A stretch of 64,000 bases of DNA from a virus (taxonomy: Duplodnaviria; Heunggongvirae; Uroviricota; Caudoviricetes). Below are positions 1 through 64,000 of the stretch, piece after piece (the first letter of the stretch is position 1; each line of letters opens with the position of its first letter). Below the pieces are notes generated by a model. That model had not been told where the DNA came from, did not search any database, and saw only the letters and a list, made by a program, of their open reading frames with translations. The position numbers and the translations under genes are program-made. The stretch is taken from the IMG/VR virus record IMGVR_UViG_3300002220_000285; one strand, written 5' to 3'.

Positions 1-2
1 AA

Positions 3-251
3 GGCAGCGCCGAAGGCAGCGCCAGCGCGATCAAGTTTTCGGAAGGTTTTGAACCGGAACGGCTGCTTTCGGTGGACACCGAAGGCGTCAAGGTTGTAGA
101 CGCGGAAAGCGTTATGGTGGCCATCATCCGCAAGGTTGGCGCCAAACGGGCCACCGCACTCCTGAAGCAAGTAGCGGCATGGGACGAATTCGTTAGTGCC
201 GAAGGCAAGCGCCGCGCCGAGCCTGCCGCCGCCGAACAGGCTGCAGCCTGA
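3..251 (+). CDS. hypothetical protein, 5'-truncated at window edge (C-terminal 82 aa: ...AEPAAAEQAAA*)
   Basis: Open frame from window start to TGA at 249-251; GC-rich codon usage like neighbours; function unknown. Confidence 0.45.
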   Translation, partial: GSAEGSASAIKFSEGFEPERLLSVDTEGVKVVDAESVMVAIIRKVGAKRATALLKQVAAWDEFVSAEGKRRAEPAAAEQAAA

Positions 252-266
252 CCCTAACAGGTTAGG
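252..266. repeat. variant copy of intergenic palindrome (CCTAAC-AG-GTTAGG)
   Basis: Immediately after stop of upstream CDS; 6-bp arms; followed by GGACGGGG-ACAA-CCCCGTCC hairpin. Confidence 0.5.
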
Positions 267-284
267 ACGGGGACAACCCCGTCC
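265..284 (+). terminator. GC-rich hairpin GGACGGGG-ACAA-CCCCGTCC (terminator-like, no U-run)
   Basis: 8-bp perfect stem, 4-nt loop, downstream of CDS ending at 251; member of GGACGGGGAC hairpin family also at 2561 and 31329. Confidence 0.35.
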
Positions 285-526
285 TAGCCTGTCTTACCTT
301 CCGCGAGTGCATTGGATAGCCTTCGGGCTATCTACTGTGTTTGCCGTGCCTGGAAACGAACGGCGGCGCCCTAAAAAGGCCGCTGGGAATCGCCTTCAGT
401 CTGGCTTCACCTGTTCTTTAACAATTTGGCTGATCTGTTCATCTATTTGGGGCCGAGCATCCCCTATAGATTTTGGCCCGGCTCGAGTCAGGGGAAATTT
501 CGTCCTGACTCAGAACCGAACCGAAT

Positions 527-541
527 CCCTAACCGTTAGGG
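527..541. repeat. intergenic palindrome CCCTAACCGTTAGGG
   Basis: Exact 15-mer, 7-bp inverted arms around central C. Confidence 0.6.
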
Positions 542-799
542 AAACAGATGACGGGCAGTTAGCTGCCCGCGGATGCAAAACTACCGTTTAGCGAGCCTCG
601 TGAGAGTCCGGGGCCGCTGTCGAGGAGAGGGCCGGGGACAACCCCGCACCTTACCCCTTCGATTCCTGCAGTAACGGGGAGAACGGCACGGGCCTAAGGC
701 TCGATGCAAGCCGCGGGAATCTACTGTCGGGGGCGATCCTGAGTGACGCTGCAAGCGAAGCCCCAACCCCTGTCCCATGCCCGGATTGGCAACCCGAAG

Positions 800-866
800 G
801 CAGGGGACGGGGATGACAAGCCCTGTGCAAGGTCCCTTGTGCAAGTGAGTCATCCCCGTCCCCTGC
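800..866. repeat. 18-bp perfect inverted repeat GCAGGGGACGGGGATGAC / GTCATCCCCGTCCCCTGC with 31-nt spacer
   Basis: Arms at 800-817 and 849-866 are exact reverse complements; followed by pyrimidine/T-rich tract CTTTGCTCTTACCCCTCTTTATCCTTATTGTT. Confidence 0.7.
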
Positions 867-879
867 CTTTGCTCTTACC

Positions 880-1320
880 CCTCTTTATCCTTATTGTTAA
901 ACGGTAGAAAACTTTAATAAAAAAAGGACTGTTTTTGTTTTTTCGCAAACGCGAAAATCCGCCTTTTCGCAAAAACGAAAACAAGCCGCCAGAAGTTAGA
1001 GGATAACAACTGGTCATTTGTTAAACCTTTTCGTTAAACGCCGAAACCCGCGCCAGTATTGGCTCTCCGCCTTATCGTACTGGAGTAACATCGCCGTTTA
1101 ACAGTTAAACGCCGTTTTTGTCCGCTAATTGCCCAATTAAGAGGCAAATCTGCTGCACTGCAACAGCCGTGCGACCTTGCCTAACCGACTTGAATTCGGT
1201 CTCAAACTCGATTTTGGTTTCACTTCTGGTCCTGTAAGAAACCCTTATCTGCCAGAGACCGTATCAGGGTGAAACGCCTGTTTTCCCTTGTTCGTGATGT
1301 TTAACGAACGCCACTTGAGG
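880..1320. promoter_or_regulatory. AT-rich regulatory island (candidate early promoter/operator cluster or origin) with TTTTCG-N6-8-CGAAAA and CGTTTAAC-A-GTTAAACG inverted repeats
   Basis: Local AT content far above the ~60% GC genome; TTTTCGCAAACGCGAAAA (939-956), TTTTCGCAAAAACGAAAA (964-981), TTTTCGTTAAACGCCGAAA (1028-1046), CGTTTAACAGTTAAACG (1095-1111); no ORF; precedes first early gene. Confidence 0.4.
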
Positions 1321-1330
1321 AGTACCTCCC

Positions 1331-1591
1331 ATGTTCCGCACCGGCCGCACCCGTCGCACCCTCCAGCCCCGCGCCTTCGTTTGCTACTGGGATTTCCAGG
1401 GCACGACTGTCGCCAACCGCACAACGACCCTTGCATCGGCTCGCAAACAAGCCGACCGCCGCCCGATGGGGTACGTGGTGGACACCCGAACCCATCGGAC
1501 CGTCTACCTCTCGGACTCCGCCCGCTCGCGCCTTGCTCGGCGCCTGGGAACCGGGATGGATTCCGTGAACGCCCTGCTGGCCCTTGCCTGA
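1331..1591 (+). CDS. hypothetical early protein (86 aa, basic, Arg-rich)
   Basis: ORF with GAGGAG SD 7 nt upstream; stop abuts palindrome at 1593. Confidence 0.6.
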   Translation: MFRTGRTRRTLQPRAFVCYWDFQGTTVANRTTTLASARKQADRRPMGYVVDTRTHRTVYLSDSARSRLARRLGTGMDSVNALLALA

Positions 1592-1592
1592 C

Positions 1593-1607
1593 CCCTAACC
1601 GTTAGGG
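1593..1607. repeat. intergenic palindrome CCCTAACCGTTAGGG
   Basis: Exact copy, followed by ATTGCCTCAGCGATCCCTGCACTACTTTTGGAGAGTCTC leader. Confidence 0.6.
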
Positions 1608-1648
1608 ATTGCCTCAGCGATCCCTGCACTACTTTTGGAGAGTCTCAA

Positions 1649-1828
1649 ATGGAAGTCGAAACCGCCCTGATGCTGTCCCCGCTGGAGCAGGCCGTGCTGA
1701 AGCAGGCCCTGCTCGTTCAGCGCAGCAACCTCTCCGCCGTCCTGGATTCGCTGGACAGTCGCAACTGCTTCCGCTCCTCGCTGAAACAGGAACTCGAGGT
1801 GGTGCGCGCCTTGCTGGAGCGCGTGTGA
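1649..1828 (+). CDS. hypothetical small protein (59 aa; below ORF-track cutoff)
   Basis: ATG 7 nt after CTACTTTTGGAGAGTCTCAA leader; uninterrupted frame checked codon by codon; TGA overlaps next ATG (TGATG). Confidence 0.55.
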   Translation: MEVETALMLSPLEQAVLKQALLVQRSNLSAVLDSLDSRNCFRSSLKQELEVVRALLERV

Positions 1829-2016
1829 TGGAAGACGCCCCCGTGATGATGCTGCACCTGACGGACGCACAAGCAAACCTGATTGGGTTTGCCTTGCGCG
1901 CCCTGATTCGATCGCACAGCGTGGAAATCTCCAAACTCTCGAATGCCGAGGAGATCAAGGCGCTCGCCCACGAGATCGCCGAAGCCGACGTTCTGCTTCG
2001 GGAGATTTACGAGTGA
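1828..2016 (+). CDS. hypothetical small protein (62 aa)
   Basis: Internal ATG of track ORF 1609..2016 chosen because of TGATG coupling with upstream gene. Confidence 0.55.
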   Translation: MEDAPVMMLHLTDAQANLIGFALRALIRSHSVEISKLSNAEEIKALAHEIAEADVLLREIYE

Positions 2017-2135
2017 TGTCGATGACGACTGCCTACGTTCTCGGTTCGACCTTGTTTCTGGTCTGGCTTCCGATCTACCTCCTGTTCCGGGACGGGGACG
2101 ACTTCGTCCCCTCCGACGACAACGACAACCCCTAA
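2016..2135 (+). CDS. small hydrophobic membrane peptide (39 aa, MSMTTAYVLGSTLFLVWLPIYLLF...)
   Basis: TGATG-coupled start; single predicted TM helix; TAA stop lies inside the palindrome at 2130-2144. Confidence 0.5.
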   Translation: MSMTTAYVLGSTLFLVWLPIYLLFRDGDDFVPSDDNDNP

Positions 2136-2144
2136 CCGTTAGGG
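2130..2144. repeat. intergenic palindrome CCCTAACCGTTAGGG
   Basis: Exact copy containing TAA stop of upstream peptide gene; followed by CTCTACTTCTGGAGAGTCTC leader. Confidence 0.6.
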
Positions 2145-2183
2145 GTCGCAGCGGCGATCCCTGCTCTACTTCTGGAGAGTCTC

Positions 2184-2285
2184 ATGCAGAACCTGGAATT
2201 CGTTTGGCCCCTCATTCTGGTGGTGGGTGGGGTGTTTCTGCTCGCGCTGATCGCGCTGATGGCTGGCGCCAATGGAAGGGACTGA
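2184..2285 (+). CDS. small hydrophobic membrane peptide (33 aa, MQNLEFVWPLILVVGGVFLLALIALMAG...)
   Basis: ATG 6 nt after GGAGAGTCTC; one TM helix; frame verified. Confidence 0.5.
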   Translation: MQNLEFVWPLILVVGGVFLLALIALMAGANGRD

Positions 2286-2287
2286 CA

Positions 2288-2557
2288 ATGGAACTGATTA
2301 CGCTGGCGAAGGTGTTCTGCGCCCTCGTGCGCCTCGCCGCCTCTCAAGCTGGAGTGGATGCTGCGGATACCGACCCGGACGACTACTGCGACTCCAACCT
2401 GGTGATGGCTGCCGCCTTTACCGCGGTCATGGGGCGTCCCCCCGTGCTGCCTTCCGAGGTGGAGGCCGATCCCCACCTTGCCCAGCAGGAGGACTCGGAC
2501 CTCGCCCTGTGGAACGGCGCCTACGGTATGTCTAGGTACTGCCTGTATCAACTGTGA
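2288..2557 (+). CDS. hypothetical protein (89 aa)
   Basis: Internal ATG of track ORF 1943..2557 directly after upstream TGA. Confidence 0.5.
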   Translation: MELITLAKVFCALVRLAASQAGVDAADTDPDDYCDSNLVMAAAFTAVMGRPPVLPSEVEADPHLAQQEDSDLALWNGAYGMSRYCLYQL

Positions 2558-2560
2558 CCC

Positions 2561-2598
2561 GGACGGGGACGACCGCTCACCCGCTGTCGTCCCCGTCC
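2561..2598 (+). terminator. GC-rich hairpin GGACGGGGACGA...TCGTCCCCGTCC (12-bp stem) fused to palindrome
   Basis: Perfect 12-bp inverted arms 2561-2572 / 2587-2598 right after stop of 2288..2557; no U-run. Confidence 0.4.
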
Positions 2599-2611
2599 CT
2601 AACCGTTAGGG
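2597..2611. repeat. intergenic palindrome CCCTAACCGTTAGGG
   Basis: Exact copy. Confidence 0.6.
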
Positions 2612-2625
2612 ATTGCCTCAGCGAT

Positions 2626-2638
2626 CCCTAACCGTTAG
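2626..2638. repeat. degenerate half-copy CCCTAACCGTTAG(cc)
   Basis: Second tandem copy 15 nt after previous one, right arm mutated. Confidence 0.4.
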
Positions 2639-2660
2639 CCCCTTACCTATGGAGTACCTC

Positions 2661-3332
2661 ATGAACGACCTGACCCGCAACATCGCCGCCGCCCGCATCC
2701 TCATGTTCGGGGGCCACCGCGCCGTCTCCAAGGACACGCTGGCCGCGGCGCTGGCGAGCGTCGATCCCGACACCTTCTTCGAGGTCGTCCAGCGGTACGT
2801 GAACGATTACGAAACCAATCAGGAACCCGATCAGGAACCCGTCCCGAAGGAGTCGAATTCCGATTCCGATTGCGGCCCCGTCCCCGTCCCCGCCAGGCGT
2901 TATTCGCTGACGTCCCCGCCGCCGTCCCCGTTCGATGGGGAGGAGGCGCTCAAGGAGTTTAACTTCCGCCTTCAGGATGAGCTTTTGGAGCGGGTGACGG
3001 GGGACAACCTCGCCCAGTCCTATGTCGCCTTGCTGCACGCCAACACGGCTGTCTTCTGCATGGGGGTGCGCGCTCACTTCGCCGATCTTACGGTGACGGA
3101 AGCTCTCGAGCTGTTCAAACTCCTCACCTCCACCTTGCCAGACTGGATGCTGGGGGATTCCGCTTACGCCCCTGCACGCCTCAGTCATGAGGAGCAGGGG
3201 GAATGGGCGAAGTCCTTCCGTAACCTCGAGATTCTGGAGTCGTACATCAGCTTCTTGATGACGACGGAGATCGGTTACTGGAGGAGTATGTCCGATATGC
3301 GCAGCTACTGCAGGTTCTTGTTCGAGGACTGA
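2661..3332 (+). CDS. hypothetical protein (223 aa)
   Basis: ATG preceded by GGAG; track ORF 2613..3332 same frame. Confidence 0.6.
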   Translation: MNDLTRNIAAARILMFGGHRAVSKDTLAAALASVDPDTFFEVVQRYVNDYETNQEPDQEPVPKESNSDSDCGPVPVPARRYSLTSPPPSPFDGEEALKEFNFRLQDELLERVTGDNLAQSYVALLHANTAVFCMGVRAHFADLTVTEALELFKLLTSTLPDWMLGDSAYAPARLSHEEQGEWAKSFRNLEILESYISFLMTTEIGYWRSMSDMRSYCRFLFED

Positions 3333-3358
3333 AGCAGGAGCAGGGGACGCCTGGCGTC

Positions 3359-3373
3359 CCCTAACCGTTAGGG
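3359..3373. repeat. intergenic palindrome CCCTAACCGTTAGGG
   Basis: Exact copy, followed by CCTACTTTTGGAGG leader. Confidence 0.6.
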
Positions 3374-3394
3374 AACCTACTTTTGGAGGTGAAG

Positions 3395-4219
3395 ATGAAA
3401 TACGAACTGATCCCGGAAGGCGACCTGTTCAGGCTGCGCGCCTTGAAAGCCTTTGGGGATGTGCGGGAAGGGGAGCTGGGAGGCCTTGTTCAGGGGCCTG
3501 AGAACCTCTCACAAGAGGGCCTGTGCTGGGTCGCCGGGAACGCTCGCGTCTACGGGGACGCTCGCGTCTACGGGGACGCTCGCATCTACGGGAACGCTCG
3601 GGTCTACGGGGGCGCTGAGGTCTCCGGGAGCGCTCAGGTCTACGGGGGCGCTCGGGTCTTCGGGAACACTGAGGTCTCCGGGAGCGCTCAGGTCTTCGGG
3701 AACACTGAGGTCTCCGGGAGCGCTCGCGTCTCCGGGAGCGCTAGGGTCTACGGGAACGCTCGCGTCTCCGGGAGCGCTCGGGTCTACGGGAGCGCTCGGG
3801 TCTACGGAAACTCTCGAGTCTACGGAAACTCTGACGTCTCCTGGTGCGCTTGCGTCTACGGGGACGCTAAGGTCTACGGGGACGCTCTCGTCAACGGTAA
3901 CGCTTGCGTCTCCGGGGACGCTTGCGTCTCCGTAGACGCTCATGTCTACGGGGACGCTCGGGTCTGCGGGAGCGCTCTGGTCTGCGGAAGAGACTTCCTG
4001 CTAGTCGGCCCGCTCGGCTCGCGCTCCTCCACGCTCACGATTACCCGCAACAGTGAGGGTACTCTGCTGTTTTCCACTGGATGCTTCCACGGCACCCTCG
4101 ACGAATTCGTCGCCGCCGTGAAAGAAGAGCACGAAGGTAACCAACACGAATTCGATTACCTCGCCGCGGTTGATCTGGCTAGGGTTATTTCTAGAAGTTG
4201 GCCCAACCCTAACCGTTAG
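3395..4219 (+). CDS. beta-helical hexapeptide-repeat protein (~25 repeats A-R-V-Y-G-[DNGS]; bactofilin-like V-x-G periodicity)
   Basis: Protein is ~25 consecutive 6-aa repeats (ARVYGD, ARIYGN, AEVSGS, AQVFGN...) flanked by non-repeat N- and C-terminal domains; encoded by 18-bp DNA tandem repeats. Confidence 0.7.
   Translation: MKYELIPEGDLFRLRALKAFGDVREGELGGLVQGPENLSQEGLCWVAGNARVYGDARVYGDARIYGNARVYGGAEVSGSAQVYGGARVFGNTEVSGSAQVFGNTEVSGSARVSGSARVYGNARVSGSARVYGSARVYGNSRVYGNSDVSWCACVYGDAKVYGDALVNGNACVSGDACVSVDAHVYGDARVCGSALVCGRDFLLVGPLGSRSSTLTITRNSEGTLLFSTGCFHGTLDEFVAAVKEEHEGNQHEFDYLAAVDLARVISRSWPNPNR
3532..3990. repeat. 18-bp tandem DNA repeat array (~25 units, consensus GGGGACGCTCGCGTCTAC) incl. 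an exact 36-bp duplication
   Basis: Visible periodicity; exact 36-mer GGGAACACTGAGGTCTCCGGGAGCGCTCAGGTCTTC occurs twice in tandem (~3662-3733). Confidence 0.8.
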
Positions 4220-4220
4220 G
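4207..4220. repeat. intergenic palindrome copy (CCCTAACCGTTAGG, one G short)
   Basis: Contains TAA stop of upstream gene. Confidence 0.5.
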
Positions 4221-4228
4221 AGTTTCTG

Positions 4229-4543
4229 ATGTACCTGTGTGAATTGATCGAGGCGCTCGAGAACGCGCCGCAAGACCTTGTCGTCCCCATCGGGTTTGCT
4301 GAGCCGCACAGCTACCGAGGCTACTACGAGGATTTGGAATTCACCCCTGCCATGAATGTGACCGTGGCCTCGATGCTTGCCCATGCGCGGTCCGCGTTGG
4401 GCGCGACGTTCTACGGCTACAAGGGCGGGGACTACAAGATGCACGAATACAGCCGCTGCTGGATCGGCGAGGCGGGGCTGGTGGAGGACCAATCGATCAG
4501 CCCGCTGCTGCTCAACTTCATGCTGGGCAACCCGGCCCTGTAG
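4229..4543 (+). CDS. hypothetical protein (104 aa)
   Basis: ATG after AGGAG SD. Confidence 0.6.
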   Translation: MYLCELIEALENAPQDLVVPIGFAEPHSYRGYYEDLEFTPAMNVTVASMLAHARSALGATFYGYKGGDYKMHEYSRCWIGEAGLVEDQSISPLLLNFMLGNPAL

Positions 4544-4558
4544 CCCTAACCATTAGGG
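4544..4558. repeat. intergenic palindrome variant CCCTAACCATTAGGG
   Basis: One-base variant. Confidence 0.5.
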
Positions 4559-4599
4559 ATTTGATCTGGACGGCCCCCACTACTTAAGGAGAACCTTTC

Positions 4600-5109
4600 A
4601 TGTCCGATTTCCAATTCGATACCAACCGCGAACCCTATGTCATCGTGGTCCCCTCGCACAACTACGGCTACGGTCACGTGTCGGCGCACTTCATGCTGCC
4701 CGACCCGAAGAACGGGTACTGGGATACCCGCATCGAGCTGGTGCTGCGTTGCCAGATCAACGGTGCCAGCTCCGATCATCGCCCCTTGAATCCCTACGCG
4801 GTTCGGTTCGAGGCTGAGGAGTTGAGGCTCAGGAACGTCAAGCGCCTTGCTCAGCTCGTCAACAAGCTGGAGAAGCTCCAGCCAGAACTCGAAGGGGAAG
4901 GGGACGACGGCACCGCCTTCTGGCTCACCCTGTTCACCGCGGCCCTGACGGCCTGGAAGGTGGATCACGTGTTCGTTCGGGAGTCGATTCGGGATTCCCG
5001 CGTCGTCCCGGACCTCCCGTATTTCACCAAGCTGAAGAATCCGGCAAACTCCCATGCCGCCCTCTCCTGCGTTGGGGAGGTGTTCAAGACGCTCTACAGG
5101 AGTATGTGA
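4600..5109 (+). CDS. hypothetical protein (169 aa)
   Basis: ATG after CTACTTAAGGAGAACC leader. Confidence 0.6.
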   Translation: MSDFQFDTNREPYVIVVPSHNYGYGHVSAHFMLPDPKNGYWDTRIELVLRCQINGASSDHRPLNPYAVRFEAEELRLRNVKRLAQLVNKLEKLQPELEGEGDDGTAFWLTLFTAALTAWKVDHVFVRESIRDSRVVPDLPYFTKLKNPANSHAALSCVGEVFKTLYRSM

Positions 5110-5471
5110 TGAAGCCAGAACCGAAGGATGTGATTCGCGCCTTGAACAAGGCTGCGAAGATGATCAGGGACGGGGACGTCATCTACATCTGTACCGCCCT
5201 CGACCATGTTCGCAAGTACCACCCGGAGCTGGCGCCTGCGGCGCTGTATTGCTGCAAGTGGGTCGATTCCATGCTGGGGAAAGGTCATACGCTGGAAATG
5301 TGGCTGAACGCCAATTGCGAGGACTATCGGGAAGCTGTCAGCAGCATCTCAATGCTCCCCTCAAGGTCTCCGCAGCTTCTGAGAGCGACCCAGAGAAGGT
5401 ACGACAAGGTGCAGCGCACCCGCCTTGCATGGATCGCGTGGATGAAGTCTGAGATCAAAACCAACCCCTAA
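5106..5471 (+). CDS. hypothetical protein (121 aa)
   Basis: ATGA overlap with upstream stop; TAA stop inside palindrome. Confidence 0.6.
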   Translation: MMKPEPKDVIRALNKAAKMIRDGDVIYICTALDHVRKYHPELAPAALYCCKWVDSMLGKGHTLEMWLNANCEDYREAVSSISMLPSRSPQLLRATQRRYDKVQRTRLAWIAWMKSEIKTNP

Positions 5472-5480
5472 CCGTTAGGG
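5466..5480. repeat. intergenic palindrome CCCTAACCGTTAGGG fused to GGGCTTCGGCCC tetraloop hairpin (5478-5489)
   Basis: Exact copy; its GGG arm forms the stem of a UUCG-loop hairpin. Confidence 0.6.
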
Positions 5481-5508
5481 CTTCGGCCCGTTACCTGAGG
5501 AGAAGTAC

Positions 5509-5916
5509 ATGCGTTGGTATCAACCTGGCGGCGACTACAGCCGCGATTACTGGCTGATTGATGATTCGGACCAGATCATCGCCCGAGTTCGTCACAACTT
5601 CGAGGGAACTTGGGCCTTCGGGGTTCGGGAGTTCCTGTCCGAGGAAGGCGCGAAGAAGGCGGCGATGCGCGCCAACGGCGCCACCTTGAAAGAGATTCTG
5701 GAAGTGTTCCCCCCGGAGGCTGCGCAGATGCCGGTTGGCGTCTGGCTTCCGTGGTCGGGCGGAAATCAGATTCCGGATGTACCGCCCGATCATCGGGTGG
5801 CGATCAGGTATCGGGGCGGTGAGGAAGGTGAACTCTCCTATGAGGGTGTTCCCCTTATGCGGTGGACCCACACAGAGACGACCGGGGACATCGTCGCCTA
5901 CAAGATCAACCCCTAA
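5509..5916 (+). CDS. hypothetical protein (135 aa)
   Basis: ATG after GAGGAG; TAA stop inside palindrome. Confidence 0.6.
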   Translation: MRWYQPGGDYSRDYWLIDDSDQIIARVRHNFEGTWAFGVREFLSEEGAKKAAMRANGATLKEILEVFPPEAAQMPVGVWLPWSGGNQIPDVPPDHRVAIRYRGGEEGELSYEGVPLMRWTHTETTGDIVAYKINP

Positions 5917-5925
5917 CCGTTAGGG
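5911..5925. repeat. intergenic palindrome CCCTAACCGTTAGGG
   Basis: Exact copy. Confidence 0.6.
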
Positions 5926-5932
5926 AATCAAC

Positions 5933-6406
5933 ATGACCGAAGAAGAAATGCGGGACGCTGACGTCCCGACGCTCGAGACCCTCGAGGAACTGACCGCCTA
6001 CATCTCAGAGCTGGTGAATCAGCCGCAGGACTACGGCACGTGCGTCTACGCGATGAGCATGGCCGCAACCGCGACGTTCAACTACGTTGCCCGAAATCTC
6101 GGGGTTACAGGATTCCAGGCCTCGTGTGCCGACATGGACATCCTTCGGCGCACTCGTGACCTCGAGGGTCCGTTCATGCTCGTCAAGGGCGAGAACCTTC
6201 TGTACCCGCAGTACGACATTCAGTCGAATGTTCAGGAATGGATCGGGAGCTGCACACCCTGGGCGGCGCAGGAGGCGAAGAAACTCCTTGCCAGCGCCAA
6301 CCCGGAAAACGTCGCGTACAACGTCTGGCGCCATTGGGAGAGGCTGGCCTCTGCAGGGGAGGAGCTGGACGCGCCTGAAACCTATGATCAAGGGGGTGGG
6401 GCGTGA
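5933..6406 (+). CDS. hypothetical protein (157 aa, acidic)
   Basis: ATG 8 nt after palindrome. Confidence 0.55.
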   Translation: MTEEEMRDADVPTLETLEELTAYISELVNQPQDYGTCVYAMSMAATATFNYVARNLGVTGFQASCADMDILRRTRDLEGPFMLVKGENLLYPQYDIQSNVQEWIGSCTPWAAQEAKKLLASANPENVAYNVWRHWERLASAGEELDAPETYDQGGGA

Positions 6407-7395
6407 CTAGTGAAGAACTGCGCGGACTGGCTCAGTGTATTGAAGACGGAAGCATCGGAAAAGGTGGGCGCATTGCGATTGCCCACCGGCTCCGCATCTA
6501 CGCCGATGCGCTGGATGCGGGGCCGGTGGCGTGGATGTATCCAGACGACTACGAGCGCATGGTGTCTGGCGAAACATTTTGCACCGTCTTCTCGGTGAAA
6601 GTGGGTAGCCCGACGCAGGGGACAACGACGGTTCAACTCTACCCGCACTGCATCCCGCCTGCGCCGCAACCTGTAAGCCACGCTGATGAGTTGGGGCCTG
6701 TCGCCGTGCGCTACGGGTGGGACGGCCACGGCTATCAGTACGCCGACAACGGCACGGGTAGCGACTGGCTGACGCGCCACGGTGACGCGGAGGCGCTCTA
6801 TCTCCACCCTCCAACGCTCCGACTTCCGGAGCCGATGGGCTACGCAGCGGGCATCGAGGCTGTAGCAGCGATGATCGAAGCGAAGGCGCAGTCGTTCGCC
6901 GGTCAGCATGGCTCAGACGACATGGGGAGCTTGTCGTTCGGGAGTGGCGACCACGCAGAGGCGAAGTCCGATTACTACAACTCGCTCGTTGAACTGGCGG
7001 AGGAGGTGCGGGCCATGCTCGACGCAGCCCCGACGCCATTTGTCGCCGAGAAGGCTCCCTATTCCGCCATCGTGGGTGATGGTGGCATGGACCCACGCAA
7101 CGCGCTCGACGAGTATCGCCACGCATCCGACCATTGCCTCGGCGCAGCGGAACAGGGCAAGGCCGATCAGGAATTGCTTGAGAAACTTCGCCGTCCCGCG
7201 CTCCGACTGCCGGAGCCGATGACGGATGGCGAGATGCTCGACGTGCTGATCGAGGCATCAAATGAGATGGCAGTCAATGCTGGCCACGACCCTGAATCGT
7301 TGAAGCTCGATCATGGAGCCATCCGGGACGGGCTTGTAGTGGGGCGGGCCATCGAATCAGCAATCCTGCGCCGAGTGAAGGAGGCGAACAAATGA
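6403..7395 (+). CDS. hypothetical protein (330 aa) with internal duplication (P[TA]LRLPEPM...IEA)
   Basis: GTG start overlapping upstream TGA (GTGA); repeated 20-aa segment at two positions. Confidence 0.55.
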   Translation: MTSEELRGLAQCIEDGSIGKGGRIAIAHRLRIYADALDAGPVAWMYPDDYERMVSGETFCTVFSVKVGSPTQGTTTVQLYPHCIPPAPQPVSHADELGPVAVRYGWDGHGYQYADNGTGSDWLTRHGDAEALYLHPPTLRLPEPMGYAAGIEAVAAMIEAKAQSFAGQHGSDDMGSLSFGSGDHAEAKSDYYNSLVELAEEVRAMLDAAPTPFVAEKAPYSAIVGDGGMDPRNALDEYRHASDHCLGAAEQGKADQELLEKLRRPALRLPEPMTDGEMLDVLIEASNEMAVNAGHDPESLKLDHGAIRDGLVVGRAIESAILRRVKEANK

Positions 7396-7694
7396 TGCGT
7401 GAGCGCCCCAAATTCAGCGACGAGGATTACATCGCATTCGACCCCTGCGAAGGGGACCGCGACGTAGACATCAAGTGTCGCACGGTCAAGCTCGTCGTCG
7501 CTCGCAAAGAGCATCCATGCTTCCTCGGCGAAGGCAGCTACGGCGACGGGCACACGATCAAACCGGGCAATCGCTACCGCTACGAGCGCGCGCTCGTGGA
7601 CAGCGACTACTGGGGGCAGTACCGCGTCTGCTTGCCGTGCATGGACAATTTCCTGAGTGGCTTGCGAGGGGAAGACGAGGAGGCGAACAAATGA
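7392..7694 (+). CDS. hypothetical Cys-containing protein (100 aa)
   Basis: ATGA overlap; several Cys/His residues (possible metal site). Confidence 0.5.
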   Translation: MMRERPKFSDEDYIAFDPCEGDRDVDIKCRTVKLVVARKEHPCFLGEGSYGDGHTIKPGNRYRYERALVDSDYWGQYRVCLPCMDNFLSGLRGEDEEANK

Positions 7695-8212
7695 AAATCC
7701 TCGAAGGATGGAAACTGGTGCCGGTGGAGGCTACCGACGAGATGCTGCACGACGCATCGGAAGTTGATCTAGCGGAGGAAACGCCGGAAGCCTACCAAGA
7801 GTACCTGCGCGCAATCCACCGTCGCTTAGTCGCATCCGCACCGACCCCGCCAGTGCAGCACTCGGACGATGTTGCCGTGGACAGGTTCGCGGCGGCGATG
7901 AAAGCGAAGCTGGCCCAGAAACGGGCCGAGGGCCGCGGCGGATGGGACGACCCCGAACAGTGCCCGGTCGAGCGGCTGGCGGAACTGCTGCACGAGCACG
8001 TCAGCAAGGGCGACCCTATCGACGTGGCGAATTTCGCAATGATGCTGTGGTGCCGAGGGGGCAGGACGACCCCGCCAGTGCAGCAGGACGACGAGGCGCT
8101 GGAGGTGCTGCGGGAGCTGGTTGCAGCTTGGGATTCCAACGGCAAGCTCCGCGAATTTGTTGACTCAGTGGGACGCGCCCGCGCCCTCATCGCAAAGCGA
8201 GGTGAGAAATGA
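7691..8212 (+). CDS. hypothetical protein (173 aa)
   Basis: ATG of MKILEGW... overlapping upstream stop (AAATGA); same frame as track ORF 7475..8212. Confidence 0.55.
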   Translation: MKILEGWKLVPVEATDEMLHDASEVDLAEETPEAYQEYLRAIHRRLVASAPTPPVQHSDDVAVDRFAAAMKAKLAQKRAEGRGGWDDPEQCPVERLAELLHEHVSKGDPIDVANFAMMLWCRGGRTTPPVQQDDEALEVLRELVAAWDSNGKLREFVDSVGRARALIAKRGEK

Positions 8213-8742
8213 CCGATGACCCCATCAGCCGCATCGAGGCGGCGCTGGAAGCCAATCCGACTCCGGGGCCGTGGCACTACAAAGAATGGGGCTCAGAAAT
8301 CGTCGACAGTGGAGTCGGATCGAGCCAACTGCTCATCGCCAAGGTTGCTGTGAATACCTTCAGGGACCAAGGGCGGCACAACGCCGACTTCATCGCCGCC
8401 TGCAACCCGACCGCCATCCGCACCCTGCTCGACCGACTCAAGGCTGCGGAGGCGGAGAACGAGCGGCTGCGCGCCGAGCTTGCCGAGTCACGCACGCCGA
8501 CGATGTTTTGGGACGCGGACGCTGGCAGTGAAGGCTATCTTGGCTTCACTTTGCAGGAGGCCGTCGAGGATGCGTGCGACTCGATGGGTCGGATGGATGA
8601 CCCGTATGAACTCGAAGTCTCATGCGCTCGCGCACTGCCCGGCATCAAGGTCCGCGCGTGGATCGACGATAAGGACAATCTGCAGTGGGATGAGGTCGAA
8701 GACGCCGCCATGCGCAAGGAGGGCGACGATGCCGATCTTTGA
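8209..8742 (+). CDS. hypothetical protein (177 aa), Ead/Ea22-like N-terminus (PGPWHY)
   Basis: ATGA overlap; N-terminal motif recalled from phage Ead/Ea22-like proteins; coiled-coil middle. Confidence 0.5.
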   Translation: MTDDPISRIEAALEANPTPGPWHYKEWGSEIVDSGVGSSQLLIAKVAVNTFRDQGRHNADFIAACNPTAIRTLLDRLKAAEAENERLRAELAESRTPTMFWDADAGSEGYLGFTLQEAVEDACDSMGRMDDPYELEVSCARALPGIKVRAWIDDKDNLQWDEVEDAAMRKEGDDADL

Positions 8743-8983
8743 AATCCAAATCGAAACCGTCGCGGTCGTCATTGCTGAAGATGCTGCCCACGCCGTCGAG
8801 ATCGTCTCTGATGAAATGCTCCAGATCGTTTCGGATGCGATCGGCTCGTCCCTCGAGGTCCACTCGGGAACCGAAATCGAAAGCCTCGACGAGCTGCCGA
8901 GAGGCTGGGACCCCATGTGCATTCCTTACGGCGGGGACGGGGACACCCGCCTCAAGGACCTCTTACCCGAAACCCAACCCTAA
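8729..8983 (+). CDS. hypothetical acidic protein (84 aa)
   Basis: ATG after AAGGAGG; internal start of track ORF 8480..8983; TAA in palindrome. Confidence 0.5.
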   Translation: MPIFEIQIETVAVVIAEDAAHAVEIVSDEMLQIVSDAIGSSLEVHSGTEIESLDELPRGWDPMCIPYGGDGDTRLKDLLPETQP

Positions 8984-8992
8984 CCGTTAGGG
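8978..8992. repeat. intergenic palindrome CCCTAACCGTTAGGG
   Basis: Exact copy. Confidence 0.6.
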
Positions 8993-9001
8993 AGGACTCC
9001 A

Positions 9002-9418
9002 ATGCTGCTCATCATCCGCGGCCTACCCGGTTCGGGTAAGTCGACGCTGGCTCGCGCCCTGTGCGAGGCAACCCCAGGAGCCAGACGCTACGAGGCTGAC
9101 GACTTCTTCTATAAGGAAGGCGAGTACCACTACGTCTCCTCCTACATCAAGCAGGCGCACAAGACCTGCCTCTACAACGTCAGGTACTCGCTGGAAAACC
9201 GGGCGCCGCTCGTCATCGTCTCCAACACCTTCCGCGAGGCGTGGGAAATGCGCCCGTATGCGGCCCTGGCTCGAGAACTCGAGGTCGATCTGCAACTGAT
9301 CGAGGTTCAGGGGAACTGGCCTTCGATTCACGCGCCGGATGAGGTTCGGCAACGGATGGCAGCCACCTGGCAGAAGGTGACGCTGACCGCGGACAAGCAC
9401 ATTCAACCGAGGAAATGA
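9002..9418 (+). CDS. P-loop NTPase / AAA_33-like kinase (possible polynucleotide or nucleotide kinase)
   Basis: Walker A GLPGSGKST at N-terminus, small single-domain protein. Confidence 0.6.
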   Translation: MLLIIRGLPGSGKSTLARALCEATPGARRYEADDFFYKEGEYHYVSSYIKQAHKTCLYNVRYSLENRAPLVIVSNTFREAWEMRPYAALARELEVDLQLIEVQGNWPSIHAPDEVRQRMAATWQKVTLTADKHIQPRK

Positions 9419-9419
9419 C

Positions 9420-9728
9420 ATGAGCCTAGTTCATCGGCAGTTTCTGTCCTACCCACACCACGACTTGCCTGCGATCCCCGTGGGCTGGGTGGACGATTCA
9501 TGGCACAACGACCACTGCCCGAGCTGGATCGTCGGGGAGTACCGCGACGATCTGGTCAAGGTCTACATCGACTGGCCTGAAGTGGAGGCTCGCTTGTCAC
9601 CCAGCGCCATGCGTTATTCAGTCGTGCTCGACTACAACTCTGGTGACGGGGTCTGGGAGGAGTTTGAAACCTTCGCGGAGGTGCGTGACTACCTGAAACA
9701 GTTCGACATCACCCCGTATTACCCCTAA
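9420..9728 (+). CDS. hypothetical protein (102 aa)
   Basis: ATG 2 nt after upstream stop; TAA stop in palindrome variant. Confidence 0.55.
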   Translation: MSLVHRQFLSYPHHDLPAIPVGWVDDSWHNDHCPSWIVGEYRDDLVKVYIDWPEVEARLSPSAMRYSVVLDYNSGDGVWEEFETFAEVRDYLKQFDITPYYP

Positions 9729-9737
9729 CAGTTAGGG
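9723..9737. repeat. intergenic palindrome variant CCCTAACAGTTAGGG
   Basis: Centre base changed. Confidence 0.5.
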
Positions 9738-9750
9738 ACCACTTCTGGAG

Positions 9751-10041
9751 ATGCCCGTGTTTGAGAAGCTGATGATTGTGTCGAGCAGTCACGTGACCAG
9801 CAATACCGCGGAGTGGATGGACACCAAGATCGGCGGAATGACGCTGCCAGGTGCCCCGTTCAAAGAGGAAGGTTGGATCGTCGACCTCTCGGAGTTGGCA
9901 GACAAGTCTGACCTGCCGCACTGCCTTGCCCAGCTTGTCGATATCGCCCGAGCCGGGGATGCCAGCTTCCTGTTCCTGAGTGAGTCAGGGTCCAGGTTGC
10001 CTGAACTGCCCGTGTACACGTGGGGCAAGAACTTTCCCTAA
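9751..10041 (+). CDS. hypothetical protein (96 aa)
   Basis: ATG after CTTCTGGAGATG leader. Confidence 0.55.
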   Translation: MPVFEKLMIVSSSHVTSNTAEWMDTKIGGMTLPGAPFKEEGWIVDLSELADKSDLPHCLAQLVDIARAGDASFLFLSESGSRLPELPVYTWGKNFP

Positions 10042-10050
10042 TGGTTAGGG
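10036..10050. repeat. intergenic palindrome variant CCCTAATGGTTAGGG
   Basis: Still a perfect palindrome with altered centre. Confidence 0.5.
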
Positions 10051-10072
10051 ATTCAACTTTTGGAGAGTGTCG

Positions 10073-10477
10073 ATGCAAATCGTTTCATGTGGGGGGCGCG
10101 AGCCTGACCTGATTGGGTTGTCGCTAAAGGAAGCTCACCAGCTCCGAGTGCTGGCTCAAGAGTTGCGTTCCAATCCACCCCCGCAAGGGGAGCGGACCAG
10201 GGAGCTCGGAGAGTGGCTCCACCTGCTGCTCGACTGTGCTGCACCGCTGTGCCTTGCTTCGACGCTGCAGTCTTATGTCGTGCTGTACCGGATCGAGAAG
10301 GAGATGTCCCCGCTTGATCCTCCGCAAGGGTTCCTATGCCAGGCGGAGGACGACGAGCACGCCGAAGAGCAGTGCGAGAACGCCTACCCGAACGCCGGGG
10401 TTCTTTGGGTGTTCGAGGGGGATTCCTACGACGATGCGCTGGATGATTATTACAACGCGACTGGGGAGGCCCTATGA
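10073..10477 (+). CDS. hypothetical acidic protein (134 aa)
   Basis: ATG 7 nt after GGAGAG; track ORF 10067 uses GTG. Confidence 0.55.
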   Translation: MQIVSCGGREPDLIGLSLKEAHQLRVLAQELRSNPPPQGERTRELGEWLHLLLDCAAPLCLASTLQSYVVLYRIEKEMSPLDPPQGFLCQAEDDEHAEEQCENAYPNAGVLWVFEGDSYDDALDDYYNATGEAL

Positions 10478-10932
10478 AAGTCAAAGTCGCTGAGGCCGAG
10501 GGCATCGTCCTCGACTGGCTGGTGGCGAAGTGCGAAGGGTTGACCCCAACGCTACATAAGAACCCATATGGCTATTGGGTGATGCCAAATATCCCTGGTA
10601 GTTACTCGACCGACTGGTCCCTCGGTGGGCCGATCATCGAGAAAGCCAACATCACCATTATCCGCGCAAACGATGAGTATGAGGTGGACGCAAAGGGGCT
10701 CTCCACCAGCAAGCCTATCCCCTGCTGGTTCGCTGAGTGCAGCCGTTGGACCGGGCACTCCCTGACCACCAGCTACGAAGGTGAGAGCATGGAACCAACC
10801 TTCATGATCGGGGAGTTGGATGGCTGTTACGGAGCCACCCCGCTCATCGCAGCCATGCGCTGCCTTTGTTGTAGTAAACTCGGCGATGTTGTAGACATTC
10901 CGGAGGAACTATGCCAGCAGCAAAGAAGTTAG
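10474..10932 (+). CDS. hypothetical protein (152 aa)
   Basis: ATGA overlap. Confidence 0.55.
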   Translation: MKVKVAEAEGIVLDWLVAKCEGLTPTLHKNPYGYWVMPNIPGSYSTDWSLGGPIIEKANITIIRANDEYEVDAKGLSTSKPIPCWFAECSRWTGHSLTTSYEGESMEPTFMIGELDGCYGATPLIAAMRCLCCSKLGDVVDIPEELCQQQRS

Positions 10933-11597
10933 ACGGTCAGGTGTTTGGACGCTTAACGGTGTTAAACCGCAGTGGGAATCTTGGTGGACGGGTCTTATGG
11001 TCATGCCAGTGCGCGTGTGGAAGATTGCATGAAGCAGTCAGTCATGCGCTTACGTCAGGGCATACAAAGTCCTGCGGCTGCTGGAAAGACGAGCGCAACA
11101 CCTCGACACCCTCAATTCACGGACACGCATCACGAGCTAAAGGTATTAGCCCTACCTACCGGACCTGGCAATGCATGATTACTCGCTGCACTAATGTGTC
11201 TGTTAAGTCATACAAAGACTATGGGGCGCGAGGCATATCTGTATATGCAGGTTGGCTAGTGTTTGAGAACTTTCTTGCCGACATGGGTGAGAAACCATCA
11301 GGCATGTCAATTGAGCGTATGGATAACGAAAAGGGCTACGGGCCGGATAACTGCAAGTGGGCCACCAAGATAGAACAGGCGCGAAATACTCGCGCTAACA
11401 AGTTCATCAGCTACAAAGGAAAACGCATGACACAAGCTGAATTCGCAGAGGTTATTGGACATAACCAATCAACAGTAAGTTATCGACTACGTTCCGGATG
11501 GACTCCTGAGCAAGTTGCTAACACACCTGCAAACCCAGGCAACCGTGTGGCCGACAAGCTGGGTGACGAGGTAGACGTCCCTGAGGAGCTGCTATGA
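10911..11597 (+). CDS. HNH-family homing endonuclease-like protein, paralogue 1 (N-terminal CxCxCG zinc motif, C-terminal ...GYGPDNCKWATKIEQARN)
   Basis: Shares FGRLTV / CxCxCG / YxxYGGRGI / NC[KRQ]WAT motifs with ORFs at 35644, 39595, 41748. Confidence 0.65.
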   Translation: MPAAKKLDGQVFGRLTVLNRSGNLGGRVLWSCQCACGRLHEAVSHALTSGHTKSCGCWKDERNTSTPSIHGHASRAKGISPTYRTWQCMITRCTNVSVKSYKDYGARGISVYAGWLVFENFLADMGEKPSGMSIERMDNEKGYGPDNCKWATKIEQARNTRANKFISYKGKRMTQAEFAEVIGHNQSTVSYRLRSGWTPEQVANTPANPGNRVADKLGDEVDVPEELL

Positions 11598-11872
11598 GTC
11601 CCTATGGAACGCTCACCGTCACCTACACCGCTCAGGTTTTTGTTCCCGGTGAGGTGTACGACGCTTTCTACTTCACTCGAGAATTCGGGCGTTTCGCTCG
11701 GAATGTCGCAAAGGACGCCAACAAATTCGGAGAGCTTCTCGACGAGGAGCCTAACGGGGTTCCTTCAGTCCAGTGGGCTGACTTCTTCGTGCGCCGAGAT
11801 GCTGAGGACTTCATCAACAACTGGCACAACCGCATCCTGCAATGGCAGGAAGAGTTGCGCTCAAGGCCCTAA
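11594..11872 (+). CDS. hypothetical protein (92 aa)
   Basis: ATGA overlap with HNH gene stop. Confidence 0.55.
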   Translation: MSPYGTLTVTYTAQVFVPGEVYDAFYFTREFGRFARNVAKDANKFGELLDEEPNGVPSVQWADFFVRRDAEDFINNWHNRILQWQEELRSRP

Positions 11873-11881
11873 CCGTTAGGG
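11867..11881. repeat. intergenic palindrome CCCTAACCGTTAGGG
   Basis: Exact copy; TAA of upstream gene inside. Confidence 0.6.
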
Positions 11882-11901
11882 CTTCTACTTCTGAGGTAGC
11901 T

Positions 11902-12174
11902 ATGACGAACCTTGAACTTCTCGCCCGCGCTGTTGTCGATCGCTGGGATAACGGGGACCTTGCCGAAGCTGTCCGAGAGCTGGCTTACGAAATTGCGAGG
12001 CAGGACGAACTTCGCAGCTCGTTTCAGCAAGAGATCACCCGCCTTCGCAACGCGGGGGAGGTCGAGCTTGATGACGAGCCGCTGATCTCTGAGGCCAACG
12101 AAGGCATCTGGGTTGGCACCTGGACTTGGATCGACCTTGAGAATGAGGAGAACAGTGATGGCGATGCGTATTGA
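11902..12174 (+). CDS. hypothetical acidic protein (90 aa)
   Basis: ATG after TCTACTTCTGAGGTAGCT leader. Confidence 0.5.
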   Translation: MTNLELLARAVVDRWDNGDLAEAVRELAYEIARQDELRSSFQQEITRLRNAGEVELDDEPLISEANEGIWVGTWTWIDLENEENSDGDAY

Positions 12175-12547
12175 CATCTTCGGGAGCTACGACCGTGAGC
12201 TTACTGAGGCGGAGGCCGATGCTTTTCAGAACCACCTCAGAACCTACTACTGCTACAGCTCGCCAACCGACGAGGTGACAGAGCGCTCCTTTTCCCTGCT
12301 CTACTGCTCTAACGACGACCTGCTCGCCTTGCAGATTGGCATCAATGATTGGTTGCCGCCTGACGTCACTGCCACTCTCGAGATTCACTATACCGAGTGC
12401 GAGGAGCCTGGAATCGAATTCGAGTTCCACGGCCCCAAGGACCTGATTCTTGAGTACGACTTCCTACAGGAGAAGATCGCGGACCTTGAGGAACAAAAAA
12501 TGAGAGTGCTCAGGCTTATTGCAGAACGGACGATCCCGATCGGCTGA
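12158..12547 (+). CDS. hypothetical protein (129 aa)
   Basis: ATG 7 nt after GAGGAG, overlaps upstream gene by 17 nt. Confidence 0.5.
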   Translation: MAMRIDIFGSYDRELTEAEADAFQNHLRTYYCYSSPTDEVTERSFSLLYCSNDDLLALQIGINDWLPPDVTATLEIHYTECEEPGIEFEFHGPKDLILEYDFLQEKIADLEEQKMRVLRLIAERTIPIG

Positions 12548-12548
12548 C

Positions 12549-12563
12549 CCCTAATCGTTAGGG
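12549..12563. repeat. intergenic palindrome variant CCCTAATCGTTAGGG
   Basis: One-base variant. Confidence 0.5.
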
Positions 12564-12583
12564 ACCTACTTTTGGAGAGGAAC

Positions 12584-12994
12584 ATGAAACCTTCTGGACA
12601 TGAATTCTGGCTGTGCCAGGACTGCGTGCAGGTTGCCGTCAACGGGGATTACAGCGGGATCGACTACTACGCGAAGAACGAAGCCGAAGCGAGTGACATC
12701 GTTCACCGCATTGACAAGGGTCTCGCGGCACTTGGTCCCAACCTTGTCCCGGACTTCTGGGACTCTAGCGAACCCCGCTACAGGTGTGAGGACTGCGACC
12801 ATGAGTTCGACCTGGCTGACGCACAGAGAGTCGAGGATGAGGACGGGTACATCTGTATCGCCTGCCCGGAATGCAAGAGCTTGGACACCAACGAGCGCGA
12901 CTATGGAGAGGAGGAGTTCTCCTACAGGGAATGCGACTGCTGCGGGGAAGACCTTGCTGGTTACCGCTTTCGATTCACAACCCTGATCCCCTAA
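12584..12994 (+). CDS. Cys-rich zinc-ribbon protein (136 aa; 4+ CxxC pairs)
   Basis: CQDC, CEDCDHEF, CIACPEC, CDCCGED motifs; ATG after CCTACTTTTGGAGAGG leader. Confidence 0.55.
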   Translation: MKPSGHEFWLCQDCVQVAVNGDYSGIDYYAKNEAEASDIVHRIDKGLAALGPNLVPDFWDSSEPRYRCEDCDHEFDLADAQRVEDEDGYICIACPECKSLDTNERDYGEEEFSYRECDCCGEDLAGYRFRFTTLIP

Positions 12995-13003
12995 CCGTTA
13001 GGG
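12989..13003. repeat. intergenic palindrome CCCTAACCGTTAGGG
   Basis: Exact copy. Confidence 0.6.
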
Positions 13004-13022
13004 ACTACTTGAGGAGAGCAGT

Positions 13023-13574
13023 ATGGGATGGACCTGCACCTACAAACCGAGCGATCTGTCGATGCTCGAGTTCTTTCAACGCGAAGGCGCTCTGACCTGG
13101 AGCGCTGATTCCCCCAACAAGTACCGAGTGCTGGACAGTGGAACCGTGGCGAGGACCACGTTCTACGCCGCGGTCGAGCGCATCGATCCGGAGGGCAAGC
13201 GGGATGTGTTCGCCCTGATCTTCCTGCTGCGTTGGACGACCGGGCATCACAACCTTTGCTACAAGGATATGGACGAGACGATGGGACCGCTCGAGGCCCG
13301 CTGCCCGGAGCGCATCCTTGACCTGCTGACGCCCACTGACAACGAGTATGCGAATCAATGGCGTCACGACTGCCGCCATTACCACGCCAAGAGGAAGAAG
13401 ACGAAGACTTTGAAGGAAGGCCAGGTTCTTCAATACGGAGGCAAGTCGTACAAGCTGCTTCGCAGCCTGGGGCGCCGCGGGTGGGAGGTCCAGCTTGTCA
13501 CCTCGCCGTTCACTGCCTACCGGATGAAGACGTCTCAGCTTGTGCAGTGTGACCTTATCTCAACGGAGGTGTGA
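13023..13574 (+). CDS. hypothetical protein (183 aa)
   Basis: ATG after GAGGAGAG. Confidence 0.55.
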   Translation: MGWTCTYKPSDLSMLEFFQREGALTWSADSPNKYRVLDSGTVARTTFYAAVERIDPEGKRDVFALIFLLRWTTGHHNLCYKDMDETMGPLEARCPERILDLLTPTDNEYANQWRHDCRHYHAKRKKTKTLKEGQVLQYGGKSYKLLRSLGRRGWEVQLVTSPFTAYRMKTSQLVQCDLISTEV

Positions 13575-13575
13575 C

Positions 13576-13863
13576 ATGAAGAAGATGATCGCTGCACTAG
13601 CTGTATTCCTCGCCAGTAGTGCTTCCGCAACCGAGGTGGTTGCATACTGGTTCCTGCCCTCAGGGCATTCGATCTCTATCCATACGGGGCAGCTCCTCTG
13701 CAAGGATGGGAGGAATGACGCAATGGCTACCCACCCTAACGGCTCTGTTCTAACCGGGTGTTGGAGGATTGCAGTCAAGGATGGAAAGAAGCAATTGTTG
13801 ATTCAGTTACACGGAGACGAAGAGAGGGCGTATGACGCCCTGCGTTTCACGATTGTCGAATAA
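13576..13863 (+). CDS. small secreted protein with Sec signal peptide (MKKMIAALAVFLASSASA|TE)
   Basis: N-terminal signal peptide with AxA site; internal start of track ORF 13540..13863 after GGAGGTG. Confidence 0.55.
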   Translation: MKKMIAALAVFLASSASATEVVAYWFLPSGHSISIHTGQLLCKDGRNDAMATHPNGSVLTGCWRIAVKDGKKQLLIQLHGDEERAYDALRFTIVE

Positions 13864-13866
13864 CTG

Positions 13867-13881
13867 CCCTAATCGTTAGGG
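13867..13881. repeat. intergenic palindrome variant CCCTAATCGTTAGGG
   Basis: One-base variant, followed by ATCTACTTTTGGAGAGC leader. Confidence 0.5.
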
Positions 13882-13901
13882 ATCTACTTTTGGAGAGCAA
13901 C

Positions 13902-14138
13902 ATGGCAAAGACCTACAACGGCCACCCCAACTGGAATCACTGGAACGTGAGCCTGTGGATCAACAACGACGAGGGCTTGTACGGCCTCGCTCGTGACTGT
14001 GTTCGGCAGAGCCGACGTAATCGGACCGTGGCAGTCGAGATGATGCTCGACATGCTGCAAGAGATGGGCACGACACACACTCCGGATGGGGCGCCCTACA
14101 GCAAGACGACGATCCGTCACGCGATGAAGGAGATGTGA
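13902..14138 (+). CDS. hypothetical protein (78 aa)
   Basis: ATG 7 nt after GGAGAG. Confidence 0.5.
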   Translation: MAKTYNGHPNWNHWNVSLWINNDEGLYGLARDCVRQSRRNRTVAVEMMLDMLQEMGTTHTPDGAPYSKTTIRHAMKEM

Positions 14139-14139
14139 G

Positions 14140-14424
14140 ATGAGTGAAGTTGTAGGCCCGCTGAAGCTGTTGTCCATCGACGCCTGGCGAGATGGGGAAG
14201 GCGGATGGAACTGGAACAACTTCTTCCTGCTGGAGGAGGGCATCTTCCTGACTGACCCGACACCCCGCAAGGTCCTGAGGTTCCTGCGGAACGCAGGCTT
14301 CCTGACGGACTTCTCGAAAGGTCTGCTGCGTGTGGATTTCTACCCCTCTTACGACGGAACGCTGATCGAGATTCAGCACCGGCATACGTTCGAGCCGGTG
14401 CTGGCCCTGAGCGACATTCACTGA
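14140..14424 (+). CDS. hypothetical protein (94 aa)
   Basis: ATG 2 nt after upstream stop. Confidence 0.5.
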   Translation: MSEVVGPLKLLSIDAWRDGEGGWNWNNFFLLEEGIFLTDPTPRKVLRFLRNAGFLTDFSKGLLRVDFYPSYDGTLIEIQHRHTFEPVLALSDIH

Positions 14425-14448
14425 TCACTCTACTTCTGGAGAGAAAGC

Positions 14449-15096
14449 ATGGACGACATTATTCGTATTGACGAGAATTTCCCGGACTGCACGGCGATCG
14501 TTACCGATGTCTGGCTCGAGCGCGTGCTGGGCGAGCCGCTGGAGCTGAGCGACGAGAACGGGTTCGGGAACTTCGCACCGGGCCAGTGGCTCATGCAGTG
14601 CGTCAACACGATCAAGGGAATGATCGAGGATCACGAAGGGCGCGAATACCGAGTGACTGAGGTGCAGAACACGTACAACAGCGAGAACGACTTCTCGGAT
14701 GACTTCCAGTTCGCGGTGTTCTACCCGGCTGACGCGAGTGACTGGGTTTACGCAGACGATGTCTACGTGGCGGTCGAGCCTCACCTGGGCGGGGACCCCC
14801 GCGGCAACTACGGGAACATTCGGATTTACAAATCTGGGGACCTTGTAGACGGGGGGTTCTTCGATTGGTGCCTCGGGTGGTCGGTCAACTACATCGACGA
14901 CGGGGAATCTGTCCCCGAGGTCGAACGGTTCTCGATCGGCTACGCCAGCTACCCGTTCGCTGAACTTGAAAAGCACCTGATCCCGAGAGACGGTGAGAGC
15001 TGGCCCCGCCTCGAATGGGAGAAGGAGAACGAGCGCATCGTCGCTCTCTACATGGACGGACGAGAAGTCGCCGTGTATCCGTACATTAACGTCTGA
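14449..15096 (+). CDS. hypothetical acidic protein (215 aa)
   Basis: ATG after CTACTTCTGGAGAGAAAGC leader. Confidence 0.55.
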   Translation: MDDIIRIDENFPDCTAIVTDVWLERVLGEPLELSDENGFGNFAPGQWLMQCVNTIKGMIEDHEGREYRVTEVQNTYNSENDFSDDFQFAVFYPADASDWVYADDVYVAVEPHLGGDPRGNYGNIRIYKSGDLVDGGFFDWCLGWSVNYIDDGESVPEVERFSIGYASYPFAELEKHLIPRDGESWPRLEWEKENERIVALYMDGREVAVYPYINV

Positions 15097-15106
15097 GGAA
15101 TCAGTG

Positions 15107-15493
15107 ATGAAGATGACGCCTGAGCAACTGCAAAACGAACTCGCTTACTACACCGGCACCGAGGCCTATCACAAGTTCTCGATCACTCGAGATGTGTGTA
15201 CGGACGGGGTGCTTTTCCTCGCCAAGGAGGCTGGCGCCTTCTGGCTGCTCGAGCAGATCGTGCTCAAGCTGAGGGAGGAGAGCTACGTTGAGAAGGACTA
15301 CTTCGCAGTTGTGAATGTCAAGGTCGAGGATAACAAGGCTCGAATTCAGTTCGAGGACGGGGACGAACACGTTTTCGCAGTCGTCTACGTTGACTACACC
15401 GACTTCCCTCTGCCAGAATGCAAGCTCTTTGCAATCTGGCAGGAAGAGACGAAGCCTGGATCGTGGCTTCTGCTCCTGCCTAGCGAGTACTGA
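15107..15493 (+). CDS. hypothetical protein (128 aa)
   Basis: ATG after GAGGAA; internal start of track ORF 14993..15493. Confidence 0.5.
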   Translation: MKMTPEQLQNELAYYTGTEAYHKFSITRDVCTDGVLFLAKEAGAFWLLEQIVLKLREESYVEKDYFAVVNVKVEDNKARIQFEDGDEHVFAVVYVDYTDFPLPECKLFAIWQEETKPGSWLLLLPSEY

Positions 15494-16049
15494 CCAATGA
15501 GTATGAGCGCACCATAGTCAACGAGTGAATCATCAAGACCGTGAGAACCAGGCTTGCCGAATGAGGCATGAAGACTGTGAGCACCAAGCTTTCCGAACGA
15601 GTCACACCAATCGACAGCTCCAAAAGGAGAGAACGAGTCACAGAACCAGACAGAACCGTGAAGGAAGAACGAGCCGACTCGGCAGATAGCAACACACGCT
15701 GGATGCGAACCCTAGATTCTGAGAGAACCCATATCGGTGAGTGAGACAGCGATACTGATAGAACCCCGGCTGAAGATCGAATCGCCACGCTGAGCAGAAC
15801 CAAACAGCACGAATGAGCCAACTACCCGAGAGAACCAAACGCGAAGCGAACCCTAATGCTTAGGGAACCATCGTGAGTAGTGAGTCAACGTAGACGAGAG
15901 CACCTAGTACAAGGATCGAGACGAGCTGCAAGAAAGGACCACAAAGCCAGATCGAGACAGCGCTGTAGACAGAAACAAAAGACCTGATCGAACCTAATTA
16001 CCGATAGCACCAGACCGGGCGAGTGAATCACCTACTTTTGGAGTAACGA
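15494..16049 (+). other. 556-bp non-coding, purine-rich/T-poor, stop-codon-rich segment with AGAACC iteron-like repeats (candidate ncRNA, origin or partition site)
   Basis: No plus-strand ORF; frequent TGA/TAG in all frames; AGAACC or GAACC about 10 times; GTGAG motifs; contains palindrome variant at 15851. Confidence 0.45.
15851..15865. repeat. intergenic palindrome variant CCCTAATGCTTAGGG
   Basis: 6-bp arms with 3-nt centre inside the non-coding segment. Confidence 0.45.
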
Positions 16050-17060
16050 ATGAGCTTCCCTAGCAACCCCTTCAATACTGCCACCATCCCCTTCGACCTC
16101 GAGCCTGTCCAGCGGCTCACCAAGGACCTCAAAACTGCGGCGCGCACCCTGCACGACGACGAGGCTCGATTCCTGGTCGACTACTACTACATCGCACAAG
16201 AAGACCGGAAGCGTTCCGGCAATCAGGTCCTCGCCCTCGGCGACAACTCGGAACCCAACTCGGTTCTCAAGTGGTTGTTCGACCAGTCGGCGAGCCTTGA
16301 GGATCAAATCAAGAAGGCCTTGGATTCCTACACCCAGTCTCACCCAATGGGCGCCTGGATGCGCAGCATCTACGGCATCGGTCCGGTGATCTCAGCGGGC
16401 CTGCTGGCGAACATCGACATCGAGCAGGCGCCGACCGTGGGTCACATCTGGAGGTTCGCAGGTTTGGACCCCACCGTCATCTGGAAGAAGACAGAGGACG
16501 TTGAGAAGGACGTCGCCGCGGTCAAGGAGATGGACGAGGTTGCCATCATCCGCCTTGCCAAGGAGTACGGACGGAACCCGGAAAACCTGATCAAGCGGTC
16601 CCGCAACGATAAGGGAGAACTTGACCGCAAGGAGCTGAAGCGCGCCCTTGCCATGCGTCCGTGGAACGCCTCGCTCAAAACTTTGCTTTGGAAGGCTGGG
16701 CAAAGCTTTATGAAGTTCTCAGGCCGGGACGAGTGCGTCTACGGCAAGGTCTACCTGAAGCGCAAGGCCTATGAGATCGAGCGCAATGAGGCAGGTGGTA
16801 ATGCTGTGGCGGCTGCGGCCGGGGCCAAACGTGTCGGCAAGTCTACCGATGCCTACGGTCACTACAGCAACGGCAAGCTGCCGCCCGCGCAGATTGATGC
16901 TCGAGCGCGGCGCTATGCGGTCAAGTTGTTCGTCGCTCACCTGCATGACGCCTGGTATCGGATTCACTTCGAGAAGGAGCCGCCGCTGCCGTACCCGATC
17001 GCCATCCTGGGTCACGCCCACCTGATTACCCACGAAGACCTGAACAGGAAAGCTGCATAA
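16050..17060 (+). CDS. helix-hairpin-helix DNA-binding protein (336 aa); HhH segment resembles IS110-family transposase C-terminal region but lacks RuvC/DEDD and SG catalytic motifs
   Basis: SIYGIGPVISAGLLANI...RFAGLDP matches the GIGP..A..L.AEI...F...GL.P HhH pattern; ATG after CCTACTTTTGGAGTAACGA leader. Confidence 0.55.
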   Translation: MSFPSNPFNTATIPFDLEPVQRLTKDLKTAARTLHDDEARFLVDYYYIAQEDRKRSGNQVLALGDNSEPNSVLKWLFDQSASLEDQIKKALDSYTQSHPMGAWMRSIYGIGPVISAGLLANIDIEQAPTVGHIWRFAGLDPTVIWKKTEDVEKDVAAVKEMDEVAIIRLAKEYGRNPENLIKRSRNDKGELDRKELKRALAMRPWNASLKTLLWKAGQSFMKFSGRDECVYGKVYLKRKAYEIERNEAGGNAVAAAAGAKRVGKSTDAYGHYSNGKLPPAQIDARARRYAVKLFVAHLHDAWYRIHFEKEPPLPYPIAILGHAHLITHEDLNRKAA

Positions 17061-17069
17061 GGAGAGAAC

Positions 17070-17249
17070 ATGAAGATTCAAGTCGAGGTTGACTTTGACG
17101 CGATGTTGGACTCCGGGGAGATCACCCCGGACGTCCTGATTGATTCCCTGCTCGGAGACCTGCATTGGCTTAGCGAGAGCATCACGACAAGAGATGTCTT
17201 GCGCCTTGAAGAGGCTGTTGGATACCTTAAGAAGGAGAAGAACCTGTGA
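17070..17249 (+). CDS. hypothetical acidic small protein (59 aa)
   Basis: ATG after AAGGAGAGAAC; frame verified; below track cutoff. Confidence 0.5.
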   Translation: MKIQVEVDFDAMLDSGEITPDVLIDSLLGDLHWLSESITTRDVLRLEEAVGYLKKEKNL

Positions 17250-17548
17250 GCGAACTCGTCTACCTCGGCAAGATCGAGGGTGAAATTTCCGTGCAATTCC
17301 CCAGTGGGGCGCACATGATCGGAGTTAGGGAGGGCAGGAATGCCAGTGTGGTTGCCTACGCTCTGGACGAAGGGGGGGCGAATGTCCTCATGTATTCCGT
17401 TGACAAGGCTCGAGAGCTTCGGGAGGGGGTGGATGAGCTGGTCGGCGCCCTCGCCAAGCTGATCGAGTACATGGACGAAGACTCCCTGATCGAGGAGGAC
17501 TGGGAGGCACTGGAGAATGGGCGGGAGCTTCTGGCGAAGTTTCCCTAA
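17246..17548 (+). CDS. hypothetical protein (100 aa)
   Basis: GTG start overlapping upstream TGA (GTGA). Confidence 0.5.
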   Translation: MSELVYLGKIEGEISVQFPSGAHMIGVREGRNASVVAYALDEGGANVLMYSVDKARELREGVDELVGALAKLIEYMDEDSLIEEDWEALENGRELLAKFP

Positions 17549-17557
17549 CCGTTAGGG
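17543..17557. repeat. intergenic palindrome CCCTAACCGTTAGGG fused to GGGGCTTCGGCCCC UUCG-tetraloop hairpin (17555-17568)
   Basis: Exact copy; last copy in window; hairpin followed by TTTACTTCTGGAGATG leader. Confidence 0.6.
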
Positions 17558-17581
17558 GCTTCGGCCCCTTTACTTCTGGAG

Positions 17582-18169
17582 ATGAGCATGACGAAGAAAT
17601 CTGAGCGCAAGGCGATGCGCAGGGCCGCGATCTACGAACGGGCGAAAGACGCCCTCAAGGACCTGTACCACAACGCCTCTCTCGGCTGGTTCTCCGTCCC
17701 GGAGAAAGATTGGGAACGCTTTCATGACTGGCAGGGCGCGGTGAACTCCGACGAGGTCTACCACATCCAGGGAGGCGGGGCTTACGGCGACCCGCAGGGT
17801 ATGCGGGATTACTTCAAGGGGCTTTACAAGTCCCCAGCCGCGGCTCACAGGGCATACCGGGGGTACGCGAGAAAGAGGGAAGAGGAACAGAACAGGTATG
17901 CAAAGTACGAACGTATCACTGAGTACGGGACGCTCTACCAGTGGGGACGGGGAGGCGCCACCCTTGCGCCGGATGGGCTGATCCGACAACGCGGGGGCGG
18001 CTCGTTCTCGATCGATACCGGGGTCGTAGAGGGAATGCCGTATGCCAACGTGATCGACCTGATGCTCGTTGTCGAGGCCTTCAACGCATACGTCGAATCC
18101 TGGTGTAGTGCTGAGAACCAGAAGTTCATGTGGGAGGTCGAGTGCGCGATTTACGAGGAGGGGGCATGA
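17582..18169 (+). CDS. hypothetical protein (195 aa)
   Basis: ATG after CTGGAGATGAGC. Confidence 0.55.
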   Translation: MSMTKKSERKAMRRAAIYERAKDALKDLYHNASLGWFSVPEKDWERFHDWQGAVNSDEVYHIQGGGAYGDPQGMRDYFKGLYKSPAAAHRAYRGYARKREEEQNRYAKYERITEYGTLYQWGRGGATLAPDGLIRQRGGGSFSIDTGVVEGMPYANVIDLMLVVEAFNAYVESWCSAENQKFMWEVECAIYEEGA

Positions 18170-18351
18170 GAGAGGAACTCGCCCGCATGTGGAACCTCGC
18201 TTGCCTCGTTTTCTACAAGGTGGTCGGGGACTGGGAGGTCAACGACTCTGCAGGCAACCTGCCGCACGGGGTTCGCCTAAAGATCGAAGACGGGGTGGGG
18301 CCGATGGTGGTCCCGCGCACCAAATACGACGACCAATGGAGCCGCCTGTGA
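18166..18351 (+). CDS. hypothetical small protein (61 aa)
   Basis: ATGA overlap; internal start of track ORF 18130..18351. Confidence 0.45.
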   Translation: MREELARMWNLACLVFYKVVGDWEVNDSAGNLPHGVRLKIEDGVGPMVVPRTKYDDQWSRL

Positions 18352-18710
18352 ACGCAAGACCAGAAGACCTCGCCTACATGGACCTGATCGACCTGAAGGA
18401 ACTGGAACGCCAGGCCTACATCGACGGGCAGCGGCTGCTGGGTGCAGCGGTCAACCGAATCATCGACGAGATCGAGGCTGCCGAAGAGGACAGGGAGGCC
18501 CTGGATGCGGCGGTCGGCGCGGAGTCTGGACTGCAGGCCACTTACGACGACCTGTGCAGCATGGTCGAGACGGTCCTTGATTTGATCCGGGTCCGAGAGA
18601 CGGAGGAGGGGGAGTATGAGTACTACCTGTATGACGACGGATGGGTGTTGAAGAACCTGTTCGATGAGAGGGGCATGAATATGCCGAAACTGGAGGTGAC
18701 CAGTGAGTAA
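18336..18710 (+). CDS. hypothetical acidic protein (124 aa)
   Basis: ATG (or GTG at 18348 overlapping stop) in frame with track ORF 18069..18710. Confidence 0.5.
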   Translation: MEPPVNARPEDLAYMDLIDLKELERQAYIDGQRLLGAAVNRIIDEIEAAEEDREALDAAVGAESGLQATYDDLCSMVETVLDLIRVRETEEGEYEYYLYDDGWVLKNLFDERGMNMPKLEVTSE

Positions 18711-19161
18711 CTACGCAACTTTCCTTGTGCCGGGGTTGGACGGGGACGTCTCAATCGAGGTTTGCTTCGATGACTACTTCTCTGAAGACGAGGTGAGGGA
18801 GTCCCTCGGGGTTACCGAGAACTGGGAACCGATCGTGTCAGAGGTAGACGGCGCTGCGGCTGAGGCTGCCACAGACGGAGAGAAGTTCGACTTCGACAGG
18901 TACTTCGACCTTGAGAAGCTGGACGACGATGTGCTAGAGGCCTACCAGGCGTGCGTCGGCAGCCCTAGCTCCGCTGCGGAGGTGGAGGACGCCTACATCG
19001 GCCACTACGATTCTGACCGAGACTTCGCCTGGGAGCTGCTAGAGAGTCTGGGAGCTTTCGAGGCCTGGGAGGCGCTGCCCTACTACATCGACTACGACAA
19101 GTTGGTGCGTGACCTCGAGATCGACTACTCCCACCACAACGGCCACTGGTTCCGGCCGTAG
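18703..19161 (+). CDS. ardA: ArdA-like antirestriction protein (acidic DNA mimic)
   Basis: 152 aa, strongly acidic; C-terminal ...LPYYIDYDKLVRDLEIDYSHHNGHWF resembles the ArdA family signature as recalled; GTG start after GGAGGTGAC. Confidence 0.55.
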   Translation: MSNYATFLVPGLDGDVSIEVCFDDYFSEDEVRESLGVTENWEPIVSEVDGAAAEAATDGEKFDFDRYFDLEKLDDDVLEAYQACVGSPSSAAEVEDAYIGHYDSDRDFAWELLESLGAFEAWEALPYYIDYDKLVRDLEIDYSHHNGHWFRP

Positions 19162-19226
19162 CCCTGGATTCCACCCGGAACCCAGGATAGAGTCCTGCCC
19201 GCTGCATCTTACCTCTGGAGACGACT

Positions 19227-19646
19227 GTGCTTAAAGTCAATGACTCGGGGCTGATCCTCGCCCAACCTGACACCCTTGAACTCCTGCAGCAGTGGACTGA
19301 TGCCAAGGCTGAGGAGCTTCACGCGAACCTGCGCCGCAAGCAGATCGAGGATCAGCTCGCGGCCCGTACTGCCGACTGCCCTCCCGAGGGGCAGAAGACC
19401 TACAAGTTCCCGCACTGGAGGGTGGTGCGGGTCAACAAGTTCAACTACAGAGGTGACATCGCAAAGTTGCTTCCCCTTGCACGGGAGTTGGAGATCGAGC
19501 CTCCTGTTTCCCCGAAGATTTCTGAATCCGCATGTAAGCGACTCCGGGCAAAAGACCCAACGACCTGGGAAATCCTGGTCTCAGAAGGCGCGGTTGCGTG
19601 TCAGGAGGGCAAACCTCAGTTTGACATCAGCCAAATTCCAACGTGA
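19227..19646 (+). CDS. hypothetical protein (139 aa)
   Basis: GTG start after CTCTGGAGACGACT leader. Confidence 0.5.
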   Translation: MLKVNDSGLILAQPDTLELLQQWTDAKAEELHANLRRKQIEDQLAARTADCPPEGQKTYKFPHWRVVRVNKFNYRGDIAKLLPLARELEIEPPVSPKISESACKRLRAKDPTTWEILVSEGAVACQEGKPQFDISQIPT

Positions 19647-19933
19647 CACCCTCACAACAAGTAGAACCTGAGCCAAAGGGGTCAGAGATGGTCCTCTACT
19701 TTCCCCTAAAGGTTGCCGTCCGTAGGTTGGGAGGCAATACCGAAGCAGCCCTGAAGTTGGGAGTGCCCACCACCACGCTCAATCATTGGACGCACCCGGA
19801 TAAGCGGGTGCGTCCAGGCTGGGAGCAACTGAGCCTACTCAGTGACCTCTCGGGTGTGGCGATGGCCTCCTTCCTGCGTTATTACGCCGCCCTAGACCGA
19901 TACCGAGAAGCCGAGAAAAATCGGCCACGGTGA
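19643..19933 (+). CDS. helix-turn-helix DNA-binding protein (putative transcriptional regulator)
   Basis: ...RRLGGNTEAALKLGVPTTTLNHWTH... HTH-like segment; GTGA-coupled start. Confidence 0.5.
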   Translation: MTPSQQVEPEPKGSEMVLYFPLKVAVRRLGGNTEAALKLGVPTTTLNHWTHPDKRVRPGWEQLSLLSDLSGVAMASFLRYYAALDRYREAEKNRPR

Positions 19934-19978
19934 TCTCGAAGCCCGCCCCGTGCGGGCCTCTTACTTTCGGAGACTTGC

Positions 19979-20371
19979 ATGAAATTTGCTGTTCGTCGGA
20001 CCAGCATGAAGCGATTCGAGATTTTCTTCTCCGGCGGTCTTTACGCCGGAAAGCGGGTTGGGGAGGCAGACGTCGTTCGCCTGACCAACACCGTGATCCA
20101 CACCAACAACCGGCCGATGGCGGTCGGGTCGATTCAAGCGGTCTGGGGGTTGGTTGTGGACCCCGCGCTCGAGCTGACTCGAATGGTGCTGTACGAAGTT
20201 GGCATCAACAAACCTTTCACCACGTTGCGCAACGCCAGGCGGGGACGCTTCCTCGCGCGAGACAAGGAGCTTGCACTGTGTCATGAGACAGGTATACTGC
20301 CGTTCGCTTCCGTCCTTCAGCTTGAAGAGGACGGGTTCGTCTACTCACTACATAAGAAGAACATCAAATGA
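19979..20371 (+). CDS. hypothetical protein (130 aa)
   Basis: ATG after CTTACTTTCGGAGACTTGC leader. Confidence 0.55.
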   Translation: MKFAVRRTSMKRFEIFFSGGLYAGKRVGEADVVRLTNTVIHTNNRPMAVGSIQAVWGLVVDPALELTRMVLYEVGINKPFTTLRNARRGRFLARDKELALCHETGILPFASVLQLEEDGFVYSLHKKNIK

Positions 20372-20715
20372 GTGAGACTACCTACGATTTCCCTCGTCTG
20401 TGTTCAGACCTGTACTCCCAATGGCAGGACCTGCAGACCCAGCATCAGAACACCGAGATGCTGCTCCAGCATCTGATCACTCTGTACGAGGTCCTTCAGA
20501 AGTTCACAGAGTACGTCCCTGAGGATGTGCAGAACTCCGTACAGAGTCAAATGCTTGAGGCCTCCTCGTTTGTGGTCGCTTACTGCCGTAAGCATCAGGC
20601 GGTCAGCGTATCTCACCTTGCCGCGGGTAACCTGTTCAAGGAGCTGCTTGACGGCATGAAGGCTGCACAGGCGATCCAGGACGTAGCGGAGAAGGTTGGC
20701 TACGGACGCGCCTGA
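20368..20715 (+). CDS. hypothetical protein (115 aa)
   Basis: ATGA overlap. Confidence 0.55.
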   Translation: MSETTYDFPRLCSDLYSQWQDLQTQHQNTEMLLQHLITLYEVLQKFTEYVPEDVQNSVQSQMLEASSFVVAYCRKHQAVSVSHLAAGNLFKELLDGMKAAQAIQDVAEKVGYGRA

Positions 20716-20736
20716 TTCTACTTTTGGAGATGATTC

Positions 20737-21087
20737 ATGAGTTCCCTCATGCCGAAGGACTGGCTCGATGCCGGTTACAAGCGGTTCCCTACCAGTAAAG
20801 ACCCTGTTTTAGGCCGCATGGCCGACTTCGGCCTGCAGCGCAAAGTCGCCGATGACAGAGGTATCTGCTACTTCCTTACGGTCTATGTCTATGACTGGAC
20901 CAAAGACCCCCCAATACCGGGTCGTAAAGGATGGGCGTTCATGCCTGAGCTTTACTTCACTGCGAAGACGTTTCCATCTATGGACATCACGTTTCGTGCG
21001 GACGACCTCAGTATTCAGGAGATCGAGGAGTACGTGCGTCGACTCTGGATCAAGCTGGACTGCCCCTACTACGAGTATTTCGAGTAA
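20737..21087 (+). CDS. hypothetical protein (116 aa)
   Basis: ATG after CTACTTTTGGAGATGATTC leader. Confidence 0.55.
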   Translation: MSSLMPKDWLDAGYKRFPTSKDPVLGRMADFGLQRKVADDRGICYFLTVYVYDWTKDPPIPGRKGWAFMPELYFTAKTFPSMDITFRADDLSIQEIEEYVRRLWIKLDCPYYEYFE

Positions 21088-21103
21088 CACAAGGAGAAGA
21101 AGA

Positions 21104-21373
21104 ATGGACAACCAACACCGAAAGATCAAAGGTTACCGGGAACTCTCCGTCGAGGAGATTGCCGTGATGAACAGAATCAAGGAGAAGGGGGCGGAGCTTC
21201 GTAGCCTCATCGAGGAGGTGAACAGTCACCTGGATCGGGGACTTGATGACGAGGAGGTCTGCGACCGCATTAGCCAGGCAGATGCCTACTTCTGGCTCAA
21301 CAGCGCGGAAGCCGACTTGAAGGTCGGCATCATGAAATTGGTGCGTGCTGTTGCCCAACCGGAGGGCTTCTGA
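21104..21373 (+). CDS. hypothetical protein (89 aa)
   Basis: ATG after AAGGAGAAGAAGA; internal start of track ORF 20852..21373. Confidence 0.5.
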   Translation: MDNQHRKIKGYRELSVEEIAVMNRIKEKGAELRSLIEEVNSHLDRGLDDEEVCDRISQADAYFWLNSAEADLKVGIMKLVRAVAQPEGF

Positions 21374-21714
21374 TGGACCTCGAGCAACTGAAGTTGGTCA
21401 TCACCAGCATGGAGGGCGTCGTCGGGAAGCTCTCCGAGGGCGCCGTACTCTGGCTGGGCCTTCACTACATCGTGGAGACGATCAAGGCGCTGGGGTGGAT
21501 TCTGGTGCCGACGATCATCGTTACAAGCATCGTTCGGGCGATCGCCGGTACTACCGAATCCTGTGAAGCATGGAAATCGGTAGCCGTGCAGTTGGGCCAA
21601 ATCAACCCGCACCCTTACTACGAATCATCGCGTGCTGCGGTCACCAAGAGGTTGCAGGACCTTCTGGACGCTGAGCGCGAAGTTAAGCGCCTTGCCAAGG
21701 AGGGCAAGAAATGA
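21373..21714 (+). CDS. small inner-membrane protein (2 TM; NfeD-like partner candidate)
   Basis: Hydrophobic helices; ATG overlaps upstream TGA. Confidence 0.5.
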   Translation: MDLEQLKLVITSMEGVVGKLSEGAVLWLGLHYIVETIKALGWILVPTIIVTSIVRAIAGTTESCEAWKSVAVQLGQINPHPYYESSRAAVTKRLQDLLDAEREVKRLAKEGKK

Positions 21715-21902
21715 AGCACGCCATCATGATTTTGTTTGTCGCCTTCTGTTTCTACTGCGGGTGGCAGGTCGCACCTAGAGACATTCGGGACACAGTGAAA
21801 ACGCTTGTCCGAAAGCACGCCACATTCACGTTGGCAACGATTCTTCTCTGCGCCCTCGCTGTTGTCCTTGCCTATTACCTCACCGCTACCAAAGTCCTCT
21901 AA
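21711..21902 (+). CDS. small membrane protein (63 aa, 2 TM)
   Basis: ATGA overlap; MKHAIMILFVAFCFYCGW... Confidence 0.5.
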   Translation: MKHAIMILFVAFCFYCGWQVAPRDIRDTVKTLVRKHATFTLATILLCALAVVLAYYLTATKVL

Positions 21903-21912
21903 GGAACCCAAC

Positions 21913-22728
21913 ATGAAAAAGATCATCCTCGCCGCTGCCGTCATCTTCCTCGGCGCCTGCTCCCAGATCGATACCGGCAACGTCGGTGTCGAGCGAACCC
22001 TCGGCAAGGTCAGCGAGACGCCGCTGCCGCAGGGTCTCTACTTCACGCTGTTCAAGACGGTCGATGAGTTCACCGCGAAGGAGGTCAGCTTCGCACTGAA
22101 CGACCTGACGCCGAAGTCGAAGGACAACCTGACGATGCGAGACGTCGACATCGACGTCTACTACAAGGCTGCGCCCGCGGCGATCCCGAAGTTGGTGACC
22201 AAGTACCAGGGCGACATCGCCAAGGACAAGAGCGGGGATTCCATCGCAGCTTGGGGACGAGTCACCCGTGAGGGTCGGGAGGCGGCATACCGTGCCGTGT
22301 CGGAACTGGACGCTACCACGATGCACACCCAGCGCACGGAGCTTGCTGAGTCGATCCGTCAGAAGCTGCAAGCGGGCCTGGAGGAAACCGATCCCGGCGC
22401 CTTCCTGGTTACTAGCGTGAACGTCCGTAGTCTCGTCACCGATCCTGCAATCGAGAAGGCGATCCGAGAGCGGGCGGAGATGGACCAGCAGGTCGAGCGC
22501 AAGAAGAAGGAACTGGAGCTTGCCAAGGCTGAGGCAGAGCGGCGCGAAGTTGAGGCGCGGGGCGAGGCGCGGGCTAACGACATCATCAGCTCGTCGCTGA
22601 CCCAGTCGCTGAAGGAGATCAAGCTGGCGGAGATCGCCCGTGATACCGCGTTCGCTGTGTCGAAGGGCGCTGGGAACACTGTGCTGCTTCAGGGCGGCGC
22701 GATGCCCCTGATCAACGTAGGCAAGTAA
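21913..22728 (+). CDS. SPFH/band-7 (stomatin/prohibitin/HflC-like) lipoprotein
   Basis: Lipoprotein signal MKKIILAAAVIFLGAC (lipobox LGAC); band-7-like core followed by E/A/R-rich coiled-coil (ERKKKELELAKAEAERREVEARGEARA). Confidence 0.65.
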   Translation: MKKIILAAAVIFLGACSQIDTGNVGVERTLGKVSETPLPQGLYFTLFKTVDEFTAKEVSFALNDLTPKSKDNLTMRDVDIDVYYKAAPAAIPKLVTKYQGDIAKDKSGDSIAAWGRVTREGREAAYRAVSELDATTMHTQRTELAESIRQKLQAGLEETDPGAFLVTSVNVRSLVTDPAIEKAIRERAEMDQQVERKKKELELAKAEAERREVEARGEARANDIISSSLTQSLKEIKLAEIARDTAFAVSKGAGNTVLLQGGAMPLINVGK

Positions 22729-22730
22729 GC

Positions 22731-23015
22731 ATGTTTTCCCTTGGTACGCTGCTGAGGGAAGGGGGTGAGGATTGGGAGGTTGTCGGAATCACGTTCACTG
22801 GCGGGGAGCGCTACTACATGCTCCTCGCCACCGATCGTAGTTGCTCCCTCCTCAGTCCCGCTTTTATGGTCGAGACCTACACGGTCATCGGCCACATTGA
22901 CCAAAACAAAAAGAACAGAGGTCATGATGGAACCTTCCTGCCACCTGTTGTGGTTCGCTTTCCTGATCCCGCTGGCGATGCTGGTATGGATGCACCTCGA
23001 GAACAGGGCGATTGA
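22731..23015 (+). CDS. hypothetical protein (94 aa); overlaps next ORF in another frame
   Basis: ATG 2 nt after SPFH stop; N-terminal half looks protein-like; C-terminal half may be out-of-frame overlap. Confidence 0.35.
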   Translation: MFSLGTLLREGGEDWEVVGITFTGGERYYMLLATDRSCSLLSPAFMVETYTVIGHIDQNKKNRGHDGTFLPPVVVRFPDPAGDAGMDAPREQGD

Positions 23016-23121
23016 GAAGCTGATTGCTGAACTCAACCTGGAAATCACCAGGGTTGAACTTGCCTATGCAGAAGACAAAGCTGCAGAGGACCTACTTAAG
23101 GAGAAACAGAATGCTGAGTGA
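22924..23121 (+). CDS. small membrane protein with TM helix plus coiled-coil (65 aa)
   Basis: MMEPSCHLLWFAFLIPLAMLVWMHL then charged helical tail. Confidence 0.4.
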   Translation: MMEPSCHLLWFAFLIPLAMLVWMHLENRAIEKLIAELNLEITRVELAYAEDKAAEDLLKEKQNAE

Positions 23122-23506
23122 GATGCAAGGGGACAACTACCTCCGGGAGCAAGAGCGCAGGGACGCTGCTCTAGAGGCTAGGGAGGAGTCTCAGGAGAAG
23201 TGCTACATGAAGGCGTATGCCTCCGTCTACCCTCTCGTTCGTCAAGAAGTGATGGACGCCTGCATGATGAACGCCCTGATCCCCGAAGGGAAGTACGGCA
23301 GGTATGCCGCGGGGTACGCTGCTGTCAACGCAGTCACCTACGCGGTGGAAGACCTTGAAGATATTCAGAGCCTGATCCGACCGAACGGGGACATCACCAA
23401 AATCTACGCCGCCTACGCCCACTACGTCGCAAACGAAGAGGCGGAGTATGTCGCGGAGCGAGCAGTGGCGGCGCTCGAGATTCTGATGGAGGGGGATGAG
23501 GTATGA
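23111..23506 (+). CDS. hypothetical protein (131 aa)
   Basis: ATG after AAGGAGAAACAGA; internal start of track ORF 23024..23506. Confidence 0.5.
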   Translation: MLSEMQGDNYLREQERRDAALEAREESQEKCYMKAYASVYPLVRQEVMDACMMNALIPEGKYGRYAAGYAAVNAVTYAVEDLEDIQSLIRPNGDITKIYAAYAHYVANEEAEYVAERAVAALEILMEGDEV

Positions 23507-24771
23507 AGCACGTTTACGATACGCTGCTGGCTCTGGCTGCGACGACGAAGAAAAACGAGAAGCAGCAGATTCTCAGGGACAACGGCACCCCAGAGTTCCG
23601 GCAGGTGCTACGACTTGCTTTGGACCCGTTCACCATGTACGGATTCAAGAAGCTGCCAGAGCACCTCGAGAGCGGGGACGGGGACTTCAACGAAGGCACT
23701 CTCCAGCTTCTGATCGCCCTTCACCACAAGGAGCTGACCGGAAACGCGGCGAAAGCTGCGGTCTCTGAGGAGCTGTCCCGCCTTGCCCCCGAGGACCGTG
23801 AGGTGTTCAAGCGCATCCTGCTCAAGGACCTGCGCGTCGGGATCGATGCGAAGAGTGTGAACTCGGTGTTCCCCCGCCTTGTTCCGACGTTCTCCGCGAT
23901 GCTGGCCGAACCGTTCGATGCGGCTCGAGTCAAGGCGTGGCCCGTCATGGTCCAGCCCAAGCTAGACGGGGTCCGGGTGCTGGTGTTCGTCGATCCGATC
24001 AAGGGGACAGCCAAGTTTCTGTCTCGCAGTGGCAAGGAATTCACTTCGTTCGACGACCTGGCGCAACCCTCCGTTGCACTGGCTCGCCGCCTGTACGGCC
24101 CGAACTTTCCTGATGGGGGCATCGTGCTGGACGGGGAGGTCATCACCAGTGACTTCCTTTCGACAGTGAGCGAGGTCCGTAGGAAGAACAAGACCTCAGA
24201 GAACGCCGTGCTGCACGTGTTCGATGCGGTCCCTGAGTCCCTGTACCGCGGCTACAGCCACCACCCCGTCAGCCAGGTCACGCGATACGAGATTCTGCAA
24301 GCCGGGGTCTCCCAGATCGACACCGACCGGATTCGCATGATCCGAAATTCGCTTGCTCACTCTACTGAGGAAGTGTATGACGCCTACGAGCGAGTCAGGG
24401 ATCAGGGAGGTGAGGGCGTCATCGTCAAGGATATGTCTGCACCATACGAGTGCAGGCGCACCTACAGTTGGATGAAGATCAAGGACTGTCAATCGGTGGA
24501 TGTCCCGATCGTCGATGTCGAGCGCGGTACTGGAAAGTATGCGGACTGCGCTGGCGCCGTTGTCATCGAGTTCGAGGGGGTGCGCGTTAGTGTCGGCTCT
24601 GGTCTGACTGACGCCCTGAGGCATGACCTGTGGCATCTGCACCAGACCTCCCCTTCCGAGGTACTTGGTCGCATCGTGGAGGTGGAGTACCATGAAAAGA
24701 CAGCCTACGGGTCACTGCGGCACCCGCGGTTCGTGAGGTTCCGAGATAGTCTGACTGGCGATAAAGAGTGA
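23503..24771 (+). CDS. lig: ATP-dependent DNA ligase
   Basis: KLDGVR adenylation motif (KxDG), 422 aa, ATGA-coupled start. Confidence 0.85.
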   Translation: MKHVYDTLLALAATTKKNEKQQILRDNGTPEFRQVLRLALDPFTMYGFKKLPEHLESGDGDFNEGTLQLLIALHHKELTGNAAKAAVSEELSRLAPEDREVFKRILLKDLRVGIDAKSVNSVFPRLVPTFSAMLAEPFDAARVKAWPVMVQPKLDGVRVLVFVDPIKGTAKFLSRSGKEFTSFDDLAQPSVALARRLYGPNFPDGGIVLDGEVITSDFLSTVSEVRRKNKTSENAVLHVFDAVPESLYRGYSHHPVSQVTRYEILQAGVSQIDTDRIRMIRNSLAHSTEEVYDAYERVRDQGGEGVIVKDMSAPYECRRTYSWMKIKDCQSVDVPIVDVERGTGKYADCAGAVVIEFEGVRVSVGSGLTDALRHDLWHLHQTSPSEVLGRIVEVEYHEKTAYGSLRHPRFVRFRDSLTGDKE

Positions 24772-24816
24772 TCAACAGGGCCGCTACCCAGCGGCCCACT
24801 ACTTGTGGGGACACGT

Positions 24817-25245
24817 ATGAACATCAAGACCCTTCTATCAAACCTGTGTGAAGCATCTGTCTACTCCCCGCGCCTTATGCAGGCCTACTACGTTCACTAC
24901 AACACGAAGGTGAACGGCGAACCCTATGTGTTTCGTGTGTCCGCAAACTCGCAGTGCGACAACCTTGCTGTCTGGAACCTTCTCTACCTGCTTGCCCCGA
25001 TGGTTCGGGAAGACATCGTCTTCCTCGACGGGGACGGCCCGAGCCTCGAGAAGATCAAGGCGCTGGCGAAGCTGGAAGTAGAGGGCGTCCCGTTAGAAGA
25101 GTTGATGGTGGGGACCCCTGCCTCCGCATTCCTTGACTTACTCAGTGCTGCTGCTGCTGCCTCCTACACTAACAAGAACGACTGGCAGCGGTGGCTTGCC
25201 AGAGCCAAAAAACGAGTACGAAAACATGAGCAGAGCACCGCGTAG
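24817..25245 (+). CDS. hypothetical protein (142 aa)
   Basis: ATG MNIKTLL... after CTACTTGTGGGGACACGT leader. Confidence 0.5.
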   Translation: MNIKTLLSNLCEASVYSPRLMQAYYVHYNTKVNGEPYVFRVSANSQCDNLAVWNLLYLLAPMVREDIVFLDGDGPSLEKIKALAKLEVEGVPLEELMVGTPASAFLDLLSAAAAASYTNKNDWQRWLARAKKRVRKHEQSTA

Positions 25246-25573
25246 GATGCAGGTCCGCTTCGGTGAACTCACCGAAGAGATCGCAATCGCCCACGGCCTC
25301 CCCCTCTCAGAGGTGGAGACGGTTCTTCACGCCTACAGCGCGGCGATTCGCCGCCTGTTGGCGGAGGAGTTCATCGTGGAGATCGCGGACGGACTCCGGG
25401 TTCAGGTCGAAACCTACCTCGATCGACACAACAACACCGTGAAGAAACGGGTGGTTGTGAACTCGGGTAACCGCCTTTCCCAGCGGAAGGCGACCAGTGC
25501 TGATCTAGAAATAGAAGAAGAAAATGAGCGCACTGCCGAAAAACTTAGAACTTACGGTGATGGAGACAGTTAA
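25226..25573 (+). CDS. hypothetical protein (115 aa), possibly a small DNA-binding protein
   Basis: Internal ATG of track ORF 25133..25573 overlapping upstream gene end; loose HU/IHF-like pattern only. Confidence 0.4.
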   Translation: MSRAPRRMQVRFGELTEEIAIAHGLPLSEVETVLHAYSAAIRRLLAEEFIVEIADGLRVQVETYLDRHNNTVKKRVVVNSGNRLSQRKATSADLEIEEENERTAEKLRTYGDGDS

Positions 25574-26960
25574 CTCCAACTACCGACTCCCCTTCCAACC
25601 TCGGGAGCAGCAGTCCAGGTGGATCGAGGAACTGGCTCACTTGGATCGCAGCGGGTGGTACGCAGACCCTGGCTGCGGCAAGACCCTGATGAGTACCTGC
25701 GTAGCCCTATACAAGTCCTGCTTCGACCCGAACCTCTGCACCGTGGTGGTCTGTCCCCCGATCCTTATCAACCAGTGGGTTCGCTGGCTGGAGAGCATCA
25801 AGGGTATCAGTAAGGTGGTGCCCTACAAAGGCACGCCGAAGCAGCGCACAGACCTTGAGATTCGAGATGCGCAGTTCATCGTGCTCTCCAATGAAATCTT
25901 CAAGCGCGACCTGGCGAGACTTGAACGAGACCTTGCGGGGCGCCCGCTGTACGGAATCGTCGATGAGGCAGCCTCAATCAAGAATGTCGGTACGGACAAC
26001 CACAAGAAGGTGCGGGACTTCTTCAACGGTCACTGCCTGTCCCTGCTGACGGGGACGCCACTGTCGACGCCTGCGGATGCGTATGCCTACGTGAAGCTGA
26101 TCTCTCCCATGATCTACCGCAGCCAGCGACAGTTCCTGAACATCCACGTGGAGGAAGAGGACTTCTTTGGCAAGGTGACCAAGTGGCGCAACCTCGAGCT
26201 GATGCAGGAGAACCTGCTGACCAACTCGATGAGGATGCTCAAGGAGGAGGCCCTTGCTGACCTGAAGAAGCCCCTGTACGTGCCGCTGACCTACGAGCTG
26301 GAGCCTGCCCACATGGCGCTCTACCTGCGTCTGATGCAAGAGCAGATTCTGCTGACGGAGAACGGCGGCAAGATCGACGCGACCGGCCAGAACCGTCTGT
26401 ACAACGCGGCGCAGCAGATCATCTTCAACTACGATTACTTCTCCGGAGACGACACGAAGAAGTCGGCGGCGTGGGACCTTGTCCAGAACACCATCGACGA
26501 GATCGGAATCAGCCGCGGCAGTGACCGTAAGCTGATCATCTTCGGGCAGTACAAGATGACCAACAGGAAGTTGACCGCCGCGCTTCAGGAGTACGGTGCA
26601 GTGGCCGCATTCTCTGAAGTTTCCGCCACGCAGAAGGACAGGAACATCGATCGGTTCATGAATGACCCGACCTGCAAGATTCTGGTGGCGCAGCCGCGGT
26701 CGGCGGGGATGGGGCTGAACCCGCAGGAGGTCTGCAGCGACATCCTGTTCATCGAGACGCCGACTGCCCCGATGTTCTTTCACCAGGCAGTCGGCCGCAT
26801 CTACCGGGACGGGCAGAAGCACGTTCCAGTAGTGCGGATCGCCATCGCAGAAAAGACGATTCAGGTTCGACTTCACAAGCAACTGCTGGAGAACGATGAG
26901 CTGATCAATAAGGTGCAGGTTTCCTACAAGGACTTGAGGGATGCGATCTACGGAGAATGA
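25524..26960 (+). CDS. SNF2/RAD54-family (superfamily 2) DNA helicase
   Basis: DEAD-like helicase motifs (GCGKT Walker A, DEAASIKN) and C-terminal helicase-C region; 478 aa. Confidence 0.75.
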   Translation: MSALPKNLELTVMETVNSNYRLPFQPREQQSRWIEELAHLDRSGWYADPGCGKTLMSTCVALYKSCFDPNLCTVVVCPPILINQWVRWLESIKGISKVVPYKGTPKQRTDLEIRDAQFIVLSNEIFKRDLARLERDLAGRPLYGIVDEAASIKNVGTDNHKKVRDFFNGHCLSLLTGTPLSTPADAYAYVKLISPMIYRSQRQFLNIHVEEEDFFGKVTKWRNLELMQENLLTNSMRMLKEEALADLKKPLYVPLTYELEPAHMALYLRLMQEQILLTENGGKIDATGQNRLYNAAQQIIFNYDYFSGDDTKKSAAWDLVQNTIDEIGISRGSDRKLIIFGQYKMTNRKLTAALQEYGAVAAFSEVSATQKDRNIDRFMNDPTCKILVAQPRSAGMGLNPQEVCSDILFIETPTAPMFFHQAVGRIYRDGQKHVPVVRIAIAEKTIQVRLHKQLLENDELINKVQVSYKDLRDAIYGE

Positions 26961-27471
26961 AGACGAGTTCACTCGTCCGGTGTTTGTCAACGAGCAGGAC
27001 AACCTTGCCGATCTGATCTCGAGGATGCCTGAGGAGGCTCGGCAGGAGTTCCAGAAGCTCGGGCACACCTACACAACGGCGGCGTTTATCGACCGGAAGT
27101 TCCTGATCGTGCAGACAATGGGCAAGCGGGAAGGGCGTCCCCGTCCCCCTAAGATGCTCGGGATCGTCAGAATCATTGGCTTCTCCGCGACTTCTGGCGG
27201 CGGTTGCACAGCTACGGTGCAGGACGAAGCGACTGGCAAGACCTTGCAAGTGGGGCACGTGCCGACTAGACTGTTCGGGTTCCCGGTTTTCATCTCCGTC
27301 CCCATCTACCAAGGCCTCAAGTGGGAGGCCAAGGAGCTGAGGGACGGCAGCTATCGGCGCTCGCTGGTCTTTGGCCTTTGCTTCAAACAGCAGAGCGCGA
27401 TCAAGTGGCTGAATCGGGACAACGTGGCAGTCCTCACGCCAAACGAGTACCGAGACATATTTGGTACTTGA
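26941..27471 (+). CDS. hypothetical protein (176 aa)
   Basis: Overlaps helicase end by 20 nt. Confidence 0.5.
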   Translation: MRSTENEDEFTRPVFVNEQDNLADLISRMPEEARQEFQKLGHTYTTAAFIDRKFLIVQTMGKREGRPRPPKMLGIVRIIGFSATSGGGCTATVQDEATGKTLQVGHVPTRLFGFPVFISVPIYQGLKWEAKELRDGSYRRSLVFGLCFKQQSAIKWLNRDNVAVLTPNEYRDIFGT

Positions 27472-27519
27472 CACGGACTAAAACTATGCGACCCAAAACA
27501 AGAAAAATAAGGGGTCTGG

Positions 27520-30462
27520 ATGTTTTTCTACTGGCAACAAGCCGGTGGGCAGGAGCGTTGGCATAAGGCATTGGCGGAAGCCAGGCCCCAGATCATTGCT
27601 GAGCAGCAGCCACGCCTGACCACGGTCCTAGACGTATCTCGAAGTGTTGACGACTGCCCCCCGGAAGAGATCGACAAGATCAAGTACAGGGGGCCGTTTT
27701 ACGTAGACTTCGACGCCGCCGACCTGTCGCTTGCCTCAACGCAGTTTCAGAAGCTGCTTGGCAAGCTCGAGGACAACGGCGTCAACCTGCGAAGCCTCTA
27801 CCTCTACGCCACCGGAGGTAGGGGCTTTCATATCGAGGTTCCGCTCGAGGCCTTCTTCGGCAAGTCCCCAAAGGACGGAATTCTCCATCTCCCCCTGATC
27901 TACAAGGAGATGGCGTACCGCCTTGTGGTCGACACGATGGACCTTCGCATCTACAGCGCCAAACGTGGCCGGATGTGGAGGACGCCGAACGTGCAGAGGG
28001 AGAACGGCAACTACAAGGTGCCGATCTCCCTGGAGGAGGCTCAGAGCATGACGCCTGAGCTGTACGCCAAGCTCTGTACGGGGCCTCGCACCTACGTCAA
28101 TGCAGACGTCTACTATGACGTCGTGGAGCGCGGGGGCGGGGACGACATCTCAATCGTCCCGTTCCCAGAACCCGCCTCTTTCTCTCACGGTCTGGGCATT
28201 CTGTTTTTGGAGGCACAGCAGAAGGTTGCTGATGCCACCAAGAAGAAGCGTGGCGCCAAGAAAGACCGGGCAGTTATCGAGCAGTTCAAGGGGCAGTGGC
28301 CTCCCACGGTTCAGGCCCTGCTGAAAGGGGAGAAACTCTCCCCGGATGCCGGGTGGAACCAGATCGCCATGCAAATTGCGATCGTCGCTAACGCCCTTGG
28401 CAAGGACCATGAAAAGGTTGTCGAGGAAGCGCAGACGCTGATCCAATCCCATCACGGGGACTCTGCCCGCTATGGCACCCCCGCCAAGCGTGAGGCGGAA
28501 CTGCGCACACAGCTTGCCTACACACAGGACAACCCCTGCTATGTCTACGCAGCCGGTGCCATCAAGGCCCTGCTGGTCGAGGGCGAGTATGCGGCTGACC
28601 TGGCAGGCATTACGGACAAGGCTGATGTTCAGGACTATGAGGAATCCAAGGCATTAGCTGAGGAGACCGAAGGTCGGGACCACACCGGAGGTCTGCTGGT
28701 AGGAACTGCTGGCATCCGGCTGAAAGATGCGGAGGGTATTCAAACCCTCTCCGTCGTCGGGTTCGATAACGTCGTTCAGCTCACGAAGATCGATGACTTT
28801 CTGCCCGTTGGGTTCGAGGCTGACCTCTACTACCGCGGCACCCGGCGCCTGCGGACGGTAGTGACACTGGACAGCTTCAGCTCCCGCGGGAAGCTGAATC
28901 AGTTCTTTTCTTCGACGACGGCAGGGACGTTTACTGGCAGTGACATCCAGGCTGCCTATGTTCAGGAGTCGTTGGTACTTAAGGCGAAACGCAGGGAGGA
29001 TCGTATGGGCGAGGAGTACATGGTTCGCCGAGAGGGTCTGGACATCATCAAGTTTCCGGCAACCGTGGATGTTCCTGAAGTCGCTCGGACGCCCTTTCCG
29101 GTACTAGGTACGACTGTTGGGTGTGCCATGCCTAAGCGCGTCGAAGATGCAGGGATGCGGTTCAGGTTCTACGGGAACCCAAACCCGCTCGGCTTCTTCC
29201 AGACGGACGTAATGCTGGCCCCGCAGCTCGAGAATTCGGAGCGGGTGCAGGAGGTGCTGCTTGCCTTGATGGGGATGAACAAGGAGAAGACGATCGCTCC
29301 TGTTCTGGGTTGGTTCTGCGCTGCGCACGCCCGAATGTTCTACCACGCCTACAAGAAGCAATTCCCCCTGCTAGCGGTATCCGGCCAGTCAGGCTCTGGC
29401 AAGACGACGACCACCAAGGCGTTGATGCACCTGCACTTCTACAAGCAGGAGCCGAAAACGCTGCAGGCTGGAGGCTCCTCGATCTACGGCTTGACGAGTG
29501 CGATCCAGGGGTCGGCTTCCGTCCCCTGCTTCATCGATGAGTACAAGCCGCGGGAACTGCCGCCTGGCAGGACCGGGCTGCTGCTGTCGATCTTTCGTGC
29601 CTGCTATGACAACGGCACCTTTACCAAGGGCGGCGGGACGCAGGGCGTTATGGCGAATGGCAGGGAGATCACAGAGCAGAGCTACTCTGCCCCCGTGCTC
29701 TTCCTCGGAGAAGCCCCAGAGATGCAGACCGCTATCGTGGAACGCTCTATTCAGGCGACCTTCGACAAGCAGTCCCTGTACGGGCGAGAAGAGAATCTGA
29801 AGCTAGTGCAGGGGAACCTCGACGTTCTTGCTTCGGTGGGGCGTCGACTCGCTGAGCTTCTGCTCTGGGTCGACTTCGATCGCTTCTGCGAGACCTTTGA
29901 CCGGGACTACGCAGAGGTGGAATCGGTGATGAAGTCAAAGGGCAACTATCGAATCGTCTACAACTATGCGGTTGGGTTGCACGGACTGACCCTGCTTGGA
30001 GAGGTCCTACGACTTGAAGGGATCGATACGCTCGGGCGCCTTGACGATCTCCGCAAGGCCTTGCTCTCGTTCGGCGCTACGGCTGGGGAGGGATCGATGG
30101 TGGTTGCGAAGTCGGAAGCTGCGAAGGTTCTGACCGAGTTCGCCATGATGTCCCTGATTGGCGGGGAGGGCGACTCCTTCACGCTCTACGAGAACCAGGA
30201 CTACGCCTACTCCGAGGTTGGCGGGATCGATGTTCTCGAGGTGTGCCTGCCGTTCGCTTTCACCAAGTACGAGGACTTCTGCCGACGTCGAGGCAGAAGC
30301 CCGCTGTACGACAACGAGGATGCCTTCGAGCTTGCCATGCGCAACTTCGTGGCGTTCTTCGACGCTGTCCCGTCGAAGCTGACATCGCAACCCAATGTGA
30401 TGCTCTTCAGGATGGATCGCTTGCAAGAGGAACGTGTCACGCAGTTCAAGAAGAAGCGTTGA
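27520..30462 (+). CDS. bifunctional primase-polymerase (AEP family) / SF3-type helicase
   Basis: AEP motifs YVDFDAAD and TGGRGFHIEVP near N-terminus; Walker A GQSGSGKTTTTKA around residue 620; 980 aa. Confidence 0.75.
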   Translation: MFFYWQQAGGQERWHKALAEARPQIIAEQQPRLTTVLDVSRSVDDCPPEEIDKIKYRGPFYVDFDAADLSLASTQFQKLLGKLEDNGVNLRSLYLYATGGRGFHIEVPLEAFFGKSPKDGILHLPLIYKEMAYRLVVDTMDLRIYSAKRGRMWRTPNVQRENGNYKVPISLEEAQSMTPELYAKLCTGPRTYVNADVYYDVVERGGGDDISIVPFPEPASFSHGLGILFLEAQQKVADATKKKRGAKKDRAVIEQFKGQWPPTVQALLKGEKLSPDAGWNQIAMQIAIVANALGKDHEKVVEEAQTLIQSHHGDSARYGTPAKREAELRTQLAYTQDNPCYVYAAGAIKALLVEGEYAADLAGITDKADVQDYEESKALAEETEGRDHTGGLLVGTAGIRLKDAEGIQTLSVVGFDNVVQLTKIDDFLPVGFEADLYYRGTRRLRTVVTLDSFSSRGKLNQFFSSTTAGTFTGSDIQAAYVQESLVLKAKRREDRMGEEYMVRREGLDIIKFPATVDVPEVARTPFPVLGTTVGCAMPKRVEDAGMRFRFYGNPNPLGFFQTDVMLAPQLENSERVQEVLLALMGMNKEKTIAPVLGWFCAAHARMFYHAYKKQFPLLAVSGQSGSGKTTTTKALMHLHFYKQEPKTLQAGGSSIYGLTSAIQGSASVPCFIDEYKPRELPPGRTGLLLSIFRACYDNGTFTKGGGTQGVMANGREITEQSYSAPVLFLGEAPEMQTAIVERSIQATFDKQSLYGREENLKLVQGNLDVLASVGRRLAELLLWVDFDRFCETFDRDYAEVESVMKSKGNYRIVYNYAVGLHGLTLLGEVLRLEGIDTLGRLDDLRKALLSFGATAGEGSMVVAKSEAAKVLTEFAMMSLIGGEGDSFTLYENQDYAYSEVGGIDVLEVCLPFAFTKYEDFCRRRGRSPLYDNEDAFELAMRNFVAFFDAVPSKLTSQPNVMLFRMDRLQEERVTQFKKKR

Positions 30463-30487
30463 CATCTTGCAAGCACCTGTGTAGGAT
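30459..30487 (+). promoter_or_regulatory. putative sigma70-type promoter (TTGACA-17 bp-TAGGAT)
   Basis: Near-consensus -35 (30459-30464) and -10 (30482-30487) with 17-bp spacer, ~65 nt upstream of ATG at 30557. Confidence 0.5.
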
Positions 30488-30556
30488 GCGTTCTCCGGTC
30501 ACGCAAACCAAGACCGGCTCTCTGACCTAGATCAATAATCAAACCGGAGTTGAAAA

Positions 30557-31318
30557 ATGGTACTCAAAGCTCGCAATACCGCTGCCGCCGCCCCCGCCCC
30601 CGCCTTCGAGGAAGGTGAAGATGACGTTGCAGTCGCTCAGCAGGAAGCGCCTGCTGTTCAGGCCCCCGCTGACACGGCACCCGCCTCCGCTGCTGTCCCG
30701 GCTGTGAAGCCCGCCGCTGCCGGTGCTGTGGCTGTCAAGCCGAAGCCGGTCAACATGGCCGACTTCGACGTCCTCGGCCTGCTGAAGGATCGCCTGCCGC
30801 CCGTAGACTTCGGCGAAGGCGTCCGTCTGGTCGGCTCGAACGGTCAGCTCATGGACGGCGACAAGAAGCTGCTGGGTGAGTCGATCACCCTCACGATGCT
30901 GTCGTGGAACGAGCGCTGGGTTGTCAGCCCCGGCGAGAATGGCGCTGAGGCCAAGGAGCACGCCCGCTACTCGATGGACGGAGTCACCACCACGAAGGGT
31001 GAGGACGTCAACGAGTACCTCCGCGAACTGAAGGAGCTGGGCTACAACAAGGCGTCGGTCAAGGTCTACGTCGACCTGTTCGGCATCCTTGAGGAATCGG
31101 GCAAGCCGTCCGACCACGAGGGTTCCTCGATCGTCGTGAGCCTTTCGCCCGATAGCGTGAAGGCGCTCTCCGGGTTCCGTCGTGACCTTGTGGTCAAGGG
31201 CATGATGGGCCGCATCGAGCCGATCGACGTCAGCACTGGCGTTCGTCTGAAGGTGTCGACTGAGGTGAAGTCCGGTAACGGAAACACCTGGACCCGGCTG
31301 ATCTGCGATCTGGCGTAA
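30557..31318 (+). CDS. hypothetical protein with Ala/Pro-rich N-terminus (253 aa); possible ssDNA-binding/recombination protein
   Basis: Own promoter-like signal and downstream terminator; AGTTGAAAAATG start context. Confidence 0.55.
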   Translation: MVLKARNTAAAAPAPAFEEGEDDVAVAQQEAPAVQAPADTAPASAAVPAVKPAAAGAVAVKPKPVNMADFDVLGLLKDRLPPVDFGEGVRLVGSNGQLMDGDKKLLGESITLTMLSWNERWVVSPGENGAEAKEHARYSMDGVTTTKGEDVNEYLRELKELGYNKASVKVYVDLFGILEESGKPSDHEGSSIVVSLSPDSVKALSGFRRDLVVKGMMGRIEPIDVSTGVRLKVSTEVKSGNGNTWTRLICDLA

Positions 31319-31328
31319 GCGATGGATA

Positions 31329-31360
31329 GGACGGGGACAGAGATGTCCCCGTCCTTCTTT
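31329..31360 (+). terminator. rho-independent terminator (GGACGGGGACA-GAGA-TGTCCCCGTCC + TTCTTT)
   Basis: 11-bp perfect stem, 4-nt loop, T-rich tail, 11 nt after stop at 31318. Confidence 0.7.
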
Positions 31361-31436
31361 GCGCCCTTAGCTCAGCGGAGAGAGCAACGGCTTTCTAATC
31401 CGTAGGTCGCTGGTTCGATTCCAGCAGGGCGTGCCA
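31361..31436 (+). tRNA. tRNA-Arg (anticodon UCU)
   Basis: Manual cloverleaf: acceptor GCGCCCT/AGGGCGT (G1-U72 wobble), D-stem GCTC/GAGC, anticodon loop TTTCTAA, T-arm GCTGG-TTCGATT-CCAGC, encoded CCA. Confidence 0.85.
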
Positions 31437-31453
31437 AACAATAAGAACTACAC

Positions 31454-32134
31454 ATGAGCAAGCGCCGCTACCTTCTTGGGGACGTCGAGACGACCGGATT
31501 TTCCGGCACACCTGGCGTCGTAGAGATCGCCTGGTTCGAGGTCGACGAAGACCTGAACATCATCGACAAGCAATACAGCCTGATCGACCCCCAGCGCCCA
31601 ATTGATCCGGGTGCTTCTGGCGTTCATCACATCACGAATGCGATGGTTGCTGAAGCTCCTACGATCTCGGAGTTTTTCGAGTACATCTACGGTGGCAAGA
31701 TCGAGGGCGACATCGTTCTGGTGGCGCACAACTCCAAGTACGATCGAGAGTTCTTCGGCCCGTGGTGCAACAAGCTGAACCACGAAATCTGCACCTTGAA
31801 ACTTGCCCGTCGCTACCTGCCCGAGCAAGACAACCACAAGCTGCAGACCCTGCGCTACAGCCTCGGGCTGGACGCAGGTACGGCCCACTCCGCGGAAGGC
31901 GACGTCACCGCGCTGTACAACCTTCTGCGTCACCTGCTGGACCTCTCGGGCGAGACTCTTGAGAGCCTGATCACCCGCTCGTCCGAGCCTCTGTTCGTCC
32001 ACAAGATGCCCTTCGGCAAACACAAAGGTTTGCCGATTCAGGAAGTCCCGAAGGACTACCTGCAGTGGCTCTCCCGCCAGGACAACGTCGACCCTGACCT
32101 CCGATACACCCTTGACAAGGTGCTGACCAAATGA
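31454..32134 (+). CDS. DnaQ-like 3'-5' exonuclease (DEDDh family)
   Basis: Exo I DVETTG, Exo II LVAHNSKYD, Exo III HSAEGDV motifs. Confidence 0.8.
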   Translation: MSKRRYLLGDVETTGFSGTPGVVEIAWFEVDEDLNIIDKQYSLIDPQRPIDPGASGVHHITNAMVAEAPTISEFFEYIYGGKIEGDIVLVAHNSKYDREFFGPWCNKLNHEICTLKLARRYLPEQDNHKLQTLRYSLGLDAGTAHSAEGDVTALYNLLRHLLDLSGETLESLITRSSEPLFVHKMPFGKHKGLPIQEVPKDYLQWLSRQDNVDPDLRYTLDKVLTK

Positions 32135-32721
32135 ACGCTGCTACCTACTACAACAACGCACTTCGCACAGCGAACCTCTTCAACTCCGACCTCGATCGGA
32201 TGCACGCCTTCCTCGGCATGATGAGTGAAGTCGGGGAGCTTGCCGACATCCTCAAGCGCAAGATCGCCTACGGCAAGCCCATCGACGCAGTTCACTTCCT
32301 CGAGGAAGCCGGGGACGCCCTCTGGTATGTCCCTCTGCTGCTTAAGTCCTGCGACGGTGACGAGGTCCTGTTCTCCGCAATCGTGGAGGAGTGTCTGAAG
32401 CACGCACCGGACGTCGTTAATGCAGCAAATGACGAGCGTAGGGAGGTGGAGGAAAGCGATTTCGTGCTGGTCACCGGGGCTGTGGTTTCTCTCTCTGACA
32501 TCCTCTCCCAAAAGGAAAATATTGTTGACGGACTTGGGATGTTCATCCTCTCCCTGAGCGCGATGCTGGTTAGTCAGGGTCTGACTCTGGAAGACGCGAT
32601 GGAGAAGAACATCGCCAAGCTGCAGGCGCGCTACCCGGATAAGTTCACTGTTGAGGCTGCCCTGCACCGGGACCTCGAGCGTGAGCGCTCCGCACTGGAG
32701 GGGAGCAATGAAGCAGCCTGA
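32131..32721 (+). CDS. mazG: MazG-like nucleoside triphosphate pyrophosphohydrolase
   Basis: EVGELADILKRK and EEAGDALWY (E..E..E..D-like) motifs; ATGA overlap. Confidence 0.7.
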   Translation: MNAATYYNNALRTANLFNSDLDRMHAFLGMMSEVGELADILKRKIAYGKPIDAVHFLEEAGDALWYVPLLLKSCDGDEVLFSAIVEECLKHAPDVVNAANDERREVEESDFVLVTGAVVSLSDILSQKENIVDGLGMFILSLSAMLVSQGLTLEDAMEKNIAKLQARYPDKFTVEAALHRDLERERSALEGSNEAA

Positions 32722-33805
32722 CAAGCAGGATCAACTGCTGTTGGAGACCGCTGGAGCCCATCTGACGAAGATGGGCTTTTCCTATAGCGGTGCCTATCTG
32801 TCCATGTTGCAGCCTGACCTTCCCCTACCTGCCATTGGGTATTCTGGAATGCTTGGGGGTATTGATGTCGGCGCGCTTGCCGCAAGGGTCGGAAGACTCT
32901 CTCCGGAAAAGCAGGCAAAAGCGCTCGACATTTACACCGGGTGGGTCGGCAACATCCTTGAGGCAGAACGGGGAACGCGCCACAGGAGCAAGCGCCTAGA
33001 AATCTACTGGAGGCACAACGAAACCTGGACGGTGCGTAGGTTGAACACCTTGTTCGCCCCCGTAGGCTTTGGGTACTACGGAGTCTCCGCTGGGGAGGTC
33101 GCTCTTGGGTATCACGTGGCTGAGATCGTCTACTACCTGTCTCGAGCGGTGGAGGGGGTTGAGCTTCGACTGTCCGAGACCTCCTGCGTGGCAGAGGTTA
33201 TGGGCGAGCTGGTCGGCGTGGTTGACGATCAGATTCTGATGCCCGGAGGCGGGACGATTCAAAGCGCTTACCCGTTTGAGAAGTACAAATTTTTCGGGGA
33301 GTTCCGGCACGCTCTTAGCCCGCTCCCCGATCGCCCCCCGCTGTGGTCTGCAATCTCTGCATTCCTCCGCCACCACAAAGACGCGGACCCAGCGTTGATC
33401 CAGGCACTTGCCCACTGCCGCCACTACTATGCAGGGCGAGCGGACTGGGACGGGGGCCGTGTTGGGTTCACCCTTGGGCGCCCTAAGCTCCTCAAGATGG
33501 GGGAGACGAGGCCCAAGGACGGCAGGAACCAGAGGGCGGTGTCTGCAGTGGAACGCCTGACCATCGTGGAGAACGCGGTGGAGTTGTCGAACAACCTGTT
33601 CACTCCTAGCCACGTGTTTAAGGACATGCTGGTCCCAGCGGTGCTTACTACGCATGAGTTCAGGGAGAGGTTTGGCGGCTCAAGCGGCCCCACCCAGGGC
33701 AAGAGACTGCACACGAAGCGGGTACATCGCTTGCAGGTAGAGTTGGTTCACCTCAAACAAGAACTAGAACAGGAGGTACGCAATGGAAGTGAAGGTTATT
33801 GCTGA
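32708..33805 (+). CDS. hypothetical protein (365 aa) embedded in nucleotide-metabolism gene cluster
   Basis: ATG after GGAGGGGAGCA overlapping mazG end; no recognisable motif; track ORF 32651..33805 same frame. Confidence 0.55.
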   Translation: MKQPDKQDQLLLETAGAHLTKMGFSYSGAYLSMLQPDLPLPAIGYSGMLGGIDVGALAARVGRLSPEKQAKALDIYTGWVGNILEAERGTRHRSKRLEIYWRHNETWTVRRLNTLFAPVGFGYYGVSAGEVALGYHVAEIVYYLSRAVEGVELRLSETSCVAEVMGELVGVVDDQILMPGGGTIQSAYPFEKYKFFGEFRHALSPLPDRPPLWSAISAFLRHHKDADPALIQALAHCRHYYAGRADWDGGRVGFTLGRPKLLKMGETRPKDGRNQRAVSAVERLTIVENAVELSNNLFTPSHVFKDMLVPAVLTTHEFRERFGGSSGPTQGKRLHTKRVHRLQVELVHLKQELEQEVRNGSEGYC

Positions 33806-34622
33806 CAGCGTCTCCCAAAGCGGGGTACGCCTGACGACGCTGCAGCTCAAGTATTGGCGAGCGATCCATGCTGAAGTGATGACTCATCGTTGCATGAGCA
33901 GGAACGCCTCGAGCAGCCGTGCGATCCCGATCGATAAGATGATCGAGCAGGTGCGTACCAATCCGGCAGGCCCCGCCTACTGGGGGACCAACAAGCCGGG
34001 GATGCAGGCCGGGGACGAAATCGTTGGCATCGACGAGGCTAGGGAGCGGTGGCTGGCTGCTGCCAGTTCCGCTGCGTGGCAGGCGGAGCGTCTTCAGGAC
34101 CTTGGCCTTCACAAACAGGTCGTCAACCGGGTACTCGAGCCGTTCCAGTTCATCCACGTGGTCATCTCTGCGACCGATTGGGAGAACTTCTTCAATCTCA
34201 GAATCCACCCGGACGCTCAGCCTGAAATCCGGCTTCTGGCGGAAGCAATACGGGACGCAAGGGACGCTTCCACCCCCCGATTCAAGGGGCTGGACAGGGG
34301 GGATGCGATTAACTGGCACCTTCCCTACCTCCTTGATTCCGAGATGCTGGACCTTCGCAATGATCCTATCAAGCTGGCGCGGATCAGCGCGGCGCGGTGC
34401 GCGAGGGTGAGCTACCTCAAGCATGACGGACAGTCTCCGAGCATTGAGGATGACCTCGCCCTGTACGAGCGACTGGCCGGATCGGCGCCGATCCACGCCT
34501 CACCACTTGAACACCAGGCGTACCCCCTGACCAAGCGCGAGTGGAAGGGCGCCAATTTCCGAGGTTGGGGACAGTTCAGGGCAATGGTTGAAATCGAACT
34601 CCAAAACGAGTTCGACGTCTGA
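33783..34622 (+). CDS. thyX: flavin-dependent thymidylate synthase ThyX
   Basis: ThyX-type HRCMSRNASSSRAIP (RHR-X7-S) motif, 279 aa. Confidence 0.8.
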   Translation: MEVKVIADSVSQSGVRLTTLQLKYWRAIHAEVMTHRCMSRNASSSRAIPIDKMIEQVRTNPAGPAYWGTNKPGMQAGDEIVGIDEARERWLAAASSAAWQAERLQDLGLHKQVVNRVLEPFQFIHVVISATDWENFFNLRIHPDAQPEIRLLAEAIRDARDASTPRFKGLDRGDAINWHLPYLLDSEMLDLRNDPIKLARISAARCARVSYLKHDGQSPSIEDDLALYERLAGSAPIHASPLEHQAYPLTKREWKGANFRGWGQFRAMVEIELQNEFDV

Positions 34623-34624
34623 CT

Positions 34625-34897
34625 ATGCAGACTCGCCTGCACTCGATAGCGGAACAGGTGCTCAATGTAGGCACTGGCTTCGTCATCAGCCTCTTGCTCT
34701 GGGAGTTCCTCATCAAGCCTGTGTGGAACATTCAGGCTGATCTGGTGGACAACCTGCAGATCACCTCGCTCTTTACCGTGGTCTCCATCGCTCGGGGGTA
34801 CATCTTCCGGCGTCTGGCGAACCGCATCACCGTTCGACAACAAAAACAAAAAGAGAACGACCATGCCGCTACTTATCGGACTGACTGGAAGGGCTAG
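34625..34897 (+). CDS. small membrane protein (90 aa)
   Basis: Hydrophobic helix GTGFVISLLLWEFLI; starts 2 nt after thyX stop. Confidence 0.45.
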   Translation: MQTRLHSIAEQVLNVGTGFVISLLLWEFLIKPVWNIQADLVDNLQITSLFTVVSIARGYIFRRLANRITVRQQKQKENDHAATYRTDWKG

Positions 34898-35411
34898 GGT
34901 AGGCAAGGACACCGCCGCCTCCTTCCTCGCCAACGACTACCTGCTCAAGCGCTACGCCTTCGCGCAGCCCATCAAAGACGCCGCTGAGGCGATGGGGTTC
35001 GCGCGCAGCGTGTACGACAACGATGACATGAAGGAACGTGTCATTCAGGGTCTGGGCGTTTCATACCGCAGGATTCTGCAGACCCTTGGAACGGAGTGGG
35101 GCCGCTCCCTGAACCCTGACTTCTGGTTGCTCCTTGCCAAGCTCCAGTGGGAGCAAGTCAAGAGGCAGGGTGTAGGCATGGTGATCAGCGACGTTCGGTT
35201 TGCCAATGAGGCGAACTGGATTCGATCAGAAGGCGGTCTGCTCATCCACATTGACGGCCCCGTCCGCGCTGATGTCTCAGAAGCAACGATGAGGCACGCC
35301 TCGGAAAACGGGGTGGAACGCGACCTCGGCGATGTCGTGGTATCGAACATCGCCAGCCTGGACTTCCTGCAGCTTCAACTGCGCTCTGCTGTTGAGAGGT
35401 TCCGGACATGA
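34863..35411 (+). CDS. deoxynucleoside monophosphate kinase (phage dNMP kinase-like)
   Basis: Walker A GLTGRARVGKDT at N-terminus, 182 aa. Confidence 0.65.
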   Translation: MPLLIGLTGRARVGKDTAASFLANDYLLKRYAFAQPIKDAAEAMGFARSVYDNDDMKERVIQGLGVSYRRILQTLGTEWGRSLNPDFWLLLAKLQWEQVKRQGVGMVISDVRFANEANWIRSEGGLLIHIDGPVRADVSEATMRHASENGVERDLGDVVVSNIASLDFLQLQLRSAVERFRT

Positions 35412-35647
35412 AAGGGGACATCGCTGACCAGGCGCAAGACCAGATCGAGGCGTTCAACGAGCAGAGCGTGGAGCGCGCTCGGCGCAAGGCGCAGCAACCC
35501 GAGGCAGACCCCGACTTCAATAATGAGAACTGCCTCGACTGTGGCATCGACATTCCGAAGGCGCGCCTTGCATTGGGCCGCATCCGGTGCGTCGAGTGCC
35601 AGACCCTCTTGGAACGCGCGGAAAAAATGAAAAGAGGCGGGCGGTGA
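35408..35647 (+). CDS. TraR/DksA-family C4 zinc-finger protein
   Basis: C-terminal CLDCGIDIPKARLALGRIRCVECQ four-Cys finger, 79 aa. Confidence 0.7.
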   Translation: MKGDIADQAQDQIEAFNEQSVERARRKAQQPEADPDFNNENCLDCGIDIPKARLALGRIRCVECQTLLERAEKMKRGGR

Positions 35648-36267
35648 AGCACGGGCACGCTAGCAGCGGTGAGCTATCCCCCACGTACCACTCCTGGGCA
35701 GGAATGCTGTCTAGATGTAGGAGTCCAAGTCACAAAGACTATAGGAGCTACGGAGGGCGAGGAATAGAAGTCTGCCCTGAGTGGCGCGAGTTCAAGAGGT
35801 TCCTTGCCGACATGGGTGAAAGGCCGAAGGGGAAGACCCTTGAACGAAGAGACGTAAACGGCCCGTATTCCAAAGAGAACTGCCAGTGGGCAACGGCACA
35901 AGAACAAGGGTGGAACAGGAGGGGTAATAGGCTGGTAACCGTGAACGGGGAGTCAAAGCCCTTGTCACGTTGGATCAAGGAGATGGGACTTAATAGCCGC
36001 ACGGTGTGCGCACGAATCTACAACCTTGGTTGGTCTGCGGAAGCCGCTTTATCTGTCTCTGTGAAGGAGGCGAGACTGGGCGCGCATAAGCGGCACCCGA
36101 GAACAAGGTTCATTGAGTTTGGCGGGCGGAGCCAATCTATTGCCGAGTGGTCTAGAGAACTTGGAATCAGCCCCTCCACTCTCTACACGAGGTTGAACAA
36201 AGGGCTGTCAGTTGAAGATGCCCTGAAGAAAAACAAGAACGAACTACTTGAGAATAGGAGGCGCTGA
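35644..36267 (+). CDS. HNH-family homing endonuclease-like protein, paralogue 2 (lacks N-terminal CxCxCG)
   Basis: YRSYGGRGIEVCPEW, FLADMGERPKG, RRDVNGPYSKENCQWAT motifs shared with paralogues; GTG start overlapping TraR stop. Confidence 0.6.
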   Translation: MKHGHASSGELSPTYHSWAGMLSRCRSPSHKDYRSYGGRGIEVCPEWREFKRFLADMGERPKGKTLERRDVNGPYSKENCQWATAQEQGWNRRGNRLVTVNGESKPLSRWIKEMGLNSRTVCARIYNLGWSAEAALSVSVKEARLGAHKRHPRTRFIEFGGRSQSIAEWSRELGISPSTLYTRLNKGLSVEDALKKNKNELLENRRR

Positions 36268-39200
36268 TGGCCCGCATCTATTTCGATATGGCGAACGTCT
36301 TGAAGCGTTCGCTCTTCGTGGGGAAAGACACCGAGAACGGCGTCGAGGTCCCCGACCCAGAGAAGCCCGACAAGATGGTTTGGGTCAACGGCTGGCAGTA
36401 CGGATTCGAGAACGTGCTGACGCTGATGTATTCGGCCATGCAGAAGTACGGCTTCACGCCGAAAGACCTCGTCATGGTCTTCGAGGGACGCCAGCCGACC
36501 GCGGTGCGGACCAAGAAGGTCAAGGACTACAGCAAGGGACGTAGCAAGCGACCTGACAAGGTGTACATCGAGCTGGGGCGCCTGCGTACCGAGGTGGAGA
36601 AGTTCTTCCTCGAGCTGGGCGCAGCCTCCGTGACGCAGGACCAGGTCGAGGGCGACGACGTTCTCGCCTACCTGGCGAAGCACACCGAGGTCCCCTGCAT
36701 GGTCTACAGCCATGACGGCGACCTGATGCGTCTCTCTGGGGAGAATGACAAGGGCGTGAAGATCACGGTCGGCAACAATGACGTCATCGACACGAACCCC
36801 TACGGCCCGTTTCCCTTCAACCTGATCACGGTCTACAAGGCGCTGGTCGGGGACGTAGGCGACGGCATCAAGGGTGCCAAAGGTTTTGGCGATGCCGCTT
36901 TCCTTAAAGTCATGGCCGTGTTCGGCGAAGAGGGTCTGCTGGAGATCGAGAATTTGATCCAGCGGCAGGAACTCTACCGGCTGCAGGAGAACGTCGCCGA
37001 GTGCTCGGTTCTGAAGAAGATCGTGGAAGACGACAAGGGTGTGTACGACAGCTACAAGCTGGCGAGCCTGTACCCGGAAGCGGTCGACACGATGCAGCAA
37101 CCGCTGCAGTGGAAGTACGGCATGGTGCGCGATCGCCGCCCCGACGACGACACCCGGTACGCCAGGTGGTACGGGACGCGCACCCTTGTCCACGCCAGCA
37201 ACTTCAAGGCGGAGGTTGAGCGAGCTGCCAGCACGCGAACCCCCTTCGTTGCCCTGGACCTTGAGACCAGCACTCCGGAGGAATCCGACGAGTGGGTTGA
37301 AGACAACAAGAAGCGCGAGGGCGAGATTCGCATCGATGTCATCGGCTCCGAGATCGTCGGCATGGGTCTGACGCTGGGCGATAACCTTCAGCACACTTGG
37401 TACTTCACCTACCAGCACGCCGACGAAGAGGACCTCGAGCAACTGACCGAAGACCAGATCGCCGAGGCGATCGAGCGCATTTGCTTCAAGCGGCGCGTCG
37501 TCTGCCACAACGCACAGGGCTTCGAGCTTCCCGTCATCGCCGGTCATTTCCAGGAACGCTGGAAGGACAACGGCTGGGGAGGGCTACTTCCCGATGTCCT
37601 CTGCTCCAAAATCCTCGCCTCCTACGTGGACGAGAACAAGTCGAGCGGCCTGAAGCCCAGCGCCAAGGCGTACCTCGACTACGACCAGCAGACCTACGAG
37701 GAAGCGACGACCTATGAGGGGCCGGTCGGCAGCCTGCCAGAGGGCGGCAAGCAGGTTCGGCTGATCGAGGAAAAGGACGACGACGGCAACGTCGTGTCTG
37801 TGGTCGAGCGTCGGCAGTACAAGATGCACGAGCTGACTGCTTCGCACGTGTTCCATTACGGCACGGACGATACGATCGTCACTGCGGCGCTGTTCAATCA
37901 CTGGCAGTTCCGCACTCAGCTCGAGGGCACCTGGAAGGTCTACCTCGAGGTCGAGCAGCTCCCGATGTACCTCACCGCGGACGCCTATCGCAAAGGCGTG
38001 CCGATCTCCCTTGAATACATGCGGCAGATCGAGGATGAGGACGACCAGGCGTTCGATGCTGCGTGGGCAACTCTGCGCCAATACCTTGTTGAGAACGGGT
38101 GGGAGGGCACGGCCTGCCCGACGTTCGATGGGGAGCTGACGCCCGCCGCAGTGAAGGAAGCCTTCCTGATCGTGACGGGCCGGGAGCTGCAGACGCAGGT
38201 TCGCAAGATCGAGAAGCTGTGCATCCTGATCCGAGAGGAGGGGGAGGACCAGCTTGCCGACCTGATCGAGGCCCGCCACAAAGGCGAAGCTGCGGACAAT
38301 CTGAACCGCCTCATCAAGCTGCACTTCAAGGGTGAGCCTGAGTTCAACGCAGACAGCCCGAAGCAGATGCAGAAGCTGCTGTACGAGGTCATGGGTCTGC
38401 CGATCCGCATCCGGAACAAGCCGACCGCCAACATGCGGGCAGCGGGCATCCGGGAGGGGACGCCGAAGACGGACGACCTTGCCATCGAGTCGGCCCTGCA
38501 CTACGACAAGGATGCCTGCGACGTCGAGGTGCTGAAGGCGATTCAGACCATGAAGACGGTGCAGACGCGGCGCAAGTTGTTCTACGGCCCGTACAAGCAC
38601 GTGCCGCACTGGAGGACCGGGCTGGTTCATGCCTCGTTCAACCAATGCGCGACGGTGACTCGTCGCTACTCGTGCAGCGGCCCGAACCTGCAGCAGCTTC
38701 CGAAGAATACGGACGAGGGAAGGTTCAGGCGCATTTTTGTCCCCCACCACAAGGGTGCCGTCATCGTCTCTCTGGACTTCAACGCTCAGGAGATTCGCGT
38801 GGCCGCTGAGCTGAGCCAGGACGAGAATCTGCTCGCCTGTTACGTCGGGGACAGCCCTAAGGACCTGCACGCCATGACAGCATCTGCGTCCTCTGCGTCT
38901 CAGTGGGGTGTGCAGGTGGGGTATGAAGACTTCGTTGAGATGCTGGACAGTCCTGACAAGGAAGTGAAGGCCAAGGCGAAGCTGCTCCGAGGACTTGCCA
39001 AGGTCGTTAATTTTGCTGCGCTCTACCAGGCTCAGGCGGTGAAGCTGTCTCAGACGCTGATGATCAGCGAAGGGGCGGCTCAGGACATCTTGGATGCGCG
39101 AGCCAGTGCGTTTCCTGATCTGGTTGCATGGTCTGACAAGGCTGCAGAGGAGGCGAGGAGCCAAGGTTATGTCTCTACGCTGATGGGAGGGCGCAGGCAC

Positions 39201-39614
39201 CTCCGGGACGCCTTCAACTCCGACGACTACATGACCAAGAACAAGGCTGAGCGTCAGGCGGGGAATTTCCAGGTGCAGGGTTCCTCCGCAGAGATGACCA
39301 AGCTCGCCATGAAGCGGATGTGGGAGCGAAAGGTCCCCTTCCGCTTCGACTGTGTCTTCATCGGCCCCGTCCATGACGAGGTGGTGTGGTCCGTGTCGCT
39401 AAAGGACCTAAAGCCGTTCCTGAACGACTTGCACTGGTGCATGGTCCAGCCTTACGCCACGATGCGTGTGCCGATCGCCTCCAGCATTTCTTTCGGCCCT
39501 AACTTCGGAGATCAGATCGAGATCGGGGACATGCCTACAGACGAATCGATTGACCGGGGACTTGAGGAACTCGCTGAGATGCTGGGAGCCGACCGTGACA
39601 AGCAAGCGGCTTGA
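36267..39614 (+). CDS. polA: DNA polymerase I (family A) with 5'-3' exonuclease, 3'-5' exonuclease and polymerase domains
   Basis: FEN-like N-terminus (EGDDVLA, HDGDL), exo DLETS, pol motif B RGLAKVVNFAALYQ and motif C HDEVV; 1115 aa. Confidence 0.85.
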   Translation: MARIYFDMANVLKRSLFVGKDTENGVEVPDPEKPDKMVWVNGWQYGFENVLTLMYSAMQKYGFTPKDLVMVFEGRQPTAVRTKKVKDYSKGRSKRPDKVYIELGRLRTEVEKFFLELGAASVTQDQVEGDDVLAYLAKHTEVPCMVYSHDGDLMRLSGENDKGVKITVGNNDVIDTNPYGPFPFNLITVYKALVGDVGDGIKGAKGFGDAAFLKVMAVFGEEGLLEIENLIQRQELYRLQENVAECSVLKKIVEDDKGVYDSYKLASLYPEAVDTMQQPLQWKYGMVRDRRPDDDTRYARWYGTRTLVHASNFKAEVERAASTRTPFVALDLETSTPEESDEWVEDNKKREGEIRIDVIGSEIVGMGLTLGDNLQHTWYFTYQHADEEDLEQLTEDQIAEAIERICFKRRVVCHNAQGFELPVIAGHFQERWKDNGWGGLLPDVLCSKILASYVDENKSSGLKPSAKAYLDYDQQTYEEATTYEGPVGSLPEGGKQVRLIEEKDDDGNVVSVVERRQYKMHELTASHVFHYGTDDTIVTAALFNHWQFRTQLEGTWKVYLEVEQLPMYLTADAYRKGVPISLEYMRQIEDEDDQAFDAAWATLRQYLVENGWEGTACPTFDGELTPAAVKEAFLIVTGRELQTQVRKIEKLCILIREEGEDQLADLIEARHKGEAADNLNRLIKLHFKGEPEFNADSPKQMQKLLYEVMGLPIRIRNKPTANMRAAGIREGTPKTDDLAIESALHYDKDACDVEVLKAIQTMKTVQTRRKLFYGPYKHVPHWRTGLVHASFNQCATVTRRYSCSGPNLQQLPKNTDEGRFRRIFVPHHKGAVIVSLDFNAQEIRVAAELSQDENLLACYVGDSPKDLHAMTASASSASQWGVQVGYEDFVEMLDSPDKEVKAKAKLLRGLAKVVNFAALYQAQAVKLSQTLMISEGAAQDILDARASAFPDLVAWSDKAAEEARSQGYVSTLMGGRRHLRDAFNSDDYMTKNKAERQAGNFQVQGSSAEMTKLAMKRMWERKVPFRFDCVFIGPVHDEVVWSVSLKDLKPFLNDLHWCMVQPYATMRVPIASSISFGPNFGDQIEIGDMPTDESIDRGLEELAEMLGADRDKQAA

Positions 39615-40218
39615 CCTCTCGGGCCTGCGCTTCGACAGGCTCACAGCTATCCGTGACGTAGGTGCATCTGAGAGGAAGCAGAGGCTGTGGCTGTGCGTGT
39701 GTGACTGCGGGGCTACGACAATCGTGCCTGCCAACATGCTCCGGAGTGGGAACACCAAAAGTTGCGGATGCCTGAGAGCAGAGGGGATGTCCAAAGTCTC
39801 GCTGCGGCATGGGGCAACGCGAGGTAAGCGTCCTCGCAGCTACGGGGTCTGGCAAGGAATGCGGGCGAGGTGTCTGGACCCCCTCCACCCCAACTATGGG
39901 GGCCGCGGTATCACAGTCTGCGATAGGTGGAACGACTACTCGAACTTCGCAGAGGACATGGGTGAGCCGTTGAGAGGAGCAACACTTGACCGCATCGACA
40001 ACGACCAAGGCTACAGCCCAGAGAACTGCAGATGGGCCACGATGAAAGAGCAAAGCAGGAACCGGCGATCCAACCGCAGGGTTACTTACCGGGGCGAAAC
40101 AAGGGCCCTGATTGAGTGGGCTGAGATTTCTGGCATCAATTTTGGAACTCTGAAATCGCGCCTCAACCGAGGCTGGGCAGTTGAGAAATCTATTGAAACT
40201 CCAGTTAGAGCTGCATAG
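39595..40218 (+). CDS. HNH-family homing endonuclease-like protein, paralogue 3
   Basis: GTG start after GGAGCC; FDRLTAI, WLCVCDCG, GGRGITVCDRW, RIDNDQGYSPENCRWAT motifs. Confidence 0.6.
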   Translation: MTSKRLDLSGLRFDRLTAIRDVGASERKQRLWLCVCDCGATTIVPANMLRSGNTKSCGCLRAEGMSKVSLRHGATRGKRPRSYGVWQGMRARCLDPLHPNYGGRGITVCDRWNDYSNFAEDMGEPLRGATLDRIDNDQGYSPENCRWATMKEQSRNRRSNRRVTYRGETRALIEWAEISGINFGTLKSRLNRGWAVEKSIETPVRAA

Positions 40219-40390
40219 ACGAGTGGCGTCATAGCCGGTCTGGGACCGCTGGGTACGTGGCCTAACTGACCGGGTCGATCAGGGCACTCGTCTGGGTTTC
40301 TCCTCTGATCGGCGCCTCCAAAAACGTGCGCGGGGCACGTAACGTACCAACCCCGCAACCCCAATAAAAACAACAAGAAAGAGGGTTGCT

Positions 40391-41299
40391 GTGCGCTACT
40401 TATCAGTGGCGAGCGGCATCGAGGCTGCATCTGTTGCCTGGTCGCCGCTCGGCTGGAGAGCCGTTGGGTTCTCCGAAATCGAGCCTTTCCCTTCTCGTCT
40501 TCTCCAACACCACTACCCCGACGTCACGAACTTCGGGGACATGAATAATTACAAGGAGTGGGATGTTGAACCCTTCGACGTACTCATCGGCGGAACGCCC
40601 TGCCAGTCCTTCTCCAGTGCCGGTCTGCGACGAGGATTGGACGACCCGCGTGGCAATCTGGCCCTCGTCTTTTGCGGCCTTGTTGATCGATTCCGGCCGC
40701 GGTATGTCATCTGGGAAAACGTCCCCGGTGCCTTGTCATCGAGCGGAGGACGGGACTTTGGTTCCATCGTCGGGGCGCTGGTCGAACTCGGGTATGGCGT
40801 GTGCTGGCGAGTCCTGGACGCTAAGCATTTCGGAGTCGCCCAGCGGCGCCGTAGAGTGTTTCTTGTCGCAAGTGTTGACGGTTGGCATCGCGCCGCCGCA
40901 ACTCTTTTTGAGTCCGAGAGCAGCCTCCGGAATCCTGCGCCGCGCCGCCAACGTCAAGAAGAGCTTGCACCCCCGCTTAAGAAAGGCTTTGGAGACGGTC
41001 GCGGCAGCGACGATCCCTTGTGCTGGTGGGACGGAGGACAACTGAGTCAGACGGCCGATGCCGTGCTCTACAAGAAGCAGACGATGCCTGAGAAGAATCG
41101 CTTCCCGGCCTGCTTCGAGGGTGAGCACGTGCGGTTCCTGATGCCCGAGGAGTGGGAACTGTTGCAAGGGTTCCCGTGGGGCTACACGGATGTCCCCGGC
41201 GCTTTAGCTTCGGATCGGTACAAGGCGCTTGGCAATTCCTTCCCCGTCCCTGTCATTCGCTGGTTGGGCGAGCGCATTCAATTTGTGGAGTCTCTATGA
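40391..41299 (+). CDS. DNA (cytosine-5)-methyltransferase
   Basis: Motif I-like SVASGIEAAS, motif IV GGTPCQSFSSAG, motif VI ENV; GTG start after GAGGG. Confidence 0.8.
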   Translation: MRYLSVASGIEAASVAWSPLGWRAVGFSEIEPFPSRLLQHHYPDVTNFGDMNNYKEWDVEPFDVLIGGTPCQSFSSAGLRRGLDDPRGNLALVFCGLVDRFRPRYVIWENVPGALSSSGGRDFGSIVGALVELGYGVCWRVLDAKHFGVAQRRRRVFLVASVDGWHRAAATLFESESSLRNPAPRRQRQEELAPPLKKGFGDGRGSDDPLCWWDGGQLSQTADAVLYKKQTMPEKNRFPACFEGEHVRFLMPEEWELLQGFPWGYTDVPGALASDRYKALGNSFPVPVIRWLGERIQFVESL

Positions 41300-41751
41300 G
41301 CCTAGGTAGGTACAAGAAATTTGTCCCCGTCGTCCTGTCCGTTGCCAGCATGAGCAAGGACAGGTCGACGAAGGTGGGTGCAATCGCGCTGGGTCCGGAC
41401 CTCGAGATCAGGTCGGTCGGCTACAACGGGTTCCCCCGCGGCGTCAACGATGACGATGACGCACGGCACGAGCGCCCTACGAAACTTTTCCTCACTGCCC
41501 ATGCGGAAAGCAATGCTGTGGCGCAAGCGGCACGCTCTGGGGTGTCGCTTGCCGGATGCACCGTTATGGTTAGTTCTCTTTACCCCTGCTCTACATGCGC
41601 AAAAATGCTAATTCAAGCGGGGGTTACTCGGGTCCTTGCTGTCGGGGTTAACCACGAGAGTATGTCTAGATGGGCTGAAGAGTGGTCCTACTCCAAGGTG
41701 ATGTTTGAAGAGGCGGGGGTGGAATTTTGCGAGTTAAAGGAACAAGGTTGA
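41296..41751 (+). CDS. dCMP deaminase
   Basis: HAESNAV zinc-binding motif and PCSTCAKM; ATGA overlap with methyltransferase stop. Confidence 0.75.
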   Translation: MSLGRYKKFVPVVLSVASMSKDRSTKVGAIALGPDLEIRSVGYNGFPRGVNDDDDARHERPTKLFLTAHAESNAVAQAARSGVSLAGCTVMVSSLYPCSTCAKMLIQAGVTRVLAVGVNHESMSRWAEEWSYSKVMFEEAGVEFCELKEQG

Positions 41752-42368
41752 TTGACATCTCCGGGCAAAGGTTCGGAAGGCTTACCGTGCTAGAGATTTC
41801 TAGGCGTGAGCGACTCTCCAGGGGAACTTTGGTGTTTTGGAAGTGCGGCTGTGATTGTGGAAATACTATTGAGGTGAGAGGCCAGGCGCTCCGCACAGGG
41901 ACAACCAAATCGTGTGGGTGCCTGCGCAACGAACTGACGGGAGATCGCTCCAGAACCCACGGTCGATCTAAAACACCTACGCACAACTCATGGCGGGCGA
42001 TGAGGGAGAGATGCCAGAACCCGAAGAACGTCGCCTACAAGAATTATGGAGGGAGGGGCATCTCCGTATGCAAAAGGTGGGAGGAGTTCGAGGGGTTCTT
42101 GGAGGATATGGGCGAGCGCCCAGAGGGCACCACCTTGGAGCGTAGAGATGTTCAAAAAGGTTACTCCCCTGATAACTGCGTCTGGCTGGAGGCTAAAAAA
42201 CAATGCGAAAACACGACTAGGTCTCGAAAAATAGAGTTCAATGGCGAGACCCGATTGCTCAGGGACTGGGCGAAATCGTTAGGCATCACCAGTACCGCTT
42301 TGTCAGTAAGGCTGAGGCGCTACCCTAAAAATATAGCTATGACTCGAGGGCGATACGATTTCCGATAG
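41748..42368 (+). CDS. HNH-family homing endonuclease-like protein, paralogue 4
   Basis: TTG start (alternatively 41727); FGRLTVL, WKCGCDCG, YGGRGISVCKRW, RRDVQKGYSPDNCVWLE motifs. Confidence 0.55.
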   Translation: MIDISGQRFGRLTVLEISRRERLSRGTLVFWKCGCDCGNTIEVRGQALRTGTTKSCGCLRNELTGDRSRTHGRSKTPTHNSWRAMRERCQNPKNVAYKNYGGRGISVCKRWEEFEGFLEDMGERPEGTTLERRDVQKGYSPDNCVWLEAKKQCENTTRSRKIEFNGETRLLRDWAKSLGITSTALSVRLRRYPKNIAMTRGRYDFR

Positions 42369-42442
42369 CTGTGACTCAGGGTTGAAAATAGGTAAACACA
42401 GGTATAGAGTTCTGACAGTCCAACCATAAGAAGAAGAAAAAC

Positions 42443-42913
42443 ATGGACGAGAAAGCAAGAAAGGCAGCAGGCCAGCGAGGCAAGCTGCCTGAGAAGAAGG
42501 TGCGCGAGCTGCTTGAGCGTCTAAAGGCGCAGAAGGCGGGTTTCGACTACGAACGCAAGTACGACGCCCGGTCCGCGGGCGGGCGGTTCCAGTCACAGGC
42601 AGGCGATTTCGGTTTCTTCGCCCACAGCCTGCACGGCCTGATCGAGGTGAAGGAAGTTGATCACGACTTTCGCCTCCCGAGGAAGAACTTCCCGGACGAG
42701 CAGCGAGCAAGGTTGAGGCTGCGCGAGCTTGCCGGGGGGCTGATCATCGTCCTCATCTACCACACCTCGACGAAGCTCTGGAGGGTGTGTCGTCTATCCG
42801 ATTTCAGGGAAGGCGTCCCGTCCTGGGACCTCAGCGACATCCCGACCTTTCCCAACGTAACCCAAGCAGTCGAATCGATCGAAGATTGGTACGGCGGCTT
42901 CCCTTTCAGGTGA
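42443..42913 (+). CDS. PD-(D/E)xK-fold nuclease (possible Holliday-junction resolvase/VRR-NUC-like)
   Basis: GDFGFF ... LIEVKEV (D...E-x-K) pattern, 156 aa, located just upstream of SbcCD homologues. Confidence 0.5.
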   Translation: MDEKARKAAGQRGKLPEKKVRELLERLKAQKAGFDYERKYDARSAGGRFQSQAGDFGFFAHSLHGLIEVKEVDHDFRLPRKNFPDEQRARLRLRELAGGLIIVLIYHTSTKLWRVCRLSDFREGVPSWDLSDIPTFPNVTQAVESIEDWYGGFPFR

Positions 42914-42916
42914 CCT

Positions 42917-43201
42917 ATGTCGATCTTTGACCGTGTGAGTGATGAGGAACTGCGTGAGGAATTCACCCACAAGGGGTGGTTCGTCATGTGCCCGATCTGG
43001 TACGGAGAGCACCAGGACGGCACCCCTGTTGTCAGCGAGCGCAACTGGGTGCCCGAATGGTGGTTAGGCCTGAACCTCTGGCTGTCAAGGAGCCTTGATG
43101 AACTCGGGCTGTTCCTGTCGCCCGCGACCTACGAACCTTCTTTCCACTTCCGACTGACCCCGCTTTGGGAGGACGACGATGCCCTTAACTCTGATCAATG
43201 A
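42917..43201 (+). CDS. hypothetical protein (94 aa)
   Basis: ATG 4 nt after upstream stop. Confidence 0.5.
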   Translation: MSIFDRVSDEELREEFTHKGWFVMCPIWYGEHQDGTPVVSERNWVPEWWLGLNLWLSRSLDELGLFLSPATYEPSFHFRLTPLWEDDDALNSDQ

Positions 43202-44231
43202 CACCCATCTGGGGGTGCAACGCAACGCGGGGACAACCCCGCGTTCTTCTTCTGCGCTGAAGGAATGGCTGAACTCAGAGTTCGCCTCGCTTGTTCATAG
43301 AGCGGAAGGCGATCTCTGCATCCTCGGCGACCTGTTCGACCAGTACCTCGTGCCGAACACCGACCTGGTCAGTGCAGTAGCGACTCTCTCGTTCTGGTGC
43401 AAGCAGCACCCGCACAACACCCTGCACCTTGTCGCTGGCAATCACGACTTGAGCAAGGATTCCAGCCGCTTGTCCTCGTTCGAGGTGTTGTGCCAGTTGC
43501 TCGAGTACATGCACAAGAATGTCTCGATCCACATGGAGCCTGGGTGGGTCAAGGAAGGCGTTTGGGTCATCCCTCACTGCGTCAATCAGGACCTGTTCGA
43601 CATCTACCTAGAGCAGGTTCCGGAGGGTACGAGGGTATTGCTTCTTCATGCCAATTACGACAACTTTCACGCAGAGCAAAGTGATGGCAGTTTAAATGTC
43701 AAGGAATCTGTGGCTCAGGGCCTCGTAGAGCGCGGGGTGACTCTGGTCTTCGCTCACGAGCACCAGCATCGACTTGCTCTGGACGGCAACGTCATCGTGG
43801 TAGGCAACCAGATTCCGACCAGTGTGGCGGATTGCTTGGGCGCCCCGAACAAATACAAGCTGGAGATCGACGGGGAGGCCCCTCGCCTCGTGCGGGTGCT
43901 ACAGGTCAGCGACGTTTTTGAGCGCCGTGACTGGCGCAACCTCGGAACCCCTCCCCTGTCCGGAGACACCAAGTTCATCCGCGTCGAGGGTAGTGCTACT
44001 GCGAACGAGGCGGCGGATGTCGTCACCGCCATCTCCAAGTACCGGAGCAAGTCGGATGCCTTCGTCATCACCAACGCGGTGAAGATCGAGGGAATCTCTG
44101 AACTGAAGGACCTCCCCGCAACGCTCGAGGCTGCAAAGGCCTTCGATGTGCTGTCCGCGATTCTCGAGACGCTCGATGAGCGGGAGAGGGTGGTCGTCAA
44201 GAAACTTCTGCAGGAGGGATCAACGTGCTGA
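43179..44231 (+). CDS. sbcD: SbcD/Mre11-like metallophosphoesterase nuclease
   Basis: Calcineurin-like motifs DTHLG, GDLFD, GNHD. Confidence 0.8.
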   Translation: MPLTLINDTHLGVQRNAGTTPRSSSALKEWLNSEFASLVHRAEGDLCILGDLFDQYLVPNTDLVSAVATLSFWCKQHPHNTLHLVAGNHDLSKDSSRLSSFEVLCQLLEYMHKNVSIHMEPGWVKEGVWVIPHCVNQDLFDIYLEQVPEGTRVLLLHANYDNFHAEQSDGSLNVKESVAQGLVERGVTLVFAHEHQHRLALDGNVIVVGNQIPTSVADCLGAPNKYKLEIDGEAPRLVRVLQVSDVFERRDWRNLGTPPLSGDTKFIRVEGSATANEAADVVTAISKYRSKSDAFVITNAVKIEGISELKDLPATLEAAKAFDVLSAILETLDERERVVVKKLLQEGSTC

Positions 44232-46372
44232 AGAAGCTACACCTCACTAATTTCCGGAAGCACGAGGACCTTGAGGTCCTGTTCTCTCCTGGGATCGTTG
44301 TGATTCGTGGCGCGAATGAAGCTGGCAAGTCAACGCTTTCCGAGTCCATCGCCTACGCCATGTTCGGCGCCAAGGCCTGCCGTCAACCTATCGACGAGGT
44401 CGTCACTTGGGGCAAGCCGGTCAACACCTTGAAGGTAGGCCTCGAGTTTGTCTTCGATGGCGTGGATTACACCGTCTCGCGGTCGAAGTCAGGCGCGGAA
44501 CTGCGCTATGAGGGCGGGGTTGTCACCGGGCAGAACGAGGTGACCGGCTTCATTGAGCGGTTGATGGGCGCCCCAGCCAAGTTGGCGACCTCTCTGTGGT
44601 TCGTCAGCCAGAACTCGATCCGTGGCGCACTTGAATCCGGAGCCAACGCTACCGCGCAGATGATCGAACAGCTTGCAGACTTCGAGCTGGTCGACCGGAT
44701 CGTAGAGCTGATCCAGAACAACCTTGCCACGGGGCAGGCGAGGCCCTACGAGGAGCGTCTGAAGCAGGCGCAGGACAACATGGAGAACTTCCGGGAGGAG
44801 GTTCAACCGCCCAGCCAGTTTGCGGTCGACTGGCTGGAGGCTGCCAAGCGGGAGCTTGTGCTCTGGCAATCCGCTCTGGTCGAGATGAAAAAGGAGAGCC
44901 AGGAGTTCGACGCCACGGTCATGAAGCCCTTGCTCGACAAGGCGACGAACCTTGACACCGTGATGAGCATGGTGAAGGACCTGGAGGAGAAGGTCGCGGA
45001 AGGGCAGAGCAGGGTCGACAGCTTCGTCGTCGTTGGGTTCAACCCGGAAGAGTTGCGAAAGGTAGAGAAGCTGCAGGCGGAGGCGGAAGCCCTGTGGCGC
45101 AGCCAGAACGAGATCGCTGCGGGGCACGCCGCATTCAAGAAGCTGCCCGATCCGTCCAACTGCCTGTGGGACGGGGATCGCGCTTCCTACGACGCCTTCG
45201 TAGAAGACATGAAGGTGCGCAGGAATGACAACGCCAAGCGTCTGTACGAGATCACCTCTGACCTGAAGGTGGAGAAGGCCTCGATCATCTCCCAGCAGAG
45301 TTGTGGGCTGTGTGGCAAGGACCTGCGGGAGGTGCCGGAAGTCGTCACCAAGAACGAGGCGGCGTCTCGGCGCATCGAGCAGCTTGAGGAGGAGCAGAAG
45401 CAACTGAAGCTGCTGTCACAGGAGATCGAAGCGGAGGTAGCCGCGGTAGCAGCCATCGACAAGATGGTGGTGACCTACGCTGCGTTCATCTCCAAGTACG
45501 AGGCTACAGGCTGGATCGAAGTCAAGGACGTCTCCGTCCCCGCCCAGGTGGTCTGGGTCGGCCCCACCCCTTCGGGCGACTCTTTCGCTGACTACAGCGA
45601 GGACATCAGAAACCTGAAGGCTGCAGAGCAGGCGCACAACAAAGGCAAGGCGCAGCTCGAGATGCTAGAGCAGCAGCTTGTGGAGTCCAAAACCAAACTT
45701 CAGACTCTGCAAGAGCAGACGCTCCAGTTTCACGCGGAGAACCCTAACCTCCTTGAGCGGGTGGAAGAGGTCAGTTCCGAGGCCTTGAGGCTGACCAACG
45801 CCTACGTTCAACAGGAGGGGGAGATCAGCAAGCTGCAGGCTGAGATCAAAGAGACTGCTGACGCGGTCGCCACCCAGACCCGCCTCTATAACCTCTTCCA
45901 GAAGACGAAGGAGGCTGCGGAGCAGGCGCTGCGCAAGGCGGAGAAAGACCTCGAGGAGCTGACGCAGAACAACCTGCTGCTGAAGAAGGTGCGCGCCTCT
46001 CGCCCTGCCATCGTGGATCGCCTCTGGACTGTGGTGCTGTCGGCCGTCTCGTTCTACTTCGGGTCGATGCGCGGAACGGCAGGCGTCTCGGTGGTGCGCT
46101 CGGAAGGCGGGTTCCTTGTCGACGGCAAGCCGATCGAGGGTCTGTCCGGGTCCACGCTTGACATCCTCGGCCTGGCCATCCGCCTTGCCTTGCTGAAGAC
46201 CTTCCTGCCGTCCTGCAGCTTCCTGCTTCTGGACGAGCCGGGAGCGGCCTGTGACGACAACCGTGAGTCCTCCCTCATCGGAACGATCGCCACCAGTCAC
46301 TTCGACCAGATTCTGCTGGTGACGCACTCCGATGTTGCCGATGCCTATGCCAACCAACTCGTGATCATCTGA
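44225..46372 (+). CDS. sbcC: SbcC/Rad50-like SMC ATPase
   Basis: N-terminal Walker A GANEAGKST, long coiled-coil, C-terminal LLLDEP Walker B; 715 aa. Confidence 0.8.
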   Translation: MLKKLHLTNFRKHEDLEVLFSPGIVVIRGANEAGKSTLSESIAYAMFGAKACRQPIDEVVTWGKPVNTLKVGLEFVFDGVDYTVSRSKSGAELRYEGGVVTGQNEVTGFIERLMGAPAKLATSLWFVSQNSIRGALESGANATAQMIEQLADFELVDRIVELIQNNLATGQARPYEERLKQAQDNMENFREEVQPPSQFAVDWLEAAKRELVLWQSALVEMKKESQEFDATVMKPLLDKATNLDTVMSMVKDLEEKVAEGQSRVDSFVVVGFNPEELRKVEKLQAEAEALWRSQNEIAAGHAAFKKLPDPSNCLWDGDRASYDAFVEDMKVRRNDNAKRLYEITSDLKVEKASIISQQSCGLCGKDLREVPEVVTKNEAASRRIEQLEEEQKQLKLLSQEIEAEVAAVAAIDKMVVTYAAFISKYEATGWIEVKDVSVPAQVVWVGPTPSGDSFADYSEDIRNLKAAEQAHNKGKAQLEMLEQQLVESKTKLQTLQEQTLQFHAENPNLLERVEEVSSEALRLTNAYVQQEGEISKLQAEIKETADAVATQTRLYNLFQKTKEAAEQALRKAEKDLEELTQNNLLLKKVRASRPAIVDRLWTVVLSAVSFYFGSMRGTAGVSVVRSEGGFLVDGKPIEGLSGSTLDILGLAIRLALLKTFLPSCSFLLLDEPGAACDDNRESSLIGTIATSHFDQILLVTHSDVADAYANQLVII

Positions 46373-46374
46373 CC

Positions 46375-46818
46375 ATGCCTGCCACAAAAAGAACAAGAAA
46401 GGCGTACCGCCCGAGGGTGGTGGGGAAACCCATCACCGCAGGCGCGCACAGAGCCTTCATGCACCCCTCGTACATGGCGCTGCAGACCCTTGCCACTAGC
46501 GTCAGGAAGGAGGACCTCGTCAGCGCACGGCACACCCTTGTTGCCCTGTTCAACTACCTCTCCACCGCAGCAATGATCGACGGGCGGGACGTTGAACAGG
46601 TGCAGGAGGGTCTGCAGGCGATCTTCGTCATGGACGATCGGTTCGAGCGGACTGGCGTGGTGCGCCCAAGCGGGGAGGAGCTGCAGGTTCTGCGAGCGGC
46701 GGTCGCATGGTGCGATCGAACTCTCCCGTACCTGAGAACCGACCTACTGGCGGAAGCCAGAACGAAGGTGAATGCTGCACTTCGGGAGATGAAGGGGGAA
46801 GCATGTACCCCCATCTGA
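46375..46818 (+). CDS. hypothetical protein (147 aa)
   Basis: ATG 3 nt after sbcC stop. Confidence 0.5.
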   Translation: MPATKRTRKAYRPRVVGKPITAGAHRAFMHPSYMALQTLATSVRKEDLVSARHTLVALFNYLSTAAMIDGRDVEQVQEGLQAIFVMDDRFERTGVVRPSGEELQVLRAAVAWCDRTLPYLRTDLLAEARTKVNAALREMKGEACTPI

Positions 46819-47030
46819 TCCCCTTCCAAGAGGTGTGCAAACGGCTGGGGATTGTGGAGCGGACGGGATACAACAAGGTCTACCGCAAGTGTTTCCCCGT
46901 CCCTATCAAGAAGGTGGATGGCAGAAATTACGTGCTGTCCACCGATCTTGAGAATTACTTCGACTCCTTGTCCTTGCCTTCGGCCCCGCCTCCCCGGCGC
47001 CGGGGCCGACCCTCCCGCACTTGCGTCTGA
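46803..47030 (+). CDS. AlpA/Xis-family HTH protein (putative excisionase/regulator)
   Basis: LIPFQEVCKRLGIVERTGYNKVYRKCFPVPIKKVDGRNYVLSTDLENYF fits the AlpA pattern; overlaps integrase 3' end convergently. Confidence 0.6.
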   Translation: MYPHLIPFQEVCKRLGIVERTGYNKVYRKCFPVPIKKVDGRNYVLSTDLENYFDSLSLPSAPPPRRRGRPSRTCV

Positions 47031-48064
47031 GCAAGGCGGGTGGCGAGACGCTGCGCCTCCACCACGGTGTAGTGCTCTCTCAGCGTGTTCAAGGACCTGT
47101 GCCCGGTGACGCCCGCGACACTAGCCAGGTCCCACCCCTCTTCTATCAGGCGCGTTGCACGCTCGCGCCTGATGTCATGAATCCAGACGGTGTTGTCCCC
47201 GGCCAGTGACCGCGCATCGCTCCAAGCTCGAGCGAAACCGCGGTAGCTGACCGGCCAGATGACGTCCTCTGCGTATCCCGTCAGGTCGTAGTACCCGCCA
47301 CCCGGCGCGGCAAACGACTTCGGCAACTTCTTCCTCAGCTCTATCACTTCCTTCAGAATCCCCAGCGCCCGTGGCGACAGGGGAACCGAACGCTGGACCC
47401 CGCCCTTGCCAACCACGGTCAGCACACTGTGAGGGGCGTCGATGTCCCCGGCCTTCAAGGTCAGCGGCTCATGGACCCGCATCGCAGTCTCTAGCAAGAA
47501 CTCCGCCAGCGGAGCGTAGAACGGATTCACGTGACGCTGCAGCGCGGGCAGAATCTTGCCCCAGAGGTCAGGGGAGACCCTCTTCTTCCTGCCCTTGGAG
47601 ACTGGCGGCATGTCGATGTCATGCAATGGGTTCGCCAGATTCGTCTCCTTCCATTCCTTCCTAGCGCTTTCCCAGACCGCAGAGCAATCCTGCAAGTAGT
47701 GCCTCACCGTCTGGGGCGCCAACCCCGTAGCCAGCAGTCGACCCTTCAGGGTCTCGAAATCCCCCGGCTTTAGAGTTGCGGTGGACTTCGCAGCGATCGA
47801 CATCTTCGCCAGCTTGTTGAGCCTGGACTTCTTGTCCTTGGCCGTCACGTGACGGTCTGCCACCTCAAGGATGTAGCGCTGAATCCACTGCCCGAACGTC
47901 CCGGAAGGGAGGGGGGTTTCCCCTGGTTGCAGTAGGATGCGCGCCTCCTCCCGCTTGCCCCAGTCGACTGCCTCGCGCTCCGTATCGAACGTGGCGAACA
48001 GCGACTGCCCGTTCGTCCGAACCTTCGCCTGATACCGCCCATTGCGCTTCTGAATGCTCGCCAC
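46955..48064 (-). CDS. int: tyrosine site-specific integrase
   Basis: C-terminal catalytic region HDIRRERATRLIEEGWDLASVAGVTGH...LREHY (R, H-x-x-R, Y); 369 aa. Confidence 0.85.
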   Translation of the reverse strand: MASIQKRNGRYQAKVRTNGQSLFATFDTEREAVDWGKREEARILLQPGETPLPSGTFGQWIQRYILEVADRHVTAKDKKSRLNKLAKMSIAAKSTATLKPGDFETLKGRLLATGLAPQTVRHYLQDCSAVWESARKEWKETNLANPLHDIDMPPVSKGRKKRVSPDLWGKILPALQRHVNPFYAPLAEFLLETAMRVHEPLTLKAGDIDAPHSVLTVVGKGGVQRSVPLSPRALGILKEVIELRKKLPKSFAAPGGGYYDLTGYAEDVIWPVSYRGFARAWSDARSLAGDNTVWIHDIRRERATRLIEEGWDLASVAGVTGHRSLNTLREHYTVVEAQRLATRLAQTQVREGRPRRRGGGAEGKDKESK

Positions 48065-48139
48065 GTTTACCTCCTGTTACCTCTGCTTACCTCAAGGGTG
48101 GAGCAGATTGGAGCAGTCAAACGTGGAAGTCAATACTGG

Positions 48140-48210
48140 TGCCGGTCTTCAGAGGATGGCAGCGGCCTGCAAAGCCGTGTACGCCGGTTCGATTCCGACC
48201 CCCGCCTCCA
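48140..48210. other. attP-like core: partial tRNA 3' segment (anticodon-arm-like CTGCAAA loop, T-arm GTTCGATTC, acceptor 3' strand, CCA)
   Basis: ...GGTTCGATTCCGACCCCCGCCTCCA at 48186-48210 looks like a tRNA T-arm/acceptor end but no matching 5' acceptor strand upstream; adjacent to int. Confidence 0.5.
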
Positions 48211-48474
48211 TATAAATCAAGCACTTAGCGGAAAGTCAGGTATCCGGGAGTTACCCGGATTTACCTAGCGTACTTCTTTTTGTGGAGCAGATTTGGAGCC
48301 GCTCCACGGGGGTTGGAGCCGTGGAGCAGCGTGGAGCAGACGATCCACACGCGCTCTCAGCTCGTGGATGCCGTAGAACCAGCCGTTGAGTTTCATCGTC
48401 CGCTGATGGCAGCAACCCATGCCGCGTAGGTTCGGACCCAGACCGTAGCCCAGGCTTCTACAAAGAGGATGGGA

Positions 48475-48681
48475 TCAGGCACGTGCAAGGTCCCATGCAG
48501 GGTCGTTGGGGGAACCGATCAGGATGACCGGACCCTTAGCAAGCAGCCCATCTTCGGGGAGGTAACGCACGTTCTCCGCGTAGTACGCCGCCTGCAGCTC
48601 GATCTTGATCCTGGCCCAACACCCGCAGACCGGGACATCCGGGCCGCGGGCGAGGATTCTAGCCAGTTCGTGAGAGGTCAC
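48475..48681 (-). CDS. hypothetical protein (68 aa)
   Basis: ATGA-type overlap with upstream gene on minus strand. Confidence 0.45.
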   Translation of the reverse strand: MTSHELARILARGPDVPVCGCWARIKIELQAAYYAENVRYLPEDGLLAKGPVILIGSPNDPAWDLARA

Positions 48682-48950
48682 TCAGCAGCCGAGGGCTTGA
48701 AGACCCCGGACTTGTTGAACATAGCGACCACGCCGGAAACCGTGCGCTCGAGGGTCGGCCACAGTTCGGAGAAGGTGATGCCGACGTCCCCGGCCGCGTC
48801 ATAGACGCCAGCGATCAACTCACGCAGCAGTTGGAGCTTGTCAGCTCCCTTGCCGCCAGCGGGGACAGCCGCCTCAATGGCGCGGATCGCCTCGATCACC
48901 GCGGGGAGGATCAGGAGGACGGCTTGAAGAATCTTGATGAAGCGGGTCAT
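48678..48950 (-). CDS. small membrane protein (one N-terminal TM; holin/antiholin candidate)
   Basis: FIKILQAVLLILPAVIEAI hydrophobic helix; lies in lysis cluster. Confidence 0.4.
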   Translation of the reverse strand: MTRFIKILQAVLLILPAVIEAIRAIEAAVPAGGKGADKLQLLRELIAGVYDAAGDVGITFSELWPTLERTVSGVVAMFNKSGVFKPSAAE

Positions 48951-48960
48951 GCGATTTCCT

Positions 48961-49233
48961 TCAGAATGTACAAGTGATAGTCAAGGCGACGGGCGGAAGC
49001 CCTCGCCAGTGGGCTAGGGCCTCATAGGCCAGGAGACTCCCCTGGTCCGGTGCGCTGCTCTTCACCTCCGCTACTCCTGGGAGGCAGTCCAACGCTTCCG
49101 GTAGTCGTGGCAGTGATGCCAGCGTCGAACATGCTGACAAGTGCCCAAACGAGACCGCCAACAGCAATAAGCGTGTCCTCATCGACAGCGAGTTCATAGC
49201 CGAGTGCCTTGCTGATGCCGACCCCGCCTGCAA
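48961..49233 (-). CDS. outer-membrane lipoprotein, o-spanin (Rz1)-like, embedded out-of-frame in 3' end of endolysin ORF
   Basis: Lipoprotein signal ...MRTRLLLLAVSFGHLSAC (lipobox LSAC), short Pro-rich mature part with Cys residues. Confidence 0.5.
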   Translation of the reverse strand: MQAGSASARHSAMNSLSMRTRLLLLAVSFGHLSACSTLASLPRLPEALDCLPGVAEVKSSAPDQGSLLAYEALAHWRGLPPVALTITCTF

Positions 49234-49972
49234 GCAGACCAGCGATAGAGTTGACTGCGATCTGGCGTTTCTTCCAGGTGGTCGAGCGGGCCAGCTTGAA
49301 ACCTGCCTGCAAGGCCTTCCACAGGGAGGAGACCAGCTCTACGTGGTCGACGTCTCGCTCAGGCGCCGGGACGGGCGCAGGCGCCGGTTCGTTCACGATC
49401 ACCGGCTGGCTCTCCTCGATCGGGGCCGCAGCCAGCGCTTCTACCGCAGGAAGGGCCGCTGCGTAGTAGGCGCGGCGAGCGGCGAGGCCGTTGGTGCCCC
49501 CGTTGATCCTTTTCGTCACCGCCAGAACAGGGTCGTCAGCGACGTCCTGCAATCTTCCGCACCCGGACAGATGCCAAAACCATCCGCTCACCTCCGCGGC
49601 GTGTTCCGGCTTCTCGAGCAGTTCAGGGTGCTCCAGCAAGGGGAGGTCAAGTGCTTCCCCGGCACGCCTGTAGTTGTCCCGCCCGGTAAGTTGAATGAAA
49701 CCTCGCCCGCGGAAGCGTTGACCGTCTCCGGGTTGGGTGTTGCCGAGGTCCTTGCGTCCTTCGTAGGCGTTGCCGCTGGCGATCTCGCGCAGGTAGCGAA
49801 GCTCCCCGGATTCGTGCGCGAGCTGAGCAAGCCACATGGCGACATGCTCGGGCTTCTCACCAACCCATTTGACGCGAGCCAACTCCAGGTGGGCGGCGTA
49901 TAGCTCGGCCCTTCCGCCAGCATTCGGCATCACCTGGCTGACGAGTGCCGGGGTGATCTTGATCCGAGACAT
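49022..49972 (-). CDS. glycoside hydrolase family 19 (chitinase-like) endolysin with C-terminal two-TM extension
   Basis: GH19 region HESGELRY...RGRGFIQLTGRDNY; C-terminal ~100 aa contains two hydrophobic segments (IAVNSIAGLLAGGVGI, LIAVGGLVWALVSMF). Confidence 0.7.
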   Translation of the reverse strand: MSRIKITPALVSQVMPNAGGRAELYAAHLELARVKWVGEKPEHVAMWLAQLAHESGELRYLREIASGNAYEGRKDLGNTQPGDGQRFRGRGFIQLTGRDNYRRAGEALDLPLLEHPELLEKPEHAAEVSGWFWHLSGCGRLQDVADDPVLAVTKRINGGTNGLAARRAYYAAALPAVEALAAAPIEESQPVIVNEPAPAPVPAPERDVDHVELVSSLWKALQAGFKLARSTTWKKRQIAVNSIAGLLAGGVGISKALGYELAVDEDTLIAVGGLVWALVSMFDAGITATTTGSVGLPPRSSGGEEQRTGPGESPGL

Positions 49973-50069
49973 TCATGATCCTTAAAAGGATTCTTCTTTT
50001 AGTAGGGAAGTCAAGCACTTAGCTTGATTTCCCTGAAGCATACATCTACAGGGTGTCAGTTGTCGATCT

Positions 50070-50612
50070 TCACTTGATGCTCGGCTTCTCGCCAGTGAGG
50101 CGGGCCAGCTCCCGGTGAATGTGGTCGTTCAGGCGTCCGTAGAAGGTGTCATCCGGGTGGATGCCGTCCAGCGTCTCGCCCTCAATCCAACTGACGTCGA
50201 TGTCCGTCATGTCAGCGATCGCCTCGTTGGTGGGGCGCTCAAACCCGGTCGGGGTTTGTGACACGTTGACCACAATCGGACGACTTCCGCGGGCCTGCAC
50301 CTTGCTTCGCAAGTCCAGCAGGTTCCTGCGTGTCTCTTGCGGGGTCAGGCCGTGCGCAGCATCGGCCATCCCGTATCTCAGAACCACCACAGGCGCGTCG
50401 TCTGAAGGATGCAAGGGCGCATCCGAGTGCTGGCCTCCAATGGAGTAGTCAGCCCAGTCGAAAGTCTCCTTTGCAATGGAGGGGACCTGCTGTGTGGTGA
50501 TCGAATCCCCATAGAAAGCGATCTTCAGTTTCTGGGGCGATGCTCCGCCCCCTCCGCCGCCACACGCGGCGAGCAACCCGACCAGTACCGGGATAAGGAA
50601 CTTTGTTCTCAT
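50070..50612 (-). CDS. secreted SGNH/GDSL-family hydrolase lipoprotein (esterase/deacetylase-like)
   Basis: Lipoprotein signal MRTKFLIPVLVGLLAAC (lipobox LAAC); block I FYGDSIT; C-terminal DGIHPD (DxxH) block. Confidence 0.7.
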   Translation of the reverse strand: MRTKFLIPVLVGLLAACGGGGGGASPQKLKIAFYGDSITTQQVPSIAKETFDWADYSIGGQHSDAPLHPSDDAPVVVLRYGMADAAHGLTPQETRRNLLDLRSKVQARGSRPIVVNVSQTPTGFERPTNEAIADMTDIDVSWIEGETLDGIHPDDTFYGRLNDHIHRELARLTGEKPSIK

Positions 50613-50623
50613 TGTTTTTGTCC

Positions 50624-53600
50624 TTAGCCACAGAGGTAGATGCAAGCGACTTGCTTAACCTCCTCTGGGGTGGTGAAAGTGACCGCCTCTCGAGCTTTGG
50701 CGACCGTGTAGCTTCTAACGATGTCGTCAGCCTGCTTCATCCCCTTGCCGGGGGTGCTGGAGGTAACGATGAGGTCCCCGAGAGCGATGTCGCCTGCCTC
50801 CCCGCAGACGTTGATGAGGCCCTCGCCAAGGGCGTTAACGTGAACAACCTTCATGTTTTCTGGCAGCTCCTCCTCCCAGCCAACAGGCGGGGATTCGTAC
50901 AGCTCTGAGCAGACCCCAATCACGCCCTTTTGCAAGGGAAGGGTCGACGTCTTGTACTCCACCACAACAGAAGAGATGCTCTCTTTCTCAAGGACAGCAT
51001 AGTCTACACAAATGTCACCGATTGCAGGAGTGTCCAAGGTAAGCCCATCGTGGAACCCAGTGAACGGTCCAGCCCCATCGACGATGTAGTGCTTGCCCTT
51101 TCCGGTCGGCGAGTAGATCGAGTAGCTGGCGTTCGCAAGGTAAACCTGCTTACCGGAGTTCACCTGATCTGCCAGGGCGGCGTAAGTCGGGTTACCCGCA
51201 ACAAACTGCGAGAGTTTGGTTGACTCACTCCAGGCATACGCGCCGATACCGAATCCGCTTCCAAAAGCAGAGCCAACAACTGCGGGGTAATTAGCTGTGT
51301 AGTTAGAGCCAGTGATAGCGCACCGCTCTACACCTATCCCGGCTGACGCCTGAACCACGCCGTTGAATTGGGTAATCAGGCTGCTTCCGCCCAATCTGAA
51401 CGCGCCGAGGCTCGTCATCGTCATCGTCGACCCGCTGACGAGCCTGTCAAGAGTCACCGAGTTAGCGAGTATCTGATCCGCGCTGATTGCGCCTGCTTTG
51501 ATGAGTTCGGCACCGATCGAGTTGGCCGCAATCTGCTCGGCCCGAATCGTGCCGGTGCTGATCTGGTTGCCGTCGATGATGGTGCGCGATACTTCAGTCG
51601 TGAGTGACGTCTCGCCGCGATAGAGCGCCAGAATCGCGTTGTTCGCCCCGTTGGCGGTTGCCGCCGAGGTGGTTGTGCTCAGACTGACGGTGCCGGTACT
51701 GCCGTTGATGAAGTAGACGTAGACGGTTCCGGCTGTCCACGCAACGCTACCGGCGCTCACGTTGACCGTCGTGAGCGTCCCGGCGTCGTTGTAGTAGTCG
51801 ATCGAGCCCGAACTCCACGCAACGTTCTTATACGACAGGCGCTCGATTTCGATCGACCATGTCGAGCCCGCAGAAGGCGCGCTCGGCAGCGCCTCGACCG
51901 ATACGCTTGAGTAGGTGTTGACGGTCGAGACGCTGGTAGTGATGCGCCGGGTGTAGAGCGTGCCGTTGATGTCGATGTTGATGCGGTAGACGATGTTCGC
52001 CTGCAGCGTGACGGTCTTGCCCAGCGGGATCGAGGTGGTAGTTGCAGACGCGCCAACCGTGCCCGAATAGGTGATCGGATCAAGTCGGGTCGGCACAATC
52101 AGCACCCGCGAGCCCGACGCGGGGGCGAAGCTCAGGGGCTTGATGTTCGACACCGTCAGGGTCGAGGTTGTGACCGTGGTCGAGGTGCTGTTGGAAAGCT
52201 CTACGGTTTCAAGGCGCCCGTCACTGTTGAAGAATGTCGCGCTGTAGAAGTGCTGCGCGGCCAACGTGACCGATGCGTTAACGGCAATGCTGGTCGCAGT
52301 TGGCGTGCCCGACGCGGTTCGCGGTGCCCAAGCGGGGGCAAACTCGATGTCGGTAACCTTCAGCCCGCGAAGCCCGACACTGATCTTGTTGGCGCTGATG
52401 GTGTTCGCTGCAATCGACCCGCCCTCGATCTTCGTAGCGTCGGTGCCGTTGCGCCAGCTCGCAAGGGTCGTGCCCCCGCTGATCTCGATCTTCCCCGGCT
52501 CGATCGTCGTAGAACCCGCGTTGATCCGAGTAGCGGGGTTCTGAGCGCCAAGCGAGGCGTTCGTCACCACCGTAGCCGCGGTCGACCCGTTGATGTTCGC
52601 GGTGTAGTTCGGCGTGCCACCGCCAGAAACGCCCCGCCAATCCGGGGCGGAAATCGGCGCTTGAATCGTACCGATTTCAAGGCCCGTCTCGGACTTCCTC
52701 GCTGCTGCAATGCCGAAGGAGTAGGTGTCAGAGGGGTTGACGCCCTCGAAGTTGTAGTAGGAGGCCGCGGTGTTCACATTGAACACGATCGACGAGTCGT
52801 TCTGCGTCGGCGCGGTTCCATCCTTGCGCCAGAACAGGACGATGAAGTCTGCTGGCAGGGCGCCCTGAGTGTAGGTGCCCCAATCAAGTCTGATGTTCGC
52901 CGTACCGTTGGTATTGGCAGTAACGGTGATTCCGCTCGGGGTGGGGTTGTTCGTCGGGGCACCAGCAGTCCGGTACTTGGCCGTGCCGCTGAAAGCGCTG
53001 ACACCGCTATCCGCATTGGTCTTGACCGTTTCGATCGTGACGCCGGTCGTGCCAACCGTGATCGAGCCCGGAAGACTCGTCGTCGTGCTGATGCGGTCGC
53101 CCTGGATCGTCCCTGCAACGAGGCGATCGCCGGTGATCGTGCCTGCCGCGATGTCCGAGTTGGTGATCGCCGCAGTCGCCTTCGAGATGCCTGTCGAAAA
53201 CGCGCTCTTGTTGCCGCTCGAGTCGACTGCCTTGACCCAGTAGTAGTAGGTGGTCGACGCCGCAAGGCCCGCATCGGTGAACCCTCCAACCATTCCTCGG
53301 TTTGCGTTGACCGTTGCGATGGCAACCGCAGTGCCGGAGTTGTTCGTGCTGTTGCGGTACACCTCGACAGCGGCGAGGTCGTAGTCGGCAACCGCGTTCC
53401 CGTTCGCCCAGGTGAGGAAGATGCTGCGCACCGAAGCAAGTGCCGCCAGCCCGATCGGCACAGAGGGGGCAACGGTATCGACTGCGGTCGTGTGCGTTGC
53501 GCTGAGGGAGTAGGGTCCGAGGTTGCCGGTGAAGTCGACTGCCCGCACCCGCACGGTGTAGGAGATACCGGGCTTGACCGTCCACGAGTAGGTGGTGTTC

Positions 53601-56600
53601 GAGCCCGTTGCGAAGGCGATGAACCCTCCCGCACCCTCTTTGAGGTCCACCTCGTAGTAGGCAAGGTCCTCATCCGCCACCGCAGTCCACGAGACCGTAA
53701 GGGAGACGATCTGCTCTCCGTTCGTGCCAGTCGTCACCGCGCTAGTGAGGCCCACTCCGGTCACCTGAGCAGGCGGCGTCGTATCGATGCTCTCCAGCGC
53801 GACACTCGCGCCCATCACCCCACCAGTTGCGCTCAGAGGATGCCAGTCACTCTCATTTCCGGAGTAGTCGACTGCCCGACCCCAGTAGTAGCGAATCACC
53901 TCGAGACTCGATTCCAACCCACCGTGAAGGTAGTTATCACCAGAGACCGTGGCGATCTTCGTAGCAAAGTTTCGATCGTTAGAGGAGTTGGCCCAAATCT
54001 CGACATGCGAGAAGTCGGAGTCAGTCGGGTTGATCCAGTTGAGCTGGATGTAGCCGAACCCACCAAGAGCGGTGAGGCCAGAGATCGGGCCGGGAGGGGT
54101 GGTGTCCCCACCCACAAGGAAATCGGCAGACTGCGCCCAGGTGGACTTCGCACCGTAGATGTCCACCGTGCGAACGCGGACCTGAACCGTCTGACCTGAG
54201 ATGACAGGCCTGTACTCGAAACGCGGGGTGCCGCTAGTGCCCAGCGGATACCACTCTACGTCGGCGAGGTACTTACCCTCCACTTCATAGTAGAGAGCGG
54301 TCGTCCCCCCAGGGGGCGTCCAGGAGATTCTGATGCCCTGCTGCAGGGTTCCGTCGACCTGCATCCCGCCGACAAGCTCGATGCCCACGAGCGTCGGGGG
54401 AGCCACAACGGGGACCATGAAATCAGTAGTGAACTCCCACGCGGAGAACGCACCGGAAGCAGTGACGGCGCGGACCCGGAACTCATAAATCTTGCCTGCC
54501 AGCACCGTCGCGTGGTGGTACTTGGGCGTGGCTGCATCTACCGTGCCAAGGGAGACCCAGTTCAGGTCGCCGTCAAAGCGGGTGCCCAGCTCGTAGTGCG
54601 TGACGCGATCGTCGGTCGAGGGCGTCCATGCCACCTCTAGCATGGAGACCGGGGCCGTAGCCCCAGTGGGCGTGATGCCGACCAACGTGACCGTCGCGTT
54701 CTCCGGGGCGTCGATCTCCGTGATGTAAAAGTCTGTCGCCTGTGCCCACTCGGAGTAGGAGCCATTGCCCGCTACCGCTCGCACGCGAATCTGGTAGGTG
54801 ATGCCAAGCAGCGCCGGGGCAAGGATCATGTAGTCCGTGTCCGGGCCGACCGTGCCGTAGGGGTGCCAGTCAACGCTGTGCCCAACCGCGAAGGTCTGCA
54901 CCTCATACGAGGCAATCCAAGGGCTAGGGCTGAGCGTCCAGGTGAGCTTGGCGCCGTAGACGATGTCTCCGCTGGGGCCAGCGACCTTGTATTCCTCGAC
55001 GATCGGGTTCGTCGGAGGTTCAAGGGTCAGCACACCTTGGGTCACCGTCCAGACGATCTCTCCAGAGTTGCTGCCGCCATAGACACCATCGGCGCCGTAC
55101 ACCACAACCCGGATGGTGTAGATCGAGGCGACCTTCGCAATGAAGCGGCAGTTCCTGCCGGTCGTCTCAGCGATGAGGTTGAACTGGCCGTTGTCTTCCT
55201 TGATGTACACCTGGCCGAAGTTGTACTCAGGGCCGACGACGTCCCAGTCGACCTGGACGTTGACGCTCTGGACAGCGTTGAAGTCGACCGAATCAAGGAC
55301 GGTCGCACGCAGGCCAGAAACCGTAGGAATGCGGGTCGTGGGGGCGGCGACACCGGGGGCGTAGTCAACGAGGTTGAATTCGCAGGCGTAATACTCGGGG
55401 TTCTCGTCGGTCGCGGTTACCCGGACCCGGCTCTCATCGAGCGGCTCGATCGCCAGAATCTTGACCTTCTTCCCCGGCACCTCCTGCGGGCCATACATCC
55501 AGACATAGTCGGAGGCATGGTGGTCCCCGTCCCCGCCTGGGACCACAGGCAGGGGGTCAAGCAGGGTGAGCGTGTCAGATGTGCCCGAGAACCCCGCAAC
55601 TCTGTGCTGCGTCAAGGCGCTGTTGTCAGGCCTGCGGAAGACAAGCCACTGCGTAGCTCCGCTCCCCGTCACCGGCTTGTCGAGCACGATGCTGGTCGTC
55701 GAAGCCGCGGAGAACACTCGACCCGTGGCAGCCCACGAGGTCATGTCGTGCGACAGCAGGACGACGTCGCCGCGGCTGACGATCAGACCCTCGAGGTCCG
55801 TCTCCCACTGAATGCGGCGGCGCCTCCAGAGCTGGGCGGCGGCAATGAGGTTGCCCTCGCGCTTTGCCTGGTCGGTGTAGACCACACCGAAGAGGTCGAC
55901 CTCGGCGGGGTTCTGCCCAGTGGTGCTGGCCCCAGGCACCGTGATGCGGATGGTGTCGGGCTTGTAGAAGTTCTCGGAGTTGAAGAAGCGGACGATCACC
56001 TCGTCGGCAGTCTTCTCCGTCGTGTACTCGATGGAGAAGGTGCCGGGGAGCATGTTGTGCGGGCCGAAGAGCGCGACAGGCGCCAGATTCGGCGCATCCC
56101 ACACCACGCCCAGCTTCCCGCTGGAAAAAGAGAGCGAACCGCGCCCGACTCGAGCAATCTTGGAGAGCGCCTCGCCGATGGACATCCGGCTATCGAATAC
56201 GGCACTGACGTATAGACTGTTCGCGTAGCAGAAGTCTGCCCATGCGGAGATGGCAGCGATGTCGATCTGCGTGTCTGCAAGGCCTGCACCCGCAAGGAGC
56301 TTCCCCGTGGTCGGGTGGTAGAAGCCGCGGGCGATTTTCAGGAACCACCACGCCGGGTTCTCACTCACCAGCGTGAGGTCAACACTGAGGTCGTGCGCCT
56401 TGCCCTGTACAAGCGCCGAGTAGCGATCGATCGCGCCGTTGACCTGACCGGACGCCTTGACCGTCATCCCGAGCCGGGTCTGCCCGCCGACATCAAAAGG
56501 CTGCTCCTGGGTGAAGCGCATCCCCAGCAGCGCGGTCTCGGTGGTGACCTGGGAGTCCGTGGAGTCCTCAGTCAGTCGCTTAATCCGAACGTCGTAGCGA

Positions 56601-56725
56601 CCCTTAGTAACAGGGAACTTGAACGAGGAACGGACGGGCGTGCGCCCATTTCCAACCATAGAAGCTGAACCCTGAGACGCATAGATTGCGTCCCCGCCGA
56701 GCTGTCTTCTCCACTGGTATGCCAT
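50624..56725 (-). CDS. tail fibre / host-specificity protein (lambda gpJ-like central fibre), 2033 aa
   Basis: Position after I/K/L/M homologues; very large, Thr/Ser/Gly/Val-rich beta-repeat (FN3-like) segments. Confidence 0.8.
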   Translation of the reverse strand: MAYQWRRQLGGDAIYASQGSASMVGNGRTPVRSSFKFPVTKGRYDVRIKRLTEDSTDSQVTTETALLGMRFTQEQPFDVGGQTRLGMTVKASGQVNGAIDRYSALVQGKAHDLSVDLTLVSENPAWWFLKIARGFYHPTTGKLLAGAGLADTQIDIAAISAWADFCYANSLYVSAVFDSRMSIGEALSKIARVGRGSLSFSSGKLGVVWDAPNLAPVALFGPHNMLPGTFSIEYTTEKTADEVIVRFFNSENFYKPDTIRITVPGASTTGQNPAEVDLFGVVYTDQAKREGNLIAAAQLWRRRRIQWETDLEGLIVSRGDVVLLSHDMTSWAATGRVFSAASTTSIVLDKPVTGSGATQWLVFRRPDNSALTQHRVAGFSGTSDTLTLLDPLPVVPGGDGDHHASDYVWMYGPQEVPGKKVKILAIEPLDESRVRVTATDENPEYYACEFNLVDYAPGVAAPTTRIPTVSGLRATVLDSVDFNAVQSVNVQVDWDVVGPEYNFGQVYIKEDNGQFNLIAETTGRNCRFIAKVASIYTIRVVVYGADGVYGGSNSGEIVWTVTQGVLTLEPPTNPIVEEYKVAGPSGDIVYGAKLTWTLSPSPWIASYEVQTFAVGHSVDWHPYGTVGPDTDYMILAPALLGITYQIRVRAVAGNGSYSEWAQATDFYITEIDAPENATVTLVGITPTGATAPVSMLEVAWTPSTDDRVTHYELGTRFDGDLNWVSLGTVDAATPKYHHATVLAGKIYEFRVRAVTASGAFSAWEFTTDFMVPVVAPPTLVGIELVGGMQVDGTLQQGIRISWTPPGGTTALYYEVEGKYLADVEWYPLGTSGTPRFEYRPVISGQTVQVRVRTVDIYGAKSTWAQSADFLVGGDTTPPGPISGLTALGGFGYIQLNWINPTDSDFSHVEIWANSSNDRNFATKIATVSGDNYLHGGLESSLEVIRYYWGRAVDYSGNESDWHPLSATGGVMGASVALESIDTTPPAQVTGVGLTSAVTTGTNGEQIVSLTVSWTAVADEDLAYYEVDLKEGAGGFIAFATGSNTTYSWTVKPGISYTVRVRAVDFTGNLGPYSLSATHTTAVDTVAPSVPIGLAALASVRSIFLTWANGNAVADYDLAAVEVYRNSTNNSGTAVAIATVNANRGMVGGFTDAGLAASTTYYYWVKAVDSSGNKSAFSTGISKATAAITNSDIAAGTITGDRLVAGTIQGDRISTTTSLPGSITVGTTGVTIETVKTNADSGVSAFSGTAKYRTAGAPTNNPTPSGITVTANTNGTANIRLDWGTYTQGALPADFIVLFWRKDGTAPTQNDSSIVFNVNTAASYYNFEGVNPSDTYSFGIAAARKSETGLEIGTIQAPISAPDWRGVSGGGTPNYTANINGSTAATVVTNASLGAQNPATRINAGSTTIEPGKIEISGGTTLASWRNGTDATKIEGGSIAANTISANKISVGLRGLKVTDIEFAPAWAPRTASGTPTATSIAVNASVTLAAQHFYSATFFNSDGRLETVELSNSTSTTVTTSTLTVSNIKPLSFAPASGSRVLIVPTRLDPITYSGTVGASATTTSIPLGKTVTLQANIVYRINIDINGTLYTRRITTSVSTVNTYSSVSVEALPSAPSAGSTWSIEIERLSYKNVAWSSGSIDYYNDAGTLTTVNVSAGSVAWTAGTVYVYFINGSTGTVSLSTTTSAATANGANNAILALYRGETSLTTEVSRTIIDGNQISTGTIRAEQIAANSIGAELIKAGAISADQILANSVTLDRLVSGSTMTMTSLGAFRLGGSSLITQFNGVVQASAGIGVERCAITGSNYTANYPAVVGSAFGSGFGIGAYAWSESTKLSQFVAGNPTYAALADQVNSGKQVYLANASYSIYSPTGKGKHYIVDGAGPFTGFHDGLTLDTPAIGDICVDYAVLEKESISSVVVEYKTSTLPLQKGVIGVCSELYESPPVGWEEELPENMKVVHVNALGEGLINVCGEAGDIALGDLIVTSSTPGKGMKQADDIVRSYTVAKAREAVTFTTPEEVKQVACIYLCG

Positions 56726-56756
56726 TTCTTGTTCTTATTTTTGGTCTAGTGTTTCG

Positions 56757-57818
56757 TCAGAAGCCGGGGCTGTCGTACTCAGGTGCGTCGTACAACTCCC
56801 AGCCCTCGCCAGCGGGCTTCGTGGCATTTGGATTTTCCGGATCAGCGATCGGGCCGTACTCCCAAGTGATCGGGGTGTAGCCGGTGATTACGTCAGGCAG
56901 GCTGGCAACAGGCGTCCAGCTTCCGGAGCCGTGGACGGAATACTCAATACTGAAAGAAGCTGTGAGGTTGGTCTCCTCACCCTTGTTGTTGTAGGAGACG
57001 AGAATTCCTGAAACGTCGATCGCAATTTCTGTCGTGTCGACAGGGCTGGTTCGCGTCACCCAACCCGTGCTGAACTTCAGCTCGTTGCCAGGCTCGGAAT
57101 CGACGTTCGTGACATAGGCCTTGTCGTACTCGAGAGCAGAGATGCCGAGGTCTTCAAGGGCCGACTCCCCGATCCTGTGGTCCGTCAGGACAAGGTCGCC
57201 CAGACCGAAGTTGAAGGTCTGGGTCAGGATTTGGTCGTTGTTCTCGAAGTACGTGAACGGCTTCTCGTCGAGGTCCGCGAACACCCGATGCTTGCCAACC
57301 ACAATGGGCAGCGGCTCATACGGACGCAGGCTGTTGGACCCACCAGACAAGCTGTAAGTGGGGTCCTGCGCAGCACCCGAGATCGGCTCCCGAGTGCTCA
57401 TCGGGAAGATGCTGTTGACTAGAAGCTGCCCGCCAACCATGACCGCCGCGGAACTAGCTACTGCCGCAAAACTGCCAGGGGCTAAATTCAGCAGGTACGG
57501 GGCGTAGAACGCCGCGATGACGACCAAAATCGTTGCAAGGATTCGACCGAAATCAGAGTCGCCGCCCCCGGCGTGCGCAGCATGTACGGAGAGGCGTTGA
57601 GCCGGTTGGAACACCGTATCGAGCCACTGCTCTTTGGGAACAAAGCGCCCATCGAGGTAAGCAACAGCGTAGGTGTCGATTGGTGCATCCCAACCTACAC
57701 GATCAAGGTACTCCGCAATCGACTCTTCTTCCTGCGGGGGGGTGAGTGAAAGCTCCCGCCCAGCCGAGGCGTCGTAGGGGTTGGGGTGCCAGCTCGCAAA
57801 AGGCAGCATCAGTTCCAT
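56757..57818 (-). CDS. tail assembly protein I-like (353 aa, with hydrophobic segment)
   Basis: Position between K-like and J-like genes. Confidence 0.5.
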   Translation of the reverse strand: MELMLPFASWHPNPYDASAGRELSLTPPQEEESIAEYLDRVGWDAPIDTYAVAYLDGRFVPKEQWLDTVFQPAQRLSVHAAHAGGGDSDFGRILATILVVIAAFYAPYLLNLAPGSFAAVASSAAVMVGGQLLVNSIFPMSTREPISGAAQDPTYSLSGGSNSLRPYEPLPIVVGKHRVFADLDEKPFTYFENNDQILTQTFNFGLGDLVLTDHRIGESALEDLGISALEYDKAYVTNVDSEPGNELKFSTGWVTRTSPVDTTEIAIDVSGILVSYNNKGEETNLTASFSIEYSVHGSGSWTPVASLPDVITGYTPITWEYGPIADPENPNATKPAGEGWELYDAPEYDSPGF

Positions 57819-58246
57819 GTGTAGAACCCCTCAGCAACCCAACCGAATTTCCACAGGTCCTTCAGCTTGGTGGCGATCACCCCATGCTTCTTGATGTTGT
57901 GGAGGACGTATCCTTCACCGCCCTGCTCGTAGTAGACGCCAACGTGAACAAGGTCCATCGAGACCTTGATCTGCACCGCACACCCTTCAACCGGGTTCTC
58001 GACTCGCTCGACAAGTCGCTCGAGGGTGTCAAGTGCCTCCGCCAGCTTCTGCATCTCGGCGCTGCGATAGGACGGACGCTCGCCGGTATCCGGGACGTCT
58101 CGATTGAAGACCTCGCGTTGAACGTCGACCACGAGAGAGGCGCAGTCGTACTTGCCGCGGATGTACTCCCGCCCGATGAACTGTTCGCTCCAGTGCTGCA
58201 TCAGAACATCCCCGGATGAGTGTCCGGGCGGTATTGCGCACGGCAC
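57809..58246 (-). CDS. NlpC/P60-family tail protein (lambda gpK C-terminal-domain-like)
   Basis: Catalytic Cys in YDCASLV, His in HVGVYY; position in tail tip module. Confidence 0.65.
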   Translation of the reverse strand: MPCAIPPGHSSGDVLMQHWSEQFIGREYIRGKYDCASLVVDVQREVFNRDVPDTGERPSYRSAEMQKLAEALDTLERLVERVENPVEGCAVQIKVSMDLVHVGVYYEQGGEGYVLHNIKKHGVIATKLKDLWKFGWVAEGFYTWN

Positions 58247-58689
58247 AAGGGCTTGAAGAAGATGTTGTCGAAGCCGAGTTCAGCCTTGACTTCAGTTGGG
58301 GTGGCCGTCACGGAGATGATGTCCATCTCGACGGACAGCTCGACGTTGTTGGGCGCGGAGCGGAGAACCTGCATGATCTTGACCCGCGCACCTTGCCCCC
58401 CAGCGCTCAGCTCGAGCCACTGCATCAGCTCGCGGCCGATGTTGTCGATGGAGATGCTGGCACGTGGCGCCTGGTCTTCCTGGTCGTCAGGAAAGACGAA
58501 CCTGAACGGCACCGCGAGGTAGACGTTGCCGTTGCTCGTGATGTCAAGCGTGTCTCGCACCACCCGAATAGGCTGGGGCAGGGAGGCTTGATTGATCTCG
58601 AGCAAGGTGAGCGGATACTCGGGCGCGGCGGTACGCATGATGCGATCGCGCAGGGCAGAGCTGACGACTTTAGGCATCCCAGGCCTCAA
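58201..58689 (-). CDS. minor tail protein L-like
   Basis: Position and size between M-like and K-like genes. Confidence 0.55.
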   Translation of the reverse strand: MRPGMPKVVSSALRDRIMRTAAPEYPLTLLEINQASLPQPIRVVRDTLDITSNGNVYLAVPFRFVFPDDQEDQAPRASISIDNIGRELMQWLELSAGGQGARVKIMQVLRSAPNNVELSVEMDIISVTATPTEVKAELGFDNIFFKPLCRAQYRPDTHPGMF

Positions 58690-59032
58690 TCACGAATTTG
58701 ATACTCCACTTTTCCAACGTCGGCTCGAACGGCACCTCTTCTTCAAGAGCGCCCGAAGCGATCCGAGCCTGGATGACGATTCCGGTAGTTGGGTCGGGCC
58801 AGTCAAACCAACTAGCACCGCGGTTGATGTCCACGTTGAACCAAGTCAGGAAGGCGAGGTAGTTGGCCTTCGTGCTGAAGCCGTAGACGACGTCACGCGA
58901 GACAAGCACCCGGCTCCAGCGCTTCTGCTGCTTCGTGAAGCCGTCTTCAAACTCAGTCCGCGTGACCGCGCTGTTCCTGCGGACTTTGAACCCATCGCGC
59001 AGGAGTACTGCATAGGTTGGGAAGGTCGCCAT
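58670..59032 (-). CDS. minor tail protein M-like
   Basis: 120 aa, immediately downstream of tape measure gene. Confidence 0.55.
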   Translation of the reverse strand: MATFPTYAVLLRDGFKVRRNSAVTRTEFEDGFTKQQKRWSRVLVSRDVVYGFSTKANYLAFLTWFNVDINRGASWFDWPDPTTGIVIQARIASGALEEEVPFEPTLEKWSIKFVIEAWDA

Positions 59033-59034
59033 GC

Positions 59035-62000
59035 TTACCTCTTGCTCAGCCCGGTGATGCCCTTGCTGATCGGGCCGTTGCGGCTCAGGTCGTCCATGAT
59101 CACGTTCACGATCATGCGTTTCCCGTCGAACTCAGTCGTCACGTTGGACGCTTCCTGAGCCGTGCCGTTGTTGATGATGTTGACCTCGACCTGCGGAGCA
59201 GACGGGGCAGCAAGTGCTCCGCCCAGGGCCTGCTGTTGGCCTTTCGTGAGCACCATCTCGCCTTTCTCGGCGATGATCGGCACCTCGTTGCGGCCAATCG
59301 TGCCTCCGGAATGGAAGCGCGGGGCGCCAGAGAACACAGAGGGGTGGACAGACCGCATCGACTTAGCTGAGTCTTTTCCGAGCACCCCGCCCGAGTGCCA
59401 CAGACCAGCCATCGTTGCCGGGTTCGCAAGTCCAGGAACAGGGAGGCCAGCACTAAACGCGAAGCCGGGGAACATGGCTCCAATTCCCCCGGACATCAGG
59501 GAACCAATCAGCCCGCCGCCGCCCCCGACGCCGAACAGGTTCTCAAACAGCGGCTTCGTGATCATCGCCTGAGTCGCCATGCGAATCAGGTCAGAGACGA
59601 CAGAGTTGGCGAGGTCGGAGAAGGACATCTTCCCGGTCATGGCAAGGTTCACGAAGAAGTCCTCGATTCCCTTGCCAAGCTGCTTCACCATCTGCTCGCC
59701 AGTGCTGGCTTGATTGGTGACCTCGTCGATGTAGGACCGCGCCCCGCGCTTCGCCCCGGCGTAGAACGACTGCTCGTACTCAGCCCTGCGCTTGGCAGAC
59801 TCTAGCGCGTAGCCCTCCAGCTCTTCGTAGAGGGCAAGCGTCTCTTTCTTGCGCTGCTCGTTGAAGGTGGGGTCTCGCTCAACCTTCTTCCGCAGCTCCG
59901 CGAATTGCTGAACGATCTGGAGGCGGCGCTCCTCGACCTGGCGCTGCACGTAGGGCAGGTCGTCAAGGTTCTTTTTAAGGTCGCTGATCGCCTCTTCATT
60001 GGCGATACGCTCGCGCATGGACTGCAAGTCCGCATCGAGGCGGGTGCGGAAGTCTTTCCCTTTTCCAAGAGCGTCAATGTTCTTGTTTACGCTGGCGGTT
60101 GTAGCTTTGCTTATAGCCTCTGCCACCTTAGCTTCAGCCCCTTCTGCGTACTGCTCGAGGGTTTTCTTGAGAGCCTCTACCTGAGACTTGCCCTCACCTT
60201 TCGGGTCCTTGATCTGCGCAAGAGCCGTTCTGTACATCCGCGGCAGGTCCTGCTCGAGGTACTGACGAGCAGTGGCTGCTTCCTCCGCGAAGCGCTGATC
60301 ATTCAGCTTGTACAGCTCAGTGTTCAGCGTCTCCTGATCGATGAGGTGATTGCGCCCCATCGCCTGAAGAATCTGGGAAGCGCGATCGTACTGAGACTCG
60401 AGCTGCCTGAAGTCGAGCGAGAACATGGCGTTCTCCGCGCTGTTTGCGCGACCCGCGGCAGCACCTCCTGCACCCCCTCCTTTATCATCAGGGGTCCAGT
60501 GATTCTTACCTACTTTGAGAGCCTCCATCGACTGAGCGTAGACAGCCTCACTGGCGTTCTTAGTCGCCAGCGATAGAGAAGCATTTTTGTCCTTCGCGGC
60601 AGCAATACGTTCCAGAATCTTGCGGTTATCCGCGATCTCCGCGTCGATTTTTTCAATCTCTGCGTTTACCCCGCTATTGCGAAGAGCAGCAACAGCCCGA
60701 CTGGTTGCCGAGTTCTCGTCAGGCTTCCACAGCCACCCCTGCAGCCTCTCTTTACGCCCGAGAAGGTTTGCTTGTTTCGTAGCCGTCTGGTCAAAGAGCG
60801 AGTCAAGAGCTTTACTCTCTTTAGCCGCCTCTGGGTCTTTACCTGCAAGCCGGTCAAGCAGTGTGGTGAGCTGGTCGCCGCGCTGCTTCAGGCGATCCTC
60901 GGCGCCCTTAAGAAGGTCCTTTCCTGCCTGGTCATTGGCCTTAGAGGCATCCCCCATGACGGCCTTGTAGGTCTGCCATGCAGCAGTGGCTAGGCCTACC
61001 GCCGTAAGGATGGTTCCGATGACCGGCAGCATCCGGCCGAAGGAAGCAGCAAGGCCTCCAGCCGCAGTAATAGTGTTCCCCATCGACCCGGTAAGGGTTC
61101 CAGCGGCGCCTGCCGCTCCAAGGCTCGTCGCGGCCTTCTGAGCAGCACCGGCGAGGCCTTCAAGGGACAGCTTCTGCCCATTGACCACGAGCGTAAACGC
61201 ACCGGCTGTCAGTGCCGAGGCTCCAAACTGGGTAGCAAGGGCGCGTAGTGTCCCCACCACAGCAACCACAGCAGAGACCGCCCTGACACCGAGATATGTG
61301 CCGAACACAAGAAGGATCGTATCGGCGTTCTCTACGAGAACCTGAACGAACGCAGCCATCGTCTTAGCGATGCCGCCCAAGGCCTCCTGGAAACCTTGGG
61401 AGCTAGCGAGATCGTTGAACGCCTTAGCAATAAGGCGCAGCGGACCTTCCGCCGCTGCACCCGCCTCGATAAACGTGGCTTTCAGGTTGTTGAGGGAAAT
61501 GATCATCCGATTTTTCACGGACGATTCGATAGTCAGTGAGGCATCGTCAAGGAAGCCTGCAGCCTGCCCCATCTGGTCTATAGCTTTCTTGATCCCCTCA
61601 AGGTCGTTGAGCATGGCGGAACCGACCTTACCGCCACGCTCTCCGAAGATCACCTGGAAGAACCTATCCTGGGACTCCTTGTCGAAATTCTGTACAGCAC
61701 CAGCCATTTCCTCCATGACCTGAAGGAAGGGCTTCATCTGCTTGGTCGCCGCGTCGTAAGCCGTGATGCCGAGGGCTTGAAGCGCAGACCGGGCCTTGTC
61801 AGTCGGGGTGTAGATTTCCTTGTAGGCATTGCGCATCGCAGTACCGGCAGCAGTACCGTCGATGTTCCGTTTCGCCAGCACGGCAAGGATCGCGGAGACG
61901 TCCTCGATCTTCGCGCCGAACTGCTCAGCAACCACTGAGGAGACCCTGATCGATTGGGTCATCCTTTCGATCGAGGTCTGCGAGATCGCAGCAGCCTTTG

Positions 62001-63690
62001 CGACTACGTCACCGACGTAGCCCATCATCTCGACAGGTTTGCCGAACGCAGTTGAAATACCAACAAGCGACTGAGCCGCGCTGTCGAGATTCATCTCGCC
62101 TACAGTGGCGAACTTGAGAACCTCAGGGACGACCTTAAGGGACTCCGCAGTCGTAAGACCAGCCTGCGTCAGAACCCTGAGACTCTCTACGACCTGTTGC
62201 GGCCCGAAAATGCTGTCACGGCCCAGAGCAAGAGCTGCCTCTCCGAGCTTGGCGACCGACGCCTCGCTCTCACCTGCAACACCCTGAATCAGCTTGAGCT
62301 GATTCTGGAAATCCATGAACCCGCGGATGGACTCCCGGATTCCTGCAGACACTGCGAAGCCAGCCCAGAGGGCCGTCATCGGCTTGCCCCAGGTCAGCCA
62401 GATTTGGCCCATGCCGCCCGCCACACCGCGCATGGAGGTGTGGAGGTACTGGTAGGCCTCCCCGGCTTTCAGGACCTGTAGCGTGTGCTCGTTCGCGGAC
62501 TGCTTCGTACCCTTCTGGGCGCGCTCCAGTTCCCGATACTCCCGCGCCATGCGCGAAAGCTCGCCCTCATCCTTAGATGTCTTACCGTACAGGGTCGCCT
62601 GAATCTGACCAGCACCCTGCAGGGAGGCGCCAAACGCACGCTGCTTAGCAAGGGCGAGACGGGTCTCCCCTGCCGCCGCCTCTTTCTCAAGCATCAGGTA
62701 GTGACGGCGGAGCGCCCCAAGCGCCTCCTCGTCCTCCTTGCTTCGACGAGCAATGACGGTTTGGAGAGACGCGCCCCAGGCCTTTGCTTTAGCAGCCTGA
62801 ACCTTAGCCTCACCTGCCGTGGTTGCCCGCTCTAGGCCGAGGTAGTGAGCCTTCAGACCGTCCAGTTCTTTCGCGCTCTGCTCTGACTTCCCATACAGAG
62901 TGCTCTGAATGTTGGCTTCCCCGCGCAGGGAAGAACCCCACTGGCGGGACCTGGCAACATTCAGCTTCTGGGTACGGGCTTCAGCCTCTTTAGCAAGGGT
63001 GTCGGCTTCTCGAGCGAGGGCTTGGTAATCCGCCCGAAGGTCAGCAAGAGCCTTAGCGCTTTGCGCAGACTGACCGTACAGGGTGCTACGAAGTGCAGCC
63101 TCTCCCTGGAGTGCTGCCCCAAATACGCGCTGCTTAGAGGCCTCGAGCTGAGCAAGCAGGGTCTCCTGTTCCTTGACCAGAACTTTAAGCTCTGCGTTCT
63201 GCCTCTTTTGAGACTCGAGCAGGGACCTGTCCAGCGGGCTAAGGCTAACGCCTTGAGTGCGAAGCGCCCCCATGACCTGAGGAGGAAGGCCAGTACCTCC
63301 CCCAGCACTCAGGTTCTTTTCGTAGGTCTTCTGCAGTTCGTCGCGGAGCTTACGAACAGTGAGGGCCTCATCGTCTAGCGCTTTCTTGCGCTTTCGTGAA
63401 GCTGTCCCGTCATCAGCCTGCGTGCTCGTCTTGAGCGCCTGCTCGAGCTGCTTCAGCCCGGAGTTCAGCTTGACGATCTCAGTCTGAACAGTAGCAAAGC
63501 CAGCCTTCGCCGCGGTGGCAAGCTCTGTGAATCCGGTGGTGGTCTTGGCTACTTCAGAGTTGGCGCCGCTGAGCGAAGATTTGAGATTGGGCGCGAGCGC
63601 GCGCATCTCGTTTGCGAACGACTTGAGCTTCTGGAGATCGTCAAGATTCGTAACCCTGATGTTCAGGGTTAGTTCGCGGGAGGCGCTCAC
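59035..63690 (-). CDS. tail tape measure protein (1551 aa)
   Basis: Very long, Ala/Leu/Gln/Lys-rich predicted coiled-coil, Gly-rich hydrophobic segments; followed by M/L/K/I/J-like genes. Confidence 0.85.
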   Translation of the reverse strand: MSASRELTLNIRVTNLDDLQKLKSFANEMRALAPNLKSSLSGANSEVAKTTTGFTELATAAKAGFATVQTEIVKLNSGLKQLEQALKTSTQADDGTASRKRKKALDDEALTVRKLRDELQKTYEKNLSAGGGTGLPPQVMGALRTQGVSLSPLDRSLLESQKRQNAELKVLVKEQETLLAQLEASKQRVFGAALQGEAALRSTLYGQSAQSAKALADLRADYQALAREADTLAKEAEARTQKLNVARSRQWGSSLRGEANIQSTLYGKSEQSAKELDGLKAHYLGLERATTAGEAKVQAAKAKAWGASLQTVIARRSKEDEEALGALRRHYLMLEKEAAAGETRLALAKQRAFGASLQGAGQIQATLYGKTSKDEGELSRMAREYRELERAQKGTKQSANEHTLQVLKAGEAYQYLHTSMRGVAGGMGQIWLTWGKPMTALWAGFAVSAGIRESIRGFMDFQNQLKLIQGVAGESEASVAKLGEAALALGRDSIFGPQQVVESLRVLTQAGLTTAESLKVVPEVLKFATVGEMNLDSAAQSLVGISTAFGKPVEMMGYVGDVVAKAAAISQTSIERMTQSIRVSSVVAEQFGAKIEDVSAILAVLAKRNIDGTAAGTAMRNAYKEIYTPTDKARSALQALGITAYDAATKQMKPFLQVMEEMAGAVQNFDKESQDRFFQVIFGERGGKVGSAMLNDLEGIKKAIDQMGQAAGFLDDASLTIESSVKNRMIISLNNLKATFIEAGAAAEGPLRLIAKAFNDLASSQGFQEALGGIAKTMAAFVQVLVENADTILLVFGTYLGVRAVSAVVAVVGTLRALATQFGASALTAGAFTLVVNGQKLSLEGLAGAAQKAATSLGAAGAAGTLTGSMGNTITAAGGLAASFGRMLPVIGTILTAVGLATAAWQTYKAVMGDASKANDQAGKDLLKGAEDRLKQRGDQLTTLLDRLAGKDPEAAKESKALDSLFDQTATKQANLLGRKERLQGWLWKPDENSATSRAVAALRNSGVNAEIEKIDAEIADNRKILERIAAAKDKNASLSLATKNASEAVYAQSMEALKVGKNHWTPDDKGGGAGGAAAGRANSAENAMFSLDFRQLESQYDRASQILQAMGRNHLIDQETLNTELYKLNDQRFAEEAATARQYLEQDLPRMYRTALAQIKDPKGEGKSQVEALKKTLEQYAEGAEAKVAEAISKATTASVNKNIDALGKGKDFRTRLDADLQSMRERIANEEAISDLKKNLDDLPYVQRQVEERRLQIVQQFAELRKKVERDPTFNEQRKKETLALYEELEGYALESAKRRAEYEQSFYAGAKRGARSYIDEVTNQASTGEQMVKQLGKGIEDFFVNLAMTGKMSFSDLANSVVSDLIRMATQAMITKPLFENLFGVGGGGGLIGSLMSGGIGAMFPGFAFSAGLPVPGLANPATMAGLWHSGGVLGKDSAKSMRSVHPSVFSGAPRFHSGGTIGRNEVPIIAEKGEMVLTKGQQQALGGALAAPSAPQVEVNIINNGTAQEASNVTTEFDGKRMIVNVIMDDLSRNGPISKGITGLSKR

Positions 63691-63730
63691 GGCATCTTCT
63701 TATTCTTGTGGCCGACAACGCAGTGTAGAC

Positions 63731-63757
63731 GACAAGTCCTTGATTTTCAAGGACTTG
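63731..63757. repeat. perfect hairpin ACAAGTCCTTGA-TTT-TCAAGGACTTGT between chaperone ORF and tape measure start
   Basis: 12-bp inverted arms with 3-nt loop. Confidence 0.6.
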
Positions 63758-63998
63758 TCGCTTGCTTCTCTGACGCAGATTTAGACTCTGCTTTTTCTGC
63801 TTGGTATTCCATGTAGGTCTGATCCAAGCGCCCAATTAGGCGGAAGAACCAATCCCTATCCTCTACAGAAGTAACGCCGTACTCATCGCAGTAACGAGCC
63901 TTGGAGGAGAACGGGATGTACCCAACTCCTCCCATTCCCCCGATCGGGCGATCGGTGTTGAGGAAGTAGAAAACCTCGAGCCAGTGCCGCAGTTCCAC
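63747..63998 (-). CDS. putative tail assembly chaperone (G/GT-like), possibly N-terminally truncated by window edge
   Basis: Position immediately upstream of tape measure gene; small acidic protein. Confidence 0.35.
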   Translation of the reverse strand: MELRHWLEVFYFLNTDRPIGGMGGVGYIPFSSKARYCDEYGVTSVEDRDWFFRLIGRLDQTYMEYQAEKAESKSASEKQATSP

Positions 63999-64000
63999 CG

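Follow-up and report, generated by a model that had tools for sequence, protein, structure and literature searches.

A family of palindromes in the early region

The window analysed here, a 64-kb stretch of DNA from an uncultured phage, carries a family of about 20 short palindromes, all on the + strand and spanning positions 252-17557. The exact pattern, CCCTAACNGTTAGGG (CCCTAAC-N-GTTAGGG), is matched 12 times in the 64-kb window against 0.00 expected, all in the first 17.6 kb, and when up to 2 mismatches are allowed the 15-mer is found 19 times (0.09 expected), always on the + strand and between 527 and 17557. An extra variant with a 2-nt centre, CCCTAACAGGTTAGG, falls outside this set (252-266), and a relaxed pattern, CCTAA-N3/4-TTAGG with both arms required to be exact, retrieves 19 sites in the window, every one before 17600. 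A sequence-only reading of this DNA had described about 20 copies limited to the early region and missing from the later modules. Both points are borne out by these counts (12 exact and 19-20 near copies versus 0-0.09 expected), which support the view that this is a specific element under selection and that it is restricted to the early region.

Placement relative to genes

Placement was judged on a gene map built anew for this analysis. Copies are confined to non-coding gaps, at most reaching into the final codons of the upstream gene. From 1591 to 17588, all gaps exceeding 15 nt hold a palindrome, except for 14424-14449, which contains only the leader TACTTNTGGAGA that is found downstream of most copies. 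The palindrome occupies the minimal stop-to-start gap at nearly every gene-group junction of the ~17-kb early block. The genes of this block are devoted to anti-defence and host takeover.

The 2-nt-centre variant at 252-266 begins straight after the TGA that closes the first gene on the + strand; its 3' half belongs to a 16-bp hairpin (257-292). The exact copy at 527-541 lies in about 1 kb of non-coding regulatory DNA ahead of the early genes and has no leader after it. As the earlier reading had noted for many copies, the TAA within the motif is the stop codon of the upstream gene in 9 of the 19. This applies to the exact copies at 2130-2144 (stop of gene 2016-2135; forming a composite with the hairpin that follows it, ahead of the leader), 5466-5480 (whose 3'-arm GGG is common to a GGGC-UUCG-GCCC hairpin), 5911-5925 (ATG 7 nt downstream, without a separate leader), 8978-8992 (whose 3' arm plus AGGA is the Shine-Dalgarno sequence of a kinase gene), 11867-11881 (followed by the leader), 12989-13003 (leader directly after) and 17543-17557, the last copy, whose 3' GGG is common to a terminator-like GGGGC-UUCG-GCCCC hairpin that precedes the leader; it also applies to the centre-A copy at 9723-9737 and the variant CCCTAATGGTTAGGG at 10036-10050, each followed by the leader. 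In the variant CCCTAACCGTTAGGA at 4207-4221 it is the TAG of the 3' arm that serves as upstream stop (1 of 19 copies), and AGGAG is the Shine-Dalgarno sequence of the next gene, whose ATG comes 7 nt further on. The upstream stop lies 3-6 nt before the palindrome in 4 further copies of the 19.

The exact copy at 1593-1607, 1 nt past the TGA that ends the first early gene (1331-1591), is a composite in which the 3' arm pairs with a downstream CCCTG to give a 10-bp hairpin (1603-1626), then the leader. A tandem pair (2597-2640), predicted to fold jointly as a single long hairpin, consists of an exact copy (2597-2611) and a degenerate one (CCCTAACCGTTAGCC, 2626-2640) with a small hairpin in between. 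The exact copy at 3359-3373 shares its first C with an upstream GC hairpin (3341-3359) and has the leader 4 nt on. The variant CCCTAACCATTAGGG at 4544-4558 directly follows a TAG stop, with the leader 20 nt downstream, and CCCTAATCGTTAGGG occurs twice, 1 nt past a TGA stop at 12549-12563 and 3 nt past a TAA stop at 13867-13881, both times followed by the leader. The UUCG hairpins reported earlier are real and lie at 5466 and 17543; the GC hairpin upstream of 2597 is real as well.

When the copies of a related phage (see below) are included, the stop is inside the palindrome or at most 7 nt upstream in about 30 of the 37 scored copies, and the 3' arm doubles as a Shine-Dalgarno sequence at 4207, 5911, 8978, L143:1268 and L143:3844. 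Since the leader is found also ahead of genes that have no palindrome (14431, 16033, 19210, 19962, 20719, 23093 and 24800), it is an independent translation-initiation element, that is, a general ribosome-binding region outside the motif unit; the earlier statement that it usually comes after the copies holds, but the leader is not tied to the palindrome. No sigma70-like promoter associated with the copies was found in the window, and the palindrome is not itself a promoter.

A copy within a TIGR array

The copy at 15851-15865 (CCCTAATGCTTAGGG) is atypical, with perfect arms: it lies in register within a TIGR array and is made up of the end of a loop repeat (CCC), the spacer TAATGCTTA and the next repeat GGGAACCA. 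The previously proposed intergenic location thus holds for the ordinary copies but not for this one, which is inside a guide-RNA array. The array (~15506-16030, with a 36-nt period) and a Tas gene (16050-17060; NF052498, E 3e-56) are both situated within the motif-bearing region. The palindromes as a family do not form a CRISPR array, in agreement with the earlier reading. Given this neighbourhood, the in-register copy and the fact that nuclease-dead Tas proteins can repress transcription (bioRxiv 10.64898/2026.09.09.750476), one might suppose that the palindromes are targets or by-products of the adjacent TIGR-Tas system, with tigRNAs guiding Tas to them. However, when the spacer pairs were searched by the published dual-strand rule, neither the motif nor the leader was matched, nor any site elsewhere in the phage or in its relative; even the best candidate differs at 3 of 18 positions, and shuffled sequence gives similar counts. 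The array of the relative contains no palindrome and Tas homologues are very widespread on contigs without it. The spacer-pair search largely refutes such targeting, and we consider this explanation extremely improbable.

Conservation and lineage restriction

One relative phage (contigs L143 and L156, ~80% protein identity) carries about 19 further copies. Its early gene content and order are strongly reshuffled with respect to the window, and the copies persist, some at orthologous junctions and some beside genes absent from the window. Orthologous pairs are 8978 and L143:1267 (the latter with a 2-nt centre), 9723 and L156rc:3741 (centre C), 11867 and L156rc:7923, 12989 and L143:3250, and 17543 and L143:6532; at the junction orthologous to 12549 the relative has a GC hairpin in place of the palindrome. 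Throughout the 39 copies of both phages the arms CCTAA and TTAGG are invariant, with no covariation; the centre varies (CCG, CAG, TCG, TGG and CGG, among others), and frequently the outer pair is disrupted. The half-sites are 3 nt apart in about 30 copies and 4 nt apart in 9, including the pair 8978/L143:1267. On the coding strand the centre is C-rich (27 with C or CC versus 1 with G or GG), and one copy of the relative (L156rc 1233) has an inverted centre. In both phages the head of the array has tandem copies (L156rc 132 and 150; 2597 and 2626 in the window).

No multicopy occurrence of the 15-mer was found in IMG/VR, bacterial genomes or metagenomes beyond this one relative, bacterial genomes yielding only single matches at chance level, and the palindrome was likewise not found in the literature, in host-like genomes or in other phages. 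Such sequence-invariant arms point to a trans-acting factor, and their restriction to this phage lineage suggests a phage factor, making the previously envisaged host factor unlikely. Nor does the comparison with host-type REP elements hold: the bacterial matches are those expected by chance, no RAYT-like gene is present, and a REP identity was rejected. More distant phages have early-region palindromes of their own, which behave in an operator-like manner: those of L149 occur in both orientations and partly within genes, and some of those of L151 overlap sigma70-like -35 and -10 hexamers. A set of ten strain-level contigs, drawn from different samples, is colinear and shows no cassette polymorphism.

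Folding of the transcribed motif

As a free RNA hairpin the motif is weak (-5.0 kcal/mol at 6 bp, -1.7 at 5 bp), and overlapping GC hairpins are predicted to displace it in about 10 of 34 copies (~30%). Its function can therefore not lie in structure alone, and the stand-alone structural role suggested earlier is not supported. Nevertheless, in the native sense-RNA context the hairpin is predicted to form with a frequency of 0.53 versus 0.32 with shuffled flanks (p ~0.0008), and slightly more often in sense than in antisense (p ~0.02). A terminator scan flagged the copies at 4544, 12549 and 13867 as well as the fused hairpins at 1603 and 17554; terminator-like matches overall number 25 versus 15.2 in shuffled sequence (sd 5.1), a modest excess. 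The palindrome itself was rejected as a terminator for its weak stem and lack of a U-run. At other junctions, in the middle region as well as in the relative, ordinary GC hairpins take the slot immediately ahead of the U-rich leader.

Operator or RNA hairpin

The palindrome is a lineage-specific cis-regulatory site consisting of two invariant inverted half-sites, CCTAA and TTAGG (usually CCCTAAC and GTTAGGG), around a variable centre of 3-4 nt. We tentatively favour, with somewhat less than even confidence, a role as operator on double-stranded DNA, recognised by a phage-specific regulator that would silence the early block. A phage-encoded oligomeric regulator would bind some 20 sites on one long co-oriented transcription unit, presumably as DNA rather than RNA, and might dampen or block transcription across the whole early block. 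This could be an early shut-off in infected cells or, given the integrase that the phage encodes, a means of silencing in the lysogenic state. Precedents for this mode of action are the stoperators of mycobacteriophages, the CIR sites of phiC31 and the KorB operators of plasmid RK2. Candidates for this regulator could be the arginine-rich 86-aa first early protein or an unannotated 221-aa protein whose gene immediately precedes the array. Half-sites that do not vary around a free centre are what protein-DNA operators typically show, protein-bound RNA hairpins usually showing the opposite; tandem copies at the array head are usual for cooperative operators, and the operator-like palindromes of L149 and L151 also favour this reading. 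Several observations count against it: the 3- versus 4-nt half-site spacing, which rigid dimeric binders rarely tolerate and a hairpin loop does; the preference for the hairpin in native sense RNA; the GC hairpins in the same slot elsewhere, which hint at an RNA-level role for the occupant; the stop-codon coupling and, in short-spaced copies, the Shine-Dalgarno function of the 3' arm, which fit a translation-level logic; the C-rich centre, which common descent could explain; and the lack of sigma70-like promoters at the copies.

Several of these observations also support a close rival, possible if rather doubtful, in which the transcribed motif would act as a 5-6-bp hairpin with a 3-4-nt loop on the polycistronic early mRNA and be bound by a phage RNA-binding protein. 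The candidate would be the product of the first early gene (1331-1591, + strand; 86 aa, pI 11.7, 17% Arg), a uniquely basic protein with a conserved, arginine-rich and predicted disordered N-terminus, forming an orphan family present only in the two motif-bearing phages. By analogy with lambda N and boxB, its binding could, at composite sites, block formation of the terminator-like hairpins that overlap the motif (antitermination), and the overlaps at 1603-1626 and 17554-17569 do resemble antiterminator/terminator competition; alternatively it might mark points of processing or stabilisation, or gate translation of the next gene. At short-spaced copies the hairpin may hide the Shine-Dalgarno sequence until a ribosome terminating at the in-motif stop opens it. 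Yet the stem is invariant, with zero compensatory changes in 39 copies and a free loop, and protein recognition of RNA hairpins mostly shows the reverse (MS2, PP7, boxB). The weakness of the hairpin, predicted not to form in ~30% of copies, also speaks against it, as do the inverted centre of L156rc 1233, the two orientations of the analogous L149 palindromes, the one or two sites (not 20) used by lambda-type antitermination, and the lack of detectable similarity of the basic protein to N or any RNA-binding fold. The dimeric-protein site and the RNA hairpin, both raised by the sequence-only reading, are still, on computational evidence alone, the two leading models.

Two further explanations dispense with a dedicated factor, and each seems improbable to us. 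In the manner of PeSLs, motif and leader, together ~30-40 nt and nearly identical at many junctions, might chiefly act, or persist, as shared homology for exchange, insertion or deletion of cassettes between co-infecting relatives, conservation then reflecting spread with cassettes and no biochemical function of the motif. The early region is indeed strongly mosaic, with orthologues in other neighbourhoods and order and with lineage-specific genes that also bear the motif; several indel boundaries coincide with it (e.g., 4544 and 17543), and precedents exist in the PeSLs of T4-like phages (PMC2839356, PMC4122927) and in deletions between Cluster O repeats (PMC4351075). However, about 9 of 12 synteny breakpoints have the motif in at least one genome, versus ~75% by chance (half of the junctions carry one), the ten strain-level contigs show no cassette polymorphism, a 15-nt core is short for homologous exchange, and neutral scars would not hold arms invariant while centre and flanks drift. 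Passive structural RNA, as a weak terminator or pause, a 3'-end stabiliser or an insulator keeping the leader unstructured, would agree with the position between stop codon and U-rich leader, the copies and fused hairpins flagged by the scan, and the GC hairpins elsewhere in the slot. Against it stand the low stability, the A-U closing pair, the absence of an adjacent U-run and the merely modest terminator excess; moreover, selection on structure only predicts covariation and drift, whereas all 39 stems, from two phages that have diverged, are identical.

Comparison with known systems

Multi-operator systems such as the L5 gp71 stoperators, phiC31 CIR sites, P1 C1 operators and RK2 KorB OB sites comprise ten to thirty-plus copies of 13-17 bp in short intergenic gaps of long operons; they often touch start or stop codons, are element-specific and let one regulator silence many transcription units. 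The KorB site, a 6-1-6 palindrome with a free centre, has nearly the geometry of the phage palindrome, and stoperators are asymmetric and genome-wide, unlike the symmetric, early-block element described here. In contrast to these systems, the half-site spacing varies by 1 bp and the operator is putative; no recognisable repressor, ParB or KorB-like protein was found in this phage. To our knowledge, all short multicopy palindromes of phages and plasmids with experimental validation are DNA operators. In lambda, boxB is a 15-nt RNA hairpin of the early transcript just past a stop codon, and N is a small, very basic first early protein with an N-terminal arginine-rich motif. However, lambda has two nut sites with specificity in the loop, whereas here ~20 sites have free loops and an invariant stem, with neither a boxA nor a homologue of N.

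The arms also resemble the R-box consensus of integron attC sites (RYYYAAC/GTTRRRY), which share the placement at the 3' ends of ORFs that are co-oriented and lack promoters, a frequent overlap with the stop, the purine-rich bottom-strand centre and the mosaic cassette-like array (PMC5027507). This identity was rejected: the palindrome has only 15 bp, without L box, extrahelical bases, unpaired central spacer or variable terminal structure (PMC5027507); there is no IntI, the phage integrase being generic, Xer-like and 30 kb away; and many "cassettes" are several coupled genes, with no polymorphism among strains. PeSLs of T4-like phages are likewise conserved composite elements in intergenic gaps, pairing a stem-loop with expression signals; they separate small early genes of hyperplastic regions and are associated with the shuffling of genes among relatives, but hold a sigma70 early promoter and a terminator-like stem-loop (PMC2839356, PMC4122927), while here no promoter is detectable, the stem is weak and AT/GC-mixed, and breakpoint enrichment is not demonstrable.

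The 17-bp palindrome of Cluster O mycobacteriophages, TGTTCGG-NNN-CCGAACA, has 7-3-7 geometry, with invariant arms and a variable centre as here; it has >30 copies enriched in non-structural intergenic gaps, and recombination between copies has been seen, but about one-third of its copies are intragenic and it is genome-wide without a stop/start link, whereas all copies here are intergenic and in the early block (PMC4351075). The SAS/ESAS of Cluster K mycobacteriophages combine a conserved start sequence including the ribosome-binding site, like our leader, with an inverted repeat directly upstream at a subset of genes, like our palindrome (PMC3203893). Both systems are limited to the non-structural half of the genome, with nearly all elements in one orientation, are absent from the host and are conserved beside unrelated genes with a lineage-specific repeat consensus. 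ESAS arms are 17 bp, imperfect and 4-13 bp apart, whereas here they measure 6-7 bp, are virtually perfect and stand 1-2 nt apart; unlike ESAS, the palindrome often holds the upstream stop and sometimes the downstream Shine-Dalgarno sequence, and the host here is Gram-negative-type, with no sequence similarity between the elements (PMC3203893). Cluster O palindromes and SAS/ESAS are outside the validated set (PMC4351075, PMC3203893); stoperators of Cluster A mycobacteriophages are cited in both papers. The palindrome, found in this phage and one relative, belongs to a known kind of element: one 15-base palindrome, probably the docking site of a phage-specific regulator, marks some 20 gene boundaries of the early block, and similar repeats are already known in other phages.

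Palindromes at the gene junctions of the early block

The palindrome CCCTAACNGTTAGGG occurs 12 times exactly in the window (0 expected from dinucleotide-preserving shuffles), and 19 times when up to two mismatches are allowed (0.09 expected). The family of some 20 copies described by the sequence-only reading is thus real, and its frequency is above chance. All 19 matches lie on the + strand between 527 and 17557, and a further copy, the twentieth, is found at 252-266 and has a centre of two bases (CCCTAACAGGTTAGG). Searching for the exact arms (CCTAA-N3/4-TTAGG) also gives 19 sites in the 64 kb, all within the first 17.6 kb. On a gene map drawn from codon usage and ribosome-binding sites, every copy falls in a non-coding gap or overlaps nothing but the last codons of the upstream gene, which bears out the claimed confinement to intergenic positions of the early region. 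Between 1591 and 17588, each gap longer than 15 nt contains a copy, save the one at 14424-14449. The copies are 29 to about 3000 nt apart with genes in between, and not regular repeats; a CRISPR array can be dismissed, as the sequence-only reading had done on the grounds of irregular spacing.

The palindrome is closely interwoven with the signals of the flanking genes. Its own TAA serves as the stop codon of the upstream gene in nine of the 19 copies, as had been noticed for "many", and the upstream proteins therefore end in proline. At copy 4207 (copies are named by their start coordinate) the stop is the TAG of the 3' arm, and in four further copies it lies 3-6 nt before the palindrome. At the short-spaced junctions (4207, 5911 and 8978 in the window, L143:1268 and L143:3844 in the relative introduced below), the 3' arm also provides the Shine-Dalgarno sequence of the next gene. 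The fused hairpins are present as described, with UUCG hairpins at 5466 and 17543 and a GC hairpin preceding copy 2597.

The conserved leader said to follow most copies, a U-rich ribosome-binding sequence, is also real, but it is not specific to the palindrome: TACTTNTGGAGA has 33 matches with up to two mismatches (10.6 expected), and it also precedes seven genes that have no palindrome (14431, 16033, 19210, 19962, 20719, 23093 and 24800), so that we regard it as a general translation-initiation region outside the palindrome unit. The palindrome lies 0-25 nt upstream of the leader at at least 13 genes, all on the + strand and below 17.6 kb, and the distance from leader to ATG is fixed. The consensus (C)TACTT(T/C)TGGAGA-N4-6-ATG is found at about 20 gene starts (e.g., 1630, 12567, 13885, 20719) and remains in use well past the palindrome-bearing region. 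It resembles a combination of the T7 gene 10 "epsilon" enhancer with a Shine-Dalgarno sequence.

Genomic context and probable host

The phage is a siphovirus with a genome of about 82 kb; its ENA contig has 82,333 nt, of which about 6.8 kb precede the window. The + strand encodes every gene up to 46.8 kb, including those ahead of position 1, and the tyrosine integrase, lysis and tail genes follow on the - strand. Neither DNA comparison nor protein patterns of the polymerase revealed a close relative among GenBank phages or in IMG/VR. The family A DNA polymerase shares about 27% identity with its counterparts in Pseudomonas phages PMBT3 and Lana, and belongs to a large clade of uncultured phages whose longest listed contigs reach about 80-88 kb. 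An SPFH/Band-7 gene matches proteins of Ideonella, Roseateles and Methylibium at 66-68% identity, and its sequence points to a host-derived gene and to a host among the Burkholderiales. The palindrome-bearing 17.6 kb encode small, mostly acidic unknown proteins together with families of the counter-defence type (DUF6876, DUF6927, DUF5983, NinX), and genes for ArdA (18703-19161), an Acb2/Tad1-type sponge (21104-21373) and the SPFH/Band-7 protein (21913-22728) lie just downstream of the array.

Several other elements were observed in the window. The region at 880-1330, 5' of the first early gene, is relatively AT-rich and non-coding, with GTTAAACG(CCG) boxes, repeated as well as inverted, and direct repeats of TTTTCGCAAA(A)ACG(C)GAAAA; it is probably an early promoter/operator region or an origin, and a perfect 21-bp inverted repeat (797-817 / 849-869) lies before it. 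The 9-mer GACGGGGAC is present at 17 sites (e.g., 266, 2091, 2562, 8936, 15356, 23677, 31330) where about one is expected; some of these form arms of GC hairpins and some lie within coding sequence. Most point in the direction of transcription, and several are within 45 nt of a palindrome. The early block also contains an HNH homing endonuclease gene (10911-11597; phrog_374, E 2e-64), whose coding score is low and whose gene call differs in some of the strain contigs. Within the gene at 3395-4219, an 18-nt tandem repeat (25 copies, 3535-3987) encodes YdcK-type beta-solenoid (bactofilin-like) repeats, and its copy number is the main difference among strain variants. A tRNA-Arg(TCT) gene is located at 31361-31436, with a strong GGACGGGGAC hairpin terminator upstream (31328-31355).

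Conservation in a related phage and wider occurrence

A metagenome search for the palindrome followed by the leader retrieved one further carrier, a relative in assembly QXGG01; its polymerase, SPFH and Tas proteins share 80-85% identity with their counterparts in the window. Its two contigs carry about 19 copies (5 in L143, 14 in L156). Orthologous sites include 1593, 9723 and 11867, which correspond to 1233, 3741 and 7923 on the reverse complement of L156, and 8978, 12989 and 17543, which correspond to 1267, 3250 and 6532 on L143; the pair at 8978 is distinguished by a single extra base in the centre. The two phages arrange their genes in a different order, and genes private to one of them carry the palindrome too. 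Nine of the 12 synteny breakpoints between them coincide with a copy, which is not an enrichment, as about 75% would do so by chance.

Across the 39 copies of both phages, the inner arms CCTAA and TTAGG show neither a single change nor a compensatory substitution, and the outermost pair is C-G in just 23. The centre is CCG in 22 copies, CCCG in five, TCG and CCGG in two each, with eight other variants found once; about 30 copies have a 3-nt centre and nine a 4-nt one. On the coding strand the centre is C-rich (C or CC in 27 copies versus G or GG in one), a bias that could have arisen without selection, through common descent of the copies. The strain variants are 99-100% identical and colinear, the ten strain contigs show no cassette polymorphism, and none of their 19 SNPs falls within the palindrome (0.3 expected); as a test of mosaicism they carry no information.

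Outside these two phages, a search of the IMG/VR phage contigs, as the sequence-only reading had suggested, found single matches to the exact 15-mer and no contig with multiple copies. Among 185,579 bacterial and archaeal species genomes scanned, the 120 matches listed are scattered singles, with one contig having two, and this is the level that chance predicts for about 600 Gb. Nine of these 120 are in MAGs of Streptosporangiaceae, one with two copies (L027, L044, L047, L051, L053, L054, L059, L066, L077); they may represent a repeat of another kind or part of a gene conserved in that family. The 15-mer was not found in the searchable literature. The REP-like element proposed earlier finds no support in the sense of a host repeat: REP/BIME elements would require hundreds of copies in the host, and the listed species-genome matches are chance-level singles. 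Pfam and PHROG searches detected no RAYT (TnpA-REP) gene in the window, and the 5' flank shows no conservation such as the GTAG-type tetranucleotide of REP elements.

Folding of the palindrome in the transcript

The free RNA hairpin is weak: six pairs give -5.0 kcal/mol and five give -1.7. Its pairing probability within the native sense sequence falls into two groups, being about 0.9 in about 20 of 34 copies and about 0 in about ten, where one arm shares bases with a stronger GC hairpin or a downstream partial copy pairs with the 3' arm (out-competed copies: 252, 1593, 2130, 2597/2626, 3359 and 17543). Mean pairing is 0.53 in this context; it drops to 0.32 once the flanks are shuffled (p about 0.0008, Wilcoxon) and to 0.43 for the antisense strand (p about 0.02). 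Ordinary GC hairpins occupy the slot directly 5' of the leader at further junctions of the relative and of the window's middle region. The palindrome does not qualify as an intrinsic terminator, as it combines -5 kcal/mol with an A-U closing pair and has Us only 5-8 nt downstream instead of an adjacent U-run. An Rfam search returned no family at any of the copies.

A TIGR-Tas system within the early block

The ORF at 16050-17060 appeared IS110-like at first, which raised the idea of an IS110/IS1111 element inserting into palindromes, but its "transposase" is a Tas protein (336 aa; NF052498, E 3e-56; 190.7 bits, cutoff 100). Upstream of it, a purine-rich non-coding stretch (about 15506-16030) forms a TIGR guide array with autocorrelation peaks at 18, 36 and 72 nt, ten regular units of 36 nt between 15506 and about 15846, and degenerate units on to about 16030. 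Gene and array together make up a complete TIGR-Tas system carried by the phage. Each unit consists of two alternating 9-nt repeats and two 9-nt spacers, matching the published dual-repeat architecture (PMC12045711). The relative has its own TIGR-Tas locus (L143, 5107-6358) with about five units, and shares the spacers CCACGCTGA and AACAGCACG with the window. One palindrome, copy 15851, sits in register within the array. By the published rule, spacers A and B are complementary to opposite strands at adjacent 9-nt segments with a gap of 0-2 (PMC12045711); under this rule no spacer pair matched the palindrome, the leader, the phage or its relative beyond chance, and TIGR-Tas therefore does not explain the palindrome family.

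Tas homologs are widespread, with more than 4,500 matches at 55-63% identity on uncultured contigs, where the sequence upstream is often a long non-coding stretch. A palindrome family of its own is not a universal trait of Tas-carrying phage contigs, being found in L149 and L151 only; L147, L152, L157 and L159 have none and L158 has low-complexity GCGCGC arms only. In L149 the recurrent palindrome of the early region is GGACAtt-TCCCGwGCCACGGGA-ttTGTCC, in both orientations (116, 799, 1292, 2499, 4243, 7164, 8999, 13612). In L151 the early-region palindrome is GTGCAATCAATTGCAC (614, 2556, 6068, 7920, 11178), some copies overlapping sigma70-like -35/-10 hexamers and one adjoining an HTH_Crp_2 gene.

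A candidate factor and possible modes of action

With invariant arms, a free centre and a weak free hairpin, the palindrome would most readily be explained as a sequence read by a trans-acting factor, and its restriction to one lineage suggests that this factor would be encoded by the phage. Domain searches (Pfam, PHROGs, NCBIfam) of about 50 proteins detected no DNA- or RNA-binding domain (HTH, RHH, ParB or other). The product of the first early gene (1331-1591; ortholog at 965-1237 on the reverse complement of L156) is a candidate by inference only. It has 86 aa, a pI of 11.7 and 17% arginine, unlike nearly all other early proteins, which are acidic, and its N-terminus MFRTGRTRRTLQPR is kept in the ortholog as MLRFARSTRRRTSAPR. 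An exhaustive search of 1.84 billion representative proteins recovered a family of two members, the protein itself and this ortholog; being present in palindrome-bearing phages only, the protein shares the narrow distribution of the palindrome. AlphaFold (single sequence, pLDDT 69) predicts a disordered arginine-rich tail and a small alpha/beta domain, and an initial impression of a ribbon-helix-helix C-terminus was without support when checked. A further candidate is the 221-aa protein encoded directly before position 252.

The earlier proposals of a site for a dimeric protein and of an RNA hairpin both remain in the lead, while a host factor, also proposed, is argued against by the lineage restriction; the choice lies between recognition on duplex DNA and on the folded strand. 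We tentatively favor, at somewhat less than even confidence, a DNA operator through which the whole early block would be silenced. The integrase implies a need to silence this block in the lysogen, and the many intergenic, element-specific copies (the window has about 20, the relative about 19), the tandem copies at the head of the array, and the analogous palindromes of distant phages, in both orientations or overlapping promoter hexamers, are on the side of DNA. Invariant half-sites around a variable centre are the usual signature of operators, and to our knowledge the validated precedents for short multicopy sites of phages and plasmids are all operators (stoperators, phiC31 CIRs, P1 C1, RK2 KorB). 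The half-sites lack the fixed geometry of an operator, as the centre has 3 or 4 nt, and this variable length fits better with a hairpin recognized on the early transcript, which we hold to be possible and only somewhat less probable than the operator. The same reading draws on the preference for folding in the sense transcript, the tight coupling to stop codons, the 3' arm doubling as Shine-Dalgarno sequence, composite sites that overlap terminator-like hairpins, and a candidate factor that is arginine-rich and encoded by the first gene of the block, as in the case of lambda N.

A role as recombination junction is improbable, and we give a similarly low weight to a passive structural role. Very unlikely is that the palindromes are minimal attC-like hairpins reduced to R boxes and recombined as folded single strands by a recombinase other than IntI. 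Such sites would explain the R-box-like arms (YYYAAC/GTTRRR), the placement at the 3' ends of co-oriented ORFs with overlapping stop codons, the bottom strand's purine-rich centre, and the extreme mosaicism between relatives while the site stays invariant; if true, the early anti-defence block would be a phage-borne, integron-like cassette array.

Comparison with known systems

Genuine integron attC sites are 57-141 bp long and defined by L box, extrahelical bases, central spacer and terminal structure, with R boxes RYYYAAC (R'') and GTTRRRY (R') (PMC5027507). The arms YCCTAAC/GTTAGGR fit six of seven R-box positions, but the outermost is of the wrong class in most copies, and the near-perfect 15-bp palindrome has no L boxes, extrahelical bases, unpaired central spacer or variable terminal structure. 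The sole tyrosine recombinase (46955-48064) is Xer-like, scores 33.8 bits on the IntI model TIGR02249 (cutoff 265) and lies 30 kb from the array; the placement recalls cassette ends, and the strain contigs are free of cassette polymorphism.

PeSL elements join an early sigma70 promoter to a stem-loop; here promoter-like hits number 2 in 19 kb (5.5 expected) with none at the palindrome. Boundaries of indels and replacements between close relatives, expected at such elements, coincide with copies at 9 of 12 breakpoints against about 75% by chance, and strain variants are colinear. No sigma70 promoter was found at the palindrome. N4-type hairpin promoters are used by a virion RNA polymerase of about 3,500 aa, with transcription starting about 11 nt from the loop centre. 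The window has no ORF of that size, its longest having 2033 aa, and the five ORFs of at least 715 aa are assigned otherwise. For both promoter types, the copies 7-9 nt from an ATG would leave no room for a 5' UTR, nor, in the N4 case, for a Shine-Dalgarno sequence. A lambda-type nut site is an RNA hairpin with boxA close by, its loop being read by the arginine-rich N protein. The arginine-rich first early protein would agree with this, but here the loop varies, boxA is absent, and the protein has no homology to N.

Most phage-specific short repeats known to punctuate non-structural genes come from actinobacteriophages (stoperators, SAS/ESAS, Cluster O palindromes); the siphovirus described here, which is uncultured, unrelated to them and probably infects Burkholderiales, shows the same design. 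The family is unusually clean and strongly selected: the arms are invariant across two phages with reshuffled early genes, and all sites fall in a block where anti-defence genes abound (ArdA, Acb2/Tad1, TIGR-Tas). Should a single factor read every site, it would be a master switch for the counter-defence arsenal of the phage and a compact, portable regulatory part. The palindrome and the orphan arginine-rich protein offer a concrete pair for in vitro testing without a cultured host.

The closest described system is the SAS/ESAS of Cluster K mycobacteriophages, lineage-specific consensus sequences which have in common with the palindrome family a start-associated sequence, an inverted repeat upstream of it at a subset of genes, the location in the non-structural half of the genome and a single orientation (PMC3203893). 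Next closest are the 7-3-7 palindromes of Cluster O (PMC4351075), the stoperators and the KorB operators. SAS/ESAS belong to the sequence family GGGATAGGAGCCC with imperfect 17-bp repeats and a 4-13-bp spacer (PMC3203893), from which our palindrome differs in both sequence and dimensions. The palindrome family is thus a known design that differs from known systems in sequence, dimensions and host group, and adds to them an embedded stop codon and Shine-Dalgarno sequence.

Follow-up and report, generated by a model that had tools for sequence, protein, structure and literature searches.

A conserved rRNA-type boxA suggests a long untranslated leader ahead of the early genes of an uncultivated temperate siphophage

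On balance, we read positions 252–1330 of the 64,000-nucleotide stretch analysed here (the window) as a transcribed, Nus-factor-protected, untranslated and strongly structured leader, situated between the gene p237 and a block of small early genes (Table 1). The window belongs to a temperate siphophage, uncultivated and ~80 kb in size, that has a GpA-type terminase. No member of its lineage has been cultured; the terminases of the nearest isolates are 31% identical, and a terminase scan of 185,579 genomes found no prophage relative. Twenty-three contigs that encode the same 86-amino-acid protein are >99.5% identical to the window and therefore add no comparative information.

Table 1 Features of p237, the leader and the first small early gene (window positions)
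Feature	Position	Strand	Description
p237, 3' end	1..251	+	237-aa gene, first on the rightward strand; stop just before 252
Hairpin H1	257..292	+	16-bp stem, loop ACAA, directly after the p237 stop
Hairpin H2	313..334	+	UUCG tetraloop, weakly U-rich tail; terminator-like in a simple scan
7-bp hairpin	361..385	+	A-rich 11-nt loop GCCCUAAAAAG, 28 nt upstream of boxA
boxA GTTCTTTAACA(AT)	413..425	+	perfect consensus match at 413–423; presumed NusB/NusE (S10) site on nascent RNA
Hairpin after boxA	441..471	+	16 nt past the extended motif 413–425; 8-nt loop
Repeated phage palindrome TCCCTAACCGTTAGGGA	526..542	+	one copy
GGCCGGGGACAACCCCGCACC block	621..648	+	hairpin CGGGG-ACAA-CCCCG
Long hairpin	795..872	+	21-nt perfect arms 797–817/849–869; inner helix from two TGTGCAAG copies, G-U paired
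Pyrimidine-rich, G-poor tract	870..900	+	TGCTCTTACCCCTCTTTATCCTTATTGTT
A+T-rich island	880..1150		GC ~0.40–0.42; TTTTCGC..GCGAAAA palindromes
Proximal 5' UTR of first small early gene	1151..1330	+	GTTAAAC at 1299; Shine-Dalgarno GAGGAG 1317–1322
First small early gene, 86 aa	1331..1591	+	followed by the repeated intergenic module

The first-pass annotation had described the 1.1-kb gap as non-coding, and this description held: no open reading frame within 252–1330 reached a coding score with a codon-usage caller trained on the window. Hidden coding was ruled out by this caller together with the absence of codon periodicity in the equivalent leader of two relatives, L030 and L034, in which mismatches are distributed 48/46/45 over the three codon positions. 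ARAGORN found no tRNA or tmRNA in the leader, and Rfam 15 covariance models, applied to the window leader and those of seven relatives, returned only spurious miRNA-hairpin matches far below the gathering scores. Relatives have an ORF-free gap of 0.6–1.9 kb at the same place. The window leader (252–900) is predicted to fold far more stably than shuffled sequences (z = −6.9); the score is as strong on the minus strand, so stability alone cannot tell an RNA from DNA palindromes.

Evidence for a leader comes from a boxA. The sequence GTTCTTTAACA at 413–423 is the sole perfect match in the 64-kb window to the consensus GYTCTTTAANA (Baniulyte et al. 2017, PMC5725501), which was derived for gamma-proteobacteria and may not fit the host of this phage. 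Around the motif, 17 of 21 positions are identical to the boxA region of the Escherichia coli rrn leader, a sequence that all 5426 E. coli genomes have ~95 nt ahead of 16S. A boxA-like motif occurs at the same place and on the same strand in ten relatives (L021, L027, L030, L032, L034, L039, L044, L108, L111 and L113) whose terminases are only 38–65% identical. Across the window phage and these ten, it lies on the strand opposite to the large terminase gene (TerL), 1.85–3.25 kb upstream. Eleven of the 19 motif matches fall at this syntenic place and strand, to which 9% of the space searched belongs (P = 1.5e-7, binomial), and the window leader could be aligned with those of relatives by blastn, nhmmer or MAFFT in short blocks only, the flanks of boxA being unalignable. 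By these comparisons, boxA is conserved against a diverged background. The match was only partial in L048 (TCTCTTTACAT) and degenerate in L121, the sole relative found inside a genome (a Methylotenera MAG), and no boxA was found in L028. In IMG/VR, extended boxA strings were matched 19 and >120 times; none of these matches adjoins a 16S gene and only one is in this lineage; by our own estimate their number is near chance, and we draw nothing from it. A few IMG/VR contigs have two or three copies of the extended string.

A perfect rRNA-type boxA that is conserved in relatives indicates, at the level of sequence, rightward transcription of the region into untranslated RNA. Complexes of boxA and Nus factors shield long untranslated RNAs, such as rRNA and CRISPR arrays, from Rho (PMC7665894). 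The ORF-free stretch that follows boxA measures 918 nt in the window, 1267 nt in L108, 1287 nt in L111, 642 nt in L113, 1446 nt in L021, 1015 nt in L030 and 619 nt in L027 (overall ~0.6–1.45 kb). In L111, the sole sigma-70-type promoter (TTGACA-18-GACAAT, with a TG) is on the boxA strand, and 46 nt separate its end from boxA.

The leader of L030 and L034 is itself conserved, with 78% identity over 615 nt and 91% over 65 nt; their terminase–portal DNA is 74.6% identical and the upstream gene of ~200 amino acids barely aligns. Several hairpins in this leader retain pairing through double changes. The support from covariation comes from the L030, L034 and L039 subgroup because the window leader is unalignable except in short blocks, and with only 2–3 sequences the covariation term of RNAalifold is ~0. 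Elsewhere, individual elements recur. A 28-nt stretch of L111 (4355–4328), at a similar distance past boxA, is 89% identical to the block at 621–648, and every relative has some hairpin at the place that follows boxA, with unrelated sequences. The small hairpin upstream of boxA (361–385) has no part in the conservation among relatives and folds no better than shuffles. The sequence GGGGACAACC was considered as a P22-like boxB and rejected; L111 and the L030 group have it too, but its structural context is not the same. The two hairpins behind the p237 stop, H1 and H2, could block read-through from upstream, and the core of H1 (GGACGGGGA..CCCCGTCC) is shared with the long inverted repeat and with a terminator at 31329–31358.

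This long inverted repeat is perfect, as annotated at first pass, with arms of 21 nt rather than 18 and 31 nt between them. As RNA, 795–872 is predicted to form a 23-bp outer helix and inner helices of 2 and 8 bp (−61 kcal/mol; z = −9.7, 200 shuffles). A very stable long hairpin lies directly before an A+T-rich island in the window, L108, L111 and L021 (z from −4.3 to −9.7). The loop TTGTGCAAGTG is common to the hairpins of the window and of its closest relative, L108, on unrelated stems; an 11-mer match would be expected ~3e-4 times in a 1.4-kb leader, by our own estimate. The hairpin has the stem core and the TTTGC tail of the canonical terminator of the same phage at 31329–31358. By the usual marks of an intrinsic terminator it falls short, as it was not listed in the terminator scan, its tail (TGCTCTTA) has four T in eight and the distance between the arms is long; the L108 version lacks a U-rich tail. 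With at least 20 bp of near-perfect double-stranded RNA, about two turns, the predicted fold makes a candidate RNase III substrate. Complexes of the rrn-type boxA suppress Rho-dependent termination much better than intrinsic termination. Given this and the likeness of the hairpin to a canonical terminator, a boxA transcript might stop at ~880. The pyrimidine tract reported after the inverted repeat is present and spans 870–900; within the leader, the C/G ratio peaks at 2.44 in the 78-nt segment 850–927. This tract could be a Rho-loading (rut-like) segment.

We propose the following course of events as a model. The RNA would carry the rRNA-operon-type boxA soon after its start, and the nascent boxA would bind host NusB–NusE (S10), which together with NusA, NusG and possibly SuhB would render the RNA polymerase resistant to Rho. 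The modified polymerase would be able to traverse ~0.9 kb of RNA that carries no ribosomes, and after it the early operon, which is punctuated by hairpins. The 21-bp inverted repeat would form a conserved hairpin in the RNA, at the edge of the structured, G+C-rich part, either terminator-like or as an RNase III-type substrate. The G-poor, A+T-rich segment with its phage-specific palindromes would be a control point, most likely a Rho-dependent attenuator and/or a set of sites for a phage regulator.

The island itself has the lowest GC content of the window: 200-nt windows starting at 841–881 have a GC of 0.40 (window mean 0.59, s.d. 0.04). It had been taken for the only A+T-rich stretch; it is the sole non-coding one, the windows that come next in GC (0.455 at 42.26 kb and 0.465 at 11.28 kb) being internal to a pair of paralogous genes. 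Two of the three TTTTCG-N-CGAAAA palindromes reported there were found, TTTTCGCAAACGCGAAAA at 940–957 and TTTTCGCAAAAACGAAAA at 964–981, each of 18 bp and 24 bp apart from centre to centre. The third, TTTTCG-TTAAACGC-CGAAAC at 1028–1047, is degenerate. The palindrome CGTTTAAC-A-GTTAAACG, also reported earlier, is present at 1095–1111 as a perfect 8+1+8. Half-sites cluster here, with GTTAAAC at 896, 1020, 1033, 1096 and 1104 (six of the eight sites in the window fall within 896–1305) and 5 of the 19 TTTTCG/CGAAAA sites of the window within 940–1033. The motif AACGAAA is common to this island and those of relatives. The core of 1095–1111, TAAC-N-GTTA, is also that of 14 early-region sites of the type CCCTAAC-N-GTTAGGG (15 copies in all). 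Read on the coding strand, every one of these sites has C or A as its centre base, which fits a role at the RNA level or a directional role, or else spread by duplication of a 57-nt module. An IMG/VR scan for the exact palindrome CCCTAACCGTTAGGG gave single, unrelated matches only.

The first-pass annotation took the region as the likely start of the early operon. This probably does not hold, given the presence of p237 upstream on the same strand with its own A+T-rich region, the boxA and the lack of a sigma-70-type promoter: on the + strand of 251–1335, none was found even at 8 of 12 matches, and the same criteria did detect a promoter ahead of the terminase genes in this phage, as well as the one before the boxA of L111. 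Beyond the upstream edge of the window (6560–6712 of contig L001) are the start of p237, the A+T-rich region that precedes it and, in its 5' UTR, one copy of CCCTAAC-N-GTTAGGG, the palindrome that punctuates the early genes (L001 6680–6694). With A+T-rich DNA ahead of p237 as well, the start of the early unit probably lies outside the window, on its upstream side. A homologue search with the p237 protein gave no match, probably on account of its SAEG repeat. The product of the first small early gene begins MFRTGRTRRTLQPR, with an Arg-rich N terminus; the Shine-Dalgarno sequence of this gene can pair with CCUC at 1325–1328. An N-like role for the 86-amino-acid protein was considered and dropped, as it matched no Pfam family and BLASTP did not align it to the L108 protein that comes first among the early ones.

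It is possible, though we think it doubtful, that the inverted repeat terminates upstream transcription and that the operon starts here after all, with the island at 880–1150 as the true early promoter and its palindromes as operators of a dimeric phage regulator. Promoters are expected in an A+T-rich island of a genome with 59% GC, and the paired 18-bp palindromes, the 8+1+8 palindrome and the clustered half-sites have the look of operators; the TAAC-N-GTTA core means that one regulator family could bind both 1095–1111 and the early-region sites, and the inverted repeat has the stem core and tail of a phage terminator. What weighs against it is the missing promoter, in a phage group that uses consensus promoters elsewhere, and the layout of relatives. 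The island of L111 lies 0.9–1.25 kb downstream of promoter and boxA, inside the transcribed leader, whereas in L030, L034 and L113 the leader reaches the first gene without an A+T-rich island between, and the tail of the hairpin in L108 is not U-rich. Pfam scans of 39 early and middle proteins found no repressor-like HTH, ParB/KorB or initiator. We conclude that the view of a regulatory non-coding region with dimer-type palindromes just ahead of small early genes is supported, and that a simple promoter and operator cluster is the less likely reading. Another reading is a discrete non-coding RNA gene: a structured RNA of ~460 nt would start shortly before boxA, end at the hairpin at 795–872 and act in trans, with boxA protecting it or helping it to fold. 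A boxA on the 5' side, a terminator-like hairpin on the 3' side and strong predicted structure between them agree with this, as do the compensatory changes and conservation, at or above the coding level, of the L030/L034 equivalent and the lack of a match to any Rfam family. We nevertheless hold it to be rather unlikely: no promoter was recognised, the hairpin lacks a proper U-tract in both the window and L108, and the conserved RNA of the L030 group runs straight into the Shine-Dalgarno sequence of the first gene, which points to a leader more than to a gene of its own. More speculatively, and with similarly low confidence, these leaders may form a new class of large (0.5–1.4 kb) structured phage RNA, conserved across a broad lineage of uncultivated temperate siphophages. 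By way of a consensus boxA, such an RNA would borrow the complex that serves the host in rRNA antitermination and as a chaperone, so as to be transcribed and folded, and would have a function of its own, for example titration of Nus factors or Rho, or a processed regulatory RNA in the lysis–lysogeny decision.

That the region is a replication origin, with the island as an unwinding element containing initiator repeats, the long hairpin adjoining and activation by upstream transcription, seems to us quite improbable. Beyond its minimal GC, the island does have short repeats in two orientations that differ between phages (GTTAAAC in the window, CCGATTC in L111 and CGGTWAC in L030), as expected of initiator-specific sites, and the cumulative GC skew has its minimum at ~2–3 kb. 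This minimum coincides, however, with the switch in the direction of transcription, and the maximum (~57 kb) is not opposite. No perfect DnaA box was found (TTATCCACA, 0 matches), and the repeats are half-sites and palindromes of 7–8 nt at irregular spacings (124, 13 and 71 nt) rather than iterons of 17–22 bp. There is no initiator gene nearby, and the primase, helicase and polymerase genes are 24–38 kb away. Apart from its A+T-richness, 880–1150 lacks the features that define an iteron-type origin. A packaging-related site had also been suggested, and we regard a cos site for the GpA-type terminase within 252–1330 as very improbable. TerL does belong to the lambda gpA family, which is a cos-type enzyme, and is encoded 2.4 kb away, and one short contig (L004) has an end within the hairpin loop. 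Contig ends show no clustering in the region, though: the others are scattered (window positions 184, 347, 508 and 642), and the breaks of the long contigs fall within a tandem array of 540 nt that precedes p237. Together, p237 and this array stand between the region and the small terminase gene, and a conserved GACGGGTACACTTTC lies 100–250 nt upstream of that gene in five relatives, the place of a lambda-like cos. Contig starts near the small terminase gene were rejected as physical ends, at least two of them (L002 and L110) being explained by tandem arrays.

Antitermination that depends on boxA is textbook knowledge for lambda and rRNA but has been studied in very few phages. If our preferred reading of an untranslated, Nus-protected leader is correct, non-lambdoid phages take over the ribosomal antitermination of their host without a recognisable N protein, and the region offers a defined example of a structured phage leader, a kilobase in size, in which sequence conservation is as tight as in the terminase gene. 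Appearance alone is no ground for annotating such gaps as promoter regions, origins or cos sites.

Several known systems bear comparison. Dispersed repressor sites occur as the conserved inverted repeats of phiC31, the stoperators of mycobacteriophage L5 and the KorB operators of RK2. The phage palindrome is similar in being a site of 13–17 bp that recurs 12–30 times between genes of the early region, and TAAC-N-GTTA (15 copies) resembles in form the KorB site TTTAGCSGCTAAA; it differs in that the 39 scanned phage proteins include neither a ParB/KorB nor an HTH repressor. The put RNA of HK022, like the region studied here, is structured and lies in the early leader of a temperate phage; it acts on the polymerase that transcribes it, a role for which the present leader is a candidate, but put is a compact pair of stem-loops that works without boxA or Nus factors, and Rfam detected no similarity.

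The nut regions of lambda-type phages are alike in arrangement. The window boxA is the full rRNA consensus and not the shortened lambda form, CGCTCTTA. As in lambda (pR-cro-nutR-tR1 and pL-nutL-RNase III hairpin-N) and the Nus-dependent, non-lambdoid mEp021 group (PMC11893012), boxA is found on the early transcript of a temperate phage, with a first small gene ahead of it and most of the early genes behind; past boxA, a hairpin is followed by a G-poor stretch that could load Rho, and the long double-stranded hairpin recalls that of the lambda N leader. Unlike nut, the region has no conserved boxB with an A-rich, GNRA-like 5-nt loop (the loop at 441–471 has 8 nt and the hairpins of relatives are unrelated) and no recognisable N-like protein, and the leader is 4–6 times longer, conserved and structured throughout. 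In the rRNA leader (boxB–boxA–boxC, bound by the rrnTAC of NusA, NusB, NusE, NusG, SuhB and S4), boxA also heads a long structured untranslated RNA and a hairpin precedes it, and here the likeness extends to the 17 of 21 positions shared with E. coli rrn; the present element differs in being phage-borne, with protein-coding early genes rather than rRNA downstream, and boxC was not identified. Upstream of CRISPR arrays and of suhB, the same consensus acts outside rRNA, shielding a long untranslated RNA from Rho or regulating the downstream gene (PMC7665894, PMC5725501); the genetic context of the phage element is different, and it is conserved within a phage lineage.

Twenty-three metagenome contigs carry the same phage as the window at >99.5% identity, and one of them, L001, reaches 7.1 kb further left than the window start, into the terminase genes and the 237-aa gene p237. 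The terminase is only 31% identical to that of the nearest cultured phages, and a relative is contained in a Methylotenera MAG contig. Relatives were found through the terminase, and the gaps equivalent to the ORF-free leader (252-1330) were then compared. These gaps share the motif [GC][CTA]TC[TA][CT]TNACAA. The window copy (GTTCTTTAACAAT) is a perfect match to the consensus of boxA, GYTCTTTAANA (PMC5725501), the only such match in 64 kb, and agrees with the Escherichia coli rrn leader at 17 of 21 positions; the E. coli rrn boxA sequence was itself located ~95 nt upstream of 16S in 5426/5426 complete E. coli genomes. Of the 19 motif matches in 90 terminase-anchored loci, 11 sit on the strand opposite the terminase and 1.85-3.25 kb upstream of it, a zone comprising 9% of the searched sequence (binomial P = 1.5e-7). 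The terminases of the boxA carriers are only 38-65% identical to that of the window, and the surroundings of the motif gave no alignment. Judged by sequence, the match to boxA and its conservation against a diverged background both hold.

The layout is the same in each relative: the small and large terminase genes share one strand and a ~200-260-aa gene lies on the other, followed by one or two hairpins, boxA, ~0.6-1.45 kb without ORFs and then small early genes. The relative L111 has a single sigma-70-type promoter in this region, TTGACA-18-GACAAT with a TG upstream; 46 nt separate its end from boxA, the spacing of rrn and nut leaders. Two other relatives, L030 and L034, share 78% identity across 615 nt of the ORF-free stretch and 91% across 65 nt, compared with 74.6% for the terminase-portal DNA and a barely alignable neighbouring ~200-aa gene. 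Leader mismatches fall evenly across the three phases (48/46/45), and several hairpins stay paired because both partners changed (CCGTGG..CCACGG against CCACAG..CTGTGG, for instance). The identity, the phase-even mismatches and the retained pairing together indicate that, in this subgroup at least, selection acts on the long leader as a structured nucleic acid, RNA being the simplest case. RNAalifold on three sequences found compensatory-type changes in 48 of 156 pairs, with many pairs broken in the third sequence and a covariation term near zero.

Several boxA neighbourhoods have features of their own. Tandem arrays directly follow boxA in L108 and L044. Upstream of the small terminase gene of L032 (30-110), two perfect DnaA boxes (TGTGGATAA) adjoin the boxA-like motif. 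Some unrelated viral contigs in IMG/VR (L228, L244, L254 and others) contain the extended boxA as two or three perfect copies in a span of 1-3 kb, which may be multiple nut-like sites.

Every feature that the first-pass annotation listed for the leader is present, and codon usage scores the gap as non-coding; it holds no tRNA and has no real match in Rfam. The segment 252-900 folds with z = -6.9, and the other strand folds equally well. The reported inverted repeat is longer than stated, with perfect 21-nt arms (797-817 and 849-869), and is directly followed by the pyrimidine tract. As RNA, the resulting big hairpin (795-872) has a predicted energy of -61 kcal/mol (z = -9.7). Its inner helix consists of two TGTGCAAG copies paired with two G-U pairs, which are functional in RNA and not in DNA, and its geometry (23 + 2 + 8 bp) is that of a predicted RNase III substrate; the lambda N leader likewise has an RNase III-type hairpin. 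The heptamer GTGCAAG occurs twice in its loop, twice in L108 (one copy in the long-hairpin loop) and once in L111, just past the long hairpin, and is absent from the other nine leaders in the comparison. The L108 hairpin combines an unrelated stem (CCTAAGTACATGGCA / TGTCATGTAGTTAGG) with an identical loop (TTGTGCAAGTG), and a block at 621-648 matches L111 at 89% identity, a comparable distance past boxA. The heptamer, the loop and the block link the window leader to its nearest relatives. A very stable long hairpin lies directly 5' of the A+T island (880-1150 in the window) in the window, L108, L111 and L021, and we therefore treat hairpin and island as a conserved module.

The big hairpin has its GGACGGGGA..TCCCCGTCC stem core and TTTGC tail in common with the hairpin directly 3' of the p237 stop, a further early hairpin and a canonical terminator, which argues for a terminator-like role of the big hairpin. 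With 4 T in the 8 nt 3' of its stem, it falls short of the usual terminator criteria, and its L108 counterpart lacks a U-rich tail.

Positions of features in the window and in related contigs
Feature	Sequence	Position	Details
boxA	window	413-425	
Strong local hairpins besides the big hairpin	window	257-292, 313-334, 441-471, 485-511, 552-569, 633-646	predicted fold
Stem core GGACGGGGA in hairpins other than the terminator	window	265-284, 797-869, 2561-2598	
Canonical terminator	window	31329-31358	stem AGGACGGGGACA-GAGA-TGTCCCCGTCCT, then TCTTTGCG
tRNA-Arg(TCT) gene	window	31361-31436	directly after the terminator
Island palindrome CGTTTAAC-A-GTTAAACG	window	1095-1111	
Dispersed palindrome, example copies	window	526-542, 1592-1608, 2129-2145, 2596-2612, 3360-3372, 4208-4220, 17544-17556	
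Dispersed palindrome, copy in the p237 5' UTR	L001	6680-6694	
Paralogous genes	window	10911-11597, 41727-42368	
Terminase region	L001, left part, - strand		lambda gpA-type large terminase (TerL), two small terminase-like genes, consensus promoter for terminase genes
p237, 237 aa	L001, + strand		final 251 nt = start of window
GAC-GGGTACACTTTC	five loci, terminase strand	L001 5966-5982, L113 4463, L120 33, L262 110, L265 35	

GC content in the window is lowest in the A+T island (0.40 versus a mean of 0.59), although the island is not the sole low-GC spot, as had been claimed: the only others lie inside the two paralogous genes. Of three TTTTCG-N-CGAAAA palindromes described there, two stand, as TTTTCGC..GCGAAAA, 24 nt apart, and the third is degenerate; the other island palindrome is present, and its core, TAAC-N-GTTA, is that of the phage's dispersed palindrome. 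Of the eight GTTAAAC sites in the window, six are clustered at 896-1305. The short repeated motif or palindrome in the island is particular to each related phage, and AACGAAA lies on the same strand in 4/4 islands compared. In the window, L111 and L021, no part of the leader is richer in C and poorer in G than the island start (C/G 2.4-3.5), which looks by composition like a Rho-loading site and would echo nutR-tR1 of lambda. The paralogues (40% identity, E = 9e-50) have no match in Pfam and may be mobile, homing-endonuclease-like genes.

The island had been read as the likely start of the early operon, with an operator cluster. This reading is partly supported. In size and in their 24-bp spacing the palindromes match tandem operators and may act as such. 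The operon probably does not start here: no sigma-70-type promoter was found on the + strand across 251-1335, and in L111 the island falls ~1 kb into the transcript. In L113 and the L030 group, no island separates the leader from the first gene. A control point within a transcribed leader fits better, and an additional, non-consensus promoter is conceivable. At 1317-1333, GAGGAG, the Shine-Dalgarno ahead of the first small early gene, can pair with CCUC just before the ATG, and this small hairpin might gate translation of that gene.

The dispersed palindrome, CCCTAAC-N-GTTAGGG, is confined to the early region (528-17556). Its core TAACNGTTA occurs 15 times against 0.13 expected, and the centre base on the coding strand is C (13) or A (2), never another. 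It sits on or just past stop codons, with its own TAA and TAG used as stops; three copies belong to a 57-nt module that also holds another hairpin and the Shine-Dalgarno that comes next, and one further copy lies in the p237 5' UTR. Relatives have their own versions (AACTAGACGTCTAGT in L108, TTTAACCGTTAAA in L111).

Genes on the + strand of the window span 1.3-46 kb and include many small ORFan early genes, ArdA, ligase, helicase, primase, a family-A DNA polymerase and SbcCD; beyond them lie an integrase gene and the lysis and tail genes, the lysis and tail genes being on the - strand. The window begins within a tandem (SAEG)n coding repeat of p237 (window 1-40; 234-947 in the contig L002), which probably defeated the word-based homologue search. 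The early gene at 3383-4219 has a YdcK-type beta-solenoid/bactofilin-like repeat protein as its product, with a homologue in L030. The DNA of the repeats gives matches of 65-73% in phages of Firmicutes and Proteobacteria.

The reading as an origin of replication draws on A+T content, on phage-specific repeats and on a minimum of the GC skew. That minimum coincides with the switch of transcription direction, and there are no DnaA boxes, long evenly spaced iterons or nearby initiator gene. A packaging site in the leader is a weak alternative: contig ends inside the region are scattered, and long contigs begin in or just past a tandem array of ~540 nt (L001 6003-6545). This array, which a pipeline had called a 264-aa gene, separates the terminase promoter from p237, ~580-1125 nt to the left of the window start, and has units of 18-25 nt (GGTCGGCTGGCCCCGGCCC...); the assemblies L002 and L003 break in it, and L110 begins in a similar one. 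Also pointing away from the leader, five relatives have kept GACGGGTACACTTTC at 100-250 nt ahead of their small terminase gene, the place of cos in lambda. GAC-GGGTACACTTTC, found at the same distance ahead of that gene and on the terminase strand at five otherwise diverged loci, is a candidate cos or late-control element.

We consider the best explanation, with moderate confidence, to be a structured early leader that would be protected by Nus factors through boxA and would carry the conserved hairpin-plus-A+T-island control module. boxA is known outside rRNA at CRISPR arrays and suhB (PMC7665894, PMC5725501), and Nus-dependent non-lambdoid phages have been described (PMC11893012). By analogy, the element would work in the same way as nut and rrn antitermination leaders. 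It differs from a lambda-type nut site in that no conserved boxB or N-like protein was found, and from both models in its ~1 kb length, its structure throughout and its conservation at the level of coding sequence.
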